A stretch of DNA of 64,000 nt, taken from NCBI RefSeq assembly GCF_037042905.1, contig NC_087248.1:13454001-13518000 (forward strand), in the 5' to 3' direction. This document shows positions 1-64,000 of the stretch, one piece after another. A model generated the notes under the pieces. The model ran no database searches and was not told the origin of the DNA. It saw nothing but the letters and a program-made list of their open reading frames with translations. Numbering within the stretch: position 1 is the stretch's first letter; every line of letters begins with the position of its first letter. Made by a program: the position numbers and the translations under genes. The stretch is from Lytechinus pictus (Eukaryota).

Positions 1-123
1 CTGCTTCATTTTCTGAGGTTTCTCAGTGGCAATTATCTTGCGTTATCTTGCCCTTTCTCCTCTTAAACCTTCGTAATTGACAATTTCCATCAATCATCAT
101 GAGCATGATATCCTTTGTTTTTT
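1..123 (-). pseudogene. Possible pseudo-exon of a KDZ/Zisupton-like transposase (runs off window edge)
   Basis: Minus strand has acceptor-like tctttag followed by KTKDIMLMMIDGNCQLRRFKRRKGK...H*; resembles the DGNxKLxRF motif of KDZ transposases; in-frame stop. Recognised by eye only. Confidence 0.3.
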
Positions 124-399
124 CTAAAGACGTATTGAAAAATATGGTTTCGAGTTACTTTCACTTTCCCTATTGGCGTTCCTACTTTGCTGAGCTAATT
201 ATATATTGGATTTTTATTGCAATAAAAACTATCAAAATACAATCACAAGCAGTCAAAGACTGAAATAAGTGAATGTTTACATACAAATAGAATCATAACA
301 AAATATAATGTAAACATTATAAATAAATATGAAATACAATACAAATTCATAAAAATGAAAAAGAAATGTATCATAAATAAATACAAAAGGCCATAAGTA

Positions 400-761
400 C
401 TACAAAGTGTCACCAAGGAAGAAAAAAGAGGAATGAAAGATTAAGAAGAAAGAGAGAGAAGAAAAAAGAGGTGGGAGAAGGGAAAGAAATTGGGATAAGA
501 CAAAGAGAAGGGAAAGCAAGAGGTGGAATTTGAAAGAGAATAGGAGGCAACCTTCAGAAAAAAAACTAATTATGCAATACAAGACATTTAACAATGGTAA
601 CAAGTAAATAAACTAGTAGTTGCATCGAAACGAGCACAAAAAAGGGAAAAGTAGAGCTGAGTAAATACATGTAGACTCCCGAAGGAAGTCGAAGCAGTGT
701 TGATATTGCACATGAGTAGATAAATTGCAAACCATCTAAAATTCAAAACCCGAAACAGTAC

Positions 762-797
<36 letters not shown>

Positions 798-1200
798 GGA
801 AAGGTAGGAGAGAAAAGGCAGAAAGAAAAGGAAGAAGAGGAAGGGGGAGAGATGGGAAAAAAAGATGAAGGAGAGGAGGGGAGAAAGGAGAAAGAGTAAA
901 GACAAAAGGGGAAGAAGCAAAGAGGAGCAGATAATTCCAAGAGAGGAGAGAGAAAAGAAGGGAAGAGAGGAAAAAGAGAAAGAAAAAAAAAAGGAAAAGG
1001 AAAGAGAGGGAGGAAAGGGGAGAGAGAGGAATAGGAGGGGAGAGAAGAAAGAGAAAGGAGGAGAAGCAAGGAGGAGGGGACAGAGAAATCCAAGAGTGGA
1101 GAGAGAAAAGAAAGAATAACAGAAGACAGAACAGAAAAGAATAGAAAAAAGGACAGAAAAAAGGAGAGAGAAAAATAAAAGTACTGTTCATCAACAAAAG
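400..1200. repeat. Polypurine (GA/A-rich) low-complexity tract with an A-run at 763-792
   Basis: Seen directly; it generates the spurious F/L/S and K/E/R ORFs. Confidence 0.9.
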
Positions 1201-1219
1201 ATACAAGTTAGAAGTGAAA

Positions 1220-3252
1220 TCAAACAAGCTTTAAATCATTGATTATCTTTACTGCTTGAGGTAGGAATGAATTTTTGTACCTAGAAGTACGGCAAGGTAT
1301 ACGGCAAAGAGGATCAGAATTTCTCAACTGACGGAAATTTGGCAAGGCATCTCTACGCTGTGGAAGCATGCGTGCATGCCTTGATTGTACAAAAGACCTG
1401 ACAAACATTGTAAGTAATTGAAAGCGTCTATCAGCAAGGGTTGGGATGTCCAAACACTCAAGGGCATGAAGATAATCAATATAGTTACCATAACCTAACA
1501 TTATACGACAGGCCCTCCTTTGTACACGTTCAATCTTATCCGATTGCTTGGCAGTTATGGAGGATGACCAAACTGGTGAGGCATATTCGACCAGTGGCCT
1601 AATATACATGCTATAAATAGCAACCAAATCACTCATTGGGACATTGTATCTCTTAAGTACACAAAGAATATACAATCGTTTTGATGCTTGTTTGATGACA
1701 TAATCCACATGTATATTCCATTTCATGTCGGATTGTAGGTAGACACCAAGTAGCTTAACAGACTCAATGGACTGAAGAACATCATCTCCAATACTGATCT
1801 CCGGCATGGGAGTAGGTTTCCTTAAAAAGGATATATGCATTATTTTACATTTCTCTGGTTTTGGGGTCATTTGCATATCAGAAGAACATTTGGAAATCAA
1901 AGATATATGTTCCTGTAAGGTAGAGGGTTGTGATTTGTATCTGATTTCAGCAACACTCAAATCATCCGCATATTTCCATCTTAGGGGAGTAGACGTAGCA
2001 ACGTCGTTGATCATGATAAAAAAAGAATGGGTCCGAGCTTTGTCCCTTGCGGGACGCCACAGGTAATTCTTGCTAAATTACTATGAATAGACCCAACTCG
2101 AACACTTTGAGATCTATTACTTAGATAGCTACATAGCAATACAATAATGTTGGGATTAATGCCAAGGTCAATCAATTTCTCAATTAATACATTGTGATTT
2201 ATATGGTCAAACGCCTTAGCATAATCAATAGTACATAAAGTGGCAACATGACCAGGTTTATCAGTACCTTTGAGGATTGAATCAATCAAGCTTATCATAT
2301 AGTGGGAGGTTGATGATCCTTTAATGTTACCAAACTGTTGCGTATCTATCTTATTTCTGATATCCTGATACAACCACTTGGTTAAGAATGACTCAAAAAC
2401 CTTAGCAAAGGTGGGGGTAAGAGATATTGGTCTTAAAAGATCAACAGAGTTACAGGGGAAAGTCTTGGGAATAGGGACAATGTCAGAGTTCTTCCAACAA
2501 TCGGGGAAGATGCCAGACTCCAGACTACTATTGAAGATCATAGCCAATGGTTCAGCTAATTCCGGGGCAAATTCAGTAATGAGTCTGACAGGTACATCAT
2601 CATGATGACAGGATTTAGAAGCATTGAGCTTGCGCAATTCTTGATGAACCTGATATGCTTCCACTCTAGGGGGTGGTTGTGATGCAGGTAAGAAAGACTG
2701 TAGAGTAGAGATGTCAAGCGGAGGTAGTTGACTACAAATACGAGCGAAATGGCCATTAATAAGATTAGCTTGATCGATAGGGCGCATTTCACAACCAGGA
2801 AGGGATGTAGCTCTTTTATTCATTCCAGTGATGCTACGAATTTGCTGATGCCAACTTTTCGGGTTGGATTTCCGTAAAATCATGACTTTCTGAGAATAGA
2901 AGTGATCCTTTTGCACTTGTACCTCACGTTTGACTCGATTGCGAAGATTCCTATAATGTGCCATCCTATTAGATTTGAAAGCACACTGCCTTTCCTTAAT
3001 TAGCGATAAGATGCGTTTAGTGATCCAAGGCTTATCCCGAGATCTGCGTTTGACATTAACTAAAGGGAAGTGTAGATGGAACATCCGAGAAAGAGAATCC
3101 TGGAAATCAGAAGCCATATCTTCGACGGTCGGGTGCTCGAGAAGGTAACTCCAGCTAGTAGACGTGATCTCCTCACCAAAAGTACGATATTGTCGATACC
3201 ATAATATTGTCGATACCATAATTTTCCTCTTGAAAATCGAAAAATTGATCAA
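1220..3252 (-). pseudogene. LINE ORF2 reverse transcriptase, frameshifted
   Basis: Frameshift in a T-run at ~2015-2025 between GPILFL and MIND...KYADD; no endonuclease domain present. Confidence 0.88.
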
Positions 3253-4000
3253 AGACTTTAAGGTGACATAAGATAATTTTCAAAGTAAAATTGATATTTC
3301 AAATTAAATGGATAGACCAAATCAAGAATACCATCAGGTAATAAATAGTAAATACCTGGTCAGTCTGAGAAGTACCCAAACATTCTCCCAAAACAAAGAC
3401 TCAAATTTTTAAAAGAAAAATAGGTAATTTTCTGCTCAATCATGTCAATGTAATTACGAAACAAATAAAAACTATCGTTTGTGAACTAAATCAATAAATA
3501 TATATTACATCCATCGCTGTAATGTTCTCGAGGTTGATTCTGTGATTAAGCCAACCGTTCTCCTCATACAAATACCGTCTCCCTAGATATTTCAAATAGA
3601 GTCTTGTTATGGTGATATGTTCTTTTTCCAGCTTTTACATCTTTATTCCGGGCTTTGTCATGCAATCTGGAATTTTTTTCCAAAATGTCAAATTATCGAA
3701 CCATTCCATAGGCGAAATATTTTACACAGCCGCTCCAAAACGTGTCAAACTCTTTACAGTCACTTCTGTCAATTAATTTAAACTTCTGTTTAGTCCTTTC
3801 TGAGAAATGTAAAACTAGAGACTGTACTCTTGTCAACTTTAATTGTAGCCACTTTATATCTTAAAACAGGGATATAGAAATGTAAGGAGTGGTTTAAAAC
3901 ATAGTGTAGCTAAGTTTTCAAGAAGACAGTAATGCCCTACATGGACAAAAGGAAGACAGGGCAAGTGACATATTTTCAAAAATGAATTTTCAGGTGTTAA

Positions 4001-4855
4001 AGGCCTGGTCCCACTGACCGATGGACACAAAACGTATTCATAAAGGACACAGCGGACCGTGAGCAAAATTTCGAGAGTGGCTCCATCCGTTTTCATTCGC
4101 TCCAGAAATGGACAAAATTAGCACACAAAAAAAAGATTGTGAAAACATAAAAGAAAAGAACGGATATGTGTAGTATGTAGCGCGGATGTTGAACGGATGT
4201 TCATCGGAAACGTATCGGATGAAAGCGGATGGGAGTGGATGACAGATCCGTAGGGGTTACTGGGGGTTTTGAATTCTTTATATACGGGATGCATACGCTT
4301 ACATCCTTTATATTTCCATGCTACTAACGACGTACACTCTAAAAACGGGAGTGCTAATTTAACTCTTAAGGAGCGTGTATAGTGACTGCACTTCGGAGTG
4401 CTGATTTTCTCGTTCAAATTTGAACTAAAAAATCAGCACTCCGAAGTGCAGTCACTATACACGCTCTTTAAGAGCTGAATTAGCACTTCGTTTTTTAGAG
4501 TGTATACATTCCATATACCTCATCTTTCCTCCCTCTTTCCGTTGTTCAGCTAAAGTTGATGTGAGTTGCGGGGATGCAGAGAGGATACAGCGGCCGTTTA
4601 ACGGATAATAACGGACAGGGAACGTTTGACGCTCGTATGTTGCGGATTTCCATCGTACACGGTGGAAAGTTTATCCGTTCTAAAAGATGATATAATTATC
4701 ACAGTGGACGGATGCTTGATGGATAGAGCGTATGAACACTGATGACGTATGTATGCAACGAGTACACAACGGATGCACAGCGTTTTGCAGCGGATTGCAT
4801 GATTTGTTTCCTGTTGCAACCTCTTTGCACCCGTAAGTGCAATGGGACCGGGTCT
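4001..4855. mobile_element. Non-autonomous DNA transposon, PIF/Harbinger-like
   Basis: Imperfect TIRs aggcctggtcccactg ... caatgggaccgggtct flanked by TAA/TTA. Confidence 0.65.
4333..4504. mobile_element. Near-perfect palindromic (fold-back) MITE nested in the 4001-4855 element
   Basis: tacactctaaaaa...ttcaaatttgaa...tttttagagtgta; the two halves are almost exact reverse complements, with TA at both ends. Confidence 0.85.
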
Positions 4856-5574
4856 TTACATTTTACATGCGGGTTTCTTCTTTATGGTCAAAATGTCATA
4901 GAAAAAACCCCGCTAATGCACTATCAGATATGGTTGGTTAACTGTCGTGCTTATACATTTGTGTACTTACGGTATATGCACATAACAGACACATTGATTG
5001 ATTGATTTTATTTGTCTCTTTAACAGGAAATTAATTTGTTGTATCTTTTTTTATTTGTGAAAGTAGGGAAGACGAGAGTTACCTATTATTATATTATTGA
5101 TCGAAAATAACAAAAGAACAACGGTTGAACATGATGAGGAAAACGAAAAAAAATGTAAATGGTTGATCGAAAAGCTAGAACAGCATACCAAGAGAATTTG
5201 GATTAAGAAATTAACACATAGAATTGATAATTTTTTGTATAGGGCGTTGCGTCGGCTGGTAGTGGGTAACAACCTTAGCACTTTCACAATATTGTTTCAT
5301 CCTTGGTTGAATAATATAACTAAAAAATGAATATGAGTCATATGCAGGGGCGTCGTAACCGGACGAAAGTGAGGGGGAGGGTGTCAATCCTCTCTTTGAA
5401 ATAATAATAACAAAGTGTAAAACGAGGGAAAAATGACCAGCTTATTGTGATTTCCTGCCTTTTTCAGACAACCCTCCCAACTTTTAAGTCCATAGTCCCT
5501 CATATTATTGGCTGTTGTTTAATAGCTCTTTTCAAAGACGTACACAAAAGTCTGAGCAGTATTGATATATGAGG

Positions 5575-5631
5575 AGGGAGAGAGAGAGTGTGTGTGTGTG
5601 ATAGAGAGAAGGAGAGAGAGAGAGAGAGAGA
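5575..5631. repeat. (GA)n/(GT)n microsatellite
   Basis: Seen directly. Confidence 0.85.
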
Positions 5632-6078
5632 GGGGTGATGAGAATATTCTCTAATCAGATAAATGATATGCACACGCAACGAAACCAAACCGGTTCATGG
5701 TTTCAATTGATGTGTTCCGCCCCGAAGCTTCTCTTCTTTCCTGATCTTAGAAATGATTTAAAACATTTTTGATTTTGATAATACAAATGTTTGAAGAGAA
5801 TGGGGAAATATGATCTGAGTATGATTAGAAAAGGGCAGAATGGATGTAGGTACATGCTTTGTCGAGGTCCACTGCATAATATATTTGCTGATTATATGGA
5901 GTTGTACACCAGGTATTAGAGGAATCGACATGATCGAGGGACTAGCAAAGGAACCTAATGAGGCAAGGAATATATGTTTTTGGCCACGCGGGATGGAAGA
6001 TATCCTCTTTTAATTGAGTTAGAATCATTACTCTTAAGGTAGTAATTGAATGGTTGATATTGTGTTTTAGATATTTTT

Positions 6079-8790
6079 GATTGATTGATTGATTCATTTA
6101 TTTCCACACTTCATAAAAAGAACAATACAGAGTAAAGATGGTATTAAAAAATACAGTACAATATATTCCGATGCATAAAGAGAACATACACTACACAAAA
6201 CAATATACCAAAATATGAACAATACTTAAATCAGACAAGAAGATAAACAGTATATGTAAATGTGGGGGATCATTTAAAAAGTTAAAAACTTATAACATAA
6301 TCCCAATTTTGTCAATAAAAGTTTGAGTTTTGCAGAGAAAGACTAAAAAAAAAAAAAAAAAAAAAAAAATTGTAATTGAGGTAACTTAGTTTAGGAAATT
6401 AAAGTTTTTGTAGAAGAAATGTTTTAAGTTTATATTTAAATACATTAAGGGATAGAGAACTTTTGACATCTTCAGGGAGACTGTTCCAGAATACAGGACC
6501 ATTATGAATTATTGACTTTCGGGATAATGATAATTTCCCACATGATACACGGTAATCAGATTTTCTTCTAGTATCATAATTGTGAATATCAGAATTTTTA
6601 CAAAATAAAGAATCAAAATTTATTGGAAGTAATTTCTTATAGTATAAATACATAAAGATACCAAGATTGTAACTATATAATTCATACACAGGCAATATTT
6701 TAAACTTAAGAAAGAGTGGAGCAGTGTGAGCTCTGAAACTAGAATAAGATATCATTCTGATTACTCTTTTTTGTAAAACTAAAGTTCTATCTAATAAATA
6801 TTTATTTGAAGACCCCCAAACAATAATTCCATAATTGAGATATGACAAAATTAAAGTGTTATAAAGCATTAAGAGAATATTTTGTGGGACAAATTCACGT
6901 AATCTATTTAAAACACCTATATTTCTAGAAATGAGGGAGTTTATTTTGTTAACATGACTTTTCCATTTTAAATTATCATCAATGTGAATTCCAAGAAATT
7001 TTACACTCTCCACCCTTTCTACTTCAGTATCATTAATATATAATTTAACAGATTTTTTATCTACATTGTTTCTACTGATGATCATAAAATTTGTTTTCTG
7101 AATATTCAAAGCTAAATTATTAACAGAGAACCATTCCTGTACTTTATTAAGTTCAATATTCATATTTTGTTGTAAATAACCTATGTCACTGTGGCAAAAA
7201 AATATATTTGTGTCGTCAGCAAAAAGAACAAATTTTAATAAATTAGAACAGAGATGAAGATCATTAACATATATAAGGAAAAGAAGAGGACCGAGGATTG
7301 AACCCTGCGGTACGCCTATTGATACTTTCTTGAACGAAGAATGACATGAATTATAAAGAACACATTGCTTTCTATTACTTAAATAATTGTGTATTAATTT
7401 AAGGGAAATACCTCGTATTCCATAAAAAGATAATTTACTAAGCAATATGTCATGGTTAATACAATCAAACGCCTTTTTTAGATCAATGAACACTCCAAAC
7501 GTTATTTCGTTATTCTCATAAGCATTTATAATGTCATTTAAAGAATCTATCAGAGCATGAGATGTACAATGTTTTTCTCTAAAACCAAATTGTTTTTGAT
7601 AAAGTATATGATTATTGTTAAAATATGTAATTAGCCTAGTATAAATACATTTCTCCAGCATTTTGGAGAAACATGATAATAAGGAAATTGGTCTATAATT
7701 TGAGAAAACATTTTTTGAACCAGATTTATATACAGGAATAACTTGTGATATTTTACAACTATCAGGAAATATACCTTCTTGAATACATAAATTGAAAATA
7801 AAGCATAATGGTTTACATAAAATATGAATTGTCCTTTTTACAACAACATTTTCAACGCCATCAATTCCTGGGGCTTTTCCATTCTGTAAACAATTTGCAA
7901 TGTTAATAATTTCCTGTTCTGTAATTGGTATGAGAAATAAAGAACAAGGCAGGGTGTTTTTCAGGTAAAAACTATAATCAATATTGCCTCTTGCAATGTT
8001 GTTAGTGATAGTATGTCCAATATTGGTAAAATATTAGTTAAATGCAAGTGCAATGTCATTTTCATTTCTGATTTCTATTTCATTATACCTAAAAACTAAG
8101 TTATTATCAGAGGTTTCAGGTTTCTGTTTGTTTAATAAACCATTTATAACTTTCCATGTTTTGCAAAGATTGTTTTTTACTTTATTAAATTTAGAGTAAT
8201 AAAATTCTTGTTTAGTTTTTCTAACAAGACTCACATATTTATTCTTAAAAGATTTATATTTTGCCTTTTTAATATCCGTAGGTTTCTTTATGAAGTTTGC
8301 ATACAACCTGTTCTTCTTTCTATACATACGTTTGAGTGTAATATTAAACCAATCATTCTTTTGTTTTCGGCTTACTATTTCTTTTAATGGGAAACTAATT
8401 TCATATATTTCAAGAATAATTTTCATGAATTCATCATAGAGCAAGCTAGGGTCAGCAATATTGTGACTGTCATAAATACAAGAAAAGTCAAACTCTGATA
8501 TTCTTTGTAAGAACCTAAGGATGCCATCTTCAGTAATTTGCCGTTTATGAAATTTTTTACTCGACTTCGTTGGCAACGAATAATCAAAAATAGAAAATAT
8601 TGGATAATGATCAGAAACATCACAGATAACAGAACCATAATAAAGGTTACATGAGTTATTAACAAAAATATTATCAATTAAAGTTGACGAAGTTTGAGTA
8701 ATCCTGATGGGTAGACTTATTAGTGGGGAAAAAGAAAATGATGACATCATTTCAAGAAATTCATTAACATAATTCAATTGATCAATCTTT
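6079..8790 (-). mobile_element. 5'-truncated L2-group LINE (end of APE endonuclease plus RT)
   Basis: ORFs 8034..8777 (RITQTSSTLIDNIF, SDHYPIF) and 6399..7661 (DLKKAFD, GVPQGSILGPLLF, FADD) are in the same frame; stop at 8034-8036; YRPISLL in between; (TGAT)n tail at ~6079-6095. Confidence 0.9.
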
Positions 8791-9339
8791 TTTTTAATTT
8801 TTTTTATAAGTATTTTGTTTTAAGTATTTTGTCATCATTCCACAAATAGATGAAACGAATTTACCTTATCTAATGGAAAGATCCAGCATACATACATGAC
8901 AGAGGTCAATGAACTCGCTTGCCAATTCCTGTTCTGCTGTGAAACTTTTGGAAGATTAGCCTAATTAAAAAATCACTTTCTGTAGTCCCAAGTGTAAAGA
9001 GATAAAGAATCCTCGTTATGAATGTGATGGATAATGATGATGGGAAATGAAGAGAAAAAGGAATGAAGTGTGTGAGTATTGTTTATATATTTCATTTCAT
9101 AATTGAACATGTTATTAGGCCTCATAGATATATATCTAGAAAAATGAAATGAAACAAAAGGATGTTATCGTTTGAATATTATATTTCATGATGATTATGA
9201 CCATGAACAGTTGAGAAAACTTAAGAAAAACAATGTGGTAGGGTGGAAACAGAAATATGTTGGAAGATAATTATGAAAAATTTATCATTATTTATCTTAA
9301 GACAATATTGCTGAACGCCATGATTATCCTGAACACATA

Positions 9340-9720
9340 GTCATCATTATCTGATAAATATTATAGCTATAGTCATCATCATTATCACCACCATCACCGT
9401 CATCTTGAAATAATCAATATCATCAATGTCATTATCATTATCATCATCACAACCATCATCACTTTTTTTAATGATTGCGATGGTAAAAGTTATAATCATA
9501 ATCATCATTACACTATCCATTATTGTCAACACAATTAATATAAATTTATCATCATCATTAAGACCTTCATTATTTCCATCATCGTTTCATCCTCTTTCTC
9601 CTCATCATTATTAGTTTCAACATTGTGCTTCATACTTATTATGATCACCACCCTGACAAATCATAACTTATTTCATGATTAATTATCATAATCATTTTAG
9701 TAACGATCATTAAAATCATA
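9340..9720. repeat. Degenerate (ATC)n microsatellite region
   Basis: Seen directly; explains ORFs 9347..9532 and 9426..9614. Confidence 0.8.
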
Positions 9721-11351
9721 AGTCTTGTCATTTTTATCATGGGCATCCCGTAAAACATCGTACAAGACTTAGTCCGTTTACCACTAAAATTCAATGAAAC
9801 CACCATTTATTTAGCTTTCAAAATGTACAGTATTTATTTTACAGTGTGCAGCATTGGCGATGTACAAACGGCATTTTTTAACCAAATAAATCCAGAATAG
9901 CTCCATCTTTTGAAAGCTTGATCTTCATAATTGTAAAGCCGTAGCCTTTCGTTCTCATAACATTTCAGCGTCTGCCCTTTTTCTGACGTTGCATTTATTT
10001 AAGTGGAAGCCATGGGACTGTAAGTATAATACAAGATGTATAGACAAAGAACCTTTAGACTCAAGTCTAAGAGATGCAAAAAAGAAAGAAAGAAAGAAAT
10101 CTAACACTTTTATATATGGATATATGCATGATGTAACTGGACTATTATACAAAAGAATCGACAGTCTCGTTTTAATAGCCTACAATACATGTTGGTTCAT
10201 CTTCCCAGGTAACCGAGTTTCATTCTCGTATGTCGACAATCAACAATCAATAAATGTAATTAAGTGCTCTTGCTATGGGCGGTGGAGTGAAATAACATGT
10301 CAATCACTTATAAGTGAACTCTCTTTTAGATTCATTGACCGGTTGTTTCATCGATCAATTGATTGATTCTATCAATCAGGTATACACATAACAATTATAG
10401 GATTTTGTGAGTCGACAAACTTCGACAAGCCAGTCCATGATGGCCGGTGTGGCTTTAATATTTTCGATTCAATAATAATAACAATATCATGAACTATCGT
10501 TCTAACTAAATCGAAGTAAATATTGACAAGCAGTTTGCAGCTACAAACTATGCCAAACAAGTCTTGAACACCAAGGTAGCAAGATGAGTAGAAAGAAAAA
10601 TAAATAAAAAGTAAATAAAGAAACAAAGAAAAAAAGACATATACATTTGTTAGAATATTATTAATAATATTAATTAATTTGATAAATATGGCTTTATAGT
10701 GTAAGTAGGTAAAGTTTGCTTCAACGGATGATAAGAGCTAAAATAAGCACATGCACGTACACAATAACATGATGCCCCTTGGCACACCCTCAACATACCT
10801 AGACAGGCCTCATTAACTAAAATTCACTACCACCTACTCATAAACGATGTTTGTTACCTTACAGCGCAGCGTGAGAGAATCTCATAACATTCAAAATTTA
10901 TCAATTTAACATAAAAATACCACATTCGATTGTTAACACGTTAGTAACCTTTTTCATCCAATGTGTACGACTGAGAAAAATTTACCTTTAAAAGAACGAA
11001 CTAACTTTATAAGGTCTTATCTAAAACAATCATGAAGTATATACATCTAAAAAGGTACCGTTAACATTATACAGTTTTACACATAGAAAGTACAGAACGG
11101 ATGTCATTTGAGAACTATACTTATATATCACGCACAGTAAGATGATATTGCTTATATTTAGAATTTCTAAGGCTGTCAGATAATTCAGGGGGTCAAGGTT
11201 CCGTAAAAGTTCGAGGATTACAAACACCTCTGTGGAATTGCTAAGTGCTTTGAAAAAAAAATTAATAACCAAAGCTGAATAATGATTAATAAAATAAAAT
11301 AATTCAATTGCCTTCATTCACTTGTGGAGAGACGGTGACGCTTTAGCAATA

Positions 11352-13421
11352 TTAGTAATTGACATAAAGCCCTTCATCATCAACTAATTCATCAGTTGGA
11401 TTTGCAATGTTGTTCTCATAGAGGTCTGTAAGACTCATACCACAATCCTTATCATGTTCCAGAATGTTGGGTTCTTCATTGAGTTTGCATCTGCGGGTTA
11501 GACCGAGATCTAGTCCTGGAGACCTGGGGTCATCATAGTCTGACTCTAAAACTCTAATTCTGTTCGTCTTTCTGCTCATATCCGGTTTTGAGTACAACAA
11601 ATCCATATCTGCGTCCGTTTGAGCGGCTTTCTTCAATCTCGCAGATGAAGAATTCCGTGGTATTTTGCCTGGTCTAACAGAAGCTGAAAATGATGCCTGT
11701 ACATGGGGTTGATCTTTTGGTGATGGACTTGGATGCTGGATTGATATCGCATGTGAATTCAATTGGTCTATATCGACATCCCCAGGAGCACCTTTGATAT
11801 CATCTACAGAACAATATACAGAATCCGGGCTATCAGGGTAAGCCTCAGAATCATACTTCGTGAACCCAATGGCACCCGAGAGATCCCCATCATTTGAAGT
11901 GGACTTTGAGGGTAGATGGCCAAAGCAGTGGCTCTCGGGTTCCCTCTGCTTGTGCACCAGCGCCTCATGATCTGTACGAAATGAACCGGACACCTTTACG
12001 TCCTGACTTTGCTGCAGATTTCCATGATCTTTTATAGCCTCAGAAGTGACAGCTCCTCGAATTATGGTGTTATGAGATCTATGTCGGGTCGATAACAAGT
12101 CTAAGTTCACCATACCACCAGATATGTCAGAATGTTGAGTGTTAACGAAAACCCCTGTTGAAGCCGTCGGTAGTGATTCGTGCACTGTTTTTCCAAGGCA
12201 GGGAAGATATTTTCTTAAAGCACGGTAAAAACAAGTGATAAAGCCAGTTACAATACAACATAATATCGAGAGGCCTAATGTAACCAAAACCCAAATAGGG
12301 ATTTTCCTTGCTTCGATGTCTCGATCGGAATTCTCGTCCACTACTTTGCTAACAGTTCTTTCTGTGGAAGTACTTCCGGTGTTTGATTCTACATCTTCAA
12401 GACTATTTCGGTTGGATACGTTTTTACATTTAGCATTCATGATTGCACAATTTGCGTTCCCTTCAGGTGTGTCAAATGTAGACAGTGAAACGTTGCACTC
12501 TTTTTCTTGGATAAAATTGCCAATGTTTCGTAAGAGAACTGTCTTATTTTTACTCGGCACACCTGGTCCACAAAATAAAGAAAGACGCCCTTCATGGACA
12601 AATGATACAGTGTTGTTCGGTGACAGTGGAATTAGAATACTTCCATTGGTGTACCAAAGAACATCAGCGTCAGTTTCTCCTTCCGGGCAACATTCAAAAA
12701 AAGAATGCAGACGGAGATCTTGGACGAAATGAAATGAGCAGGTATTATTGTTAGACTTGTCTTTATTATTAATGAGGCACACGCTTGGCATAACTCGACC
12801 ATTATGTACGTCTTCAATAGACGAGTAAACACTGAATATGTTGGTTGAGTTAAAATCTCCATCAATATTCATATCACTAGTCCCATACTCATATAGAACC
12901 TGATCCCCGACCAGCAGTTGAACTTGATCCCCGACGTTCACCTGCATCCATTCACAGGACATCTGCAATCTCCGGGTCTCTTGGTCGTAGAGTGTTGAGC
13001 AGACAGGTTCTGTGCTTTCGATGGTTATATTGAACGACGCAATGGTGCAAAGCTTTTGATCCTTGTGATGAATTTTAAGCACGTACTCTCCTGAATCGCT
13101 AGGTTCAGAAAAAGCGATCGACAAGTTGATCGTTCGTTCTCCTGCTACATTTGTCAACTTATAACGGTCCCTGTTGATAGTTTCTTTGTCGACATCATCG
13201 AGCAGTTGATTCTTCTCATCTACCCATTTTGCCCATACGATTGACTGATTCTCATTCAAGGGGTCCTCAAGAAGGAATTGTACAGAAACATTCCGTCCGT
13301 CTACGGCTCCTAATGAGCGTTCCTGCCTGGCACCACACAAAAATGATACATATTCGCACTGTCCAGCGTGGAAGATGCTTTCAAGAAGGACAATTACATA
13401 AATTATTGAAGTAATTGCCAT
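11352..13421 (-). CDS. Ig-superfamily type-I transmembrane receptor, paralog 1 (689 aa, intronless CDS)
   Basis: Signal peptide MAITSIIYVIVLLESIFHAGQC; V-like domain (QSIVW, RYKL, LSI...DSGEY); domain 2 PVC...MSCEW; TM IPIWVLVTLGLSILCCIVTGFITCFY; tail motifs SVYCSV, LYSKPDMSRKT, YDDPR, YENN, YVNY. Confidence 0.9.
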   Translation of the reverse strand: MAITSIIYVIVLLESIFHAGQCEYVSFLCGARQERSLGAVDGRNVSVQFLLEDPLNENQSIVWAKWVDEKNQLLDDVDKETINRDRYKLTNVAGERTINLSIAFSEPSDSGEYVLKIHHKDQKLCTIASFNITIESTEPVCSTLYDQETRRLQMSCEWMQVNVGDQVQLLVGDQVLYEYGTSDMNIDGDFNSTNIFSVYSSIEDVHNGRVMPSVCLINNKDKSNNNTCSFHFVQDLRLHSFFECCPEGETDADVLWYTNGSILIPLSPNNTVSFVHEGRLSLFCGPGVPSKNKTVLLRNIGNFIQEKECNVSLSTFDTPEGNANCAIMNAKCKNVSNRNSLEDVESNTGSTSTERTVSKVVDENSDRDIEARKIPIWVLVTLGLSILCCIVTGFITCFYRALRKYLPCLGKTVHESLPTASTGVFVNTQHSDISGGMVNLDLLSTRHRSHNTIIRGAVTSEAIKDHGNLQQSQDVKVSGSFRTDHEALVHKQREPESHCFGHLPSKSTSNDGDLSGAIGFTKYDSEAYPDSPDSVYCSVDDIKGAPGDVDIDQLNSHAISIQHPSPSPKDQPHVQASFSASVRPGKIPRNSSSARLKKAAQTDADMDLLYSKPDMSRKTNRIRVLESDYDDPRSPGLDLGLTRRCKLNEEPNILEHDKDCGMSLTDLYENNIANPTDELVDDEGLYVNY

Positions 13422-13861
13422 GTTGAATCGAAATGATTCCTCACATCAGGGTTCAATATTTTGCTTCTATGATCACATAAATCCTGATATGACTTCTTTC
13501 ATGAAAAACTTTAATTCCTGCACGAAGAAAAAAAAAACCTGGTTGATCGATGAAATAAACAGAATTGATATACAAGGAAATGATATGAAGTATCATATTG
13601 AACAGCAGAAAGGTTTAACAATGCAATAAATCTGTAACACGCAATGTCTTACAACTGAGTGGTTCGAATTGAAGATCGGTTGTAGTTATATCTCTCTTAT
13701 TACGAGAGAGAAATAAGAGATATCAATGATTTTATGATTGTTTGTATGCATGCATCAAAACTAGTCTCAGTTTCGTTAGTCCATAAATCAAATGAAGTGA
13801 CTTGATAATATGCGGAAAATTACATGGCATCACGAATCAATACCTTTTGTTTGTAGAATAT

Positions 13862-13874
13862 GAAAAGTGAAACC
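13862..13874 (+). promoter_or_regulatory. IRF-binding element (ISRE/IRF-E-like) upstream of paralog 1
   Basis: GAAAAGTGAAACC matches the IRF consensus, ~440 bp upstream of the ATG; short motif in AT-rich DNA. Confidence 0.25.
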
Positions 13875-14282
13875 AGTAATTAAAAATATGAAACAATTGC
13901 TAGTTAAGCACTTTGCATCAATATGTAAATGCTGTATATATAAATATATCATTTCCCTATTTCACTAGAGAAAATACTCTTGATCGCTTTAAAGCTTATA
14001 AAGGTGTATCGCTCCATTTTAGTTGTATTTAACAGTCTTTGTCATTTCATAAAATATAGCTGTACACGTACACATTTTGTGCTAGTTAATGAAACTTATC
14101 ATTTGTTCACAAAATATTTTAAAATGAAACCTCAAAACTTTGGGCTATCCACTACAGCCTTCAGAACAAAGGTTTAAATCTTCTCCCAACACATATACAA
14201 TTTTGTGATCCCATGCATGGTAGTTCTGTGTATATCAAGGTATTTCTGTTTGTAATTATTATTTGCCGTAAACCAGTTGACA

Positions 14283-14466
14283 NNNNNNNNNNNNNNNNNN
14301 NNNNNNNNNNNNNNNNNNNNNNNNNNNNNNNNNNNNNNNNNNNNNNNNNNNNNNNNNNNNNNNNNNNNNNNNNNNNNNNNNNNNNNNNNNNNNNNNNNNN
14401 NNNNNNNNNNNNNNNNNNNNNNNNNNNNNNNNNNNNNNNNNNNNNNNNNNNNNNNNNNNNNNNNNN
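14283..14466. other. Assembly gap (184 N)
   Basis: Run of N. Confidence 1.
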
Positions 14467-14726
14467 AGAGTTACAATTGATCCAATCAATTGTAACTCTA
14501 TGGAAATCCAAGAGTGTCATAATTTTTTCTACAGGAAATTTGCAAAATGGCCTTTGTAAATAAAGGAGATCACATCAAATCGTCAAGAAATCGATGAATT
14601 TATGGATATACATTCATATCTAGATTTTGTTTAGAAATAAACATGCATTTTATATGTTGACTTTGCTGGCTTTCCATAGTTGCGATTGATTAAATCAATT
14701 GCAACTCTTTGTAAGACGGGGCCCTG
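14467..14726. mobile_element. MITE fragment abutting the gap
   Basis: Inverted ends agagttacaattgat ... atcaattgcaactctttgtaagacggggccctg. Confidence 0.55.
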
Positions 14727-15149
14727 ATCAGATATAAACAAGGAAAGGCTCATGAAATTTGTAATGATATCATTTTGAAGGTGATAGATAGACCTTTTCA
14801 TTCTTTTGGAAACTGTTAGGCCACCAAACCATAAAAGTAGTGATTCTTGATTCAATTCATGTTGAATTATCACAAAAAATGAGCGAGGTGCACACACAAA
14901 AAAATAAAAGCTTCTACAGGTTGTATGAAATGTAAGTAAAATTGTCACTAGCGATCCCACATTTAGAATCATGCACGTAATGAGGGGGGGGGGGGTGAGA
15001 AGTGTTCTCGAGTTTTGTTCCTCGCCCTATGGGAAGAGATCGCCACGCCCCCGCTCTGTCGTGACGAAAAATGGCATGAAATCACCGCGCATCCCGTTCA
15101 TATTTATATGGCATGTAAAACACAGCAATGCAAAACTTAAAAATGACTA

Positions 15150-15280
15150 GGGTCCATTAACACAAAGATTTGCGATTAATCGTACGCTTGATATTCAAGA
15201 TAAACTGTGTATTGTTGTGAATGCTATCAATCGTGGAAAGTTTTCTACGATGATAGCTAGGCTTTGTGTTACGGGCCCCA
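15150..15280. mobile_element. Short MITE (related fragment at ~49443-49515)
   Basis: gggtccattaacacaaag ... ctttgtgttacgggccc inverted ends; similar sequence gggtcccgtaacataaaggttagcgattgatcgta at 49443. Confidence 0.5.
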
Positions 15281-15977
15281 GATTCGCGCATGATCGTTTG
15301 TTATCCTAGTTCCAAAATCATTTATTTTGAGAGGCTACCAATTGATAACCATATTAATCATCAGTTTTAATACTTTGGTTGACATATGGGCCATATAGAC
15401 AACAGTGACTTGATAAATTGCGTGTTCTGCACACCTATTGACAACACTGAAAGTATCACGGATCTTATTTTTAAAAAGTGACCTGGTCAGACGCTTTATT
15501 GCATTAATATTTTAATGCATTTCTTTTCATGTTTGCAGGAAACGTAATCAGTAATTGCGAAAAGTTGCAACAACCTTTTAATGTTCACAGCCACAACAGC
15601 TCCTCAAATATTTTTCCTAAAATAAATCTAATGAAAGGAGCTTGCCATAAATGACGCGAACATTGTAAAGAGTTAGTTTTCATTAGCGGAATGAGTTCTA
15701 AATTTTCCTTGCAAAACCAGAATGATGGAGCATTGATATGTAAAGCATCGGACTCTAATAAAAAAAAAAACTTTCATAACTTTGGCATTATAAAATCAAA
15801 GAAATGCAAAATTTGAATTAGTTAAGCAAACTTAAAAAAACCCTTAGATTAATTTGGAAGAATAACATGAAAAACCGTTTAATCTCTACTTCTTAAGCAT
15901 AGGGCAACTGGAAAACCCAGAAGGAGCTGAAATATTCGAAAGTGCTACCAGTACAAAGTTTGCCATTATATTGATGA

Positions 15978-17948
15978 TCAAGTACTTAGAGCTGTAATCG
16001 CATGCAGGCTATCACCCTCTTCAGCGAGAGGTGCTTCTTTAGTTTCGTTGGCTTTGATTCTTTGAAAGAATTCTTCTCCAGGAACCCTTGGGTCGTCATA
16101 TTCAAACTCCTCAGATATGTTTGTCTTAGTCTTCCGACTTATATCAGCCTTTGCGTAGAGTTTGTCTCCATCCAAAATTAAATCGAACGACGATGTTGCC
16201 TCCGGTTTCAGGTTCAATGGATTGGAGTGATGTACATTTTGTTCAGTAGCGTGAAGCAAGATTTGGTCAGATCCCAAATGTGAAACCTCGATTCCCGTAC
16301 CTATTATATCCTTCTGGACATCATCAACTGTACAGTATGTATTGTCCGGATTTGTCGCTCCTTCGGTTGTTGAAAGGACAGCTATTGCGTTGTTGTGAAC
16401 GGTCTTAACCTCACCGAAACTGTTATTGCGATTCAGTAGAATAATGTTTTCGTCACCGGCATTTACTCGTCGGATGCCGTGTTTCTGATTCAACGCTGTC
16501 AACGTGCGCCGCTCGGGAAGTTCCGGAGGATTGTTTTGTCGGTTAGGGGATATCCTTGTCAGGTTATTTTTGATGCAACTGTTTACTTGTCGCTGATTGC
16601 CAGACTGTGGTTGTTCAGGGACTCTGTCACTTCTCGGCCGTGACAATGGGATTGAAAGGTTCATGCCAACAGAATCAGTGCTTTCGTTCTGGACTGCCAC
16701 CGTATCAGTGATGTGAATATGATTGTTCTTCTCATTCCGTTTTATGATGAGGTTTCTGTGACATTTGCTGAAGCAGCCACAAATGGATAATATTAATGTC
16801 ACTGTTGATATCACCACAACTGAATATAGCAATATATCCCTTTTAGTTGCTGGTTGCTGGGTTGCAAGTGGATTTGTTGGGGCGTTCACACTACTCCCAT
16901 TCCAATTATTTACATCACATGAGCTAGGACCACAGTACTTCAATATATTGGTGCCGTTCTCATGACACAATTTTTTGCATTTTAGCTTTTCTCGATTCTT
17001 AGTATCTTTTATTATCACAAGATAATGGCCTTTCTTTTCCCAAATGATAACATCAATTTGCTCGATATCAATCACAGGTACGTTGTTTGAATTACTAGAT
17101 GCAAGCAGGTTACATTGCGTATCAAAATAACACAACGAAAATTCTGAGTTTCTGCATATGCTTCGTCCAATAGCATCAGTTACAGATTGATTCTTACTTA
17201 TCAAACATGTTTGAAACGTAGTAAATCCACATTTTTGAGTCCTCTTCTCCCTGCCACTTAGTACAGAACATCCGGTTGGCACGCCATTCTGGTCAAATAT
17301 ATTTTGAACAGGAATGTGTGCGGTTAGTTTATTTGATAAATTAAAATTACCACCGAAATTCATCTCACTGGTTTCATACTCATACAGCACCTGATTACCT
17401 GCTACAAGTTGAGCCTGATCCCCTTTTCTCACCTGTAACCACTGACAAGACATTAGGAATTTACCACTGCTTGTATTGAAGAGCGTAGAACATACAGGTG
17501 GTGTACTTTCTATTGTTAGGTTCAGCTTTGCAAGAATACAAAGCGACTGAGAATCATGTTGAATCCTGATCACATGTTGTCCAGAATCACTTTCTTCAGT
17601 GAACACGATACCTATTTCTAACTGGGTCTCGTTAATCTCATCCAACTTGTAACGATTGACATAAAGGGATGAGTTGGTATAGCATTGCAAAGAATTATTC
17701 AGTAGTTTTTCACATCGCTGCACCACTTCTCTTTTTATCCACACAAGAGACTGGGGGCTTTTGACGGGATCTTGCAGATTGAATTTGAGAGAAATATTCT
17801 GCCCTTCAACCATCTTCTTTGACACTTGCTGATTCTGGTTACACCATAATGAATCGTCATTAGAAAAGGATGGTTGGATGAAGAATTCCACAGAACAAAG
17901 TAGAAAAAATATTGCCCTATGTTGAACTCCGATAGTCCGTCGAGACAT
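15978..17948 (-). CDS. Ig-superfamily TM receptor, paralog 2 (656 aa, intronless CDS)
   Basis: Signal peptide; LWCN...GQNISLKF...QSLVW...RYKL...DSGQH...SLC; PVC...MSCQW; TM ILLYSVVVISTVTLILSICGCF; tail NTYCTV, LYAKADISRKT, YDDPR. Confidence 0.9.
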   Translation of the reverse strand: MSRRTIGVQHRAIFFLLCSVEFFIQPSFSNDDSLWCNQNQQVSKKMVEGQNISLKFNLQDPVKSPQSLVWIKREVVQRCEKLLNNSLQCYTNSSLYVNRYKLDEINETQLEIGIVFTEESDSGQHVIRIQHDSQSLCILAKLNLTIESTPPVCSTLFNTSSGKFLMSCQWLQVRKGDQAQLVAGNQVLYEYETSEMNFGGNFNLSNKLTAHIPVQNIFDQNGVPTGCSVLSGREKRTQKCGFTTFQTCLISKNQSVTDAIGRSICRNSEFSLCYFDTQCNLLASSNSNNVPVIDIEQIDVIIWEKKGHYLVIIKDTKNREKLKCKKLCHENGTNILKYCGPSSCDVNNWNGSSVNAPTNPLATQQPATKRDILLYSVVVISTVTLILSICGCFSKCHRNLIIKRNEKNNHIHITDTVAVQNESTDSVGMNLSIPLSRPRSDRVPEQPQSGNQRQVNSCIKNNLTRISPNRQNNPPELPERRTLTALNQKHGIRRVNAGDENIILLNRNNSFGEVKTVHNNAIAVLSTTEGATNPDNTYCTVDDVQKDIIGTGIEVSHLGSDQILLHATEQNVHHSNPLNLKPEATSSFDLILDGDKLYAKADISRKTKTNISEEFEYDDPRVPGEEFFQRIKANETKEAPLAEEGDSLHAITALST

Positions 17949-19070
17949 GACGGTTGCACTTATAAAAAGTTATGGAAAAGTTGACTTTGCTTGAACTATC
18001 ACGTGAAGGTCTAAGATCGCTAGAGAATGGGACATCTTAGGAAACAATGTTGCAATGCGAAACATAGCCTTCAATGTTACTACTTGTTGAAGACGGTGAC
18101 TTGCTTAACATGTTTAAAAGGGGAGGAGCTTGTGTTATATTCTATCCTATCACTGCCCCTGAAGCCACGTGACCAAAACCAAACAGCAGAAATAATCAAT
18201 TGTACGACACAAATAAGAGTTCATATCCAATAACGCGAGTTAAGAACCGACCTTTTATAAAGACAAGCAATCCTCTTCCGGTTTTTATTCTGATTATTTT
18301 TTTAAATGCATATCGCACAAAAGAATGAGAACCAAAATCATTAAATTGCCATGAACGAGTACTGATCTTTTTCGCTCGTTTAGTTTCGTTTAATTCATCA
18401 ACTGGCAATTGCAACTTCCGTTCATGGTTACGAGCTTATGTTTCTTTATATATATTTATATTGTGGAAATGGGGCTCTTTCTAAACAAAAAAGAAAAAAA
18501 ATAACTTTCCCTTTCTTGTTAAGCTATTCAATATTGTTACACTGATCATTACCCTGGCAAGGCATTAAATAATAGTTCTTTCATTCTTATCTTTGTAAGT
18601 TATTGGATGCACTTCTTACAATTCTATGGTCGGCTTGTTCCCGACATAATCTAAACATAGCTGTCCCGGGGAAATAGATATAGGAATTTTACATATATGA
18701 GGGTTAGGGAAAATTCAAATGAAGACAAACATTTTTTTTCAAATAATTTTAACAAGAATATGAAATAAAACGTGATAAGCCCTATGATTAATATTGTTCT
18801 ATCGGCAAAGTAAAAGAATATATGCGAGGTTTTACAGCATTTATTTATTACCAAAAATAAGAAGCTCATTTCAAATCCAATGCACATATGAAATAATAAT
18901 AATAATAATAAAAAAAATAATAGGGACGAATCCGTATAACAGAATCCCGAAGCATAGTAAAGTTTGAAATCAAGTGAAATTTGCCAAAAATGTACCTTAA
19001 CAACATTTCCTGTCCCAATAGACCCTATAAAGGTTTTTAAAATCAGTCGAATGTGTTGATAAAAGAAGTG

Positions 19071-20774
19071 CTACACAGATGTGTTCATATACAAGTCACT
19101 CTCAGTTGTTGATTCATCTGTTGGATTCGTTATGTTGTTGCCATAGATATGGTTTTCTTGATCGATCCTCGGGGCACGTGGATGGAGGCCATCTTCTGGA
19201 AAAAGAAGAAAGTCATCTTCAGGAAACGCTCCTCTACTCGCACCTCTCTGCGCAGATGTCGATTTCTTTGTTTTCTGGCTCAAGTCAGGTTTCGCGTAGA
19301 GTGCATCTAAGTTATGCTTTAGTAAATTTGTAGCCATCATTTCATCTCTAGATGTGGTCTCCGATTCCGATGAGGAACGTGGGAGCCCAACAGTAGAAGA
19401 TCCCTGGTTGTTATCGGCTGTCATTGCTAGTGCCCCTGTCTGATCGTCACCCATTGATGTCGAATCCCTGTGAAGACCCTGTTCCATATCCCTTCTTAAA
19501 ACATACCTTTTACTGAGGTTTCTGGTTAAACAACATTTCATGATGAAAGCACTAGCAACACACCCAAGTGCTAATGTTGATATTGCAGCCACTGCTATCT
19601 TAATGAATTGTTTTGTTGAATTCGTTGTTGGTTTTAGCACGCCAGTATTATTAGTGGTAGTAGGACTATATATACCGGTGGTAGGTTCTGCCAAATTGTT
19701 TCCAATATCGCTCGAAATCGAATTAGCATTTGAAAAATTCACCAGTAAAACTTTACATTGTTGGTCTGCTTTAAATTGGAAGAAAAGTTGCTGAAAGTTC
19801 AATTTGGAAGTTGAACATTCATTTTTAGCGTATTTTCTTATGTCAAAAAATGTCATATTAATAATGTTTGAATGCTGCTCTTCATTCAAAACACAGAAGG
19901 AAATCACACCATTTACAATTGTTGAATTGTAGTTTTCTGAAAAAGGAACAAGTGATTCATTGTTATAAACAAGCATAGTAGATCTGCTCTCTTCATTGGC
20001 GCAACATTTTAAGTTTTCACTAACATCAAGTCCGTTATACTTAGCTGTGACAAGGGGGAGGAATTTACATTCTTCTTTCCCCTTTCCATTTGTGTGTGAA
20101 ACAATGCATTTCTCTGGTAGGGGGATTTCATGAAGAATATCATCAAGGCCAATGTATGTACTAAAACGATGTGTTATATTGAAGGAGCCCTTGAAATTCG
20201 ATTCTTCAATCTGATGTTCAAAGATCATTTCATTGTCTACCTCAAAGTGTGCTCGATCCCCTTTGTTCATTTGCACCCATTGGCAAGACATCTGTAATCT
20301 TTTGTTTTCTTCGTCGAATTGTGTGACACATTTCGGACGTGGGATTTCGACTGTTATATTAAGCAGAAGAGCCGTGCAGAGTGACTGTGTACCGTGGTTA
20401 ACAGTTACTACATGGTGCCCTGAATCATTACTCTCAATGTATAGAAGAAACAAATCAAAAGTGTCGTTTGCAACTTCGACCAATCGGTAACGACTTACGT
20501 CAAGATCCCCGTCGTCTTGATCTAAAGACTTATTCCGTTGTTTAATCAACATTGATTCACCTTTTCTCCACACCAATGACTGAGTCCCGACTAATGGATC
20601 TTTCAAATAAAATTTCCTAGAGAAGTTTTGTCCACTCCAAACGTCCAAATCTTCATTCTGAGTTTTGCCACACCAAAATGGATCGTCATCAGAGACACTG
20701 GCGTGAAAAGTGGTCTGCATGACAATTAATGTCAAAAGCATTCTGCACGCTAAAAAGTATTTCGTTGGAAACAT
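19071..20774 (-). CDS. Ig-superfamily TM receptor, paralog 3 (ORF opens at 20822; likely start MFPTKY at 20774)
   Basis: MFPT start aligns with paralog 5; FWCG...GQNFS...QSLVW...RYRL...DSGHH...SLC; PKC...MSCQW; TM IAVAAISTLALGCVASAFIM; short tail with LYAKPDLSQKT, IYGNN, LYMNT. Confidence 0.88.
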   Translation of the reverse strand: MFPTKYFLACRMLLTLIVMQTTFHASVSDDDPFWCGKTQNEDLDVWSGQNFSRKFYLKDPLVGTQSLVWRKGESMLIKQRNKSLDQDDGDLDVSRYRLVEVANDTFDLFLLYIESNDSGHHVVTVNHGTQSLCTALLLNITVEIPRPKCVTQFDEENKRLQMSCQWVQMNKGDRAHFEVDNEMIFEHQIEESNFKGSFNITHRFSTYIGLDDILHEIPLPEKCIVSHTNGKGKEECKFLPLVTAKYNGLDVSENLKCCANEESRSTMLVYNNESLVPFSENYNSTIVNGVISFCVLNEEQHSNIINMTFFDIRKYAKNECSTSKLNFQQLFFQFKADQQCKVLLVNFSNANSISSDIGNNLAEPTTGIYSPTTTNNTGVLKPTTNSTKQFIKIAVAAISTLALGCVASAFIMKCCLTRNLSKRYVLRRDMEQGLHRDSTSMGDDQTGALAMTADNNQGSSTVGLPRSSSESETTSRDEMMATNLLKHNLDALYAKPDLSQKTKKSTSAQRGASRGAFPEDDFLLFPEDGLHPRAPRIDQENHIYGNNITNPTDESTTESDLYMNTSV

Positions 20775-23700
20775 GTTTGTAAAATATATGAACAATCCAG
20801 AATTCACTTGTAATGTGTACATCTAAGTAGAGCGCCAATACATAATAGCCGCATGAACAAGGGTAACCTTTCACGTGCAGCAAATAACAATAACACTATA
20901 TGGATTGTCGTTCTGTAGAAGGTAAGCCTTTGAGCAGACATTGGAGAAGCGCTAGACTTTGTTACCAAATACAAATGATATGTGGAGCACATCAGAGGAA
21001 ATCAGATTAAGATATGAACCTATAGAATGGGGAAGTATATGGGCGGAGCGTGGACCGATAGAGACGACCTACCTCTCCACCTTTCATCATTGGTTGAATG
21101 TTGAAATATATTTATCAATGCATATCAAAATAGATAACCTAATGTAAATTGGAAGCAATCAATTTTCTCAGGATTGATGATAAATATGCATCTCTCTAAT
21201 TTGATTTATCATCATAAACCAGTTATCATAATGATCTGATTGTGAAACCGAAGGTCATTATTTTCCGGTGTCATAATTTATTAAGCAGAGGCCATTTCCC
21301 ACGGTACTGACGTCTACAAAAATAAAGTGTTACATGAAATAATTAATATTATGTTAGAGGATTCGTTATAAGGTTGTTCCTTTCTTGTGATCACTCTGAT
21401 ACTTAAGCAAAATGTATACTTTGCTGCTGTTTTTTCAGGAATTTGACATGTTATGTAATCTATGGATTTTCGTGAGGAAATGAATTAAGATTGGAATTTG
21501 ACTTGAATAAAAATTGAATTGCAGTGTTCGTGAATATTTTCTGATTCTGGTTTGAAGAATTGATGTTAATATTGCATATGCTGTTAAAGATGACCGAATA
21601 TACCACCACACAGTCACATACTTTGTTCAACGATTTATCAATATACCCTTCCCAGCTGGTCATCATTTGTGAGAAAGCAGTCGGGCAACTCCATAAAAAT
21701 GTAATCTAACCACCTGGAAGTGGTCATTTCCAGAGATATTATTAGTTTGCATCTGTGTTATAGTTCGTGCGAAGAAACCACTGATTGCTCACGCGAATAA
21801 CCCTCTATCAATCGAAGTTTATATTTCTCCTCCTCATATAACAAGGAGAGAGGGAATTTTAATTATTTGTAAAAGAAAAAACACAAGGATTGCTTGTAGT
21901 AAAAAGGGATATAAAATGCAGCATCTGAAATGCACACGCATATTCCTTTTTCAACATATACACACACCCGTTCTCCCACTCTCTCTTCCTCACACACGCA
22001 TCCACTCGCAATCACCCTAACACCGTATACACCACACAAGCATACCGCCCTAACTTATAATTGCTTCGGGTATTATTCAAAATAAACCAAACTACCATTC
22101 GATGTTTTTTTAGATTTTGGAGCCGTAAATCATAAGGTTTTATAGTTGAAAGTTATATATTCATACTTCAATTCAATCTTTTCATGATACTTAATGCTTT
22201 TCTGTTATTAAGAGGTCACTCTTGTCCAAACAATGACAAACTGCACTACTAACAAAATAGGAAAAAGCACATGCAAAGAAATGAGACATGCTAGTAACGA
22301 CTAATTTTTTTTCCACAGATATTTCTTCTTTATCAATGTATAATAGTACGGAATATTTATAAGGCGCTTGATACGGGCTTTTCTAAGTGAACTGCTCTCT
22401 GCTATATTATAACTGGTCCCTTAATAAATTTGGTCTACTAATAAATTACATGTAAGTCCACCTAAATTTACCAATTCTCAAGTGGGTCATCATCTGTTGA
22501 AATGACAAGTTTTGAGCAGGGACTTAAATCGACCCACAAGCTTTATGTTTATAAACGCGTAAATCATTCCACAAAGAAGGATTAATTACATTGTTTATCC
22601 ATCTTATTTATTTAATACATTTTGAATTTGCATATTGATACGTTTTCAACTGCACATTGTAATGTTATGACTAAAAATGACATGTTTTGAGATGTCAATT
22701 AGCAATGCGGGGGTTCAAAGATGGTTTCGAACTATTCCATATATTATTCAAACACAAATTTAAACGCATTGCAGGCATCATTATAAATATACATTTAACG
22801 AATTTTAAATCGGTGATTCAATTGTATACAGTGATAGTTATTATTGAATGAATTTTTATTCAATAACTTATTGATTACCTTTTCCGTGATACAAATAGCA
22901 CGGGTTATTCATATTATGCAATTTCTTAAAGGAGTATTTCACACAAGGGCATGGCAATGTTTAATACGTTGCAGTAAAGTATTATAGAGTAATAAAACAT
23001 GTATGCGAATATAATGGTAAACATGAATATGCACACTAAGCTAGTTATGCAGTGAAAACGTATACAACAAATTTCCATGCACTAAGGGTACTAGTCTTGA
23101 GAAGAAAACCTTATTTATTATTTATCAAGAAAAAGTTATCAGGTTCGATACCCATTTCATGATACACACAAGTAATCATTTAAACATATATTTATTTATT
23201 TTTGATATTTGTACAGGGTGGCACACATCACCAACTTGGTGGTCTTCATTGTGGCCCTGTTAACAAAAAAATAAACAAATAATGTCACTAATGATAATAA
23301 TAGGCAAGTAATGAACCAAATACAATACAATAATAAACAATATGTACAGGCACAAAATGTATGCAAACATGTCATAAGAAAAAAATATTGGTATCCCTAG
23401 CAATTATGATCATTGGATAATCATTCAACTTTGACCCTTTGAATTGAATTTGTGAATTTTGAAGGTAGAACATACAAATACCATAATTAGAACGGAAAAT
23501 AAATCAAACATCAAGAGTGAGAAAATGATTACAAATCAACACATATATATTTAAACGCGTTTGTGCTTACAACTTTGCATCCTATTTAAGCTATTGTATA
23601 TCTCTTTAAAAACTAAAACAAATAAGCTTCGCCTCGGCCTTATAAAAGTTTTGCTTGCTCATGCAATCTTCCCAAATTATGCTTCCAGTAAGAAATTCGG

Positions 23701-23972
23701 TTGTTTAGAATGCACTATTGCTCTTGTGAACACGCACACACACAAAAAACTTGATAAAATTAAATTAAGTAAGCGATGGATAATATAGTTTATTTACAAT
23801 TGAATGCAATTTTCATCTACAAACAAGCTCGTTTTCTTACAGTGCTGCTTGGATTGATTTGGATTTACATTGAAGTGAGCTTCAATCTTGTGATTAGGGA
23901 TGGGAATTAATGCATTCAAGTTACGCATTCCTTCAGGAAATGTTATCATATAGCCAAGAGCATTTATTCAAA

Positions 23973-26180
23973 TCAAAGAAAAGAAGAAGAATTCATGTAC
24001 AGATCAGCATCAAATGTAGGTTGGTTTATACGGTTGTCTCTATCACTGTCATCCGTGTGGCTCGTGAAGTCTTCGGTCGGTACCGATGCGTAGAGATGAT
24101 CATCAGATTGCGAAAGACTGTCTTGTGGACCGTCTCTAGTCATGGTAGTTGCATCAGTTGGAGTAATATCATGAACATGATGATCTACATGGTCGCAATA
24201 TTGTCTACTCTGTGGTACAGATTGAGACTCTTTCCCCGTGTTTCTAGTTTTCTTGGACATGTCTGGGTGAGCATACATGGCTTCCAACTCTCGTGCAGAT
24301 GGTTTCTGGTTTCCAACAGCTTTTTCAATGGGGGTTGGTGTTTTGTCAGGCGAAGGTAAGGGGTTGTCTTTGTCAACATCAAGACGATCCCCTTCGTTAT
24401 CTTCAGGTGATTGAAGTGGTCTCAGAATAGGCGAATCCTTTTGAGGTTGGTTTGTTCTCCCGATGATCCTGGTAGTGTTATCATATATTGAAGAATAAGC
24501 ACCGTCCAACTCTGGTATCATCGATACTAGATGGTCAGTAGAGTGCTTTGCAACATTGTCCCTTTTGCATGGGTCCCCTGCCCCCTTACCATCACCAGTG
24601 GTGTGAATGACTGAAACATTATTGGTAGACATGCATTTTCCTGGATATGACTCTTTCATGTCATTGGGGATAAGACGAATTTGAGAGTTTTCGAGATTTT
24701 GTAGCTTAGTCTTCATTCTATCTGGTTCTCGGATGTTTATGTCTAATGTCGATTGCTGATGAGAGACCGACTCATCGGTATCAATGTCCACGTCTTCTTG
24801 AGGTTGCTGCGATGAAAAGGTGATCGTGTCATGAGGTCTTGAATCATCAACGTCATCGTCTTCCCCTGAAGCTAAATACGCGAGTGTACACGTAGCATTT
24901 GACCTTTGTTCTCTTACCAGATATTTACCTTTCCGTTGAAAGTAATAGAAACATAACATGACAACAATAATTGTAATACTTAGGATATATCCAGGTGTTG
25001 CAATGGCTGCCAGTGGTATCAGCCTATCGGTCCCTACGTTCTTAGGATTTGTCGACTCTATCGGAGGGCTACCTTCACTGGTTGCGGGGATATGAATTTC
25101 TTTACTTGGCCGATCCGTTGTTGATTGTAAATCCATATTTGTTACATTCACGATAATGGTTTCACATCTTAGTTCACTTCTCGCATCGAGTGGATATTTG
25201 CTTTCGCTTGCAGATTTACCTGAGATAAAAAAGCGATCACGTTCAAACTTTGAGAAGTCTAAAATAATAATGTTATGGATAATTGGTTTCGCGGAATCAT
25301 TGCTTCCAAGACATACGAATGCAATATTGTTGCTGACATTGTGGAGTGATAACATAACGTAGCTAGCATTTTTCCACCATATCAATGGAGTACTTTCATT
25401 CTCAACGCAGCAATCAAGTCTAACCTGTCCCCCTCTGTTGTTCTCTACCATACTGCGCTGTGGAGTGACAAATGCGCACGTTTCTCCTATGTCGCCTATA
25501 GCATTGGCAACAACACAAACATAGTCATCGTTAACCATATCTTCAATACTGATATAAACACTGAATCCATTAGTGAGGTTGGGATTGTTATCCAGGTTTT
25601 CACCTGTAGATCTATCTTCAGCCAACAGTCGATTACCGGCTCGTAATTCTGCGTGGTGGTTACTGCTAATCTGTGTCCACTGACAGGACAGTTCAACCTT
25701 CGCTCTATGTTGGTCCAACAAAGAGGTACAATTGTTTTTGGTATCAATAACTGACAAGGTGAATATCAAGGCTGTACATTTTGTCATGCCTTCTTCATTT
25801 AGAATAATGATGTGTTGTCCAGAATCCTCTTGATGTGCAGATGCAATCAGGAGCTCCAAGGTACAGTTTGAGAATGACTTATTCAGCCTATAACGTGAAT
25901 TAACAGAGGACTCATTACTTGTACACTGCAGAGTGTTATTACAGGTCATACTCCATGATGCATGTGGTGCTATCCAATTCAGGGTTTGATTTTCAAGGAT
26001 AGGGCATTGAAGATTGAATGAAATAAAAACGTCTTGATGATTCAATACTTCGACCGATTCAAACTTGTATTTACAGTTTTCGCCAGTGTTTTCACTTAAT
26101 GAATAGATTCGAACAAAGGTATCTAGAATGATCAAAAGTAACAATTTATTTACTCTTGGAAAACGTTGTCTACCCTCCAT
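23973..26180 (-). CDS. Ig-superfamily TM receptor, paralog 4 (735 aa, most divergent)
   Basis: Signal peptide; QTLNW, RYRL, LLI...DSGQH, KC; LSCQW; DCC...IWW; TM LAAIATPGYILSITIIVVMLCFYYF; tail AYSSIYDN, MYAHPDMSKKT, LYASV, LYMNS. Confidence 0.88.
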   Translation of the reverse strand: MEGRQRFPRVNKLLLLIILDTFVRIYSLSENTGENCKYKFESVEVLNHQDVFISFNLQCPILENQTLNWIAPHASWSMTCNNTLQCTSNESSVNSRYRLNKSFSNCTLELLIASAHQEDSGQHIIILNEEGMTKCTALIFTLSVIDTKNNCTSLLDQHRAKVELSCQWTQISSNHHAELRAGNRLLAEDRSTGENLDNNPNLTNGFSVYISIEDMVNDDYVCVVANAIGDIGETCAFVTPQRSMVENNRGGQVRLDCCVENESTPLIWWKNASYVMLSLHNVSNNIAFVCLGSNDSAKPIIHNIIILDFSKFERDRFFISGKSASESKYPLDARSELRCETIIVNVTNMDLQSTTDRPSKEIHIPATSEGSPPIESTNPKNVGTDRLIPLAAIATPGYILSITIIVVMLCFYYFQRKGKYLVREQRSNATCTLAYLASGEDDDVDDSRPHDTITFSSQQPQEDVDIDTDESVSHQQSTLDINIREPDRMKTKLQNLENSQIRLIPNDMKESYPGKCMSTNNVSVIHTTGDGKGAGDPCKRDNVAKHSTDHLVSMIPELDGAYSSIYDNTTRIIGRTNQPQKDSPILRPLQSPEDNEGDRLDVDKDNPLPSPDKTPTPIEKAVGNQKPSARELEAMYAHPDMSKKTRNTGKESQSVPQSRQYCDHVDHHVHDITPTDATTMTRDGPQDSLSQSDDHLYASVPTEDFTSHTDDSDRDNRINQPTFDADLYMNSSSFL

Positions 26181-29100
26181 CTTGATGTTTTAGAGTACAC
26201 TTTACTTCAAACATGTGCCACAATCACAAGTAATATGGCAAGTTTATCAACGGAAATTAACAAGCAAACTCCGTTCTTTAAATGTACCACAGAAGTCATA
26301 TCCTAAAACATATATTAGCCGACAGCGACGTACAAGAATAACAATGATGGGTAGGAATAACCATAATAGCAGGTCATGTTCCTTTTCTGTATCCTTTATT
26401 AGGTATCGTTAGAGTCCTATCATTCATTTAAATGTTTTATTTAAATGACTTTCCCACTTCCTCCTGCCGATTCTGCGGTGCATCATTTTTCGTTGAGTAT
26501 CAGAGAGTAAAATAAGTATGACGTAGTATGCACGGATGATCCAAAATAATGCACAATATCATTTCAATCTTCGCTTCCCCGTTTGTTCGTGAAGACTTTG
26601 AAGCCCCCAATCACTGTATGAAGACTTTCGGAACAGCACTATTGTGGATGACGAACTATATCTATGTACGTCATGATCTTAATGTTTACGCAAAAGTTAG
26701 CATGGAAATCAAATGAAACTTACTCTCATTAAAAATGATCCGCCCATTTTTTTTTGCTGTTGATGAATATACCACTTGAAGATATGACATATATGCCTTT
26801 CGAACAAAAGTAAATGTCAATCAAATTCTAGAAGTGGGAGTGGATTGTCTTTTAGGTCTGGGAATTATACGGAAGATTGAATGAGGAGTGAGTATTCTCT
26901 TCTTCACAGATTAAACTGTCATGTTTATTAATCGGATGCAATTAAGCCAAATCTTACACGCAATGTATCTTGCAAAGAAACTGATAGATTCATGGTTTCA
27001 ATGGTCGACTGCCCTTGTGTCATGGTGATCTTTCTTCTGTTTCGACGTGAGAGAAGCAATTTATAGAAATAGAATAGTATCACTAAAGCAATTGTGAGTG
27101 AGGGTGTATGCGTTTGTGTTTGGGGAGGGTTAGTGGACGTTTGGCAAGTAAGGTCTTGTAAGAATTCATGTAGGTCTTGGACCATGTTCCGTCTGCTTGA
27201 AGATTGCACACCTCTGGTAATTAGTTGTATATCAGCTGGGCGTTTACCAGCAAAAAAAAAGGTGTCTTGCCGAGCTCCTACAGGAGTTACCATGAACAGA
27301 AACAGAAACAAAAATTCCAAATATTTCCATATTTGTGAACTATTTTCATTGACCATTGATATTATACACTATTCTTAAATATCATATTCTTTATGTCAAT
27401 GTAAAACTGTATATGAATATAGTGCCCAGACTAAAGTCTAATGTTTGAATCTAATTTTATAATTTTATAAATATGATTTATAGACCTACACGTCCGCGTA
27501 ATATAAGGTTTCGCTTCATCGGATGCTTTAAAACAAACACTCAAATACTCTGGAAGAAAGTAACAATTTACAAGGAAAAATGTCTTATGTCTTTTAATTT
27601 TGTATTTATTACTGAACAAAAATCACAGGTTAGAGACATTATAATAGATTTCATTGGTATCAAGTGATGGAAAAAACAATTTATCGTGTTTGTGATCCCT
27701 ACAAAATGAATTTACAGTCACCCTGACCAAAGAAGGATCAGGAAATAGCATTATGGATAAAATATACATACCAATCCGTGAGAAAAGGGACGGCGTAATT
27801 TTTATTCCCCAAACTTACGGTATGAATATATATACATGTATATATATATGTATATAAATATACAAATATATTTTTATAAACATAGTGAACAGAAATCAGA
27901 AACTATTGTTCAAAATGACTAAGTGTCACCGTGGTATTACACTAAATCGAAAGTTTTCTGGATATCTTTCAAGATTTATGCAAAAAAAATATTTTGATGA
28001 AATGATTTTTGGATAATAACTTTCACAGATCTCTAATTGGGAGGGGGGGGGGGGGTCATGGCTTCTTTTTTATATGCCTGTTTGACCCACCAAGTGCACA
28101 TTGCAGATGGCACAAAAGCACCAGAATGTTTGCATTCATTGAGTAATTGTGTATGGAAACTGGTCGACTGTGAAATACAAACAAACTGTCATTAAATGAA
28201 CTCTTACATTAAAAACAATAACAATTTAGAAATGTCTTGTGATCAAATAACAACTCTTGTGAATTACAAATTTCCAAAGGTATGGAGTCCTTATGCCATA
28301 ATTGGTCATAAAAAGCTTATCACAAGTAATGGAAAGTAATAATTGTATATTTCACAAGTTGTATGATACCCACGAACTGAAGTGTATATTCTAGGACTAA
28401 ACCTGGGAAACCACCAAAGTGGGATGAGGGTGAGAGCAAGAATGATATCTGGTGATATACGTTTGGTACTAAGTAAGGCATTTCAACCTGTAATGAAATG
28501 TGGACCTCCCAAAAGTGAAGGTTAATAGTGAAACATAATAAACCTATCAACATACAGTACATCAATATACAATAGTAGTGAGAGGTACTCTAATGTCGAC
28601 CTTCTAATATGCATGTCAGTTTCTTTTACGCAAGGGAGCAAAGCGACTGACTAAGGTATTCGTCAATTTAACTTTGAAACTTTACATCATACATTACACG
28701 TGTTAGCCTATGTCACAGAGTGCAATTTGATATATCAGTGAGTAGGGGACGGTGGCTGTAATATCGACTCCCCTAAAATGGATTTTAAAAGTTATTTTCA
28801 CGCGAGGTTGCGTAGCGACCGAACCAAGGAATGCAAGTCCACACTGTGGAATTTGTCATTTTCAACTTATACAATTAAGAACATGAGAGTTCTAAGGGGG
28901 GACACATTTCCAAAATTGCTTTAATTTTTGTTTACAAGCAAACATGCCAACAGAAAAAAAAAGAATGACCGCGATAAGGGGTAAAATTCTCCTCTCATTT
29001 ACCTATGTTTAGTCACCACAGTGACTAATCGCAACCGCCAGATTCATAATATAAATATTTTGAAATAAATAAATAAATAAATAAATAAATTTTCAAGTGG

Positions 29101-29314
29101 ACATTTACTACATCATGTAATTCATTGAAAACTACATAAACAAAAAATATTGTTATAATTATTATTTCGTTGAGAGTCTGCTTTTTCGATTAAATGTTTG
29201 TTATTTTTATGTTGGCATAATGAAAAACACTCTGGCCTTTTTTCCAATTTCATATTACGATATTCTCTGATACAATTATCTCTCTAATGCTTGGATTTTT
29301 TTCAAAAAATGTCA

Positions 29315-29778
29315 CTAATGTCCATCTTTTTGAGCTTGGACTTGCTTCCAGAATATTCTCTTGGGGCCTCTTGGGTCATCATATACTGTTTCTGCAAAGG
29401 ACTTTATTTTCCTGGTCTTACGACTCATATCCAGTTTGGCGTAAAACGGCCAGAGAAAACAGAATTGTTGTCTTTGACATGAAGTCCTGGTTATTGTTTC
29501 ACGAGAGGACTTGTCCGATGTTTTATCTGACAAGTACCATGAGTACTGTTTTATCTGACAGTTACTAGGTAACAGTGACTCTCAGCCAATCATTATCAAA
29601 GAAAGTTGTCAGACCTAACAAATTGTCAGACGAAAATATTGATGAAACGCTTCCGTGGTGATGTCTTCGGGCGATGTCTTCGTCGCATCTGCCGGCATGC
29701 TGACGGACGACGGACAAGTCTCTGCCACTGCATACTAAAAAGCGGTTTGCGCTCTTGAAAAGGTGTTGGAACGACATT
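29315..29778 (-). pseudogene. Decayed distal tail of paralog 5
   Basis: Aligns to 42140-42450 with indels and an insertion; encodes YAKLDMSRKT and YDDPR beyond the stop. Confidence 0.85.
29491..29655. mobile_element. ~165 bp MITE inserted in the former coding tail of paralog 5
   Basis: Absent at the homologous site in paralog 6 (gaagtcctggtgatg); TGG duplicated at 29488-29490 and 29656-29658; degenerate gtttca...tgaaac ends with internal ctgaca/tgtcag repeats. Confidence 0.8.
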
Positions 29779-31524
29779 TTATACCTTTTTAGCATTTATT
29801 ATCTTTGGAGATCTAGCACAGCCCTCGACTTCATCTATAGAACAATACGTATCGTCAGCGCCAGTTGTGCTTGCATTGGCGGCATCCATATGCTCATCGT
29901 TAAAATCAACTTTTCTATTACCCTGGGCAGAACATACGGTCTTGTGCTGATACTTTCCTGGAGTAGAACTTTGATGTTCGACATTGAAGGGTGTCCTGTA
30001 CATGAAACCCGGTCTCGCTTCAGGGGATACAATGGCGTTTGCTTGACTTTCTCCACAAGAGCGCAATGTTTCTTGTTTTGGATAAAGCTCTAGCCTGGGA
30101 GATGTTTGGAGACGGGAAGCATCACTACTTAAAAGAGACGCTCCAGAAAATGCACTCATTTCTACAGAATCTCTATCTGTATCGGTTATATGAATTGGTG
30201 ATTGCATTCTAAGAACCTGATACCCCTCCCGTCGTCGATCAGATTGCTTTCCAGTTCGGATTCTGCAAACCAATTTGGCGATGTTGATGGACAAGCTCAA
30301 CACAAGACCCAGAGCTGCAATCACAACGACAGAAATCAAAATAGGTTGTTTATCGCCAGTGTTGTACCTTTGAACATATTTTTTTCCACTCGACCCATTA
30401 CCAGTACTGGAAGTCACATGAATATTTTCTTCAAAAATCGTTTTTGGAGGAAGAGAAGCTACTATGGTAGTAAGTGACGATGGTCTATATGTTAAAACAT
30501 TAACATATACCAGGCCAATGGAACATTGAGAGTCTTCATGAGAAAGGTGGAAAGTACTTGAGTTTCCATCTCTTAGACCGTCAAAGTTCAGACGTCCGAT
30601 GCTTTTAATTACTAGCCCAGTTGAGTTCTTCGTCTCTTCCACAAAAAAGAGAAATGGAAAACTAACGTTCGTCGTTTCGCGACAATCGATCCTTTGCAGT
30701 GATTTTCCATTAATAGTGTACAGTGATGAATTTGAAGCGTTCTTGCTTTCCGAGCAGCATTCAGTGTTTGAGCCATGAGTTAATTTAAACTGAATTAATT
30801 TATCCGTTGCCGTGGGAAACTGACATTCTTTGTATCGCTTTAAGTTATCATAAAAAACTACACACCTGGTTGGCACTACAGTTGAGTCACCAACTTTTTC
30901 TGGAAAAAGGAATATGTTGTATCCGTTGGTGATGCTATATGAACCTTCTGATTTTATCCCTGTAGTTGTATGTTCATACATCACCTGATCGCCCGCTAAG
31001 AGTCTTACTTGATTCCTAACGTTCACTTGCATCCAGTGGCAAGACATCTGTATCGCGTTATTTTCATTTCTGTAGAATATTTCACAAATAGGTTTGTTTA
31101 TGTCGACGCTCAAGTTCAATCGGGATATCTCACACAAAGTTCGTCCCTTTTCGCATAGGCGAAGAGAGTGCGTCCCTGTGTCACTTATTTCAGTAAACAT
31201 AATCGACAACTTTAATTCAGTTTGTTTGTTTAAAGCAAGACTATAGCGTCCAGATTTAACCGAAAAGTTATTTGCAGCTGATCGATTAAATTCATTTTCG
31301 TATCCAGAATCTGGATTACACCACACAACATATTGTCTCGGTTGTAAGTTGTTTGAGTAAAAATGAAAGAGTGTAGTGATGTTTTGACCATCGGTTTTAA
31401 TCATTGAAAGTTCCTGTGGTTCGCTGCACCAGAGCATTGACACCGCGTGTATTTGGAAGATGAGAACGCTGAAGAGTATCACATCGGATGTAAGCCGTGT
31501 AGGAAACATCTTGCCGTCGTACAT
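29779..31524 (-). CDS. Ig-superfamily TM receptor, paralog 5; ectodomain and TM intact, cytoplasmic tail truncated (possible pseudogene)
   Basis: Close paralog of 42140..44224; TCA(Ser)->TAA at 29779-29781; the remaining tail (FYAKLDMSRKTRK...VYDDPR) lies downstream at 29315-29450. Confidence 0.85.
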   Translation of the reverse strand: MYDGKMFPTRLTSDVILFSVLIFQIHAVSMLWCSEPQELSMIKTDGQNITTLFHFYSNNLQPRQYVVWCNPDSGYENEFNRSAANNFSVKSGRYSLALNKQTELKLSIMFTEISDTGTHSLRLCEKGRTLCEISRLNLSVDINKPICEIFYRNENNAIQMSCHWMQVNVRNQVRLLAGDQVMYEHTTTGIKSEGSYSITNGYNIFLFPEKVGDSTVVPTRCVVFYDNLKRYKECQFPTATDKLIQFKLTHGSNTECCSESKNASNSSLYTINGKSLQRIDCRETTNVSFPFLFFVEETKNSTGLVIKSIGRLNFDGLRDGNSSTFHLSHEDSQCSIGLVYVNVLTYRPSSLTTIVASLPPKTIFEENIHVTSSTGNGSSGKKYVQRYNTGDKQPILISVVVIAALGLVLSLSINIAKLVCRIRTGKQSDRRREGYQVLRMQSPIHITDTDRDSVEMSAFSGASLLSSDASRLQTSPRLELYPKQETLRSCGESQANAIVSPEARPGFMYRTPFNVEHQSSTPGKYQHKTVCSAQGNRKVDFNDEHMDAANASTTGADDTYCSIDEVEGCARSPKIINAKKV

Positions 31525-31811
31525 AACAATTTAGGAATAAGAATTAGTTTGCTCGACGCTTCAGTGGAGAATGACGTGCAATCATAAATGAATCTTTCTG
31601 CAAATGAATATTATTTACAAAACATCTAGAGATAGTTACGTTGAAACTTAAGAAGGCATTTTGTTATCGCGTCGTACACGTAAAAAAAAAAAGAATGAAT
31701 GAATGTAGGTCCTTCTTTGCCAAGTATTTTAATAACTTTTGACAATCGCATAAACGTAGCCACTCATTCGTCAAAAGGAAAAATCAAATGAAGGCAGAGC
31801 AAGTGAGTGTG

Positions 31812-31814
<3 letters not shown>

Positions 31815-31848
<34 letters not shown>
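31815..31848. repeat. (GA)n microsatellite upstream of paralog 5 (degenerate counterpart at 44511-44546)
   Basis: Seen directly. Confidence 0.9.
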
Positions 31849-31851
<3 letters not shown>

Positions 31852-31902
31852 AAAAGATGACTGATGAAGTCCTTTCGTTCTTATAAAGTACTTGAAAATA
31901 AT

Positions 31903-32214
31903 CGCTGATGTGGTTTACGGTACACCATGTGAAGTGTTGTAGAAACAGTGGATAGGAGAAGAGAAGAAATGGATAGGCGAGAAAGTGGAGATTTGAGAGT
32001 AGAGTATTCTTTCTTGAAAGTAGTCCTGAAAAGGACTGTAAACCAGGAAAGATTGATGAGTTGAGAACAGCTTGAGTAGTAGAGCTAGTGAGGAGATGCT
32101 GGCTTGAGTCGGCGAGTAGAGATGATGAGTAATAGAGAGACTCGACGTTTCGGGCAGGTTGACTGTCCGTCTTCTCCATTGTACATGCCACCATGCAAAC
32201 CTTCAAACAACATC
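31903..32214 (-). mobile_element. Penelope-like element fragment with hammerhead-like motif
   Basis: 14-bp TSD tacttgaaaataat (31889-31902, 32215-32228); empty site at ~44587 in the paralog 6 unit; minus-strand tggagaagacggacagtcaacctgcccgaaacgtcgagtc. Confidence 0.6.
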
Positions 32215-32826
32215 TACTTGAAAATAATTCCACATTACAAGGTAAACATACATGTATTCAATTTATCACCTTTCTCAAGTGTGGAAAGTAATTATTTTCC
32301 CTTCTCACGGTTAAGCCAAGGAAACGTGCATTCTAGTACTAACATGACTCACTTTTGAGTGTTGGTTAAACTTTGGTTAAAGTCTAACCAAGTTATGATC
32401 ATCCAGCGCATGAATTTCATGTATTTCCTCATTTACTTAAACGGACAAGTCCTGTTTTACTACTTAAAAGGGGTACTTTCAGATAAAAACAAAATAAAAC
32501 CGCTTTTCTGGTGATCGGGAGTAGCCCCTTTTGAAACATAATCAGTTTACGCTAGTAAATATTCGGGTCTTGATAGAACCAGTCCAGTAAATCCATAATA
32601 TTTATCACGAGTGTTCGGTTTACAAGGTGACCAGAGAAATGCATGATTTGAACAGGTTGAAGCTTCAGGGGCTTAATGTAAATTAGAAGCAGGTGGCCGT
32701 AGAAGAACTGAGTACCAGCTGATATTAAGACATCAGTTATCTATGGTAAAACTAGATACACTTTTCTTAATAAAACAAATCACTTCAATTATATTCTGTT
32801 GGTAAAACACATACATGTATATTGGT

Positions 32827-35043
32827 ATTGCTACTTACATGTCTATATCAAAATGTTCGACAAAAGCTTACACAGTATTGTTTGTGACAAGTTTTTGGAT
32901 AATTTTACAAGTGATGCACCGCTACAACAATCGATGACCCTAAAAGTAAGTGCAAAAATAACAATAACAAGACCTTTATGATAATCAGGTAACAATCCAT
33001 ACAGAAATAAAGAAAGTAAGAATAAAATGACCCAGACAATAACTAAAAAGAAATCTTGGTGTGGGGTTTGAAATAATACAGTTTATGGGGAACAATGTTC
33101 AACAAAAGAAGGGGGATAACAAAAGCTCAATCACACATCAAAATGAAGCAAACGGAGAGAAGAAGAACTCGGTAAACACAGGAACAAAATAATGAACTGA
33201 ACTCGATGAAGTCTGGTACTTTACTGATGTAATCTCTGGGCTATTTTGCCTCAGATAAACTCATGTTCAAAGTAAAATTTACATATATATTTTAATTAAG
33301 TTAAGTCAACCGATCAACCGATCAAAATAAGAAGAATGGAAGGATCGAACTAAAATGTAAGAACCCAATTCATAAGGTAAACCAATAAGGAATGAGATGA
33401 AGATGATAGAGGATGTTTGGGTGATTATGTAATTATGGAAATAGAAACTAAGGAGTCAGGTGAGGGACGCAATGAGTGGAACACCTGAATAGGTAAGAAA
33501 TGAAATTGACAACTAATGAATAAGAGGAAAGGAATGCAAAGTGGAAATGGATGAATGACAAATGAATATAATTAATATCATGTAACCTAAGTTCAGATTG
33601 CCAGGGCAGTGCTGAAAAAAAAATGTAAATGAACTCAAGTCTAGACGGAATAGAAATGTAAAACAGCTGAAGAAAACACAAATTAAAGGAAATAGACAAA
33701 ATGGGTAAATGACAAAATAACATCTTACATTGGTAATAATGAAACGATCCAAATGGGCATGGCAAAACATGAAGAAGAAACGACTTTGACATATATTTCA
33801 ATGTATTCCCGATATTTTCATATTGCCACAGTGATTAAAAAGTGATCATCTTTAAGCAAGTAATTACAAATATTTTGTACATGGCTGTAAATTATATCAA
33901 ATGATGTTTGATACACACAGTACTAAAATATAATCTATTTACCTTGAATGTAAAACTATAGATAAAAGCAATAGTTCTGAAATAATAGTTGCCATAACAA
34001 AGATTCTTACATTCATCTCACTTGATATATTTGAAATTAAAGGTTTATACTCTACCGTGCAATAATTATTTTTAACTGTGTTTTTCTTTAATGAATGCTT
34101 TAATACAAACGCATAGTCTAATCAATGCGAATAAGTGTGGATATCCCTTTTGATCGCATATTAATAACCCTAGCGGATTACAATATCAGTTACACCATAT
34201 GTGTATTTATATATTTTTTCATATACATTTCCTTTTTGGATATATTTATATACATATCACTTATAGATACATATTTACACTTACCTTCTTCTCTTAGTTT
34301 GTTTAATGCTTTATCATATATACTTATATGTCTTTTGCACATTATCAGTTGTTCCCCATTCTTTTTCTTTTTTTCCCCCACTCTTTTGCACCAGTTTATT
34401 AAGCCTTTCTTTGTAACCTGTTTGACCCACCTCTCACTAATTCTCTTGTTTTTCATCCCATTATCACTGTTTTGTTCCAGATCCTGTTTGATGTTGCCTG
34501 CCTCATTATTTTAATCCCTCTTGGCTTGAGGTCTTTTACTGGCCTTACTTACACTAACTTCCCTTTGTGTCTGCCTTCTCCTTTTCTTTCATCCCCTTCA
34601 CTAACCTGATTGGTCTTCTCTACTCACTAATGCCCCTTTTGTCTCCTTGTTTCTAGTGTTGTTGTAGCTTGTTTGTGGTCTATATTATGGTTGTTCCACT
34701 TTATATGTTTGTCATTTTGCCTCCGACGAAGATTCTGCTAGGATCGAAAGCTTAGGCCCCTTTTTGACTTTCATATTAATAACCGTAAAAATATAAGGTA
34801 ATAGACATTAAAAAGTATTTATTGGTAATGAATATTTTGTCCAAGTGATTGCATGGTATTTTTATATGTTTATGATACCTAAGACCCATTCCGGCACGTG
34901 GATTGAGAAAGCGGGATTGATTAATAGATAAATGCGTGAGAAAAGTGACGACAATGCTTAATATTTAATCTCCAAAATCACATGTTTTTTTCAATACCTC
35001 CACAAAAAAATAGTCAAATAGAAATACTAATGAAATTTTCTTG
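32827..35043 (+). repeat. Intergenic spacer duplicated at 39781-41343 (diverged copy)
   Basis: Collinear similarity throughout, e.g. cacagtattgtttgtgacaagtttttggataattttacaagtgatgcaccgctacaa. Confidence 0.9.
34170..34771 (+). mobile_element. Penelope-like element 3' fragment with hammerhead-like motif
   Basis: 13-bp TSD catattaataacc (34157-34169, 34772-34784); empty site at ~41085; begins with PSGL (like a GIY-YIG C-terminus) and ends in ccgacgaagattctgctaggatcgaaagcttagg. Confidence 0.65.
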
Positions 35044-36041
35044 TTTAACCCACGAAATGCCAACATTGCAGATGGTAGAAAAGCACCAGAATGTTTAAAA
35101 TTATAGAGTCCCTTGTATTTTTTAAAATTGTAAATGGAAACTTGGTCGACCGTAGAATGTAAATATATTTTTGAATATATGAACGTTTTAAAACTCTGAA
35201 ATTAAAAAACAATACCAATTAAGAGATGTCTTGTGATCACATAACAACACCTGCTAATTACAAATTTCCCAAGGTAAGAGTTCATAATTGGTCATGAAAA
35301 TCTTCTTACAAGTTATTGAAAGTAATTATAGCATATTTCACACGTTTTATGATACCTACAAACTGAAGTGCATTTTCTAGGACAGATCCAGGGATACCTC
35401 GTTGAGGTGGAAGGAGGGTGGTGGAGGATGTGAGCAAGAATGATATTTGGTATGAATGAAATAAAAAGAAAAGAATGATATTTGGTATTATAGGTTTGGT
35501 AATAACTAAGGCATTTCAACCTGTAAAGACAAATGAAACTCCCAAAACTTAAGGTTAGTGAAATAGTGAAACAAAATAAACCTATCAACACGCAGTACAT
35601 CAATGTACAATAGTAATGAGAGGGTACTCCAATATCGAACTCCTAATATGCATGTCAGCAGGACCCTTAGGAACGATTTTTTGACTGGAGGTGCTGATGT
35701 AAATTTGAATAGCAAAAAAAACCCAATGTTTTCACTGCATCAAATTGGTCCCGAGAAATTTGTAAAATAAGAAAGAGAAAAAGAAAGTTTTCACTAAGAA
35801 ATGGAGGTCATTTTGGATATATTTTTTCATTTTTACACATCTTCTAGATCACCTGGGGGTGCTGCCTATTGAGAATAATACACGCAGCATCCCCAACGAA
35901 ATTTTTGGAACCCTCGCTTCAAGGCTTAAGTTACAACTCAGAGCGGCAACCGACCGATTAGTAGCCTGCTCGAGCCCCGCTGGAATTTAGGCATCGCCGA
36001 ACGATTTTTGTAGAAGTCGAGCGGGCTGTAAAAATACTTAA

Positions 36042-36642
36042 AGGGGAATCCAACCCAAATAAAAAATTGTTTTTATAAGGAAAAGAAAAATCAGACAAGT
36101 TGATAGGTGAAAGTTTGAACAATATTGGACAAACAACAAGAAAGTTATGAATTTTTAAAAGTTGTAAATATTGGTAATCACTGTACCCATGGAGACTTCA
36201 AATTGGCCGCATATGGGATGTCATTGTGATGTAAGGCAAGGACTACTCTTCCATGTACTCCAATTCATATTATGGCGAAAATGTGATTTTTTTTTTCCCA
36301 AAAGTTTTATTTCAAATTAATATTTTTCTTTCATGAGGACATAAAACAATATACTACCTGGGTTATATTTAGATTACTGCCCCAGGGGAATGGGTACTTA
36401 GGAGAAAACCACTAATCCCTGATAATAAAGTACATGGCCTATGGGAAAGTTGTCCTTGCCCCTTGTCATAATTTACTTATCCAGTTGCCAATTTGAAATC
36501 TACATAGTATTAGTGATCTCAATTTTAAAGCAGCTATAACTTTCTTATTGCTTGTCCGATTTCTTTCAAACTTTCACCATTCTGTTTAATTTATTTTTCT
36601 CCTTCCCAACACAACATTTAATGGCCAAGGCTGGATTCCCCT
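36042..36642. mobile_element. Kolobok-type non-autonomous DNA transposon
   Basis: TIR aggggaatcca...tggattcccct with TTAA on both sides. Confidence 0.8.
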
Positions 36643-37135
36643 TTAAAGCGGTGGCCGAGCAGTGCCCGGTCGATTACCCATTACTCAAGGCCAAATCGGG
36701 GAACTTATCTGTTTGGCGTCCGAGCAGTGATCGGCTGACGACCCACCAAATCATGGGCGGTCCACCACAGGCCACCGGCCTATTTTTAGGTAATCGCTCG
36801 TCCGATCTTAAATTCAACCGATATCTGACCAGCCAGCGGCTGGCGACCGGCCGATGACCACTCGACAGCTGTTGATCCAACGAGTTAAATTTTTGACCTA
36901 AATCGTTCGACAGCGACCGCTCGATTACGTCGGCGCCCGGACGGCGACCAACCGGGCGCCGAGCGTATTTCGGGCGGCGAGTGAAAAGTGAGCAAGCGCA
37001 GCTAGAATTTTAACTCCGCGCTAAATCTTGAGCGGCGACCGAGTGATGCCCAAAAAACCAGTGGTGCCCGGACGGCTGCCGGTCGGTGCCCGGGCGAAAT
37101 TGGCTAAAAAGTCGCCGCCCGGTCGCCCAGCAGGC

Positions 37136-38630
37136 CAGCGGCGTAACAGGGGTCGGTGGCCAGGGGGGGCAAGAGCCAAACATTTCCCGGTCATATCATT
37201 GAACAGGCAATGGCGTCATAAGGCAAAAATTTCTATCGGGCAAATGTATATATATATATATATAAGCGAGCGAGCGAAGCGAGCGAGCAAATTTTTTTTG
37301 GACATCTTTATTGCAAAAATCAAATTTTGTGATAGATTTTGACATAATGTTAAAAAGATGATATCATATTCACCCTCCTCTCTTTCCTTTTTTCTCTCTT
37401 TTTTTGTACGCCACGGTGAACAGGATTTTTGTTATGAACTTATGATTGTGAGCATCAGGGCGAAGCTCTATATGCTTGAGGGGGCCGAGTATGGCGCTTT
37501 TGGCAAGAAGTAGCTTAATATAGGTCCCGAGCGAGCGAAGCGAGCGAGATAAAAAATCACCTTTTCATGAGAATCTAACATGAAGATAGATTTTAACGTG
37601 ATATTCAGGAAAATATAATACACTTTCCTTTCTCTCCTCATTTTGTTTGTTTGGTTTTAGAACTTTTGGGGGCCATGGTCCAAGCTCATCCATATAACAG
37701 TGCTTTATGGGTGGGGTCCAGGGCAGAGCCCCGGAACCTCTTGATATCAAAGCCATTTTAAACCTTACAGATGGCCACTTATTTTAACCAAATTGTGTGT
37801 ATATTTATATAGCTTTAACACAACACATAAATTCAATGCAGTTGTGTATCGTAATCATCCAAATATTGTGAGGGGCACACCATAGCAAATGTGGGGAAAA
37901 TTTGTAAAAAGTCGCCAGCGAGCGAAGCGAGCCAGAAAAAAAAGACCTGTTAAAATGAAATTCTAATTATGTGATAGATTTTTACATCATTATAGCAAAT
38001 ATTATGTCATATATTTTTTTTCATTCATCTCATTTCGCTGCCTCCTTTATTTTCTTTTATTTCCCCTTGGCTGTGGAACCACCCCCCGGTACGCCAGTGC
38101 TTCAACGTAAAGCTTAATGCAGGAAGGGTCCATATAGGGGCCCATTATAGAACCCATTGAAGGTTACAGATGAAAATCCCCCACTGCACGGGGTCTTGAC
38201 TCTTGGACAGAGCCTTTGGAGATTTAGCAAGTTTATGATAGACTTTCATACGACATTATTCTATATACCATCCATTTTTCTTCCCGCTCGTTATCTCAAT
38301 CCTCGGCAGCCCGGTAGTGTACGTTATCTTGTCCCTATTCTTTATTTTCCAATTTAGATTTTGGCTAATTCCATTCTTTGTTTGCCTTTTTGTCATCTTT
38401 AATTTATTTCCCTGTCTTACTAATCATGCTAAAGTATTTGTATATCGGGGCGAATTGTTCTTTGTCACCACCCTTTTTCCTTTTCCTTTCCCTTCCCCCT
38501 TTTTTCTTTCCTTTCCCTTTCCCTTTCCTCCCCCTTTTTATCTTTTTCCCGTTTTTTTTAATTTTCCCGGTGAGCTCCGCCAGGGGGGGCAGCTTGCCCC
38601 CCCTGCCCCCCCCCGCCTGTTACGCCACTG
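37136..38630. mobile_element. hAT-like non-autonomous element (right part duplicated, second end at 39780)
   Basis: TIR cagcggcgtaacagg ... cctgttacgccactg; internal gcgagcgaagcgagc repeats; no TSD. Confidence 0.7.
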
Positions 38631-39883
38631 ATTGCAACTTGAATGTATACAGCAAAATGTTCGACGAAAGCTCTCACAGTATTGTTTGTGACAAGTTTTT
38701 GGATAATTTTACAAGTGATGCACCGCTACAATAGATAGATTTTAACGTGATATTCAGGAAAATATAATACACTTTCCTTTCTCTCCTCATTTTGTTTGTT
38801 TGGTTTTAGAACTTTTGGGGGCCATGGTCCAAGCTCATCCATATAACAGTGCTTTATGGGTGGGGTCCAGGGCAGAGCCCCGGAACCTCTTGATATCAAA
38901 GCCATTTTAAACCTTACAGATGGCCACTTATTTTAACCAAATTGTGTGTATATTTATATAGCTTTAACACAACACATAAATTCAATGCAGTTGTGTATCG
39001 TAATCATCCAAATATTGTGAGGGGCACACCATAGCAAATGTGGGGAAAATTTGTAAAAAGTCGCCAGCGAGCGAAGCGAGCCAGAAAAAAAAGACCTGTT
39101 AAAATGAAATTCTAATTATGTGATAGATTTTTACATCATTATAGCAAATATTATGTCATATATTTTTTTTCATTCATCTCATTTCGCTGCCTCCTTTATT
39201 TTCTTTTATTTCCCCTTGGCTGTGGAACCACCCCCCGGTACGCCAGTGCTTCAACGTAAAGCTTAATGCAGGAAGGGTCCATATAGGGGCCCATTATAGA
39301 ACCCATTGAAGGTTACAGATGAAAATCCCCCACTGCACGGGGTCTTGACTCTTGGACAGAGCCTTTGGAGATTTAGCAAGTTTATGATAGACTTTCATAC
39401 GACATTATTCTATATACCATCCATTTTTCTTCCCGCTCGTTATCTCAATCCTCGGCAGCCCGGTAGTGTACGTTATCTTGTCCCTATTCTTTATTTTCCA
39501 ATTTAGATTTTGGCTAATTCCATTCTTTGTTTGCCTTTTTGTCATCTTTAATTTATTTCCCTGTCTTACTAATCATGCTAAAGTATTTGTATATCGGGGC
39601 GAATTGTTCTTTGTCACCACCCTTTTTCCTTTTCCTTTCCCTTCCCCCTTTTTTCTTTCCTTTCCCTTTCCCTTTCCTCCCCCTTTTTATCTTTTTCCCG
39701 TTTTTTTTTATTTTCCCGGTGAGCTCCGCCAGGGGGGGCAGCTTGCCCCCCCTGCCCCCCCCCCGCCTGTTACGCCACTGATTGCAACTTGAATGTATAC
39801 AGCAAAATGTTCGACGAAAGCTCTCACAGTATTGTTTGTGACAAGTTTTTGGATAATTTTACAAGTGATGCACCGCTACAATA
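37584..39883 (+). repeat. Near-perfect 1149-bp tandem duplication (37584-38732 / 38733-39883)
   Basis: Identical ORFs 38157 and 39306 are offset by 1149; the differences I saw are in homopolymer runs. Confidence 0.95.
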
Positions 39884-42139
39884 AGCAATGACCCTTAAAG
39901 TAAGTGCAAAAAAGTAACAATAACAAGACCTATATGATAATCGGGTAACAACCCACACATCAATAAAGCATATACGAATAAAATGACCCAGACAATCACT
40001 AAAATGAGGTGTGGGGTTTAAAATAATACAGTTTATGGGGAACAATGTTCAGCAGAAGAAGGGGGATAACAAAAGCTCAATCACTCATCAAACTGAAGCA
40101 AAAGGAGAGAATAAGAGGAACTGAACTCGGTAGACACAGGAACAAAATAATGAAATCAACTCGATGAAGTCTGGTAGTGCATTGATCTAATCTCTTGGCT
40201 ACTTTGCCTCAGCTAAACTCATGTTCAAAGTAAAATTTCGTATAATTATATTTTAATCAAGTTTAATCAACCGATCAAAATAAGAAGAATGGAAGGATCG
40301 AACTGAAATGTAAGAACCCAATTGATCAGATAAACCAATAAGGAATGAGATGAAGATAATAGAGGATATCTGGGTGATTATTTTATTATGGAAATAGAAA
40401 CTAAGGAGTCAGGTGGAACACCTGAATAGAAAAGGAATGAAAATGACAACAAAAAATCAGAGGAAAGGAATGCAAAGTGGAAATTGATGAATGACAACTG
40501 AATATCATTAAACTCATATAACGTAATTTCAGATTGCAAGGGCAATGCTGAAAAGAAATGCAAATTAACTCATGTCCAGACGGAATAGAAATGTAAAACA
40601 GCTGAAGAAAACACAAGTTTAAGGAAATAGACAACATGGGAAAATGACAAAAATAACCATCTTACATTGGTAATAATGAAATGATCTAAATGGGCATTGC
40701 AAAACAATAATGAAACAACTTTTACATAAATGGCAATTTATTTCCGATATTGTCATAACTGCCACACTAATTACAAAGTGAGCATCTTTTAAGCAAGTAA
40801 TTACAAATATCAGTATGGCTGTAAACTATATGTTTGATGCACACAGTACTGAAATAAAATTTATTTACTTTGAATGTAAAACTACAGATAAAAGCAATAG
40901 TTCTGGAATAATAGTTGCCATAACAAATATTCTTACATTCATCTCACTTGATATATTTGATATTATAAAAGTTTATACACTCCCGTGCAATAATTATTGT
41001 TAAATGTGTTTTTCTCAAACGAATGCTTTAGAACAAACGCATAGTCTGAAAAATGCGAATAAGTGTGAATATCCCTTTTGATTGCATATCAATAACTCTA
41101 AAATCAAAGGTAATAGACATTAAACAGTATTTATTGGTAATGAATATTTTGTCTAAGTGATTGCATGGTAATTTTATGATACCTAAGACCCATTCCGGCA
41201 AGTGGATTGAGAAAGCGGGATTGATTAATAAATAAATGCGTGAGAAAAGTGACGACAATGCTTAATATTTAATCTCCAAAATCACTACATTTTTTTATAC
41301 CTCCCCCTAAATAGTCAAATAGAAATACTAATCAAATTTTCTTGTCGCCGCCCGGTCGCCGAGCAGGCTAAACTTTAGAGTTGTGACCTTAGCCTTTCCA
41401 GAGCCATGCATGTCAGTTTTTTTCTAATGCAAGAGTGCTAAGAGACTGACCTAAAGCATTCGTCAATTGTAACTTTCAAACTTTACATCGTACATTACAC
41501 GTGTTAGCCTATGCTACAGAGTGCAATTTGGTATATCGAGGAGTAGGGAATGGTGACTGTAATGTCAACTCCCCTAAAACGGATTTTAAAAGTTATTTTC
41601 AAAGTAGATTGCGAAGCGACCGAACCAAAGAATGCAAGGCCATACTGTGAAACTAGTCATTTTCAACCTACACCAATAAGTACATGAGAACTCCAGGGGG
41701 ATACATTTCCAAAAGTGTTTCAATTTTTGTTTACAAGCAAACATGCCAACAGAAAGAAAAATAAAATCATCTGTAAGGTGTTAGCCGTTGCCTCTTAATG
41801 ATGATTGGTTCTCAAACATAAATTTGGGCATCATATTTGATTCATTTTCATAAATGAATAGTATATATATAAATGCATCAAAGACAGAATCATTTGACGC
41901 TATACATTCTTCCATTTTCAAGTGTAAATTTACTATGCGATTCATTGAAAACTACATAAACAAAAGTTCTTGTTATAATTATTAGTATGTTAGGAGTCTG
42001 TTTTTTTGATAAAGTGTTTGTCATTTTGGCATAATTTAAAACAAATAAAACACTTTAACTGTTTTGTCGAATTTCATATTGCGATATTCTATGATACAAT
42101 AAATTCTCGAATGCTTGGATTTTTTTTCAAGAAATGTGA

Positions 42140-44224
42140 CTATTGTCCATATTTTTGCGCACGGACTTGCTTCCAGAAGTCTTCTCCTGGGTCCCTTGGG
42201 TCATCATATACTGCTTCTGCAGAGGACTTTATTTTCCTGGTCTTTCGACTCATATCCGGTTTGGCGTATATGGCCGTCATCTCTGCAGAAGGAATAGGAA
42301 GGTTGTCTTTGACATGAAGTCCTGGTGATGTCTTTGGTGCATGTGATGGCATCTCTCTCATGGCGCAAGTCTTGGACATCGCAATCGCATACGAAGAAAA
42401 TAGACTGTGCTCTTGCAAAGGTGTTGTCTCTGACTCTTTGAACGACAATGATGCCTTTTTAGCATTTACTGTCTTTGGAGATCTAGCACAGCCCTCGACT
42501 TCATCTAAAGAATAATACGTATCACCAGCGCCAGTTGTGCTTGCAATGACGGCATCCATATGCTCATTGTTAAGATCAACGTTTCTATCACCCTGGGTAG
42601 AACATGCCATCTTCTGCTGACACTTTCCTGCAGTAGCACGTTGATGTTCGACATTGAAGGGTGTCGTGTACACAGAGCCCTGTCTCACTTCAGGGGATAC
42701 CAAGATGTTCGCTTGACTTTCTCCACATGAGCGCATTGTTCTCTGTTCTGGATCAGCCTCCAGCCTGGACAATGTTTGGAGACAGGAAGCATCATTACTT
42801 AACGGAGTGGCTCCAGTAGATGGTCTCATTTCTACAGAATCTCTATCTATATCAGTAACATGAGTAGCTGATTGCATTCTCAAAGTCTGATTCCTCCCAC
42901 TTCGTTGATCACATTGCTTTCTACTTTGGTTTCTACAGACTAATGTGACAATGTTGATAGACAGGCTGAACACAAAAGCCAAAGCTACAATCATAACGAC
43001 CGAAATGAAGATAGTTTTATCAATGTCAGTGTTATTCTCATTCCCACTCGACCCATTATCACTTCCGATGGAGTTGAATATAGTTTGATCAATGCCAGTG
43101 TTATTCTCATTTCCACTCCACACATTTTCTTTAGAGATCGTTTTTGGATTAGGAGAAGCTATGATAGTAGAACAAGGCGATGGTCTGTTCAAAATACTCT
43201 CGACATATAACGGGCCAATTGGGCATTGAAAGTCTTCATGAGAAAGGTGGAAAGTACTTGAGTTTCCATCTCTTAGACCGTCAAAGTCCAGATACCCGAT
43301 GCCTTTAATTACTTGCACAGTTGACTTCTTTGTCTCTTCCACAAAGAAGAAAAATGGAAAACTAACGTTCGTCGTTTCGCGACAATCGATCCTTTGCAGT
43401 GATTTGCCGTCAATAGTGTACCATGATGAATTGGAAGCGTTCTTGCTTTCCGAGCAGCATTCAGTGTTTGGGCCATGAGTTAAGTTAATCTGAATCAATT
43501 TATCCGCTGATGTTGGAAACTGGCATTCTTTGTTTCGTTTTAAGTTATCATCAAAAACTACACACCTTGTTGGCATTACAGTTGAGTCAACAACTTTTTC
43601 TGGAGAAAGAAATATGCTGTATTCGTTGGTGATGTTATAAAGACCTTCTGATTTCATCTCTGTAGTTGTATGTTCATAAATCACCTGTGTGCCCGCTAGA
43701 AGTCTTACTTGATCTCTAACGTTCACTTGCATCCACCGGCAAGACATATGTATCGTGTTATTTTCATTTCTGTAGAATGTTTCACAAATAGGTTTGTTTA
43801 TTTCGACGCTCAAGTTCAATCGGAATATGTCACACAAAGTTCGTCCATTTTCGTATATACTCAGAGAGTGCGGTCCTGTGTCATTTTGTTCAGTAAACAT
43901 AATCGACAACTTTAATGTTTGGTTGTTTAAAGCCAGATTATAGCGTTCAGATTTGAACGAAAAGTTTTTCGCGGCTGAAAAATTAAATTCATTTTCGTAT
44001 CCGGACTCTGGATTACACCACATAACATGTTGTTCCGGTTGTAAGATGCTTGAATCAAAATAAAAGAGTGTAGTGATGTTTTGACCATCGGCTTTGATCA
44101 TTGAACGTTCCTGTGGTTCGCTGCACCAAAGAATTGGTAGTACCGCATGTATTTGGAAGATGAGAACACTGAGGAGCATCACATCGGATGTAAGCCGTGT
44201 AGGACACATCTTGCCGTCGTACAT
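42140..44224 (-). CDS. Ig-superfamily TM receptor, paralog 6 (694 aa, intronless CDS)
   Basis: Signal peptide; LWCS...GQNIT...QHVMW...RYNL...DTGPH...TLC; PIC...MSCRW; TM IFISVVMIVALAFVFSLSINIVTLVC; tail DTYYSL, IYAKPDMSRKT, VYDDPR. Confidence 0.92.
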   Translation of the reverse strand: MYDGKMCPTRLTSDVMLLSVLIFQIHAVLPILWCSEPQERSMIKADGQNITTLFYFDSSILQPEQHVMWCNPESGYENEFNFSAAKNFSFKSERYNLALNNQTLKLSIMFTEQNDTGPHSLSIYENGRTLCDIFRLNLSVEINKPICETFYRNENNTIHMSCRWMQVNVRDQVRLLAGTQVIYEHTTTEMKSEGLYNITNEYSIFLSPEKVVDSTVMPTRCVVFDDNLKRNKECQFPTSADKLIQINLTHGPNTECCSESKNASNSSWYTIDGKSLQRIDCRETTNVSFPFFFFVEETKKSTVQVIKGIGYLDFDGLRDGNSSTFHLSHEDFQCPIGPLYVESILNRPSPCSTIIASPNPKTISKENVWSGNENNTGIDQTIFNSIGSDNGSSGNENNTDIDKTIFISVVMIVALAFVFSLSINIVTLVCRNQSRKQCDQRSGRNQTLRMQSATHVTDIDRDSVEMRPSTGATPLSNDASCLQTLSRLEADPEQRTMRSCGESQANILVSPEVRQGSVYTTPFNVEHQRATAGKCQQKMACSTQGDRNVDLNNEHMDAVIASTTGAGDTYYSLDEVEGCARSPKTVNAKKASLSFKESETTPLQEHSLFSSYAIAMSKTCAMREMPSHAPKTSPGLHVKDNLPIPSAEMTAIYAKPDMSRKTRKIKSSAEAVYDDPRDPGEDFWKQVRAQKYGQ

Positions 44225-44834
44225 AACAACTTAGGAATAATAGTTAGTTTGCTCGACGCTTCAGTGGAGAATAGCGTGCAATCATAAATGAATCGTTCTA
44301 TCTTCCTGCAAATAAATATTATTTACAAAACACTTAGAGATAGTTACGTTGAAACTTATGAAGGCATTTTGTTATTGCATCTAACACACTATGAAAGAAT
44401 GAAATGAATGTAGGTCCTACTTTTGCTAATTAATTTAATCAGTTTCGACAATCGCACAAACATAGTCATTTATTCGTCAAAAGATAAGATGAAATGAAGA
44501 CAAAGTAAATGAGAGTGAGAGAGAGAGAGGAAGAAAGAGCGAGAGAATAAAAAGATGCCAGGTGGAGTCCTGTCATTCTTACAAAGTACTTTAAACTAAT
44601 TCCTCATTGCAAGGTAAAACCTATCCAATTCATCACCTTTCTCAAGTATGGAAAGTAATTAATTTCCCCTCTCACCTTTATGCGTAGGTAAAGTACATTC
44701 TCGTACTTACATGATTAAGTCGAGTTTTCTGTAAAGGTATAACCAAGTTATGATCATCCAGTGCATACGTTTCATGCATTTCCTTCTTTACATGAACGAA
44801 TAATGAAGTCACGTTTTACGTCACTACTTACATG

Positions 44835-45241
44835 GGTTTATTTCCGATTCGTCTAAAGCCAATTCGTCCAAATGCCGACTCGTCTACTATCATTTGGTCT
44901 ACCATCAGTTCGTCCACTATCCACATGATCTAATTGCAAATTCGTCCACTCACCATTTCGTCTAATAACCAGTTGGTCCAATAGCCATTTAGTCTAAATA
45001 CCATTTGGTCTAATTGGGCCTAGTGTTAATTGTCCAAAATGAATGAAAATGAAATGGATATAAGACCAACTCGTTATGAGACGAAATGGTCGTAGAAGAA
45101 ATTGTGATTATACGAAGTGATGATTGTATTGGACCAAATGGTCGTAAGACGAAATCTTGATAGACGGAATGGCATTAGACTAAATATAGAAGACCATGTG
45201 GTGAGCGGACGAGTGGGCAGTAGACGAATTGGCAATTTACC
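44835..45241. mobile_element. MITE with internal ~15-bp subrepeats and 8-bp TSD
   Basis: TIR ggtttatttccgattcgtcta ... tagacgaattggcaatttacc; TSD cttacatg; absent at the homologous site ~32463. Confidence 0.8.
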
Positions 45242-47370
45242 CTTACATGTAATGGAGTATTTTCAGATAGTTTTACATTTTTTTTTCATCATTTGAATGG
45301 TTAGGCAAATCAAACAACGTCAGAGCTGGAAAAGCTTTTATCCTGACACGATCAATTGCACACGATATAAATGAGCTTTTGATGTAACTTTAAAGTCGTG
45401 AAAATCAAGGTGCGTGTGTTTCCCCCTCTTTATTAGACTGCATCCACATCAAATGCGATCATCAATGAATAATTGATATTTAAAAAAAAAATGAAAATAG
45501 ACGAAATGTGACTTGCTGCCTTGACGAATAATAATTTTTTCTCTATGCACTATTTTTGTACATTCTTTCACATAACAATAAACAAGTTATTTCAACGTCG
45601 TGTGACACCTTCTCTTCGTAAGGCGCCGTGTGAACGTCGTAAGAGCATCGTAACATCTACGCAAGATTTCGTAGGGTAAAGAGACAATTCTATAAGACTT
45701 ACATTCTTCCGATGATCGTATGAATGTCGTGTATTATTTATAGAGGGATTTTGCGAATGACTCTTGGCGTTTGTAATGCATTCGCAAGGGAGTCGTAAGG
45801 CGTATATAATAATGCAATTGTTGTCGAACACAATATTATCCTATCAGCGCATATTTCACTCCACGCGCGTTGACGTCACAACAAAAGTTTAGCAGAGTAA
45901 TCAGTTACAGGTATCAGCTGATTTTTCCAGTCATCTGCACTCTAACAGCAAATCTTGATGTGTTATTTTACGAAGCTATTAGCTGAAAGTAATCTATGGA
46001 CCAACCTTTTAAACGCCTCTACCTCTTCAGAATATTTTACTCTGCAGAACTGCAAAGTATGACGAGTATGACCTCTACATTCGATGAAATGGTAGAGTGG
46101 TGTACAATTTTTCTTTATGTAGATACAAGCCTTTTGACGCGTTTTTTGTGTTTTTAAAAGCACATTTGCTCCAACAAAAGTGCTGATAGTTTGAAAACAA
46201 GCACATGAACCCCTAATTTGTAATGAACCCACCTCTTCAGTATCCCTTTTTTACAACCTAGCAAAATTTGGTGAAAACGACATTAGTTTAGAATAAACTG
46301 CATCAATTATTGTACTTTTGTACTTATTGTACTGCTACTCTTTAAAGAGCAAACTAATAGCAATATGAGTGGATTTCATATCTCAAGTATAAAATTCTGA
46401 ACTAAAATGTAAACATTTGTGAAATTCAGATGGATTTTGACTGAGTAAAAGAGGTTTATACTCAACGTTTTGATTTCGTGTGGTCAGAGGCGGCGGAACA
46501 TCAGGCTCGGACAAAGAAAATGGAGGGGCACCTTTTGTCTGCCAAACAATAGGTAACCCTCCATTTTCATTGTATGAGCTCTGCGTGTGGTCTTAAATTG
46601 CAAAATAATTTTTATTGCGTATTTCTCGAGACCTTTCAAATTGGTGAACTTCAGAGCTCGATAAAAATTCAGGCACAAGAACCTACATGTATGTTAATTT
46701 TGGCATATTTAGAATATTTAGGTGCTACAGTAATTCTGTGCAAAAATTGGTGAAAATGACAAGGATTTCATTTTAGCTATAGAACGTCCCTAAACTTGTA
46801 CATACAGTGTAATAATAAGCAATAAATTGACAGCATTAACGATTTCTGCAGTAACTGGGCGTTGTGGCGTGCGCCTTTAATCCAAGCTATGTGGGGAAGT
46901 TACAAATTGAAATGCAAAACCAATTTCACGTTTTCTAAGTCAGACCTCGGACAAATAATGCTTCATCTCCAAATATTATAACCTGGCATGTTGTCTAATA
47001 AAATTTGAAGAGGTATTCAACGGACGTGTTAACGGTCCATAAGGACCCACGGTGTATTTCGATTGACGCATGTTCTTTCCTGCAAAGTATTACTTCATAT
47101 CTCAACACAACTAACACCCCAAAACACTGGGGCTTATTCAAAAGTATGCCGGTAATTATAGCGTGCTTTCCTTTTATCTACGTAGGCCTATACATGGGAC
47201 CTTATGAAGATCCAGTGTGCAACCTAAAGGGTGAGAACAAAATAACTAAAAAATTGTCTATAAGTTATGGCTTCAAGAGCGCCAACAAGTGTCTGAACTG
47301 AAGTCGAACAAAGCGTTAACTTATGGTTTTGTTTGCTGATCTAATAACCATTTAGATAAACAAAACAATA

Positions 47371-47590
47371 ACCCGGTAGGATGCGAAAGATATTGTATGT
47401 TTGATTTTGCCAGCGCCATAATGAGGCTGCGATGAATGCAAGGAATGCTCCCCAGGGAGTGGAAATTGTGCACTTTTCGTGCGGGATTGAAATGAATCCA
47501 ATGACCGGGGTAATAATATGCTGTAACGCGCTTTGAGCCATTCTGGGAAAAGCGCTTTATAAAAATTGGCTATTATTATTATTATTATTT
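47371..47590 (+). mobile_element. 3' part of a SINE with L2-like tail and (TAT)n end
   Basis: gaatgctccccagggagtgga core, gcgctttgag...aagcgctttataaaa and tattattat tail. Confidence 0.65.
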
Positions 47591-47657
47591 CGCAATAACC
47601 GATTTCGTTATAACCGATCGCTCAAATAATCTATGTCCCCACGTATTTGAACACATA

Positions 47658-48010
47658 AGCCCGTATTCTGAAGTCAGGTTTAACTCAGACCGTGGTCTAA
47701 CTCTGTGCTAATATTATCTGATTATGGGAAGCCAAAAGTGTAAAAATTTGTATTAGATTGTAAGTTTTTTTATAGGTTTATTGTGCTTTTTCCTGATTCA
47801 TCGATGGTGAAGACAATCATCTATTTATACTTCCTAGACAATTATGAATGATTTGAGAATCAAATGAGCTGAAATATGATATCTCTACTGTTAGTGATTT
47901 ATGTAACAGTTGGCCATCCATACTTAAACCACAACTTTAAACCTGAGTTTAAGCATGGACCTACTAGTAGGTCCATGGTTTAAATTAAACCCGACTTCAG
48001 AATACGGGCC
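47658..48010. mobile_element. MITE
   Basis: TIR gcccgtattctgaagtc ... gacttcagaatacgggc. Confidence 0.8.
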
Positions 48011-51000
48011 AAAGAGTAGTTAGGAGTAGCTATCGTCATGATCGTGCAATCACAACGTAAATTAATAGCAACAACATAACCCCCCCCAAAAAAAAAAAAC
48101 AACAAAGAAACAGTCGGTTGCACGTATCAGTCAGTCTGCAAGCCCCTATGTTAATGAGCAAATGAGCAAGATTTATCCAAGTCCTCTCGCGGCTGAATTC
48201 ACATCCCTACAAAATCTCGTGAATTGTGAGACTTTTTTCTCAAAGAATTTAACCATTTTCTCCTTGAGTAAAATTGATTATTTTCGTACCATAGGAATGA
48301 GTAAACGTTACTCATTTTTATTGCTTCAGCGCCTGGTGATTTTTTTTCTCCATGGTTGAATTATCGACTTTAGGGTCATTCGGTTTTAGGAAGCGACATG
48401 ATAGGTCACTCCGAATAGGCCTCTCAGCTCAATTTAAACCATCGCAACATCCATCATTACTAGAATGATGCATAAAAGTTTATTATGATTTTTCTGGGAA
48501 ACTTTATATGAGACTGAATATCTAGAATTTCCGACCGATTTACAAAATATTACTACCCGGTTTACATATTGACCTATATATATTGTGCCAGATGATATTG
48601 TTTCATCCTTGTGTGGCTTAATACCACGGACACTTAATTCAGAATAAATTTTTAATTTATTTATTTGATCTTTGACAATGGATTCAAGCGCGTAACACAG
48701 TGTTTACCAACTCTTAAATGGAATGAAATGAACGACATAGATACAGCAATATCTCTTTGAAATTAGGACGTGGAAAGATATGAAAACGTCAAAATATTTA
48801 TGGTCCCTTTTGATTAAAAAAAAAATCAGCCTCATACATGCCCCTATACACACATAAAGTAAAGTTTCTCTGCGTTTATCTTCAAAATGTGTACTTAAAA
48901 TCAGATAGGCTTGTGCCCTTTAGACTAGAGGTTAACAAGTTAGATATACCCTCCCCTGCTGGGAGGTACTTAAGTGTCGGGTGCAAAATCAAATAACAGA
49001 TAGCAATGGATCTGTGGATTGCTCGTCTCTGATCTGTTATCATTCATCGGATCCTCCCTCGTGAAGTCCAGTGGCTTAAAAATGAAGTCACTCCTTATAT
49101 CCATATGCTGTATTTTGGGTAAGTCTTTATTACGCTACTTCCTGCCTTTTCCACGTTGTGCTGCTGCCGATTGTTATTTATAACTGCCGATATGCGTCGA
49201 GAGGAAAAGTTTTAAAGAATGCAATAAGGTTAATTGTTTGACGAACAAATTAGCTTAGTTCTTCATACGTGACTCGCAAGGAGTTTATTGAATTACCTAC
49301 TATCCATATCAAGACCTGTTTGTTATACGATATTCCAGGCGACGGAAATGTTGACCTAGATTAACTTAGAGTCTTTGGTCGAAATTTCTGTTCATGGTCA
49401 TGTATTTCCAGTGTTTGACCCCGGTTTTCATTATACGCTCGTGGGTCCCGTAACATAAAGGTTAGCGATTGATCGTATACTTGATTTTCATGATTAATTG
49501 TACATTGTAGTCAATCTGTCGTTAAGGACAGCTAAACTTATTTGTAACTGTTGTGCACCTATCGAAATTCCTAATCGCATGGTCAACATTTCGTGAAATC
49601 GGTCACACTTCTCTTAATTATGTAGAAGTCCCGTGCCCATGGTGCCCGAGAAATCTAAGGCGCCTTACTCGGACACGTTAAAGTCAAGGGTTCGCTGCCG
49701 GCGGCCAATATGTTCTTAAGTAAGACATACATATTAAATCCATTGTGCTCTTTCATCCAGTAAAATAAATAGAGAAATTGTGTAAGCGGTCGTAACAGTG
49801 CATGGGTGTCTTGTCTTTTTCTATATTTTCGGAAATTGTGCAAAAATAATTCTTGCTCGAGGCACTATTCAGTACGTAATAGTATCATGTTTATTTGTTA
49901 ATATTCAATATACTCGTGGAAAATCGCAGAACTTTTATAGGCTCGAATATTCCATTACATTTGGATTCCTTTCAAGTAAATTCATCTCGCGAACCACTTA
50001 AAACTCTTTAGTAACGAGCCTGTCTTGTGTGTCTAAGTTGGCAACTTTCTAAAGGGATGTGTGTGGGCCTTTAAGTTTTGAGGGACAGTTGATTAACAGG
50101 TTCTCGCCTTGGGATTAATCATCACCCCTTTAGGATTTCCTGAAAAACATGGCACGATCTACAATGTAGTGATTTCTTATATACAACAAACTCATTCTGG
50201 AGTATTTAGAGTTCCTAACATGCCTAACGTGCGTAAACGTTCGGTTCGGCTTAGTGCTCTGGACAGCATTTCACTTGAGCTGGTAAGCTGCATGAGATCA
50301 AGTAAAGTATGTGACGCATGTCAGTATGCTGAATGATTTTGCCTTTTCGTACAAAAATTGTACTAACACATTGCGGTATTATTATTGTAGTGTGTTCTTT
50401 TGAAATGCATTGAAATGATTGTTAGTCTGCAATGCTCACGAGAGGCAAAGGTCAGACCAGTATCTCTTGTATGAAGGTATGCACATGTGTAGGCATACTC
50501 AAAATAACACGAAGAAAGAGGGAGCAATGATATTCATGACATTCAGGCATGAGGATTTCGGATGTATAAAATGAGGGAAAAACAAAATTTTTGTTTTTAA
50601 AGAACCCTCTGCCTAAAACAAATAGACAGTTGACAGACATATTGATACATTTGTTATGTTTATTTGGAAATTCATGTCTGAATCTTCGTCGTAACGGCAA
50701 ACTTTTCGACAATACAATCTATATGAAACAATACAATCCATATGAAAAAAGGATTATCCTGACCTGTTGACGTTTAACGTTCTTGTAATTCGAATGTCAC
50801 GGGCAATTACGATTAACCTTTCACCTCCGCTTGCCAGGAAACGACCTAACAGAATCCTATATCATCAGCTAACGGCATATTTTTGACAAGTGGCATATTA
50901 TTCACGATATATATTTAAAAAAATCAAAACACCAATAAGCAAATTTAGGGTCAGGTCCAATGCCGTATGGCCAATTCTTGTATTTCCTTTGGTCTGTACT

Positions 51001-51615
51001 GTCCTATAGGAATCAAATGGATGGGGGGTGCTAGATCGAGCGATGATCATTTCCCTATGCCTTTTAAAAGAGATCTTGAATAAATCTTAGGAGAATGAGG
51101 GTGGAAACAGAAGGATGGAGGAAAGTATTGAAAATTTGCAATCAAACTACCCGTAGTGTTCTCATTAATCATGTTAATAACAAAAATAAAGAATATTTAA
51201 TAAATTTAGATTGTCCGCTCTTCCCTCTGAAAACCCTGTGTCCGATTACGTGTCGAAAAGTTTGTATATTTCACCAGAAGTTACTTGTTCTGAATCTAAT
51301 GTCTGCTCTTTTACTGGAAATGCATAATTTTCAATATACTCAATTTATTGTATTTTGCGACTGTTTGGCACTATATTTTGTGATGGCATAAGAGCGAGGG
51401 GTAGGGCTCCAACTACTAGAGACAAATAAAGAAATCAGTAGAAGAAGAGAAAGCGAGGAATACACCCGAACAGAAGAGAAGGCGTGTTGAAGAGTCGAAT
51501 AAGGTTAATGTTCTCTAAGAAACAAAAGAAATTACATTTAGACCACATTTCTCCCATCCCCAATCGACAAACCGACGAACCGCATAGCTTGGTAGTATGG
51601 TTTTGATATTAATGT

Positions 51616-52189
51616 CCCAGGGGGCCACTTACATTGACGAGTGGATACGATGCGCGACCAAAAAAACACGTAAAAAGGATGTCTTTTTCAAGATAGGGCA
51701 CGTTACGTACGTAACGTAATAAGGGTGTCAAAAATACTAAAACAATGAAAAGGGTATCTATTTTCGCTAGGAAGGCTACGTGTTTAGGGTCAAATTTGCG
51801 AGGGTATACAAAATTAAGACTAAATGTTTTATAAAGGATGTACTTTTTGCCCCAATTAAGAGTCAACACTATGTGTTAAGAGTACGATTTGCGCGAGGTG
51901 TGGGAGGTGGTATACTGAACCCAATGATGTAGGTAACGGTAAAACAGACGACCGACGTCCGTGACATATAACAATTGAAATATCGCTGTACATGTTTAGG
52001 GGTTCTATTCATGGAATACTTGCCAATAGTATCGTTTTGTTTCCAATACTTGTTAAGGGTAGGGTTTCACACGCCAATACTTGTTAAGGGGTACATTTTC
52101 AGAATATGGAAAATACGTGTTTAGAGTGCTTTTCGAGACCCCATGGTCGCGCATGGTATCCACTCGTCAATGGAAGTGGCCCCTCCGGG
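51616..52189. mobile_element. MITE with 8-bp TSD (hAT/P-like)
   Basis: ~45-bp TIR ggggccactt.cattgacgagtggatac.atgcgcgacca; TSD attaatgt at 51608-51615 and 52190-52197. Confidence 0.88.
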
Positions 52190-53811
52190 ATTAATGTAGC
52201 ATTGTCAATTATGAATGTGATCGTTAGACGAGAAACCCAGAAGAGGATACATATAGATGCCTTGATACTTGGATTAGTGTCTGACGGGGTGTATTATCAG
52301 GTCAAGTGTCAGATTAAACAAATAATGGTCATGACTGAAAGATTATCAATAACCAGACAGTGTTCCGTGCCATAAATCGACTTCGTCACATGATTTTGGC
52401 ATAGATATATCAAATAGAAACACTCTCTTTTGTCATGTTTGTGATCGAACTAATATTGACTTATATGTGTGATCATGAATATGAACTAACGTTATCATAA
52501 AATCGCTGATTTCATACTATGAATTTCTCTCATTAGAATAAGATTACACATATGGCAAGATGAAATCAAACAGTATTATGTATTGTATTGCAAATGTTGT
52601 AGTATAATGTTTGATGAATTACAATAAGCTATGTTACAAAGCTGCATATGACATGTGAGGATTGTATGATTGTAGTCACCAAATGGATCGTAAGCATGCT
52701 ATACATGTATCTGTGTGTGTGTGGGGGGGGGGGGGGGGGGGGGTCGGTGGGTGGGAAGGGAACGGTCGCTTGCAATTTGAATATTACTGTTGGGAATGGG
52801 GAGGGGTTACAGTGGAGCCGATCACCCCCTATCATCTTTTTTAGGTAGTGAAAACGGAAAAAGGAAGCGAAAAAATGGAGATAAGAATAAAAACATGAGG
52901 TCTTGGCCTTCTTAATCTTACTATGACATATCTTTCTCCATGTTCATGCTTATTACCATGTAAAAATAAAGCATTACCTGTTGGCCCCTCATCCCTTATA
53001 CTCTCACTTATGAAAGGATGGAAACGGATAAATCACCCTAAAGGACCGAGGAGTGACAGCGTTTTTGATAAAGGTGAAAAACGCTGTCCTCGGCCTGGGG
53101 TTCATAATGTTTACCAACACTAGTGTATATATATACTTTTTTCTGAGAGTGCGCTGTTAATCAGTCAATTTGCTCCCCCGGCCCATTAAACATCTTGGAT
53201 GCCACGCACGCTGACATACTGGTTCAAAGGTATCAACATTTTCTGTTGTTGAAAACATTGACATTATCAGACGGAAGTTTGATGGAAGCATGGTAGAATG
53301 AAAAACAGGTATACTATCAACCATTGGCGGCAATTCGGAAGGGGGGGGGGGCAGGGGATGTGTCCTCATTCGATTTTTGATTTTTATACACTGGAGCCTA
53401 TGGGAGAGTGTCGACTCGCCCCACCCCCCCCCGGATCCAGGTGGATACACATTTTAAGTTACATGAATGTATTCGATGATGTTCTGCGGTCATGATAAAC
53501 ACTGTCGATCTGTGTTGCCTGTGAACCTATAAACTCAGCGTAAGATATTATACTTTCCTCCTATGTGTTACAACGTCGGAAAGTTAATTTCTTTTCTTTA
53601 TCTACCTCAGGTGACAAATACTGAAAAAATAACAACAATGACAAAAGATTGAACATGTTTGGTTAGAGCTGGGCAATGATTATTAGCTCGCTGTTTATTC
53701 AATAGACTCATATTTGTTCAGAATGATACGAACATTGCAAAGTATGCATAAGCAAAAACACAGCCAAGAAAATTAACTCGACAACAATGAAAAAGGATTG
53801 GGATTTGAAGC

Positions 53812-54810
53812 TTAAATCCCGAGGGATTGTGAAGGAATAAGATTTGACGTTGCGTCCGATTTTATGTATGTGTCCCTGGCTTTGTCTGACTTCCAACGGC
53901 CATGTTGTGAAATCAGAAAGGGAGAAACTCGATTGTTACTAGCGGATGAAGCTCCACCCGACCGGAGACTGTGCAAACCGAAATTAGAGACGTCGGGAAC
54001 AAAGGGCTTCAACGCCTCCAGGACAATCTCGCGAGTTCTTGTGTAACTTAAACCTTGAGAAGTGGCGACTAGACCGCGTTTGGAACGAGCAAGCCTGCGA
54101 ATCACTGGTAGGTGAGAATGAGGAGGATCGCCTAAAGCTGCGAAATATCGCTCGGCTATAATGACGGGACAGGTCGGGTTGGATGTCCTAGCAATGGTAA
54201 CATCTCTGCCTTGGCGGAATTGATCGGTTTTAGAAGAGGGTAAGTGTAGGACTAGCCTGTCATGATGAAGAGTGCAGTCCTTCTTTCTTATCCTGCTAAG
54301 GTCGTCGAAGCGTAGGAATCCAGCATAAGAAATGAAGCATATAAACAAAATGCGTAGATCAGCTAAAGATGCATTGAGCTGACCGTGTGATGCGCGAAGA
54401 TGGGACAGGATTTCTGGTGTAACAGGCTCCTTACGACAAACAGGGGAAGAGTGAGTCCGGTTATACCCCTGCACTGCTGTTTTTACCATAGGGTCATCTG
54501 TGGGTGAAGGAAGGCCTGCGAGACCGTGCGCCCATTTCACTGACGCGACGAGGGAATCTGCTAGAATCTTGGCTCCGCTAACGGAAGACAGGTGGGAAAG
54601 GTATAGACAGAGGTGGTACGCTTGGACTGGAAATGTGGGTAGAGATTATTTTGGAGCTCGCCCACTGGACCCATTTGTCCCAACGGGATTTGTATTTTGA
54701 TGTGGTAGATGAAGCTTTGGCAGACATGAGTAGGGATGGAAGAACATCAGCGGCTAGGCTGCGTAGATGCGGATCGGAGATGGAGTCTTGCTTGGCGGAC
54801 CATGTTTCTG
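53812..54810 (-). pseudogene. Tyrosine recombinase of a DIRS/Ngaro-type retrotransposon, frameshifted in the N-terminal part
   Basis: GFLRFDDL, SKTDQ, GLHSLRSGGA, HGRWKS...RDTY give the catalytic R-K-HxxR-H-Y set; upstream KASSTTSKYKSRWDKW in another frame (shift ~54645); no RT/RNase H ORF in the window. Confidence 0.85.
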
Positions 54811-57147
54811 AAAGTTAGCTCATGAGAGCAAGACAATTAGACAAAATTAATAAAAAGAAATCAGTCGAAAGACTGACATACATACTGTAACAGTAAGCAG
54901 AGTGAGAAATTTCAAGAAACAAAGTAATGAGTAGAACCAAAAGCTGCTTAATATGTACTCTTTCAAAAGTAGGTATCCAAAAGACCTAGATTTAATCAAA
55001 AGAATAACAATGCGACAGGAAACGAATAAGGAGGATGCAAGGCGCCCAGTACCTGACTAGTGTACGAGACACTAGTACTCGGAGGCCACGAAAAACCCCC
55101 ATATTAGTTCATGGAGGAAACGTGGTTGCGTCCCAGGGTACCGAGCGAGGGCGCACTCCCTTGCTCCTTGCTCCTGTATACATGCAAAGAATCTATGAAT
55201 TGTGATTGTAAACTTGATTTGAAAGAGGAAGAAAATAAAATATTATTCAAAAAAAAAAAAAAGAATACTAAGTAATGCAAGTTTGACCAGGGGAGGGGGG
55301 GGGGGGTGAGGGGAAAGCCGTAAGAACAAAAAAAGGGGGGGGGGGTGGGAAGTCGAGCTAATAATGCTGAGCCGAGAATGGAAAAGATATGCGTGTTAGC
55401 GCAACGAGAAAACTCGAAATACGCAGTTACGTAAGAAACACAAAAGGAACACCTTGCGTTGGATACCGAAAAGAAATTCCACTTTTCGTCACTTACCTTA
55501 GAAATATTTAAGATCTGTAAAGGATCTGATGATAGACAATCTGTAATTTATGGCAAAATTGGTGGATAATTGGCAATAAAAAAGTGATTGATATGCCTGT
55601 AGGAACTATTTACAATAGAATGAATAAAAATACGAATCCACTCTAAAGAAATGTTACATCAACATTTGAAAGGTTGGAGGAGTGACAAATGTAATATCCA
55701 ACGTTGCATAAAGCTACACCCATCAATTTACGTGCTGGGTTGAAACATTTAAAGTAGTAAATACAACATATACTATAGAAGAGGTTGCCAATCTTCCAAC
55801 CTATCAAATTCTGATTTAACATTGCATTTTTAGAGTGTCGATGACAAAAGTAAATTAATAAATTGTAAACTACCATACCAATAAAATTTCAAACTTCATG
55901 TAGTCATTAAATTGATTAACGCACGTAAAGAGATGTATCAAACTGCCATGGTTGTATAATCTACGTAGGTAAATGAATGTTTACTAATGGCTTGAGAAGG
56001 AGTACAAACTAGTGTGCGGACGATAACATATCTAATCAAAGAGATAAAAGGTAATTTGGCGTAATTCTATGCACTCATTCCCTTTATTTATACCTATAAA
56101 CCACTTAAACTAGGTAATATAGTTTTATAGATGCTTACGACAAAGGAGCACGCGGTCACTAGATAAGGGCTAGTATTAGAATATGATATAACAATATCAT
56201 TTAGACTATCCCTTTACTGCATAATAAGAAAATGAATGAATTCCAGGGAAACCTTTTTTTTTCACTAATAGTTCATTTTCATTGCTGACGTCATATTGTT
56301 TAGTTTTCTTCAAGGGGATTAGGTGAACCATTAGATCTCCCTGCATCCTTAAACAACAACAGCTGTATTTGTTTAAAACGCCAATTATGTGACGCAGTTC
56401 TTTGCCCCCCCCCCCACCCAAGATAAAGGAGTAATGCGATTGCCCATTACAGTATTTTGGGCCAGATGAAAGCGTTAAAGATTTTGTGTCGCAAATTCAA
56501 TCCCATTGCTTTTCGAGGTTAACAAAAGTTTGACATTGACCTGCATGGGATGTCCTGTCATTTGCATTGCCCTTGGCATGGATTCTGGTCCTCGGACGAG
56601 GTCAGGAAATATGTTGAAATTGTAGTTAAAGTAGAAAGTCGTAATATGGCGTTATAGGGATAGTCGTGAGACTGGTTTGGAGTAGTTTAAACAAAGCCAC
56701 AATTAGAAAGATGATTACATAATGATACTTTCAAACGTGTGGGCTAATATTTTACCCTGTAAACTTTATGTTTATTTCAAAGAACCAACTTGAAAATTTA
56801 TAATGAGAACAAAGTGAATTTATACCTGAGAACCAAATATCTGTGTTACTTGACTACAATTCCTCTCATGCTTTTATGTCGTCATTTCGCGGGCTTAATG
56901 ATTCTTTGTTGGAGCTTTGAAAGTGCACGACTCATACTAGGTATAGATTCGTTCTGAAATAGTATAGACAATCAGTATATTTATAAAGAGGAAGATAGTG
57001 ATTGCAATTATTATGATGGCAAAATCGAATGAGGGCGGATCTGGCCGGGGCCCATATATACGTCTATAGGCAACTCGAGTAGTAAAAGAAGAACACATAT
57101 GGGCCAAAGATGAAAAAAATATGGGTTAAACAACTCGCCAAAATAGA

Positions 57148-57428
57148 CCAGTTCGTAGTTACTTCATGGACAATTTTGGTCAAATGACCTTTCATTTCTT
57201 TCATTACGATAGGCAGATTTCAAAGCAAAATATTACGTAAGCCTGCCTTACACAGCAGGATGAAGAAATTGAAAACCACAATTCAAAAGAATATATGAAT
57301 AATCAAGACATCAAAGTTGGTGCTTATCTCATTAGATTTTAAACCACCATGTCACTTTAGTACAAATGACCTTCCTCTGATCATGCGTAGAATCTGTTGA
57401 TCATGTGCAGAAAGGAACTACGAACTGG
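57148..57428. mobile_element. MITE
   Basis: TIR ccagttcgtagtt ... aactacgaactgg. Confidence 0.7.
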
Positions 57429-60008
57429 CTTATTAATGCATATTCCATTGCATATCTGTGAATAATGTAACATTTTCTAAGAAATGTGCAATTGTGATAT
57501 TGTTTCTAATTTATTCATCAATAGTATTTTGTTCAGGTATTTCTGATCTATTATAATGTTTTCTAACAGTAAATGATTAGGTGTTTAATTTAATAACTAT
57601 AAAAATGCATAATTCACTATAGTTGTTAACTCATTTATCTTCCGGCCCGATGGCTAAGGCATTTTTTTGGCCATGATATTAAGTTGCCTGTTTTTTTTAT
57701 ATCCAAGTCACAGTAGGAAGTTGACATATTTCCTGTTAAAACAATATTACCAATACCAGATTGGACTTATTTTACTAGCTTTATTTTGTTTTATTAAAAA
57801 TTGTCTTTAATCGAAGTCGATTTCCTCAAACGTTGATATATATTTGTTTGAATTTCCTTCCTAGTCCTTTTTATTTCTACATCAGGGGTGCTGCGCGGGG
57901 GGGGGGGGGGTATGGCTGATCACAGCCAATTGAAAAACCCACCCATACCACAAAAAACACGGAGTGGTAACCGGTTGGGCTAGAGAGGCCTTGTCAACAA
58001 AGTCAAGCCAATCTTACAATCAATAGTGGTGACGAAAATATACAGTAAGCCTTCCTCGTATCAAAGATCTAATACGTGTGATGACACCATGCAGTTGGTA
58101 TAATCAGATAATGCAGATAGACAGCGACCTGTCAGCTCCGTGAATCATGAAATACTTGCCATGGTTGCCAAGAAGAACGATGAGCTGGCTCGGAAGTGCA
58201 TATTAAACAGGTAGCATGGGTTGCCCCAGGTAAAAAAAAAAACGTTTTAAACAAGAGAGAGAGAGAGAGAGGGGTTGTATTCTACGGCGTTTCGCGCACA
58301 TTCGGGGGTCAGAAAGAGGCGTTTGGGTGTGTGCGTGAGGGAGTGTGTGTATGGGGGGTGTATGATAAGTCTAATTTTCCGCCCTAATTTTCTTTTTCAT
58401 ACAACACAATTCATGTAGGAAGATTTACAAAGTTGACAATGATTTTTTTTTTGCTTAAAACATATGCCGTAACAGCATGAACAGGGGTTTTCTTGTCACT
58501 GTCCTGCTGAGGTTTGCCTCCGCTAAAATATGTAAAAAAAAAATGTACTGGGAAACTCTTGAAAAATTAGAATAGATTAAAGACATTAAAAGACATGATG
58601 TATTAAAAATATGTTTTCGAAAGATAATGCGCACCACGTTTTTTCGGTTTGGAGTCGCCTGCTAAATCTATTACTTTTTAGTCGATTGCGCTCGGAAATA
58701 AGGGTAACATTCAGTCCCATTGAATTTAATCCTATATACAGCTTTAGTAAAGCTTTAATGTAATGAACTGTGTGACTTTTTTTTATTCATGGGCATACAC
58801 TTCTATGACAAGATCACAAAACGAAATTTAATAGATTCTCTGATCGATTCCTCAAATTATTTGCAAAAAAACAGTAGTACAATGTAACACCTTTTGAGGC
58901 TCAAATATCATGAATATCCTGCAGAAAGAAAGACTCGATATTATCATAATTATGCCGTTGATTGTCCTTAAAATGTAATTGTGATGAACTTATTGGAGAT
59001 GAAATTATATGTTTTTTTCGTTTTATTAATTTGTTCACCTTATTATTTATTTATTCATTCATTTTCACAATTTCAGACATCGTATTTGTTAACGTCCTGT
59101 GCACTTCACTATAAAATTGTGTCTGACTATTGAGGGAAGGTGAACGAAGTAAATGCCGTAGGGAATGGTGAAAATGAAATTGAACCATCAGTGTCACATG
59201 ACCACATCACCTTATCAATACGAATGACCCTGCCACAAACGGGTATTTTTAAGCCGATTTAATCTAGTTACCCTTGTAAATGTATGTCTTAGGTAAAGGA
59301 ACAAGTCTTTAATAAATATTATTCATTAACTATTAGATTTAAAAGAGGAATAGAGTGGGGGAATTAACTTGAGGAGACTTAACATGCTCAACAGACCTAC
59401 ATGAAATTATCCAATGCAATCACTGTCTGAAGACAAGGAACAAGTTGTTTATAATAAACATTAACCATGGATTTTGAAAGAGGAACAAGGTGGGAAAATT
59501 AATTTTTGAGGAGACTTGCAGAATGAGATAATTCATCAAACTTTTTTTTCAGCTTTCAGATTTGTTCAATTAACGTCATGAACGAGTTAAACTCGACTAA
59601 TGAGTAACTGACAATTGAAACTACAATAACCAAAATTAGTTTGAAAACAAGAGCAATAATGATATGGAACACGAGACAAATACAGAGAATGACCTTCCGA
59701 CCAACTTGTTTTGATTGAAACCGTCTTGAATGTATTATCCATTTCAACACAGCGTTGTTTAACAAAGCAATCGCGTGACAAGATTTCAATCGCAGTAGTT
59801 TTTATCATTGTTTTTTTATTTTTTATTTACGTACATACCTGGACATAATGTAAAGGTGGTAATTAACATAGGCCTACACATGTTTACATGCTTAAAATAT
59901 GATAAAAACATGTGCAGACGTTTGAAGAAAACCTTTATTATGATATTTTATATCCTTTTTATTACCACCTACAGGGGCGAATTGAACATAATGGAATCTA
60001 CTTACTTG

Positions 60009-61049
60009 TACACACTTAAAATATTTGGCAACATACTGTCCACTATGTTGGGTAATGTATGTTGGTAAAATATATATACAGTGCGTCCCACAAAAAACGA
60101 AACCGAGATTTATCGATGATTTATCATAAATTAATCACAAATACAATAGACAAATGACCTACCATTGTAAAGCTTAGAATCTCCTCTTTCATCTGAAATT
60201 ACTTAGATTATTATTCACGCATGAGTGAGCAAAAACAATTTGAAGAGGGGATACCAAAAAGTCATTTGGCGGGCTATATCTGGGTGTCAAAAAGAAAACC
60301 CCATTTTTAAACGGTTCAATATCTGCTCTTTAATTTGAACCTCAATTTCAGAAAATGGTCAAGAAATAACAAAGTTCTGGTTATTTGAAATAAGGCTTGA
60401 ATTTCAATAATTTCATAAAATTAAGAGGTTCAACAGACTAGCGTTCAAACTCACTTGACACTCCTATCCGTTTTGTTGACAGTCAGCCATGAATTAAGTC
60501 TTTTGTTAACCATGCGATAGCTTCTGTGGGAAACCGGTGAAAACACGTTTATTTAATGAAATTATGGAAATACAAGCATTGTTTCGAAGGAACATTACTT
60601 TTTTACTTCTTGACCGTTTTTTGTGATTAAGGTATCAAATACAAGAGCAGATATTGAACTTTATGGCATGTGATTTTCTTTTTGAAATTCAGACCCCCCC
60701 CGCCAAATGAGTTTTTGGTATCCTTTCTTCAAATTGTTTTTGCTCACTCATGCGTGAATGGGGAATAATCTAAGTAATATCAGATGAAAGAAGAGATTCT
60801 AAGCTTTACATTGGTAGGTCATTTGTCTATTGTATTTGTGATTAAATTATGATAAATCATCGCTTAATCTCGGTTTCGTTTTTTCTAGGACGCACTGTAT
60901 ATTGGGCAATTATTATCCAAATTAATACCCAATTATTAGTTTTAATTACCCAATTTGGGCATATTTTAACCAATAGTTGTGTGGACAGTATATGTTGCCC
61001 AGGGTTGTTTAGAGTTGGGCATTTTTGCCCAACTATTTTGAGAGTGTAC
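60009..61049. mobile_element. TACAC...GTGTA-type MITE interrupted by a Tc1/mariner-like MITE
   Basis: tacacacttaaaata ... tattttgagagtgta; internal inverted atactgtccac/gtggacagtat. Confidence 0.55.
60079..60897. mobile_element. Tc1/mariner-like MITE with long TIRs
   Basis: cagtgcgtcc...aaaacgaaaccgagatt / aatctcggtttcgtttt...ggacgcactg; TA TSD; inverted arms of ~200 bp or more. Confidence 0.88.
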
Positions 61050-61177
61050 ATTTCGTGGATGACTCAGAAGTAAATGGTGGTGGTGGGTTTTAATAAGACT
61101 GATATGGTTTTAATGCTTGCCAAAAAAAAAAAAAATTCAAGCGAAACCGACTGCTATACTGTATGTTTAACAAAATG

Positions 61178-61490
61178 TACACTCTACAAAATATTGGGTA
61201 AAAATGCTCCATGAAGGTAAATATGTGTCCAACCATTGGACATTTCTTTTGGGCATTTTTATTGAAAATTTGATAATAAAACCCTTCAGAAGTCTTGATT
61301 TCATTCAGATTTATGTATTGAAAAATGAAAATGTTGCCCATTTTAAAGTAATCATGGTAATTGCTGCTAATTTTTTTAACCTTACTAGACAATATGATTC
61401 CCGCATTGGATAAAATACTGCCCCAACTTGGTTGGACACATGATTACCCTCGTGCTAGTTAAAATTGTACCCAATATATTTTACAGTGTA
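61178..61490. mobile_element. TACAC...GTGTA-type MITE
   Basis: tacactctacaaaatattgggta ... tacccaatatattttacagtgta. Confidence 0.65.
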
Positions 61491-61748
61491 GTGTGTGGAT
61501 CTCTATTGTCATCAATTATGTCATATTGAACAAGGGCATTCTACCCAGCATCTTATATTCAGTTTTATTTAATCAGGGAGGCCTCATTAGTTATAAAACT
61601 GTTGTCCTTGTGTACTCTAAGATAAAAAGCGATATATACAACATCTACAAACCACAATACCCTAATCGGGTTCTATGACGTGCTCTTCCCTTCATCTGCA
61701 TATTTGCTAATGTTAATGTTAATTACTTGTTAAATATTGTTCAATATA

Positions 61749-62717
61749 CAGTGCGTATCAAAAAAAAGTTTACACTTTGAAAAAGCCCTGGAAATAAAAA
61801 AGCATACAACGTGTGGGTAATTTTTTCACATATAATCTTAGGTTTGGGTCTCATCTATCCAATGAAGGTAAAAGTTTTGACAGAATGTTACACTTGAGTG
61901 AGCACTGTCCATTTTTGTAAAGCTCGCAGAAATCTGTTTGCGCGGAAATGCTCGTTTTCACGCTGTGTCAAGGAGAAAGGGTGAAATCAAATTTACCCTG
62001 CGAAACATTTCTCAAACATTTCCCTTGCACTTTTAGTCAATTGAAATAAAACAGATACACTCAAGCATTTTGTAACAATTTTGCCACTCCAATTGAAATT
62101 ACAACACTTAGTAAGCACAACCTTTACCCTTTTTGTGCCAGCTGGATCTGAGGGCATAACTAAATCTGAACAAAAGTTTATATCAGACACCTCCAGCATT
62201 TTTTGACTAAGTTTTTATCATTTAAAGTGGGTTTACATTTCATTTATTATTTAATACTTGTTTCTCCACACCCTTTCCAAGCTTGACAATGAATAACAAA
62301 ATAAAAAAAATTCATGTAAATCACAGCTCAGTGTAAAGCAAATATCGTCACGATGGCCTCGGTGTGTGGGGAGTGGGGTGGGGCGCAATGCACTCTTCAA
62401 AGTGTTTTGGGCAAGGAAACAAGTTAAAAAAGGTAAAGTATCTTCAAATCAATTTTACTTGCTAAACACTTGTTCTCCATGATTAAGGTCTACTTTTATT
62501 CGCATAACTATTTCAAGGTTCTGCGCAAATCATTTTTCACTAACTTTTCAAAAGTAAGTGGTGCTCACTCAAGAGGAAATATTTTTCGACAGTTATATTG
62601 TCATTTGCTTAAATGAATCTGTACCAATGTTAAAATGTGGAAAAATCTTCAGAATATTACAAATGTATAATTTTACAGGATTTTTTCTAAGTGTAAACTT
62701 TTTTTTGATACGCACTG
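61749..62717. mobile_element. Tc1/mariner-like non-autonomous element
   Basis: TIR cagtgcgtatcaaaaaaaagtttacactt ... aagtgtaaacttttttttgatacgcactg; TA TSD. Confidence 0.88.
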
Positions 62718-62901
62718 TATATTGACATTATGCATATCAGTACACTTTTTGAATAGTACGGACACAATTCCTGGTCAGAAATTAAAAGTTGGAAGAATGG
62801 CGAAATATGTATATCATGTCATATTTCTTCTCACAATAGGGTATAACAACCAGAAATTGATATAATAAATAACGAAATATGTTAAAAATTGAGAATGTAT
62901 A

Positions 62902-63163
62902 CACTGTTAGAAAATTTATCCTTAAAATAAAAGAAGTTCCTGCAGCAGAGTCTCGAGAACACCTGTAATCTTACCAGATTGCGTAAAATAACAGGAAATC
63001 TGTATTTGGTGTATGTAACCTCCTTACAAATGTCCTTAAATAAAACACCCTTTTTCCCTTTTTAAACAGACCTTTTCTGTTAAATTGCAGAAAAATTCCT
63101 GTTTTATGAATTTACAGAATGATTCTGTTATTGCTTTCTGTAAGATCAGGGCTTTTTTAAGTG
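62902..63163. mobile_element. Short TACAC...GTGTA-type MITE
   Basis: tatacactgttagaaaa ... ttttttaagtgtata. Confidence 0.45.
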
Positions 63164-64000
63164 TATAAAGAAGAAGAAAAAAGACTATTGACATGATCTG
63201 ATCAATGGGTATCTGATTCAAGGGTAGTTCAAAATACTATTTTAGGCAGGCCTACATGTATACCATCTTTGTACGAGTGTCATGATTTCGGGTGATGAGG
63301 GTAATTTACAATGTAAGGTATGGATTTTGCTCGTGACAAGCGCATTTTAATTACTAGTATGTAAACAAAGTCCTTGCATGCCTTATGACATCAATCCCTA
63401 TATACATGCATACACCAACGACGATACTATGATTTTAGATGTACATGTACTTTGATTGGTCACACTTTGCTCGATTGTGAGTTTTGTAATTATTTACTTT
63501 TGATATTCGCTAGACCTTGTCAACAAAATGGTAACAAATGTGCATGGCAAGTATGGGGTAAACATGGCAAAGTCTTCTTAAAGTAAATTGATTAGGTTAT
63601 CTAGGGAAGAAAACCCCGATCTTCTCGCAGTTGATAACATACAAAATTATTGGCAGGAAATCCATATTACGAGCATAAACATCACATGACTGACAAATTA
63701 TTAAACACAATATGCACCTTAACGCGCGAGTCCACCCACACACGCGCACACATTATAACACACACTCTTCCATGCACATCACGCGCAACAAGAGACAAAT
63801 ACGTTTAGCCAATGAGTCATGACGCTGAATCTCCTCTTATTCATGCCCAGTGCGGCTATTATCCACAAGATTTCGCGCCATGGATAAGGATTAAATTAAG
63901 ATCCTTACTTAACCATGCATAGACATGATAGATGCACAACTGCAATTTCCTGCAATAACCATAAAATAATACACACTGATATGGAAAGAATATATTGATA

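What the first reader, a model, noticed from the sequence alone, without database searches (positions are those of the whole stretch)
11352..44224. Tandem array of six divergent, single-coding-exon Ig-superfamily receptors with tyrosine-motif tails: candidate invertebrate immune or allorecognition receptor family
Seen: six co-oriented minus-strand ORFs of 581-735 aa share one architecture (SP, V-like Ig, 4-Cys Ig-like, CC domain, S/T stalk, TM, Tyr-motif tail). No introns interrupt the CDS, the ectodomains are heavily diverged, and only anchor residues and short tail motifs are conserved. Established: clustered, fast-evolving Ig receptors with ITIM-like tails (LILR/KIR, CD300, SIRP, fish NITR, Hydractinia Alr) mediate immune or self/non-self recognition, but usually have about one exon per domain. 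Intronless multigene expansion is typical of sea urchin TLRs. Inference: a birth-and-death recognition receptor family in a probable echinoderm. I do not recognise it as a named family and cannot confirm novelty without searches.
Basis: partly seen in the sequence, partly recalled or inferred. Interest (0 to 1): 0.92.

Follow-up and report, generated by a model that had tools for sequence, protein, structure and literature searches.

The report
Sea urchin three-Ig receptor gene cluster
Six neighbouring intact genes, part of a row of at least twelve in a sea-urchin genome, encode membrane proteins with three antibody-like (Ig) domains outside the cell and a long tail with conserved tyrosine docking motifs inside. 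The family matches no named family, its only taxon-labelled relatives are echinoderm, and the proposed immune role is plausible but untested.

Summary
Six co-oriented minus-strand ORFs (581-735 aa) sit exactly where stated. The assembly gap (14283-14466) is intergenic and touches no coding sequence.

- **Structure:** A confident AlphaFold model (pLDDT 83) shows three tandem Ig-like domains. D1 is V-type and closest to TREM2, PD-1 and CD300. D2 has four cysteines.
- **Family size:** The array continues outside the window, with at least 12 intact tandem genes on this chromosome. There are also two more genes 0.4 Mb away, two pseudogenes, and a distant sister cluster on another chromosome.
- **Relatives:** A search of 1.8 billion proteins found 138 unnamed relatives. 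None of the ten checked has a Pfam match, and I found no paper on the family.
- **Tails:** They carry conserved motifs (YCSVDD, LYAKPDMSRKT, YDDPR, C-terminal LYxN). These fit SH2-adaptor docking (YxxP, YxN) better than ITIM, which is strict in one gene only. There is no ITAM.
- **Evolution:** Most paralog lineages have partners among the unnamed foreign sequences (40-64% identity), so they look older than those sequences' split from this genome. Pairwise dN/dS is 0.2-0.95.
- **ORF5:** Its distal tail is lost to frameshifts.
- **Expression:** Three RNA-seq runs gave no reads, so expression and any immune role remain untested.

The parts
11352..13421 (-). Gene W1 (689 aa), the most complete member. 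Signal peptide res 1-22 (13356-13421); D1 V-type Ig res 27-137 (13011-13343); D2 four-Cys Ig res 138-236 (12714-13010); D3 Ig-like res 237-335 (12417-12713); Ser/Thr stalk res 336-377 (12291-12416); TM res 378-400 (12222-12290); tail res 401-689 (11355-12221).
   Evidence: ORF; TM, tail and sequons; AF2 model with pLDDT 83 and three beta-sandwich domains; Ig matches.
11799..11816 (-). W1 tail motif 1, SVYCSVDD (Y536). This is the only strict ITIM match among the 11 long-tailed own-genome genes. The family consensus is [VI]YC[ST][VIL]D[DE].
11565..11594 (-). W1 tail motif 2, LYSKPDMSRKT (Y610), a YxxP type. It is the most widely conserved tail motif of the superfamily (LYAKP).
11523..11537 (-). 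W1 tail motif 3, YDDPR (Y629), a YxxP type.
11355..11402 (-). W1 C-terminal module NPTDE...LYVNY (YxN type, Y686). It is also present in W3 and W4 and in L007, L010, L012 and L014p outside the window.
15978..17948 (-). Gene W2 (656 aa). Same architecture; the tail has YCTVDD, LYAKADISRKT and YDDPR but no C-terminal LYxN. Closest paralog is L009, outside the window (40%).
19071..20822 (-). Gene W3 (583 aa). Shorter tail (156 aa) with LYAKPDLSQKT, YGN and LYMN.
23973..26180 (-). Gene W4 (735 aa), the most divergent member in the window. The tail has MYAHPDMSKKT and LYMN. It pairs with the foreign sequence P0007 in the tree; P0007/P0141 are 41-42% identical to it.
29779..31524 (-). Gene W5 (581 aa). 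The ectodomain, TM and proximal tail are intact, but the ORF ends early because of a 1-nt indel relative to W6. It is either a tail-truncated variant or a decaying copy.
   Evidence: W5/W6 tail dN/dS 1.23
29321..29778 (-). Frameshifted remnant of the W5 distal tail. It still holds a recognisable MSRKT...YDDPR stretch in another frame.
42140..44224 (-). Gene W6 (694 aa), a recent duplicate of W5 (72% aa, about 82-86% nt). The tail has YYSLDE, IYAKPDMSRKT and YDDPR. The duplicated segment extends into both flanks.
14283..14466 (.). Assembly gap. It is intergenic between W1 and W2, with repeat-like DNA on its W2 side. It is not part of any CDS and was not filled.

Best explanation
The window holds six members of a previously unnamed family of type I membrane glycoproteins. 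The only taxon-labelled relatives are echinoderm.

Shown:
- Each gene encodes the whole protein in one exon.
- The protein has a signal peptide and a V-type Ig domain that lacks the canonical B-F disulfide but keeps the core Trp, the Arg-Asp pair and the DxGxY motif.
- A four-cysteine Ig domain and a third Ig-like domain follow.
- Then come a glycosylated Ser/Thr stalk, one TM helix and a long tail of low sequence conservation.

Inferred: the ectodomains bind diverse ligands at the cell surface, because paralogs share only 18-30% identity. Engagement or clustering would lead to phosphorylation of three or four conserved tail tyrosines ([VI]YCSVDD, LYAKPDMSRKT, YDDPR, C-terminal LYxN). These would then dock SH2-domain proteins. 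By the known SH2 specificities, YxN fits Grb2-type adaptors, YxxP (YDDP/YDHP, YAKP) fits Crk/Nck/Abl-type adaptors, and YxxV fits a SHP/Csk/Src-type partner.

The family grew by tandem and segmental duplication with occasional decay. It includes conserved short-tailed members beside long-tailed ones. A role in immune or other cell-cell or non-self recognition is the most likely use but is not demonstrated.
For: - Intact 581-752 aa ORFs in a 36-40% GC genome.
- AF2 model with pLDDT 83 and pTM 0.77.
- Foldseek hits at probability 1.0 to three-Ig ectodomains: titin Ig81-83, CEA, Necl-4, MAG Ig1-3, nectin-1 D1-D3, pIgR.
- D1 matches TREM2 (Z 11.8, rmsd 2.1 A over 98 residues), PD-1, TREM-1, 2B4, NKp44 and CD300.
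- Invariant W63, R86-Y87, D109, G111 and a conserved cysteine set.
- TM, tail and sequon statistics and the motif catalogue.
- LYAKP and YCSVDD-like motifs recur in distant relatives. Two of three C5-cluster genes checked carry [LV]YAKPKK and one has IYYTVDE.
- Pairwise dN/dS below 1 in every intact domain comparison.
- Seven lineages pair with full support with sequences from outside this genome.
- The short-tailed L008 is conserved to the same stop codon in P0004, at 64% identity.
- At least 24 SH2-domain matches in the same genome.
- Duplicates and pseudogenes are present.
Against: - No transcription evidence: zero reads on ORF1 and its flanks in three raw RNA-seq runs of the same species label (tissue unknown). 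The one run with matching contigs may be DNA.
- No Pfam Ig model reaches its cut-off.
- Tyrosine phosphorylation and SH2 binding are inferred from motif classes only.
- The ligand, cell type and immune link are all unknown.
- No domain shows dN/dS above 1.
Confidence: 0.7

Rival explanations
1. These are cell-adhesion or tissue-recognition molecules of the nectin/Necl/IgLON/MAG kind. They would act in epithelia, the nervous system or development and have no immune role. The tails would link adhesion to the actin cytoskeleton through Crk/Nck/Grb2, as nephrin or Dscam tails do.
For: The best whole-ectodomain structural matches are adhesion molecules: Necl-4, nectin-1, IgLON5/NEGR1, MAG, DIP/Dpr, CADM3 and VCAM-1. 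YxxP and YxN motifs are typical of adhesion-receptor signalling (established SH2 specificities). Paralog lineages are old and retained in sequences from outside this genome.
Against: Partner sequences are only 40-64% identical and paralogs 18-30%. Tandem multiplication with pseudogenes, long-tail/short-tail pairs with near-identical ectodomains, and mostly nonsynonymous variants in another sample (11 of 15) are all more usual for recognition or immune families than for adhesion molecules with fixed partners.
Confidence: 0.22
2. The genes are silent relics: intronless duplicates that are no longer used, or are used only as a reservoir.
For: Zero RNA-seq reads in three runs. Intronless tandem copies. 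One copy has a decayed tail and two are pseudogenes.
Against: Twelve or more 1.3-2.3 kb ORFs stay open. dN/dS is 0.2-0.6 in most domains. Tail motifs are conserved across deeply diverged paralogs. Intact partner sequences exist outside this genome, including one with the same stop position. The tissue of the RNA runs is unknown.
Confidence: 0.05
3. The family derives from, or was exchanged with, a large DNA virus. The idea rests on herpesvirus gC/gE-like Ig glycoproteins, which would also explain the lack of introns.
For: The language-model feature search put herpesvirus glycoprotein C (Marek_A) clusters first at 0.90-0.92 and glycoprotein E among the hits. The genes have no introns in the coding sequence.
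Against: Scores of 0.9 occur for 4-10% of shuffled proteins according to the tool's own note. There is no Pfam Marek_A or Herpes_gE hit at E<=1. The neighbours are host-type LINE fragments. The family has two chromosomal clusters and partner sequences outside this genome.
Confidence: 0.02

Closest known systems
Nectin / nectin-like (CADM/Necl) and MAG/Siglec-type V-C2-C2 ectodomains
   Same: Three tandem Ig domains with an N-terminal V-type domain in a type I membrane protein. These are the top Foldseek matches over all three domains.
   Different: There is no detectable sequence homology (10-15% identity and sub-threshold Pfam scores). D1 lacks the canonical disulfide. The tails are 150-325 aa with tyrosine motifs, not short FERM/PDZ-binding tails. 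The Siglec sialic-acid Arg on strand F is not conserved (alignment). The coding sequence is a single exon.
Single-V immune receptors TREM, CD300, NKp44, PD-1, pIgR domains
   Same: D1 superposes best on these V-type domains: Z 10-11.8 and rmsd 2.1-3.0 A over about 100 residues.
   Different: Those are one-domain (or pIgR repeat) receptors, with the canonical B-F disulfide and multi-exon genes. Here D1 has an N-terminal-segment/G-strand cysteine pair and is followed by two more Ig domains.
Paired-receptor clusters of vertebrates (LILR/KIR, SIRP, CD300, Siglec, fish NITR)
   Same: A tandem cluster of diverged IgSF receptors, with long-tailed and short-tailed members that have similar ectodomains. 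L014p and L014m are 83% identical over the ectodomain. Short-tailed L008 is conserved in a sequence from outside this genome.
   Different: The ITIM is not a family trait and there is no ITAM. No charged TM residue was seen in the short-tailed forms. The gene structure is intronless and there is no sequence homology. An immune role has not been shown.
Hydractinia Alr family (PMC9546547)
   Same: An invertebrate cluster of IgSF receptors whose V-type and other Ig domains lack diagnostic sequence motifs and were recognised through structure prediction. Tails are very divergent and some members have short tails.
   Different: In Alr genes each domain has its own exon, according to the paper. Many Alr tails carry ITAMs or ITIMs. 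Alr genes are linked genetically to allorecognition. Sequence relatedness could not be tested here. Sea urchins are solitary animals without colony fusion.
Sea urchin Toll-like receptor multigene arrays
   Same: Intronless coding sequence and tandem multiplication in the same kind of genome. This rests on my own knowledge of the S. purpuratus immune-gene literature and was not checked here.
   Different: The fold is entirely different (LRR-TIR versus Ig with a tyrosine-motif tail). TLR subfamilies are far more numerous, and their members more alike within a subfamily.

Membership tests
Immunoglobulin superfamily (V-type domain, D1) | Two-sheet Greek-key beta sandwich that superposes on solved V-type domains | tested here: met
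   AF2 pLDDT is about 90 over D1. Matches: TREM2 Z 11.8 with rmsd 2.1 A over 98 of 112 residues, plus PD-1, TREM-1, 2B4, NKp44 and CD300. The C'-C'' region is poorly modelled, so V-type versus I-type is not fully settled.
Immunoglobulin superfamily (V-type domain, D1) | Core sequence signposts: Trp on strand C, Arg (strand D) with Asp (E-F turn), and DxGxY before strand F | tested here: met
   W63, R86, Y87, D109 and G111 are invariant in 15 sequences.
Immunoglobulin superfamily (V-type domain, D1) | Canonical B-strand/F-strand disulfide | tested here: not met
   There is no Cys in the modelled B or F strands of D1. The conserved cysteines are C29 (before strand A) and C125 (strand G). This pair is typical but not obligatory for IgSF membership.
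Immunoglobulin superfamily (Pfam Ig clan models) | Score above the Pfam gathering cut-off for an Ig family | tested here: not met
   The best score is I-set at 15-17 bits against a cut-off of 23.7, and four of six proteins have no hit. Among the ten distant relatives the only Ig-type hit is V-set at 17.8 bits against a cut-off of 26, in P0013.
ITIM-bearing inhibitory receptors (LILRB/KIR-L/SIRPa/CD300a/Siglec type) | Cytoplasmic [S/I/V/L]xYxx[I/V/L], conserved in the family | tested here: not met
   A strict ITIM occurs only in W1 (SVYCSV) and an ITSM only in L007. The -2 position of the conserved YCSV motif is N, D, R, T or S in the others.
ITAM-bearing activating receptors | Yxx[L/I]x6-12Yxx[L/I] in the tail, or a charged TM residue for an ITAM adaptor | tested here: not met
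   There is no ITAM in any of the 13 own-genome members. The TM segments of short-tailed L008 and L014m have no Lys or Arg.
Siglecs | Conserved sialic-acid-binding Arg on strand F of the V-set domain | tested here: not met
   The modelled F strand (W1 residues 111-119) has no conserved Arg. The aligned positions vary (K, R, T, I, S) among paralogs.
Nectin / CADM | V-C2-C2 ectodomain plus a short tail ending in a PDZ-binding (and FERM-binding) motif | tested here: not met
   The ectodomain layout is met. The tails are 150-325 aa, have different C-termini and share no C-terminal motif beyond LYxN.
Hydractinia Alr | Sequence homology to Alr1/Alr2, one exon per domain, location in the ARC | not testable with these tools
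   No Alr sequences were available to compare. The exon structure differs, by comparing the paper with the single ORFs here.

The most novel reading that the evidence does not exclude
The two clusters (chromosome C4 at 13.43-13.50 Mb plus 13.89 Mb, and C5 at 15.20-15.38 Mb) form an echinoderm counterpart of a leukocyte-receptor complex. In this reading it is a polymorphic set of paired long-tail and short-tail three-Ig receptors, expressed on coelomocytes and used for immune or self/non-self recognition. It would signal through a tail module of its own (YCSVDD / LYAKPD / YDDP / LYxN) that evolved independently of ITIM/ITAM signalling.
Probability: 0.25. Interest if true: 0.8.

Novelty: new variant of a known kind. 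Interest (0 to 1): 0.55.

Why it matters
Sea urchins are the reference invertebrate deuterostomes for comparative immunology. Their known receptor expansions are TLR, NLR and SRCR families, and I found no paper describing a clustered IgSF receptor family with tyrosine-based tails in them.

This family is invisible to Pfam, and none of the relatives whose database records I checked carries a descriptive name. It has a confident three-Ig fold with non-canonical cysteines. It also carries tail motifs conserved across very deep paralogs, which gives concrete testable docking sites.

The species named by earlier scan notes, Lytechinus pictus, is to my knowledge genetically tractable, so knock-outs and expression mapping should be feasible. 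If the immune or recognition role holds, the family adds an independent example of a paired-receptor complex outside vertebrates. If it does not, it is still a sizeable undescribed lineage-specific family of surface receptors.

Tried and rejected
1. **Splice joint upstream of ORF1.** Loose ends of contigs at 13483 coincide with an AG on the minus strand, and I first read them as a 5'UTR intron. On re-reading, one contig carries the extra letters and then runs on into 13484 and beyond. That fits a roughly 10-nt insertion allele, not splicing. The supposed upstream exon end is not found in the window. I withdrew the claim, so that run may be DNA.
2. **RNA evidence.** Three raw RNA-seq runs gave 0 reads. 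The second run search found no holder on record as RNA.
3. **Names for relatives.** Cluster look-up of ten relatives gave only unnamed ENA entries and one UniParc id. A profile search of the 90% clusters returned four hits with no names.
4. **Herpesvirus glycoprotein similarity** from the feature search. It has no HMM support and was rejected.
5. **Relation to the pseudokinase Ig receptors** noted elsewhere in this genome. There is no kinase or other Pfam domain in ten long relatives.
6. **Positive selection.** Nei-Gojobori dN/dS by domain for four paralog pairs is never above 1, except in the decaying W5 tail. Deeper pairs are saturated at synonymous sites.
7. **Extra family fragments in the window.** None apart from the W5 tail remnant.
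8. **Epith-2 paper.** A literature hit that proved unrelated.
9. **Disulfide pairing.** Both C141 and C215 are missing in the two L014 genes, which hints that these two pair with each other.

Full report
**Observation**

- 11352-13421, 689 aa
- 15978-17948, 656 aa
- 19071-20822, 583 aa
- 23973-26180, 735 aa
- 29779-31524, 581 aa
- 42140-44224, 694 aa

I call them W1 to W6. They align end to end with invariant Trp, Arg-Tyr, Asp-x-Gly and cysteine columns. Pairwise identity is only 18-29%, except W5/W6 at 72%.

Each protein has:
- a hydrophobic N-terminus;
- 9-16 N-glycosylation sequons and 10-17 ectodomain cysteines;
- one strong TM segment (Kyte-Doolittle mean 1.7-2.9);
- a cytoplasmic tail of 156-325 residues.

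ORFs of about 2 kb in DNA of 36-40% GC do not arise by chance.

**The assembly gap**

The gap at 14283-14466 lies between the W1 start codon (13421) and the W2 stop (15978), with repeat-like DNA on its W2 side. tblastn with all family members finds nothing beside it. No coding sequence depends on it. It could hide a promoter or non-coding first exon of W1. I did not try to fill it.

**Fold**

Pfam gives only sub-threshold Ig hits: I-set at 15-17 bits against a cut-off of 23.7. A first AlphaFold model from eight sequences was mediocre (pLDDT 63). It already matched only multi-Ig ectodomains.

With a 73-sequence alignment of relatives (A4), the model of W1 residues 22-345 reached pLDDT 83 and pTM 0.77. 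It shows three beta-sandwich domains.
- Foldseek against the PDB aligns all three domains to three-Ig structures: titin Ig81-83, CEA, Necl-4, MAG Ig1-3, nectin-1 D1-D3 and pIgR. E is about 1e-8 and probability 1.0.
- Swiss-Prot models give basigin, VCAM-1, pIgR, Siglecs and CADM3.
- The Foldseek-independent search places D1 on V-type domains. The best is TREM2 at Z 11.8, rmsd 2.1 A over 98 residues. PD-1, TREM-1, 2B4, NKp44 and CD300 follow.

D1 keeps the Ig core signposts W63, R86, D109 and G111. It has no cysteine in strands B or F. Its conserved cysteines are C29 (before strand A) and C125 (strand G). D2 has C141, C156, C215 and C228 on strands A, B, F and G. D3 has C245, C284 and C332.

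**Extent of the family**

The window is C4:13454001-13518000 of an 812 Mb assembly. A profile of the ectodomain finds 15 places in this genome:
- the six genes in the window;
- six more just upstream on the same strand (13429347-13453561);
- two at 13.89 Mb;
- one on C10 with two stop codons.

Translating these loci gives five further intact tandem genes: L007 (696 aa), L008 (448 aa), L009 (674 aa), L010 (681 aa) and L012 (752 aa). There is also one broken copy (L013) and an inverted pair at 13.89 Mb (L014p, 699 aa; L014m, 417 aa).

The broader profile A4 adds a second cluster of distant relatives on C5 at 15.20-15.38 Mb. Three members that I fetched from it have one long open frame each.

**Relatives elsewhere**

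A full HMMER pass over 1.84 billion cluster representatives gives 138 relatives at E<=1e-3 and 90 at E<=1e-10. None of the ten I looked up carries a descriptive name. Ten long ones have no Pfam hit above cut-off.

The nearest Atlas cluster without a family name has 93 members, all with a known phylum being Echinodermata. Earlier notes of this scan call the genome Lytechinus pictus. I did not verify this. Five literature searches found no description of the family.

**Tails**

Four motifs are conserved among the long-tailed members:
1. [VI]YC[ST][VIL]D[DE]
2. LY[AS]KPD[ML]S[RQ]KT
3. YDDPR (YDHP in L010)
4. a C-terminal NPTDE...LY[VIM]N

The strict ITIM consensus is met only by W1 (SVYCSV) and the ITSM only by L007. 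ITAMs are absent.

Motifs 2 and 3 are YxxP and motif 4 is YxN. By the classical SH2 specificity classes (my knowledge, not tested here), YxxP fits Crk/Nck/Abl-type domains and YxN fits Grb2-type domains. The genome encodes many SH2 domains, with at least 24 matches.

LYAKP-like and YCSVDD-like motifs recur in distant relatives. Two of the three C5-cluster genes carry [LV]YAKPKK and one has IYYTVDE. These two motifs therefore look like a signature of the wider family. Other distant members carry other tyrosine repeats, for example about a dozen IYQTL-type repeats in P0030.

**Evolution**

A maximum-likelihood tree of 73 ectodomains splits into two fully supported clades. The 13 own-genome genes fall in one clade together with 13 foreign sequences. 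Seven lineages pair own and foreign genes with 100% support:
- W4 with P0007
- W3 with P0005
- L010 with P0008/P0020
- L008 with P0004
- W2+L009 with P0006/P0012
- W1+L007 with P0002/P0003/P0011
- L014p+L014m with P0013

Identity within these pairs is 40-64%. The source species of the foreign sequences is unknown. If they come from other species, most paralog lineages predate the split and only some duplications are lineage-specific: W1/L007, W2/L009, W5/W6 and L014p/m.

Nei-Gojobori dN/dS by domain in four paralog pairs is 0.19-0.95, so constraint is moderate to weak but selection is purifying. The exception is the W5/W6 tail at 1.23.

That exception fits the state of W5. Relative to W6, all indels are in frame through the ectodomain. 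From about 29780 onward there are many frameshifting indels, and a remnant of the MSRKT...YDDPR stretch survives in another frame at about 29383. The W5/W6 duplication unit includes flanking DNA and is rearranged.

**Long-tail and short-tail forms**

L008 has a 15-residue tail. A foreign relative (P0004) is 64% identical over the whole length and stops at the same position, with a conserved YDV.

L014m shares 83% identity with its inverted neighbour L014p over residues 1-346. It then diverges, ends 17 residues after the TM, and has no tail remnant downstream. This resembles vertebrate paired receptors, although no charged TM residue is present.

**Expression and polymorphism**

The single read-laying run gave zero reads on 9500-14280 from three raw RNA-seq runs of the same species label, with about a quarter of each run read and tissue unknown.

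A fourth run of unknown type gave short contigs at 95-99% identity over parts of the ORF and its flanks. I first took loose ends at 13483 for a splice acceptor. They are better explained by a roughly 10-nt insertion allele, because one contig continues into the supposed intron. Transcription is therefore untested.

Of the 15 differences in those contigs inside W1, 11 are nonsynonymous and six fall in codons 247-275 of D3. This hints at high amino-acid polymorphism, but it comes from one sample of uncertain nature.

**Interpretation**

What is shown:
- an undescribed Pfam-invisible family, echinoderm by its only taxon-labelled relatives;
- single-coding-exon genes for three-Ig type I membrane proteins;
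- conserved tyrosine-motif tails;
- tandem clusters with duplicates, decaying copies and conserved short-tailed members.

What is inferred: surface recognition coupled to phosphotyrosine/SH2 signalling. An immune or non-self recognition role is a reasonable guess. I put it at roughly one in three to one in four for a dedicated immune role. An adhesion or tissue-recognition role is the main rival.

The label 'ITIM-like' should be dropped as a family trait. 'Birth-and-death' applies only in a slow form.

Noticed in passing
G000:C4:13429347-13453561 (loci L007-L010, L012, L013), just upstream of the window: The tandem array continues on the same strand outside the window. There are five more intact genes (448-752 aa) and one broken copy, so the cluster has at least 12 intact genes over about 70 kb.
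   Followed up: yes
L014:3141-4394 (-) and L014:6358-8457 (+) = G000:C4:13.89 Mb: A head-to-head pair whose ectodomains are 83% identical over 346 residues. One has a 307-aa tyrosine-motif tail and the other stops 17 residues after the TM with no tail remnant. The layout resembles paired receptors.
   Followed up: partly
L008:1183-2529 (-) and protein P0004: A short-tailed member (15-aa tail with YDV) is conserved at 64% identity, to the same stop codon, in a sequence from outside this genome. The short form is therefore an old, maintained gene and not a recent truncation.
   Followed up: yes
G000:C5:15199014-15385598 (loci L016-L018): A second cluster of at least nine distant relatives on another chromosome. 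Three fetched members have one long open frame each (702-739 aa). Two of these three carry an [LV]YAKPKK tail motif.
   Followed up: partly
window 37584-38733 and 38733-39883: A head-to-tail duplication of 1151 bp at 99.8% identity in the 10.6 kb spacer between W5 and W6. It is either a very recent duplication or an assembly artefact. ORFs there have no Pfam hit.
   Followed up: no
window 1220-3252 and 6399-8777 (-): Two non-LTR retrotransposon fragments with reverse-transcriptase ORFs (RVT_1, E 5e-28 for 6399-7661) lie just below the gene array.
   Followed up: partly
window 13483: Contigs of run X1 carry about 10 extra letters here, 62 nt upstream of the W1 start codon. It looks like an insertion/deletion allele and it mimics a splice acceptor.
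   Followed up: partly
window 12597-12683 (W1 codons 247-275, start of D3): Seven differences between the reference and contigs of another sample fall within 30 codons, and six change the amino acid. This may be a polymorphism hotspot.
   Followed up: partly
Protein P0030 (foreign relative, 833 aa): Its tail holds about a dozen tandem repeats of an IYQTL/IYHTI-type motif, several of which fit the ITIM consensus. Tail signalling modules therefore differ widely across the wider family.
   Followed up: no
window 13175-13268: One low-depth contig of X1 skips 92 nt inside the W1 coding sequence with non-canonical ends (GA..CT). It is probably a deletion allele or an assembly artefact, not an intron.
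   Followed up: no

Follow-up and report, generated by a model that had tools for sequence, protein, structure and literature searches.

An unnamed family of immunoglobulin-like receptors in Lytechinus pictus whose conserved tail tyrosine motifs are probably adaptor docking sites

The receptor cluster and its architecture

The window analysed here is a 64,000-nucleotide stretch of Lytechinus pictus contig NC_087248.1 (coordinates below are positions within it), which harbors six neighbouring paralogs on the minus strand, p1 to p6, the coding region of each appearing in the ORF list as one uninterrupted ORF from signal peptide to stop. The relatives described below were likewise recovered as single ORFs, and a structure without introns is putative for p1-p6, being read from the ORFs. 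Transposon ORFs lie around the cluster. The region 11352-11830 encodes the p1 tail from about residue 531 to residue 689, together with the stop codon.

11352..13421, minus strand: p1 (paralog 1), 689 aa; signal peptide, three Ig-like domains, transmembrane segment (TM) and 287-aa tail, from the ORF list
12417..13334, minus strand: p1 ectodomain, three tandem Ig-like beta-sandwich domains, about aa 30-335, from the AF2 model and structure matches
12216..12302, minus strand: p1 TM, aa 374-402, core without a charged residue, from hydropathy
15978..17948, minus strand: p2 (paralog 2), 656 aa
19071..20822, minus strand: p3 (paralog 3), 583 aa, C-terminus -TSV
23973..26180, minus strand: p4 (paralog 4), 735 aa
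29779..31524, minus strand: p5 (paralog 5), 581-aa ORF, stop soon after motif A
42140..44224, minus strand: p6 (paralog 6), 694 aa

An AF2 model of p1 residues 21-373 (pLDDT 76, pTM 0.70) comprises three beta-sandwich domains, and all of the counted PDB matches to this ectodomain model (500/500) had E <= 0.001, those listed being Ig-domain proteins (titin Ig, pIgR, nectin, CD2/CD58, IgLON); a search of AFDB clusters with the same ectodomain gave generic Ig matches only. Pfam placed no I-set or C2-set domain above threshold on the paralogs, with I-set and 2B4 matches at sub-threshold level only. None of the paralogs has a charged residue in its TM core, as judged by sequence and hydropathy, and disorder is predicted for the tail (pTM 0.15, secondary structure almost nil). 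The beta-sandwich ectodomain, single TM and cytoplasmic tail of type I receptors of the Ig superfamily (IgSF) were thus all found in the paralogs by AF2 and hydropathy, and we take p1-p6, as modelled, to be type I membrane receptors of a family without a name, in which three Ig-like domains are followed by a single TM helix and a long, disordered tail. The ectodomains share 23-30% identity among paralogs, the exception being the recent duplicates p5 and p6, for which dN/dS was 0.56-0.86; the value of 0.86 for the tail suggests that constraint is relaxed outside the motifs.

Tyrosine motifs, their conservation and their spacing

A sequence-only reading of this DNA had proposed a combinatorial code of tyrosine motifs in otherwise unalignable tails. 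All the motif strings that it listed are present as written in the six paralogs, if the out-of-frame remnant in p5 is included, and they are located as follows.

11793..11822, minus strand: p1 motif A, SVYCSVDDIK (Y536); peak z 17.5, codons, family table
11562..11600, minus strand: p1 motif B, LLYSKPDMSRKTN (Y610); peak z 17.8
11514..11540, minus strand: p1 motif C, DYDDPRSPG (Y629), 19 residues past the motif B tyrosine; peak z 9.5
11388..11423, minus strand: p1 motif D, LYENNIANPTDE (Y668), first YxN plus NPTDE; peak z 5.2
11355..11372, minus strand: p1 motif E, GLYVNY (Y686), terminal YxN, 18 residues past the motif D tyrosine; peak z 4.5
16314-16343, minus strand: p2 motif A
16125-16163, minus strand: p2 motif B
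16077-16103, minus strand: p2 motif C
19266-19304, minus strand: p3 motif B
19113-19148, minus strand: p3 motif D
19080-19097, minus strand: p3 motif E
24474-24503, minus strand: p4 motif A, GAYSSIYDN
24243-24281, minus strand: p4 motif B
23988-24005, minus strand: p4 motif E
29824-29853, minus strand: p5 motif A
29363..29446, minus strand: p5 remnant of motifs B and C, out of frame, FYAKLDMSRKT...VYDDPRGP
42494-42523, minus strand: p6 motif A
42236-42274, minus strand: p6 motif B
42185-42211, minus strand: p6 motif C

Motif A reads SVYCSV in p1, NTYCTV in p2, GAYSSI in p4, DTYCSI in p5 and DTYYSL in p6 and is missing from p3, which also has no YDDP; its family consensus is xxY[CS]S[VLI]D[DE][VI]. 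Motif B is found in p1-p4 and p6 and has been lost from the p5 ORF, motif C (YDDPR) is found in p1, p2, p6 and the p5 remnant, and the YxN motifs are those claimed (YENN and YVNY in p1, YGNN and YMNT in p3, YMNS in p4), with a further YDN directly after motif A of p4 that had escaped the earlier list. In p2 motifs D and E have decayed, the p4 tail carries a lineage-specific HLYASVPT island, and the p6 tail ends 18 residues past motif C, as does its closest tail match, P0022. In alignment A3 the Tyr, Asp and Lys of motif B are invariant, its tyrosine (Y86, 15/15 sequences) being the most invariant residue of the motif; where motif E (LY[MVI]N) is kept, its Asn at +2 is conserved in each of the full-length tails scanned (11/11), and most tails have Y[GESD]N as motif D, with FGN in P0002 and YGD in P0111.

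In any one tail, matches to the loose consensuses do not stand out from chance expectation (strict ITIM in the p1 tail, 0.52 expected, P = 0.41; two YxN, P = 0.066), and the excess of the motifs over chance comes only via positional conservation. When the p1 tail was profiled without alignment, by best-window BLOSUM scores against 14 tails with the p1 ortholog left out and with 200 shuffles, z peaked at A (YCSVDD, 17.5), B (LYAKPDMSRKT, 17.8) and C (YDDPRxPG, 9.5), with lesser peaks at the YxN motifs D (5.2) and E (4.5), and all other windows had |z| < 3. The motifs are therefore far better conserved than the flanking tail, at the scale of the p1 tail against 14 non-orthologous tails. The description of the tails as otherwise unalignable was roughly right but missed further conserved islands, namely juxtamembrane [DE]S[VL]EM, PGxDF following C and NPTDE in the interval from D to E, as well as rigid spacing. 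The motifs form two fixed-spacing pairs that the earlier reading had not reported: the B-to-C distance is 19 residues in 11/13 listed sequences and the D-to-E distance 18 in 9/9 listed sequences having both, whereas the C-to-D distance ranges over 25-40 residues.

Codons within the motifs vary at synonymous sites among paralogs, which indicates that constraint acts at the protein rather than the DNA level; together with flanks at the null level, these synonymous differences led us to reject DNA-level conservation or gene conversion as the cause of the motifs. The same observations bear on the notion that the cluster is non-functional or decaying and that its motifs resemble each other through recent duplication or gene conversion rather than selection, which we consider extremely improbable and which is already largely refuted. 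The truncation of p5, the p5/p6 dN/dS, the transposon ORFs around the cluster and the finding of 0 RNA reads on p1 in two RNA-seq runs, each about a quarter read, would fit such decay; in two runs of uncertain type, short SNP-rich contigs did match, some of them outside the ORF. Against it, five ORFs of 583-735 codons are still open at 23-30% mutual identity, p1-p4 each have an intact-looking counterpart in another species, and the motifs persist, with synonymous changes, amid flanks at the null level.

Losses from an ancestral tail and the immunoreceptor reading

Word-indexed protein searches with whole p1, with tail residues 525-689 and with alignment A1 returned p1 and 2-4 proteins of one ENA assembly, and no named echinoderm protein was among the matches listed in protein searches with the family. 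A profile HMM recovered 108 relatives in which the motifs are retained, nearly all from one other assembly (contigs of ENA ERZ26222911). Cluster look-ups gave no names except UniParc UPI000222A274 (P0018); two weak matches, one from a nematode and one from a fish, were set aside as unrelated.

Each of p1-p4 has a 1:1 counterpart in another species, intact-looking and with 100/100 support in the tree, and orthologs do not carry the same motifs: C is kept and D/E lost in p2, whereas its ortholog P0119 has kept D/E and lost C. The tail of P0012 is complete for A, B, C, D and E, and no intact long-tailed close relative has lost motif B. On comparison of these tails, we reconstruct the ancestral tail as A-B-C-D-E, that is, one single motif plus two pairs: A as Y[CS]S[VLI]DD (some relatives have YSSV itself here); B/C as [LIM]YAKPDMSRKT followed after exactly 19 residues by YDDPRxPGxDF; and D/E as [IL]Y[GE]N[NS]..NPTDE followed after exactly 18 residues by LY[MVI]N near the C-terminus. 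By the same comparison A, C, D and E have each disappeared more than once, in independent losses, giving rise to the 'combinatorial' pattern; as orthologs are unlike in motif content, we conclude that this pattern reflects ongoing lineage-specific loss from the ancestral tail. What stands of the combinatorial code is that discrete conserved tyrosine motifs exist and that paralogs keep different sets of them; the differences between orthologs speak against a designed code.

The further proposal that motif A is an ITIM recruiting SHP phosphatases, with the paralogs acting as paired inhibitory and activating receptors and, speculatively, p3 as activating-only, seems to us unlikely. As had been claimed, p1 alone of the six fits the strict consensus (SVYCSV against [SIVL]xYxx[IVL]), the -2 residue being S, N, G, D and D in the window. 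Family-wide this defining residue can be S, N, G, D, T, R or I, while the conserved positions of motif A are +1 (C/S), +2 (S/T), +3 (V/L/I) and +4/+5 (acidic), and a single match such as that of p1 is to be expected by chance (P = 0.41), so the inhibitory label is not supported. About half of the family has S, T or I at -2 and is ITIM- or ITSM-like, and distant relatives (P0045, P0058, P0026) carry up to ten tandem [VI]IY[QH]TL[DE]E repeats that fit an ITIM well; among the window paralogs, no conserved ITIM, ITSM or ITAM was found.

The pairing of receptors fares similarly. A tandem cluster with diverged Ig ectodomains is in keeping with it, as are short-tailed members elsewhere in the family (the P0005 cluster, which has a genuine stop codon), and FCRL, SLAM, Siglec, CEACAM and fish LITR resemble the cluster as IgSF paralogs with differing sets of tail tyrosine motifs. 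However, paired receptors are near-identical and the ectodomains here are 23-30% identical, p5/p6 excepted; the 64-kb window holds no intact short-tailed partner, p5 of the p5/p6 pair being a truncated copy; no TM core is charged, unlike in the activating partners of vertebrates; and an ITAM reading was rejected as none was present in the paralog tails. Neither vertebrate immune IgSF receptors nor Csk-binding adaptors have sequence homology to the family, and the differences in motif content between orthologs imply that the motif sets are evolutionarily labile. A stop-or-go immune code is thus not supported, and the earlier interpretation is supported in part.

Putative phosphotyrosine docking and its relation to known systems

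The tail tyrosine motifs are probably docking sites for signalling adaptors, as judged from their sequence, and the reading that we consider rather probable is that of an unnamed Ig receptor family with an ancestral A-E tail, eroded by losses, serving as a phosphotyrosine docking scaffold that controls Ras/Rho and actin. The assignment of motif strings to SH2 preferences made previously is borne out: YxN suits Grb2, YDDP is close to the Nck-binding pYEDP (PMC9333988), and YxxP suits Crk, Abl, Nck and RasGAP. SH2 consensuses are short and degenerate and single-tail matches are near chance, which weighs against the docking assignments. We propose that Src- or Abl-type kinases would phosphorylate the motif tyrosines upon ligand engagement, whereupon SH2 proteins would dock: 1) motif A resembles the Csk SH2 site YSSV and could give negative feedback on Src kinases, with SHP-type phosphatases as second candidate; 2) B and C would provide two YxxP sites at the spacing of tandem-SH2 RasGAP, or alternatively Crk, Nck or Abl would bind each site singly; 3) D and E would provide two Grb2-type YxN sites. 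The likely output would be Ras/Rho and actin control at cell contacts, akin to Kirrel/nephrin, rather than an ITIM/ITAM stop-go switch.

In reovirus p14, pYEDP (HEYEDPYEPP) binds Nck 20 residues upstream of the Grb2 pYVN site TYVNI, and the two sites drive actin polymerisation (PMC9333988). The family has the counterpart of this order, DYDDPRSPG ahead of YENN and YVNY, and shares with vaccinia A36, p14 and nephrin/Neph1 a disordered membrane-anchored tail with a YDxP/YExP site upstream of YxN; those proteins have one Nck and one Grb2 site, whereas the family has two fixed-spacing pairs plus A. The tandem SH2 of RasGAP (RASA1) binds doubly phosphorylated partners with nanomolar Kd, the tyrosines lying 18 apart in p190RhoGAP and 19-28 in Dok (PMC10470053), and its N-SH2 prefers Pro at +3 (PMC6938330). 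Two YxxP sites at such spacing are present here (YAKP-19-YDDP in 11/13 listed sequences), and the likeness of B (YAKP) and C (YDDP) to the paired YxxP of p190RhoGAP and Dok1 is one of consensus and spacing only; those two are cytosolic adaptors, the family members are receptors, and Crk, Nck and Abl SH2 domains likewise accept YxxP. For motif A, the Csk SH2 site of Cbp/PAG, YSSV (PMC3492796), is equal or nearly equal. Language-model features placed poxvirus A36R, SCIMP, LIME1 and PAG among the named clusters nearest the tail, a weak likeness with scores of only 0.67-0.76. On full-text search, the motif strings turned up in no relevant paper.

More specifically, the fixed spacings might denote a two-module bisphosphotyrosine scaffold, with B-19-C for a tandem-SH2 protein such as RasGAP, D-18-E for twin Grb2 and A for Csk, a version that we regard as rather doubtful; the spacing could also form one composite surface for some other partner instead of two SH2 sites. 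If the two-module version were true, one echinoderm Ig family would hold a logic of Ras/Rho and actin control that vertebrates divide among Dok/p190, LAT and PAG, module loss would retune the output of each paralog, and the YAKPxK core (Kirrel2L, Hypp1164; YATLDK as the KirrelL variant) would mark a phylum-wide docking interaction bearing on KirrelL-driven fusion.

The conserved stretch of motif B spans at least 11 residues, far more than an SH2 domain would require, and the motif may thus bind something else. This conservation far past pY+3 (PDMSRKTxK) is also what one would expect of trafficking signals or phosphorylation-independent ligands, with A as a YxxPhi endocytic signal plus acidic cluster and B-E binding a cytoskeletal or PDZ/WW-type partner, an explanation to which we assign a low probability. 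Motif A does fit YxxPhi followed by DD or DE, the C-termini of p3 (-TSV) and p4 (-SFL) are both class I PDZ-like, and PGxDF[WFY] after C is, we presume, similar to the acidic-aromatic motifs of adaptor-appendage type. However, B, C, D and E have Pro or Asn in place of the hydrophobic residue required by YxxPhi, in motif B it is the tyrosine that varies least, and the strings match experimentally defined phosphotyrosine sites (PMC9333988, PMC10470053, PMC3492796), all of which argues against this explanation.

The motif B strings suggest a link to the KirrelL group of echinoderm intronless PMC Ig-domain proteins (KirrelL, Kirrel2L, Hypp1164, IgTM; Khor & Ettensohn 2022), on short strings only. 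Motif-B-like strings occur in sea-star Hypp1164 (DALYAKPDK[MT][KR]KK), Kirrel2L (PIYAKPxKxx[KR]) and KirrelL (ALYATLDKNK), string comparison gives [ILV]YA[KT][PL]xK..[KR] as common to the family and the group, and YAKPD occurs 3 times in the 16 kb sequence text, against an estimated 0.005 or so expected (PMC8903837 supplement 7). Both are echinoderm, with a signal peptide and a run of Ig domains, then a TM some 400-700 residues into the protein and a tail about 130-290 residues long; the kirrelL coding region is intron-free, as p1-p6 would be from their ORFs, and KirrelL-group tails also have YxN pairs and Yxx[LV]D-type motifs. In contrast to the family, the group has an ITIM-like LVYA[DQ]LD C-terminal to its B-like motif, the sequences compared (PMC8903837) show no evident motif A or C and no evident 19- or 18-residue spacing, and it is the family that goes without canonical I-set/C2-set domains above the Pfam threshold.

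PMC9333988 remarks that a host receptor using both Nck and Grb2 to signal to actin could not be identified. As the evidence stands, the family is new and uncharacterised but of a familiar kind, and does not amount to a new signalling principle.

Sea urchins have very large and mostly unnamed expansions of surface receptors, and among them this cluster offers a clean, testable case, with five positionally conserved motifs in which two pairs are rigidly spaced, and with paralogs and orthologs that are natural 'knock-outs', each without one defined module. Skeleton-forming cells depend on KirrelL for their cell-cell fusion, and the motif B link to its group suggests that these receptors may share a docking partner with a protein essential for skeletogenic cell fusion.

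The six receptor genes

The six paralogs p1 to p6 are minus-strand ORFs of 581-735 codons, surrounded by AT-rich DNA with retrotransposon-like ORFs:

11352-13421, minus strand: ORF, p1
15978-17948, minus strand: ORF, p2
19071-20822, minus strand: ORF, p3
23973-26180, minus strand: ORF, p4
29779-31524, minus strand: ORF, p5
42140-44224, minus strand: ORF, p6

Each ORF encodes a signal peptide, an ectodomain of ~350-390 residues, one hydrophobic transmembrane (TM) helix and a tail of 150-320 residues. Identity of p2-p6 to p1 is 23-29%, with p5 and p6 forming a recent pair (67% identical in amino acids), and the only additional copy that tblastn detected in the window was a decayed continuation of p5. 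The p5 stop codon lies 15 codons past the first tail motif (motif A), with remnants of the next two (B and C) downstream of it, out of frame:

29363-29446, minus strand: p5 motif B and C remnant, FYAKLDMSRKT...VYDDPRGP

When p5 (29315-31524) was compared with p6, dN/dS was 0.56 for the ectodomain and 0.86 for TM and tail; p5 is a truncated, decaying duplicate of p6.

AlphaFold2 modeling of the ectodomain (34-sequence alignment) yielded three beta-sandwich domains (pLDDT 76, pTM 0.70), and 500 PDB matches to this model were counted, all at E <= 0.001, the 50 listed being Ig-domain proteins such as titin Ig triplets, pIgR, CEA, nectin, CD2/CD58/CD48 and IgLON; Pfam matches were sub-threshold only (I-set, V-set, 2B4). 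The tail model, from motif A to the C-terminus (15 sequences), had a pTM of 0.15 and essentially lacked secondary structure, as a carrier of linear motifs should. No RNA-seq reads on p1 (window 10600-14200) were found in two 2026 same-species runs, about a quarter of each having been read; contigs from older runs of uncertain type were short (43-193 nt), rich in SNPs and 95-99% identical, covering patches both within and beyond the ORF.

Elsewhere in the window, a run of 184 Ns (14283-14466; assembly gap or mask) lies between p1 and p2, and the minus-strand ORFs at 1220-3252 and 6399-8777 resemble non-LTR retrotransposon reverse transcriptases, with YADD and FADD boxes visible in translation. 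The pattern at the end of a 242-residue minus-strand ORF (53812-54540), of the HxLRxxxA...H.RW type, suggests a Crypton/DIRS-like element with a tyrosine recombinase.

Conservation and spacing of the tail motifs

The tyrosine motifs quoted in the sequence-only reading, which centered on 11352-11830 (p1 residues ~531-689), are all present in the window paralogs. Loose-consensus matches inside a single tail are not remarkable, as an ITIM match is expected 0.52 times per shuffled p1 tail (P = 0.41) and two YxN sites occur at P = 0.066. We therefore rely on positional conservation of the motifs, which is the actual signal. Seven-residue windows of the p1 tail were scored by their best ungapped BLOSUM62 match in each of 14 other tails (four window paralogs and ten relatives, leaving out the p1 ortholog) against 200 shuffles per tail. 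Five islands emerged, namely YCSVDDI (motif A, z 17.5), LYSKPDMSRKT (B, z 17.8), SDYDDPRSPG (C, z 9.5), YENNIANPT (D, z 5.2) and EGLYVN (E, z 4.5), whereas |z| stayed below 3 in all windows outside them; the motifs are thus clearly better conserved than their flanks. Among paralogs, the motif codons vary at synonymous sites (Ser AGC/AGT/TCC, Pro CCG/CCT/CCA, Arg AGA/CGG/CGA), so that selection works at the level of the peptide rather than the DNA.

The motifs also form two rigid pairs that the earlier reading had missed. Of 13 listed sequences with both B and C, 11 have these two tyrosines exactly 19 residues apart (20 in p6 and 33 in P0018, an old UniParc entry), and the distance from D to E is exactly 18 in 9 of 9; A and B, by contrast, are mostly separated by 71-83 residues (two fragments have 42 and 47), and C and D by 25-40. 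The earlier list also lacked [DE]S[VL]EM[TS]..S, a motif conserved near the membrane in many relatives and in p2, p5 and p6, ~30-45 residues past the TM in these three, with variants including DSVGMN, DSVEMS, DSVEMR, ESLEMV and ETIEMS. PGxDF[WFY] C-terminal to motif C and NPTDE between D and E are conserved, and the p4 lineage has its own island, [LF]Y[AS][SL]VPT. The C-termini of p3 (-TSV, 19074-19082) and p4 (-SFL, 23976-23984) fit the class I PDZ-ligand form; in place of such ends, relatives in a second species share a C-terminal ..SVHS[FY].. extension past motif E.

Relatives and loss of motifs

Searching 1.8 billion representatives with a profile HMM built from p1-p6 recovered 108 relatives. 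Of 30 looked up, 25 came from ENA assemblies, two others from Logan contigs and one was P0018; none carried a name, and a full-text literature search found no papers on the tail motifs. The four ENA relatives with retrieved contigs all derive from one assembly, ERZ26222911, presumably DNA of another echinoid. In the ectodomain tree, p1 pairs with P0002, p2 with P0119, p3 with P0004 and p4 with P0111 (support 100/100 or 100/99 each), and the paralogs therefore arose before the two species diverged. The P0002 contig also bears P0007, a 328-residue fragment clustering at 90% identity with P0119; its gene lies upstream of that of P0002 in the same orientation, an order agreeing with the window.

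Motif sets differ even between orthologs: p2 has A-B-C and decayed D/E, while P0119 has A-B-D-E without C, and Phe replaces the motif D tyrosine in P0002. A and C are missing from p3; its closest tail match, P0034, has all five, as does the relative P0012. On the simplest history, the ancestral tail held A-B-C-D-E and individual lineages repeatedly lost motifs, motif B being the sole motif never lost among intact long-tailed close relatives. In distant members (P0045, P0058, P0026, P0046 and P0040, from ERZ26222911), the tail is swapped for tandem [VI]IY[QH]TL[DE]E[DE]K units, up to ten in P0045. Many family members have very short tails, with a genuine stop codon in at least one, the P0005/P0118-cluster member at L002:628-1908 (Logan runs SRR28370570 and SRR28370576); this protein of 426 residues has a full three-Ig ectodomain, a TM that includes His and a tail of only ~15 residues (...YRNADEYDVRKRD) before a TAA stop, and it occurs on 7 contigs.

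Possible signaling by the tails

The sequence-only reading took the tails for a combinatorial tyrosine-motif code, with an ITIM-like motif A and with inhibitory or activating outputs as in paired receptors. Its core, conserved tyrosine motifs with differential retention, is real, but the specific interpretation is not supported. In motif A, positions +1 (C/S), +2 (S/T), +3 (V/L/I) and +4/+5 (acidic) are conserved, whereas the ITIM-defining position, -2, is not, and the p1 match is at chance level; the tandem units of the deeper branch fit the ITIM consensus much better. As for paired receptors, the p1-p6 ectodomains are highly diverged rather than near-identical, no TM core of the six has a charged residue, ITAMs are lacking, p5, which alone in the window is truncated, is a decaying copy of p6, and motif sets are unstable between orthologs.

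We surmise instead, from motif sequence and analogy, that the tail is a putative scaffold with several phosphotyrosine sites, of the same kind as Kirrel, nephrin and A36. Motifs D and E are both YxN, the Grb2 consensus, and motifs B and C are both YxxP; [ILV]YAxP is also the optimal substrate sequence for Abl kinase, and Crk and Nck are suited by YDxP. The 19-residue B/C spacing matches the class of tandem-SH2 RasGAP ligands, whose tyrosines are 18 residues apart in p190RhoGAP and 19-28 in Dok and whose doubly phosphorylated forms bind at nanomolar strength (PMC10470053); at +3, Pro is the preferred residue of the RasGAP N-SH2 (PMC6938330). In reovirus p14, experiments show that Nck binds pYEDP, and the pYVN site for Grb2 follows 20 residues downstream (PMC9333988). 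Motif A reads YSSV in several relatives, which is the Csk SH2 site of Cbp/PAG (PMC3492796). By language-model features, the tail is nearest to poxvirus A36R, SCIMP, LIME1 and PAG clusters, a weak lead at low scores.

Short tail strings also resemble those of the KirrelL group. In supplement 7 of Khor & Ettensohn 2022 (PMC8903837), which covers Ig-domain proteins that are specific to the skeleton-forming cells of echinoderms, motif-B-like strings occur in the tails of KirrelL (ALYATLDKNK[RK]YP), Kirrel2L (PIYAKP[MNDI]K[VIL][KR]) and sea-star Hypp1164 (CDALYAKPDKMKKKRR and CDALYAKPDKTRKKRH; p3 counterpart DALYAKPDLSQKTKK), and YxN pairs in sea-star IgTM (YENT...YENT) and crinoid kirrelL (YENV...IYVNR). 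Motif B would therefore be an old echinoderm tail motif, not private to the p1-p6 cluster. The kirrelL gene is intronless across all echinoderms examined and is needed for cell-cell fusion. The p1-p6 family is an unnamed, new representative of a familiar type, whose tail scaffold would feed Ras/Rho and actin control, with motif A as a possible negative-feedback site.

Follow-up and report, generated by a model that had tools for sequence, protein, structure and literature searches.

Structure of the locus

The analysed stretch of Lytechinus pictus DNA, 64,000 nucleotides long (below, the window), carries six minus-strand open reading frames (ORFs) that belong to an intronless tandem cluster of 12 receptor genes. 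The features considered here are listed in Table 1. Paralog 1 encodes a type I membrane protein composed of a signal peptide, three Ig-like domains (D1–D3), a disordered stalk, a TM helix at aa 378–398, as predicted by hydropathy, and a tail with tyrosine motifs. The cleavage sites of the signal peptides were set by the −3/−1 rule only.

In the AF2 model of the ectodomain, whose numbering is the protein numbering minus 23, D1 occupies residues 1–113, D2 residues 117–206 and D3 residues 210–291, and the stalk (295–354) has pLDDT below 50. The first AF2 model contained two beta-sandwiches, the ectodomain model contains three. The strands of D3 are modelled at pLDDT 67–80, and the equivalent part of paralog 4 gives a weak match to Pfam I-set. 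Three tyrosine motifs were found in the tails by eye, SVYCSV, NTYCTV and DTYCSI; only SVYCSV fits the ITIM-like pattern.

Word-indexed protein searches yielded only two relatives of the family, neither of them named, and most of the relatives used below come from one ENA assembly, ERZ26222911.

An intergenic repeat at 14343–14736 is the sole part covered by reads in three RNA-seq runs.

Table 1. Positions of the receptor genes, domains and key residues in the window
Feature	Residues	Position	Strand	Description
Paralog 1 ORF		11352..13421	-	intronless, 689 aa, uninterrupted; from the ORF list
Paralog 1, domain 1	24-139	13005..13352	-	V-set Ig-like, predicted, without canonical B-F cysteines
Paralog 1, Cys29	29	13335..13337	-	conserved N-terminal (A-strand) Cys, about 7 residues past the inferred signal cleavage site
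Paralog 1, Phe49	49	13275..13277	-	canonical B-strand Cys position; hmmalign column with Cys in L035 and F/L/I/V elsewhere
Paralog 1, Trp63	63	13233..13235	-	retained C-strand 'pin' Trp, invariant in alignments A1, A2 and A3
Paralog 1, Leu115	115	13077..13079	-	canonical F-strand Cys position (DSGEYVL), aligned to the Cys of DSGSYEC in L035
Paralog 1, Cys125	125	13047..13049	-	conserved Cys at the start of strand G, 10 residues past the F position
Paralog 1, domain 2	140-229	12735..13004	-	C2-like, four Cys; AF2 DSSP
Paralog 1, domain 3	233-314	12480..12725	-	third beta-sandwich, Ig-like, lower confidence
Paralog 2, domain 1		17496..17858	-	ORF 15978-17948; extra C'-C'' Cys pair
Paralog 3, domain 1		20334..20687	-	ORF 19071-20822
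Paralog 4, domain 1		25734..26090	-	ORF 23973-26180; six Cys in domain 1
Paralog 5, domain 1		31090..31443	-	ORF 29779-31524
Paralog 6, domain 1		43790..44140	-	ORF 42140-44224

Fold of domain 1

The segment singled out by the initial annotation, 13010–13345, corresponds to residues ~26–137 of paralog 1, that is, to D1. The AF2 model of D1 is a V-like beta-sandwich with strands A' (10–17), B (22–28), C (36–44), D (64–68), E (74–79), F (88–96) and G (99–112). VIA-align superposes residues 3–113 of D1 on residues 1–118 of antibody VH domains with Z 10.6–11.2 and rmsd 2.7–3.1 Å over 105–107 residues. The predicted topology is that of the V-set, a Greek-key two-sheet sandwich that includes the A', C' and C'' elements and whose C–D segment is of V length; in the alignment of fourteen D1 sequences (A3) the Trp and the RY motif are separated by 23–33 residues. 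The C'–C'' segment has pLDDT below 50 in the model. The V-set hallmarks W, R, D and G (Trp41 and the Arg(D)–Asp(EF) salt-bridge residues) are invariant.

The PDB profile search with D1 produced V-set domains for the most part, among them TIM-3 (E 8e-5), CD48 (E 7e-4) and TCR V-alpha, and the top 20 Foldseek hits include VCAM-1, CD2, CD58 and CD48. The V-like beta-sandwich suggested in the initial annotation is thus borne out by the model (pLDDT 77), by the similarity to VH (Z about 11) and by the TIM-3 and CD48 profile matches. The expectation that standard V-set HMMs would score such domains poorly is correct as well: Pfam V-set (PF07686) matches seven of the fourteen members at all, with the best E-value 0.005, and none of the fourteen passes the gathering threshold of 26 bits. 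As modelled, D1 is a true V-set fold minus the usual central disulfide.

Loss of the B–F cysteines

No feature of Ig domains is more conserved than the disulfide between strands B and F (the Cys23–Cys104 'pin') together with the Trp of strand C, and most HMM-based annotation depends on it. In the six window paralogs the residues reported by the initial annotation are indeed present. The B position is occupied by Phe (F49, F56, F71, F55, F53 and F54 in paralogs 1–6, respectively), the F-strand Cys is replaced (L115, I127, V139, I125, L121 and L121), the C-strand Trp, RYxL and D[ST]G are retained in all six, and the corner Tyr has become His in five paralogs, remaining Tyr in paralog 1.

This hydrophobic pattern is shared by the six window paralogs and about 47 non-redundant relatives, and spans 13 intact paralogs in the L. 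pictus genome as well as relatives from other data sets. All 56 family sequences have F, L, I or V at the B position and V, I or L at the F position, and Cys is found at neither of them in any of the 56. The spread of the pattern over the family is far beyond chance. Among the 13 own-genome paralogs the corner residue is Tyr in three and His in ten; P0002 likewise has His, and most distant members have Tyr. The mean column identity of A3 is 43%; apart from W, R, Y, D, G and the G-strand Cys, no column is invariant. A relative encoded in the same genome, L035, has Cys precisely in the B and F columns of the alignment.

Relationship to the KirrelL-type proteins

KirrelL, Kirrel2L, Hypp1164 and IgTM are echinoderm intronless Ig-TM proteins (Ettensohn and Dey 2017; Khor and Ettensohn 2022, PMC8903837). 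The window family has the architecture of this superfamily: intronless single ORFs encode type I proteins with three Ig-like domains, four cysteines in D2, a TM helix and a tail with tyrosine motifs, including one of the [IL]YAKP type. Comparison by hhalign of the window family with L035 yields probability 94.5% and E-value 8e-8, and BLASTP of L035 against Kirrel2L from the same genome gives E-value 4e-14 with 26% identity over 354 aa, whereas the direct hhalign comparison of the window family with Kirrel2L is weak (probability 12.7%). Homology of the family to a named member of the superfamily is therefore established transitively, via L035 only. Rooting the tree on Kirrel2L places L035 as sister to a clade, supported at 97%, that has no canonical pair. 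With the caveats of this rooting, the D1 B–F disulfide was lost at the base of the offshoot, a hydrophobic pair taking its place, while the Trp, the Arg–Asp salt-bridge residues and the Tyr/His corner were retained through the loss.

These comparisons identify the window family as a divergent, expanded and fast-evolving branch of the KirrelL/Kirrel2L superfamily of intronless echinoderm Ig-TM proteins. It is not KirrelL itself: the direct profile match is weak, and in D1 of the KirrelL type the B and F positions hold the canonical cysteines and the N-terminal and G-strand pair is missing, while in the window family the situation is reversed. Further, the KirrelL genes are single-copy, whereas the window family forms a 12-gene tandem cluster with fast-evolving ectodomains. 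Expression in skeletogenic cells (PMCs) and a role in cell fusion characterise the KirrelL type. The term "Ig subtype", used in the initial annotation, is too broad for what is a variant restricted to one clade of the echinoderm KirrelL-type Ig-TM superfamily.

Cysteines of domain 2

The sequences of supplement 7 of PMC8903837 and L036 were used to compare the D2 cysteines. KirrelL, Kirrel2L, Hypp1164 and IgTM have in common a four-Cys pattern, shared by the window family, in which the first residue lies in a P-x-C motif in strand A and the others in strands B, F and G. In paralog 1, by AF2 DSSP, these are C141 (A), C156 (B), C215 (F) and C228 (G). Given the canonical B–F bond, this arrangement of the modelled strands implies an A–G bond in D2.

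The pairing of C141 with C215, considered because of their joint absence in L010 and L013, was rejected, as AF2 assigns these residues to strands A and F, and the relative P0016 lacks the A-strand Cys only. In the L010/L013 subclade D2 is simply degenerate.

The N-terminal and G-strand cysteines

Two other cysteines were described in the initial annotation as invariant in the window, and both are present in all six paralogs: one near the mature N-terminus (C29, C36, C51, C36, C33 and C34 in paralogs 1–6) and one in strand G (C125, C137, C149, C135, C131 and C131). In the larger family the N-terminal Cys is found in 43 of 47 non-redundant members and the G-strand Cys in 42 of 47, as well as in all fourteen sequences of A3. 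They would have become fixed some 5–7 residues into the mature chain, where strand A starts, and among the first residues of strand G, respectively.

The spacing of the two positions is strict. The G-strand Cys follows the F position at exactly 10 residues in all six window paralogs, and the N-terminal Cys precedes the B position by 20 residues in five of them and by 19 in paralog 4, where it is one residue closer to strand B. For L010, L011, L013 and L014, out of the fourteen aligned sequences, MAFFT shifts the N-terminal Cys by 1–3 columns. The distances of 20 and 10 residues equal those between residue 3 and Cys23 and between Cys88 and Phe98 of V-kappa; hence both cysteines should be situated at the CDR-side end of the neighbouring A and G strands. 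By V-set topology this would be the membrane-distal end of D1.

Some details of the models speak against a bond between the two. The N-terminal segment has moderate confidence in two AF2 models (pLDDT 74 and 65), and forms a beta-bridge that is present in one of them and absent in the other. Within the FG hairpin, which is predicted to be tight, Cys125 is paired with the residue adjoining Leu115, and since the latter faces the core, the side chain of Cys125 may be turned to the outer face. Stereochemically, disulfides between parallel neighbouring strands are uncommon.

The two cysteines occur together in 41 of the 47 members; three have neither, two only the N-terminal one and one only the G-strand one. 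The Fisher test for this table gives p = 0.002, which, being uncorrected for phylogeny, is suggestive only; the tree-aware independent-pairs test, with 4 and 5 state changes, yields sign test p = 1, the changes being too few for power. The members with neither Cys are P0031 and P0051, which sit in different subclades, and L035, which has the canonical pair instead. There are also exceptions that speak against the pairing: P0113 has the G-strand Cys without the N-terminal one, while in P0058 and L033 the N-terminal Cys has its partner elsewhere. Exactly these two cysteines are present in five of the fourteen D1 sequences of A3 (four paralogs and P0002), five more have an additional C'–C'' pair, and the paralogs L008 and L014 have odd numbers of cysteines.

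Taken together, the invariance of both residues, their fixed spacing, their location at the same end of the fold, their joint absence in three lineages and the parallel with D2 suggest that Cys29 and Cys125 probably form a substitute A–G disulfide. Such a bond would most likely be an intradomain one, anchoring the N-terminal strand at the foot of the FG hairpin, which is short and of fixed length. It would compensate for the lost core bond, much as D2 seems to have an A–G bond of its own.

An alternative is that the two cysteines form intermolecular disulfides, by which the receptor, or neighbouring paralogs, would be linked into covalent dimers or oligomers via the exposed top of D1. The models agree with this in that both residues fall at the solvent-accessible, membrane-distal end of the domain and the N-terminal segment is placed without high confidence; members with one Cys only (P0113, P0058 and L033) are also consistent with it. 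However, constant intradomain spacing, loss of both cysteines together in three lineages, and D1 sequences with these two cysteines and no others argue for a bond within the domain, and a two-bond head-to-head dimer needs a very specific symmetric interface, to which nothing here points. We consider intermolecular bonding unlikely.

The N-terminal Cys could also be bonded to some other partner, the candidates being a B-strand or C'–C'' Cys, a lipid or a metal, or to none at all, with D1 held by its hydrophobic core alone and the G-strand Cys conserved for another reason. V domains of the CD2 family and CEACAM N-domains are stable without any disulfide, and P0031 and P0051 demonstrate that the fold survives here with neither Cys. 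Moreover, L033, with its N-terminal and B-strand cysteines and no G-strand Cys, indicates that the partner can vary. On the other hand, D1 of paralogs 1, 2 (L002) and 3 and of L012 offers no further Cys as a partner, and an invariant unpaired extracellular Cys over such divergence would be unusual. This makes another partner, or none, about as improbable as intermolecular bonding, and the intradomain A–G disulfide is the preferred reading.

Maintenance of the genes

Identity among the paralogs is only 21–60%, and they have one-to-one counterparts in another species, hence the cluster is old and maintained. Twelve ORFs of 450–800 aa remain open in DNA with 37% GC. The dN/dS ratio varies between 0.2 and 1.0 and falls into the interval 0.2–0.6 in most comparisons, approaching 1 in D1 of the youngest pair. 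One member of the cluster, L015/L031, is interrupted by a stop codon, and C10 is a fragmentary copy. Zero reads were mapped to paralog 1 in about 25% of each of three raw RNA-seq runs from unspecified tissues. While the missing reads, the damaged copies and the dN/dS value of the youngest pair would suit unexpressed or decaying ORFs whose cysteines are conserved merely through recent common ancestry, the open frames, the lower dN/dS in most comparisons and the age of the paralogs make this explanation very improbable.

Comparison with other V domains

Nothing specific was found in the literature on this family or on V domains with the A–G bond only. In the V-like domain of Thy-1 a disulfide joins the N-terminal strand to strand G. 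However, Thy-1 keeps the B–F bond too, and its A–G bond is at the C-terminal end of strand G, away from the FG loop.

The CD2/SLAM proteins (CD2, CD58, CD48, 2B4) resemble the window receptors in having a V-set domain without the B–F disulfide followed by a C2 domain with two disulfides. The PDB profile search gave CD48 and 2B4 (E 0.016) with marginal scores and interleaved with TIM-3, TCR and myomesin; Pfam Receptor_2B4 is a weak match below the cut-off (E 0.054). The V domains of the CD2 family have no substitute disulfide, in contrast to the additional Cys pair of the window D1. The CD2 family has two ectodomains, whereas the window receptor has a third Ig-like domain and a stalk; its genes are intronless, unlike CD2-family genes with one exon per domain. 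The CD2/SLAM ITSM (TxYxxV/I), which binds SAP, has no clear counterpart in the window-family tails, as inspected by eye. CEACAM N-domains are likewise of the V-set without the canonical disulfide, and CEACAM1 and CEACAM6 are among the weak D1 profile matches (E 0.005–0.015), but they have no compensating Cys pair, represent a vertebrate lineage and occur in another domain architecture.

The Alr proteins of Hydractinia are another clustered invertebrate family of IgSF receptors. Their domain 1 is of the V-set without the B–F cysteines and is missed by standard HMMs, and other Alr Ig domains have non-canonical conserved A–B disulfides between neighbouring strands (Huene et al. 2022, PMC9546547). 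However, in Alr domain 1 the Trp is absent as well and there is no replacement disulfide, while the window D1 keeps the Trp, the Arg–Asp pair and the Tyr/His corner. No sequence relationship between Alr and the window family is detectable, and the Alr genes are spliced.

Discussion

The window D1 is best described as the membrane-distal V-set domain of a type I receptor from an intronless tandem sea-urchin gene family. The whole explanation, that is, a V-set D1 of a KirrelL-derived receptor family in which the B–F bond was lost and an A–G bond was substituted for it, seems to us fairly likely. The variable, indel-rich C'–C'' segment would be the likeliest region of contact with a ligand. The proteins may function as receptors in adhesion or in immune-type recognition, in which the tail would serve for SH2 docking.

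A broader reading, which we offer tentatively and with considerable doubt, is that members of one echinoid superfamily form a natural series in which the 'pin' disulfide of a single V domain has been relocated: B–F in Kirrel2L and L035, N-terminus–B in L033, N-terminus–G in the window clade and most relatives, and none in P0031 and P0051. The relocation might have coincided with the conversion of a single-copy protein of the adhesion or fusion type into a tandem, fast-evolving receptor cluster, possibly involved in immunity or self/non-self recognition.

The relocated disulfide would explain why about 17 receptor genes in this genome and dozens in another urchin data set have neither an Ig annotation nor a name. 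The family provides natural variants for studying how the Ig fold compensates for the loss of its core bond, including a canonical relative in the same genome. An unannotated receptor cluster is now linked to the KirrelL group, which comprises, to our knowledge, the only functionally studied members of the echinoderm-specific intronless Ig family.

Cysteine pattern of the first domain

The segment 13010-13345 encodes approximately residues 26-137 of paralog 1, the first of six receptor ORFs in the window, and covers its first Ig-like domain (D1). The initial annotation described D1 as a V-like domain devoid of the canonical cysteines, and all its statements about the sequence were correct for the six window paralogs. 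The column of the B-strand Cys holds Phe in all six, and that of the F-strand Cys holds Leu, Ile or Val. The Trp, RYxL and D[ST]G are retained throughout, and the Tyr of DxGxY is replaced by His in five paralogs. Each paralog has one Cys close to the mature N-terminus (signal-peptide cleavage was placed by rule only) and a second one directly past the FG turn. The latter is always situated exactly 10 residues C-terminal to the F position, and the former precedes the B position by 20 residues, or 19 in paralog 4. Cys at the B or F position was observed in none of the 56 family sequences examined. L035, a locus on contig C5 of the same genome, has Cys at exactly both aligned columns (LTLTC, GSYEC) and lacks both new cysteines; through L035, positional homology of the B/F columns within the family is proven.

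An extra pair of cysteines, 5-9 residues apart, is seen in the C'-C'' region of D1 in seven of 13 paralogs (e.g. paralog 2, 17600-17740), as well as in L035 and many distant members. The pair probably forms an optional disulfide within the loop, like that of TIM-family domains. Two conserved N-glycosylation sequons recur in the 14-sequence D1 alignment: GxN[VIF][ST] at the A'-B turn (N44 in paralog 1; 12 of 14 sequences) and, inside strand G, N[IL][TS] 5-6 residues past the conserved Cys (N131; 10 of 14).

Fold of the first domain

Structure prediction identifies D1 as an Ig V domain. AlphaFold2 models (AF2, from the 14-sequence alignment) feature two beta-sandwiches with mean pLDDT 77, and the whole ectodomain yields three sandwiches and a disordered stalk. 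Residues 3-113 of the D1 model superpose on residues 1-118 of antibody VH with Z 10.6-11.2 and rmsd 2.7-3.1 A over 105-107 residues. The best 20 matches of a two-domain Foldseek search include VCAM-1, CD2, CD58 and CD48, and the D1 profile matches PDB sequences of TIM-3 (8e-5), CD48 (7e-4), TCR V-alpha and others. The expectation that standard HMMs would score this domain poorly was borne out, since Pfam gives sub-threshold matches only: V-set matches seven of 14 members, the best E being 0.005.

Candidate A-G disulfide

We consider it likely that the N-terminal and G-strand cysteines form an intradomain A-G disulfide. D1, with a mean column identity of 43%, has six invariant columns, among them the G-strand Cys, and the N-terminal Cys is found in every intact paralog. 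In five of the 14 aligned sequences these are the only cysteines of D1, and five more have just the C'-C'' pair in addition. The VH superposition starts at model residue 2-4, hence the N-terminal segment takes the course usual for strand A. The spacings of 20 and 10 residues equal those separating V-kappa residue 3 from Cys23 and Cys88 from Phe98. In V domains, the positions of the two cysteines lie next to each other beneath the CDR3 loop, at the end far from the membrane. The second domain (D2) cannot be reached by either Cys.

In D2 itself there are four cysteines, one each in strands A, B, F and G, both in the window family and in all KirrelL-type proteins. Assuming the canonical B-F bond there, the remaining two must be bonded A-G, which implies that such a staple is already in use within the family.

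Some observations are less favourable. The N-terminal segment has pLDDT 65-74 and forms a beta-bridge in one of two AF2 models. Given the predicted tight FG hairpin, the side chain of the G-strand Cys may point outward from the sheet, which counts against the bond. Joint absence, by contrast, speaks for it: among about 47 non-redundant family members, 41 have both new cysteines and three (P0031, P0051, L035) have neither, P0031 and P0051 falling into different subclades of the tree. Two members have the N-terminal Cys without the G-strand one, with a Cys instead at the end of strand F (P0058) or in strand B (L033), and one (P0113) has the G-strand Cys only. The raw Fisher p for the association is 0.002, but allowing for shared ancestry the 4 and 5 state changes leave no power. 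The L033 locus (G000:C5:15199107-15199679; ORF from L033:1279, +) encodes 728 aa with no Cys in strands F or G, a pattern suggesting that the N-terminal Cys has another partner there (A-B).

V domains without the B-F bond occur in the CD2/SLAM and CEACAM families of vertebrates. Thy-1 has an A-G bond, but alongside the canonical one, whereas the window D1 lacks the canonical cysteines. To our knowledge and in the literature searched, no substitute A-G bond has been reported for CD2/SLAM, CEACAM or the first domain of Alr. The latter, from Hydractinia, is also a V domain without the B-F bond (PMC9546547).

Extent and ancestry of the family

D1 matches 15 loci in the genome, or 17 when a profile of distant members is the query. 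A single minus-strand cluster at C4:13.43-13.50 Mb comprises twelve of them, six in the window, and one of its copies is interrupted by a stop codon. Outside the cluster are two loci at 13.89 Mb, two on C5 and one fragment on C10. An exhaustive profile search yielded 254 proteins at E < 1e-3. About 50 of the 150 matches listed are generic multi-Ig proteins with at least four matched stretches; 39 sequences among the matches listed, or 31 without near-duplicates, match over the full D1-D2. The relatives come from ENA assembly ERZ26222911, a few Logan contigs and one UniParc entry, none of which names them, and our literature searches found no paper describing the window receptor family.

KirrelL, Kirrel2L, Hypp1164 and IgTM are echinoderm-specific intronless Ig-TM proteins, and fusion of skeletogenic cells requires KirrelL (PMC8903837). 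The window family is none of these, since all four have the canonical cysteines in D1. By eye, the Kirrel2L of this genome hardly differs from the Lytechinus variegatus sequence given in PMC8903837. The genome also encodes bindin (Pfam PF02084, E 1.5e-67) and is therefore that of an echinoid.

L035 (G000:C5:15384624-15385193; ORF L035:1402-3507:+) is intronless and encodes 702 aa. It matches the window family with hhalign probability 94.5% (E 8e-8, 208 columns) and own-genome Kirrel2L with BLASTP E 4e-14 (26% identity over 354 residues across three domains), while the direct match between the window family and Kirrel2L is weak (probability 12.7%). Judged by these matches, L035 is the link between the window family and the Kirrel2L group. 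In the maximum-likelihood tree rooted with Kirrel2L, L035 is sister to a clade of 38 sequences (97% support), none of which has both canonical cysteines; the B-strand Cys is kept by L033 alone. The window clade is monophyletic (99% support). Several paralogs pair one-to-one with sequences of the other data set, thus the paralog duplications are old. The order of events is provisional, as long branches lead to the outgroup and to several tips.

Receptor architecture and neighbouring elements

None of the six window receptor ORFs requires introns.

Features of the receptor cluster and its surroundings
Feature	Position	Strand	Length	Remarks
Paralog 1 ORF	11352-13421	minus	2,070 bases, 689 aa	from ORF list
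Paralog 1 leader	N-terminal			hydrophobic
Paralog 1 ectodomain			~355 residues	
Paralog 1 candidate TM helix	aa 378-398			single strong hydrophobic helix (hydropathy)
Paralog 1 tail			~290 residues	several conserved tyrosine motifs
Paralog 2 ORF	15978-17948	minus		same kind
Paralog 3 ORF	19071-20822	minus		same kind
Paralog 4 ORF	23973-26180	minus		same kind
Paralog 5 ORF	29779-31524	minus		same kind
Paralog 6 ORF	42140-44224	minus		same kind
Non-LTR retrotransposon ORFs	736-3252, 6399-8777	minus		reverse-transcriptase and endonuclease-like sequence; upstream of receptor cluster
Tyrosine-recombinase-like ORF	53812-54540	minus	242 aa	Crypton/DIRS-type fragment; likeness by eye

The tails of the six (11352-12227 in paralog 1) have in common LYAKPD[ML]S[RK]KT, YDDPR, xxYC[ST][VI]D and the C-terminal LY[VM]N. 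The LYAKPD-type motif, as [IL]YAKP, is also present in Kirrel2L and the sea-star Hypp1164. Another cluster member, L005 (G000:C4:13429863-13430330; 448 aa), stops a few residues past the TM helix and is a tail-less receptor. Its 426-aa counterpart is found on seven Logan contigs, among them L016 with 76% DNA identity to L005.

A short repeat at 14343-14736, with very high RNA and contig coverage and many strand-switch joints, is probably a MITE-like element.

Selection, expression and possible function

Pairwise dN/dS is 0.2-0.6 in most pairs and near 1 for D1 of the youngest pairs; by these ratios the ectodomains are evolving fast yet under constraint. In about 25% of each of three RNA-seq runs from this species, no read fell on paralog 1, and reads within 10600-16500 were on the repeat only. 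The C'-C'' segment is variable, with indels, the optional Cys pair and pLDDT < 50. This variability, the architecture and the conserved tail tyrosines suggest, as a working model, a surface recognition or adhesion receptor signalling by phosphotyrosine docking. The altered D1 is a real departure from the Ig pattern, well conserved and of structural interest, in a lineage-specific receptor family that lacks annotation.
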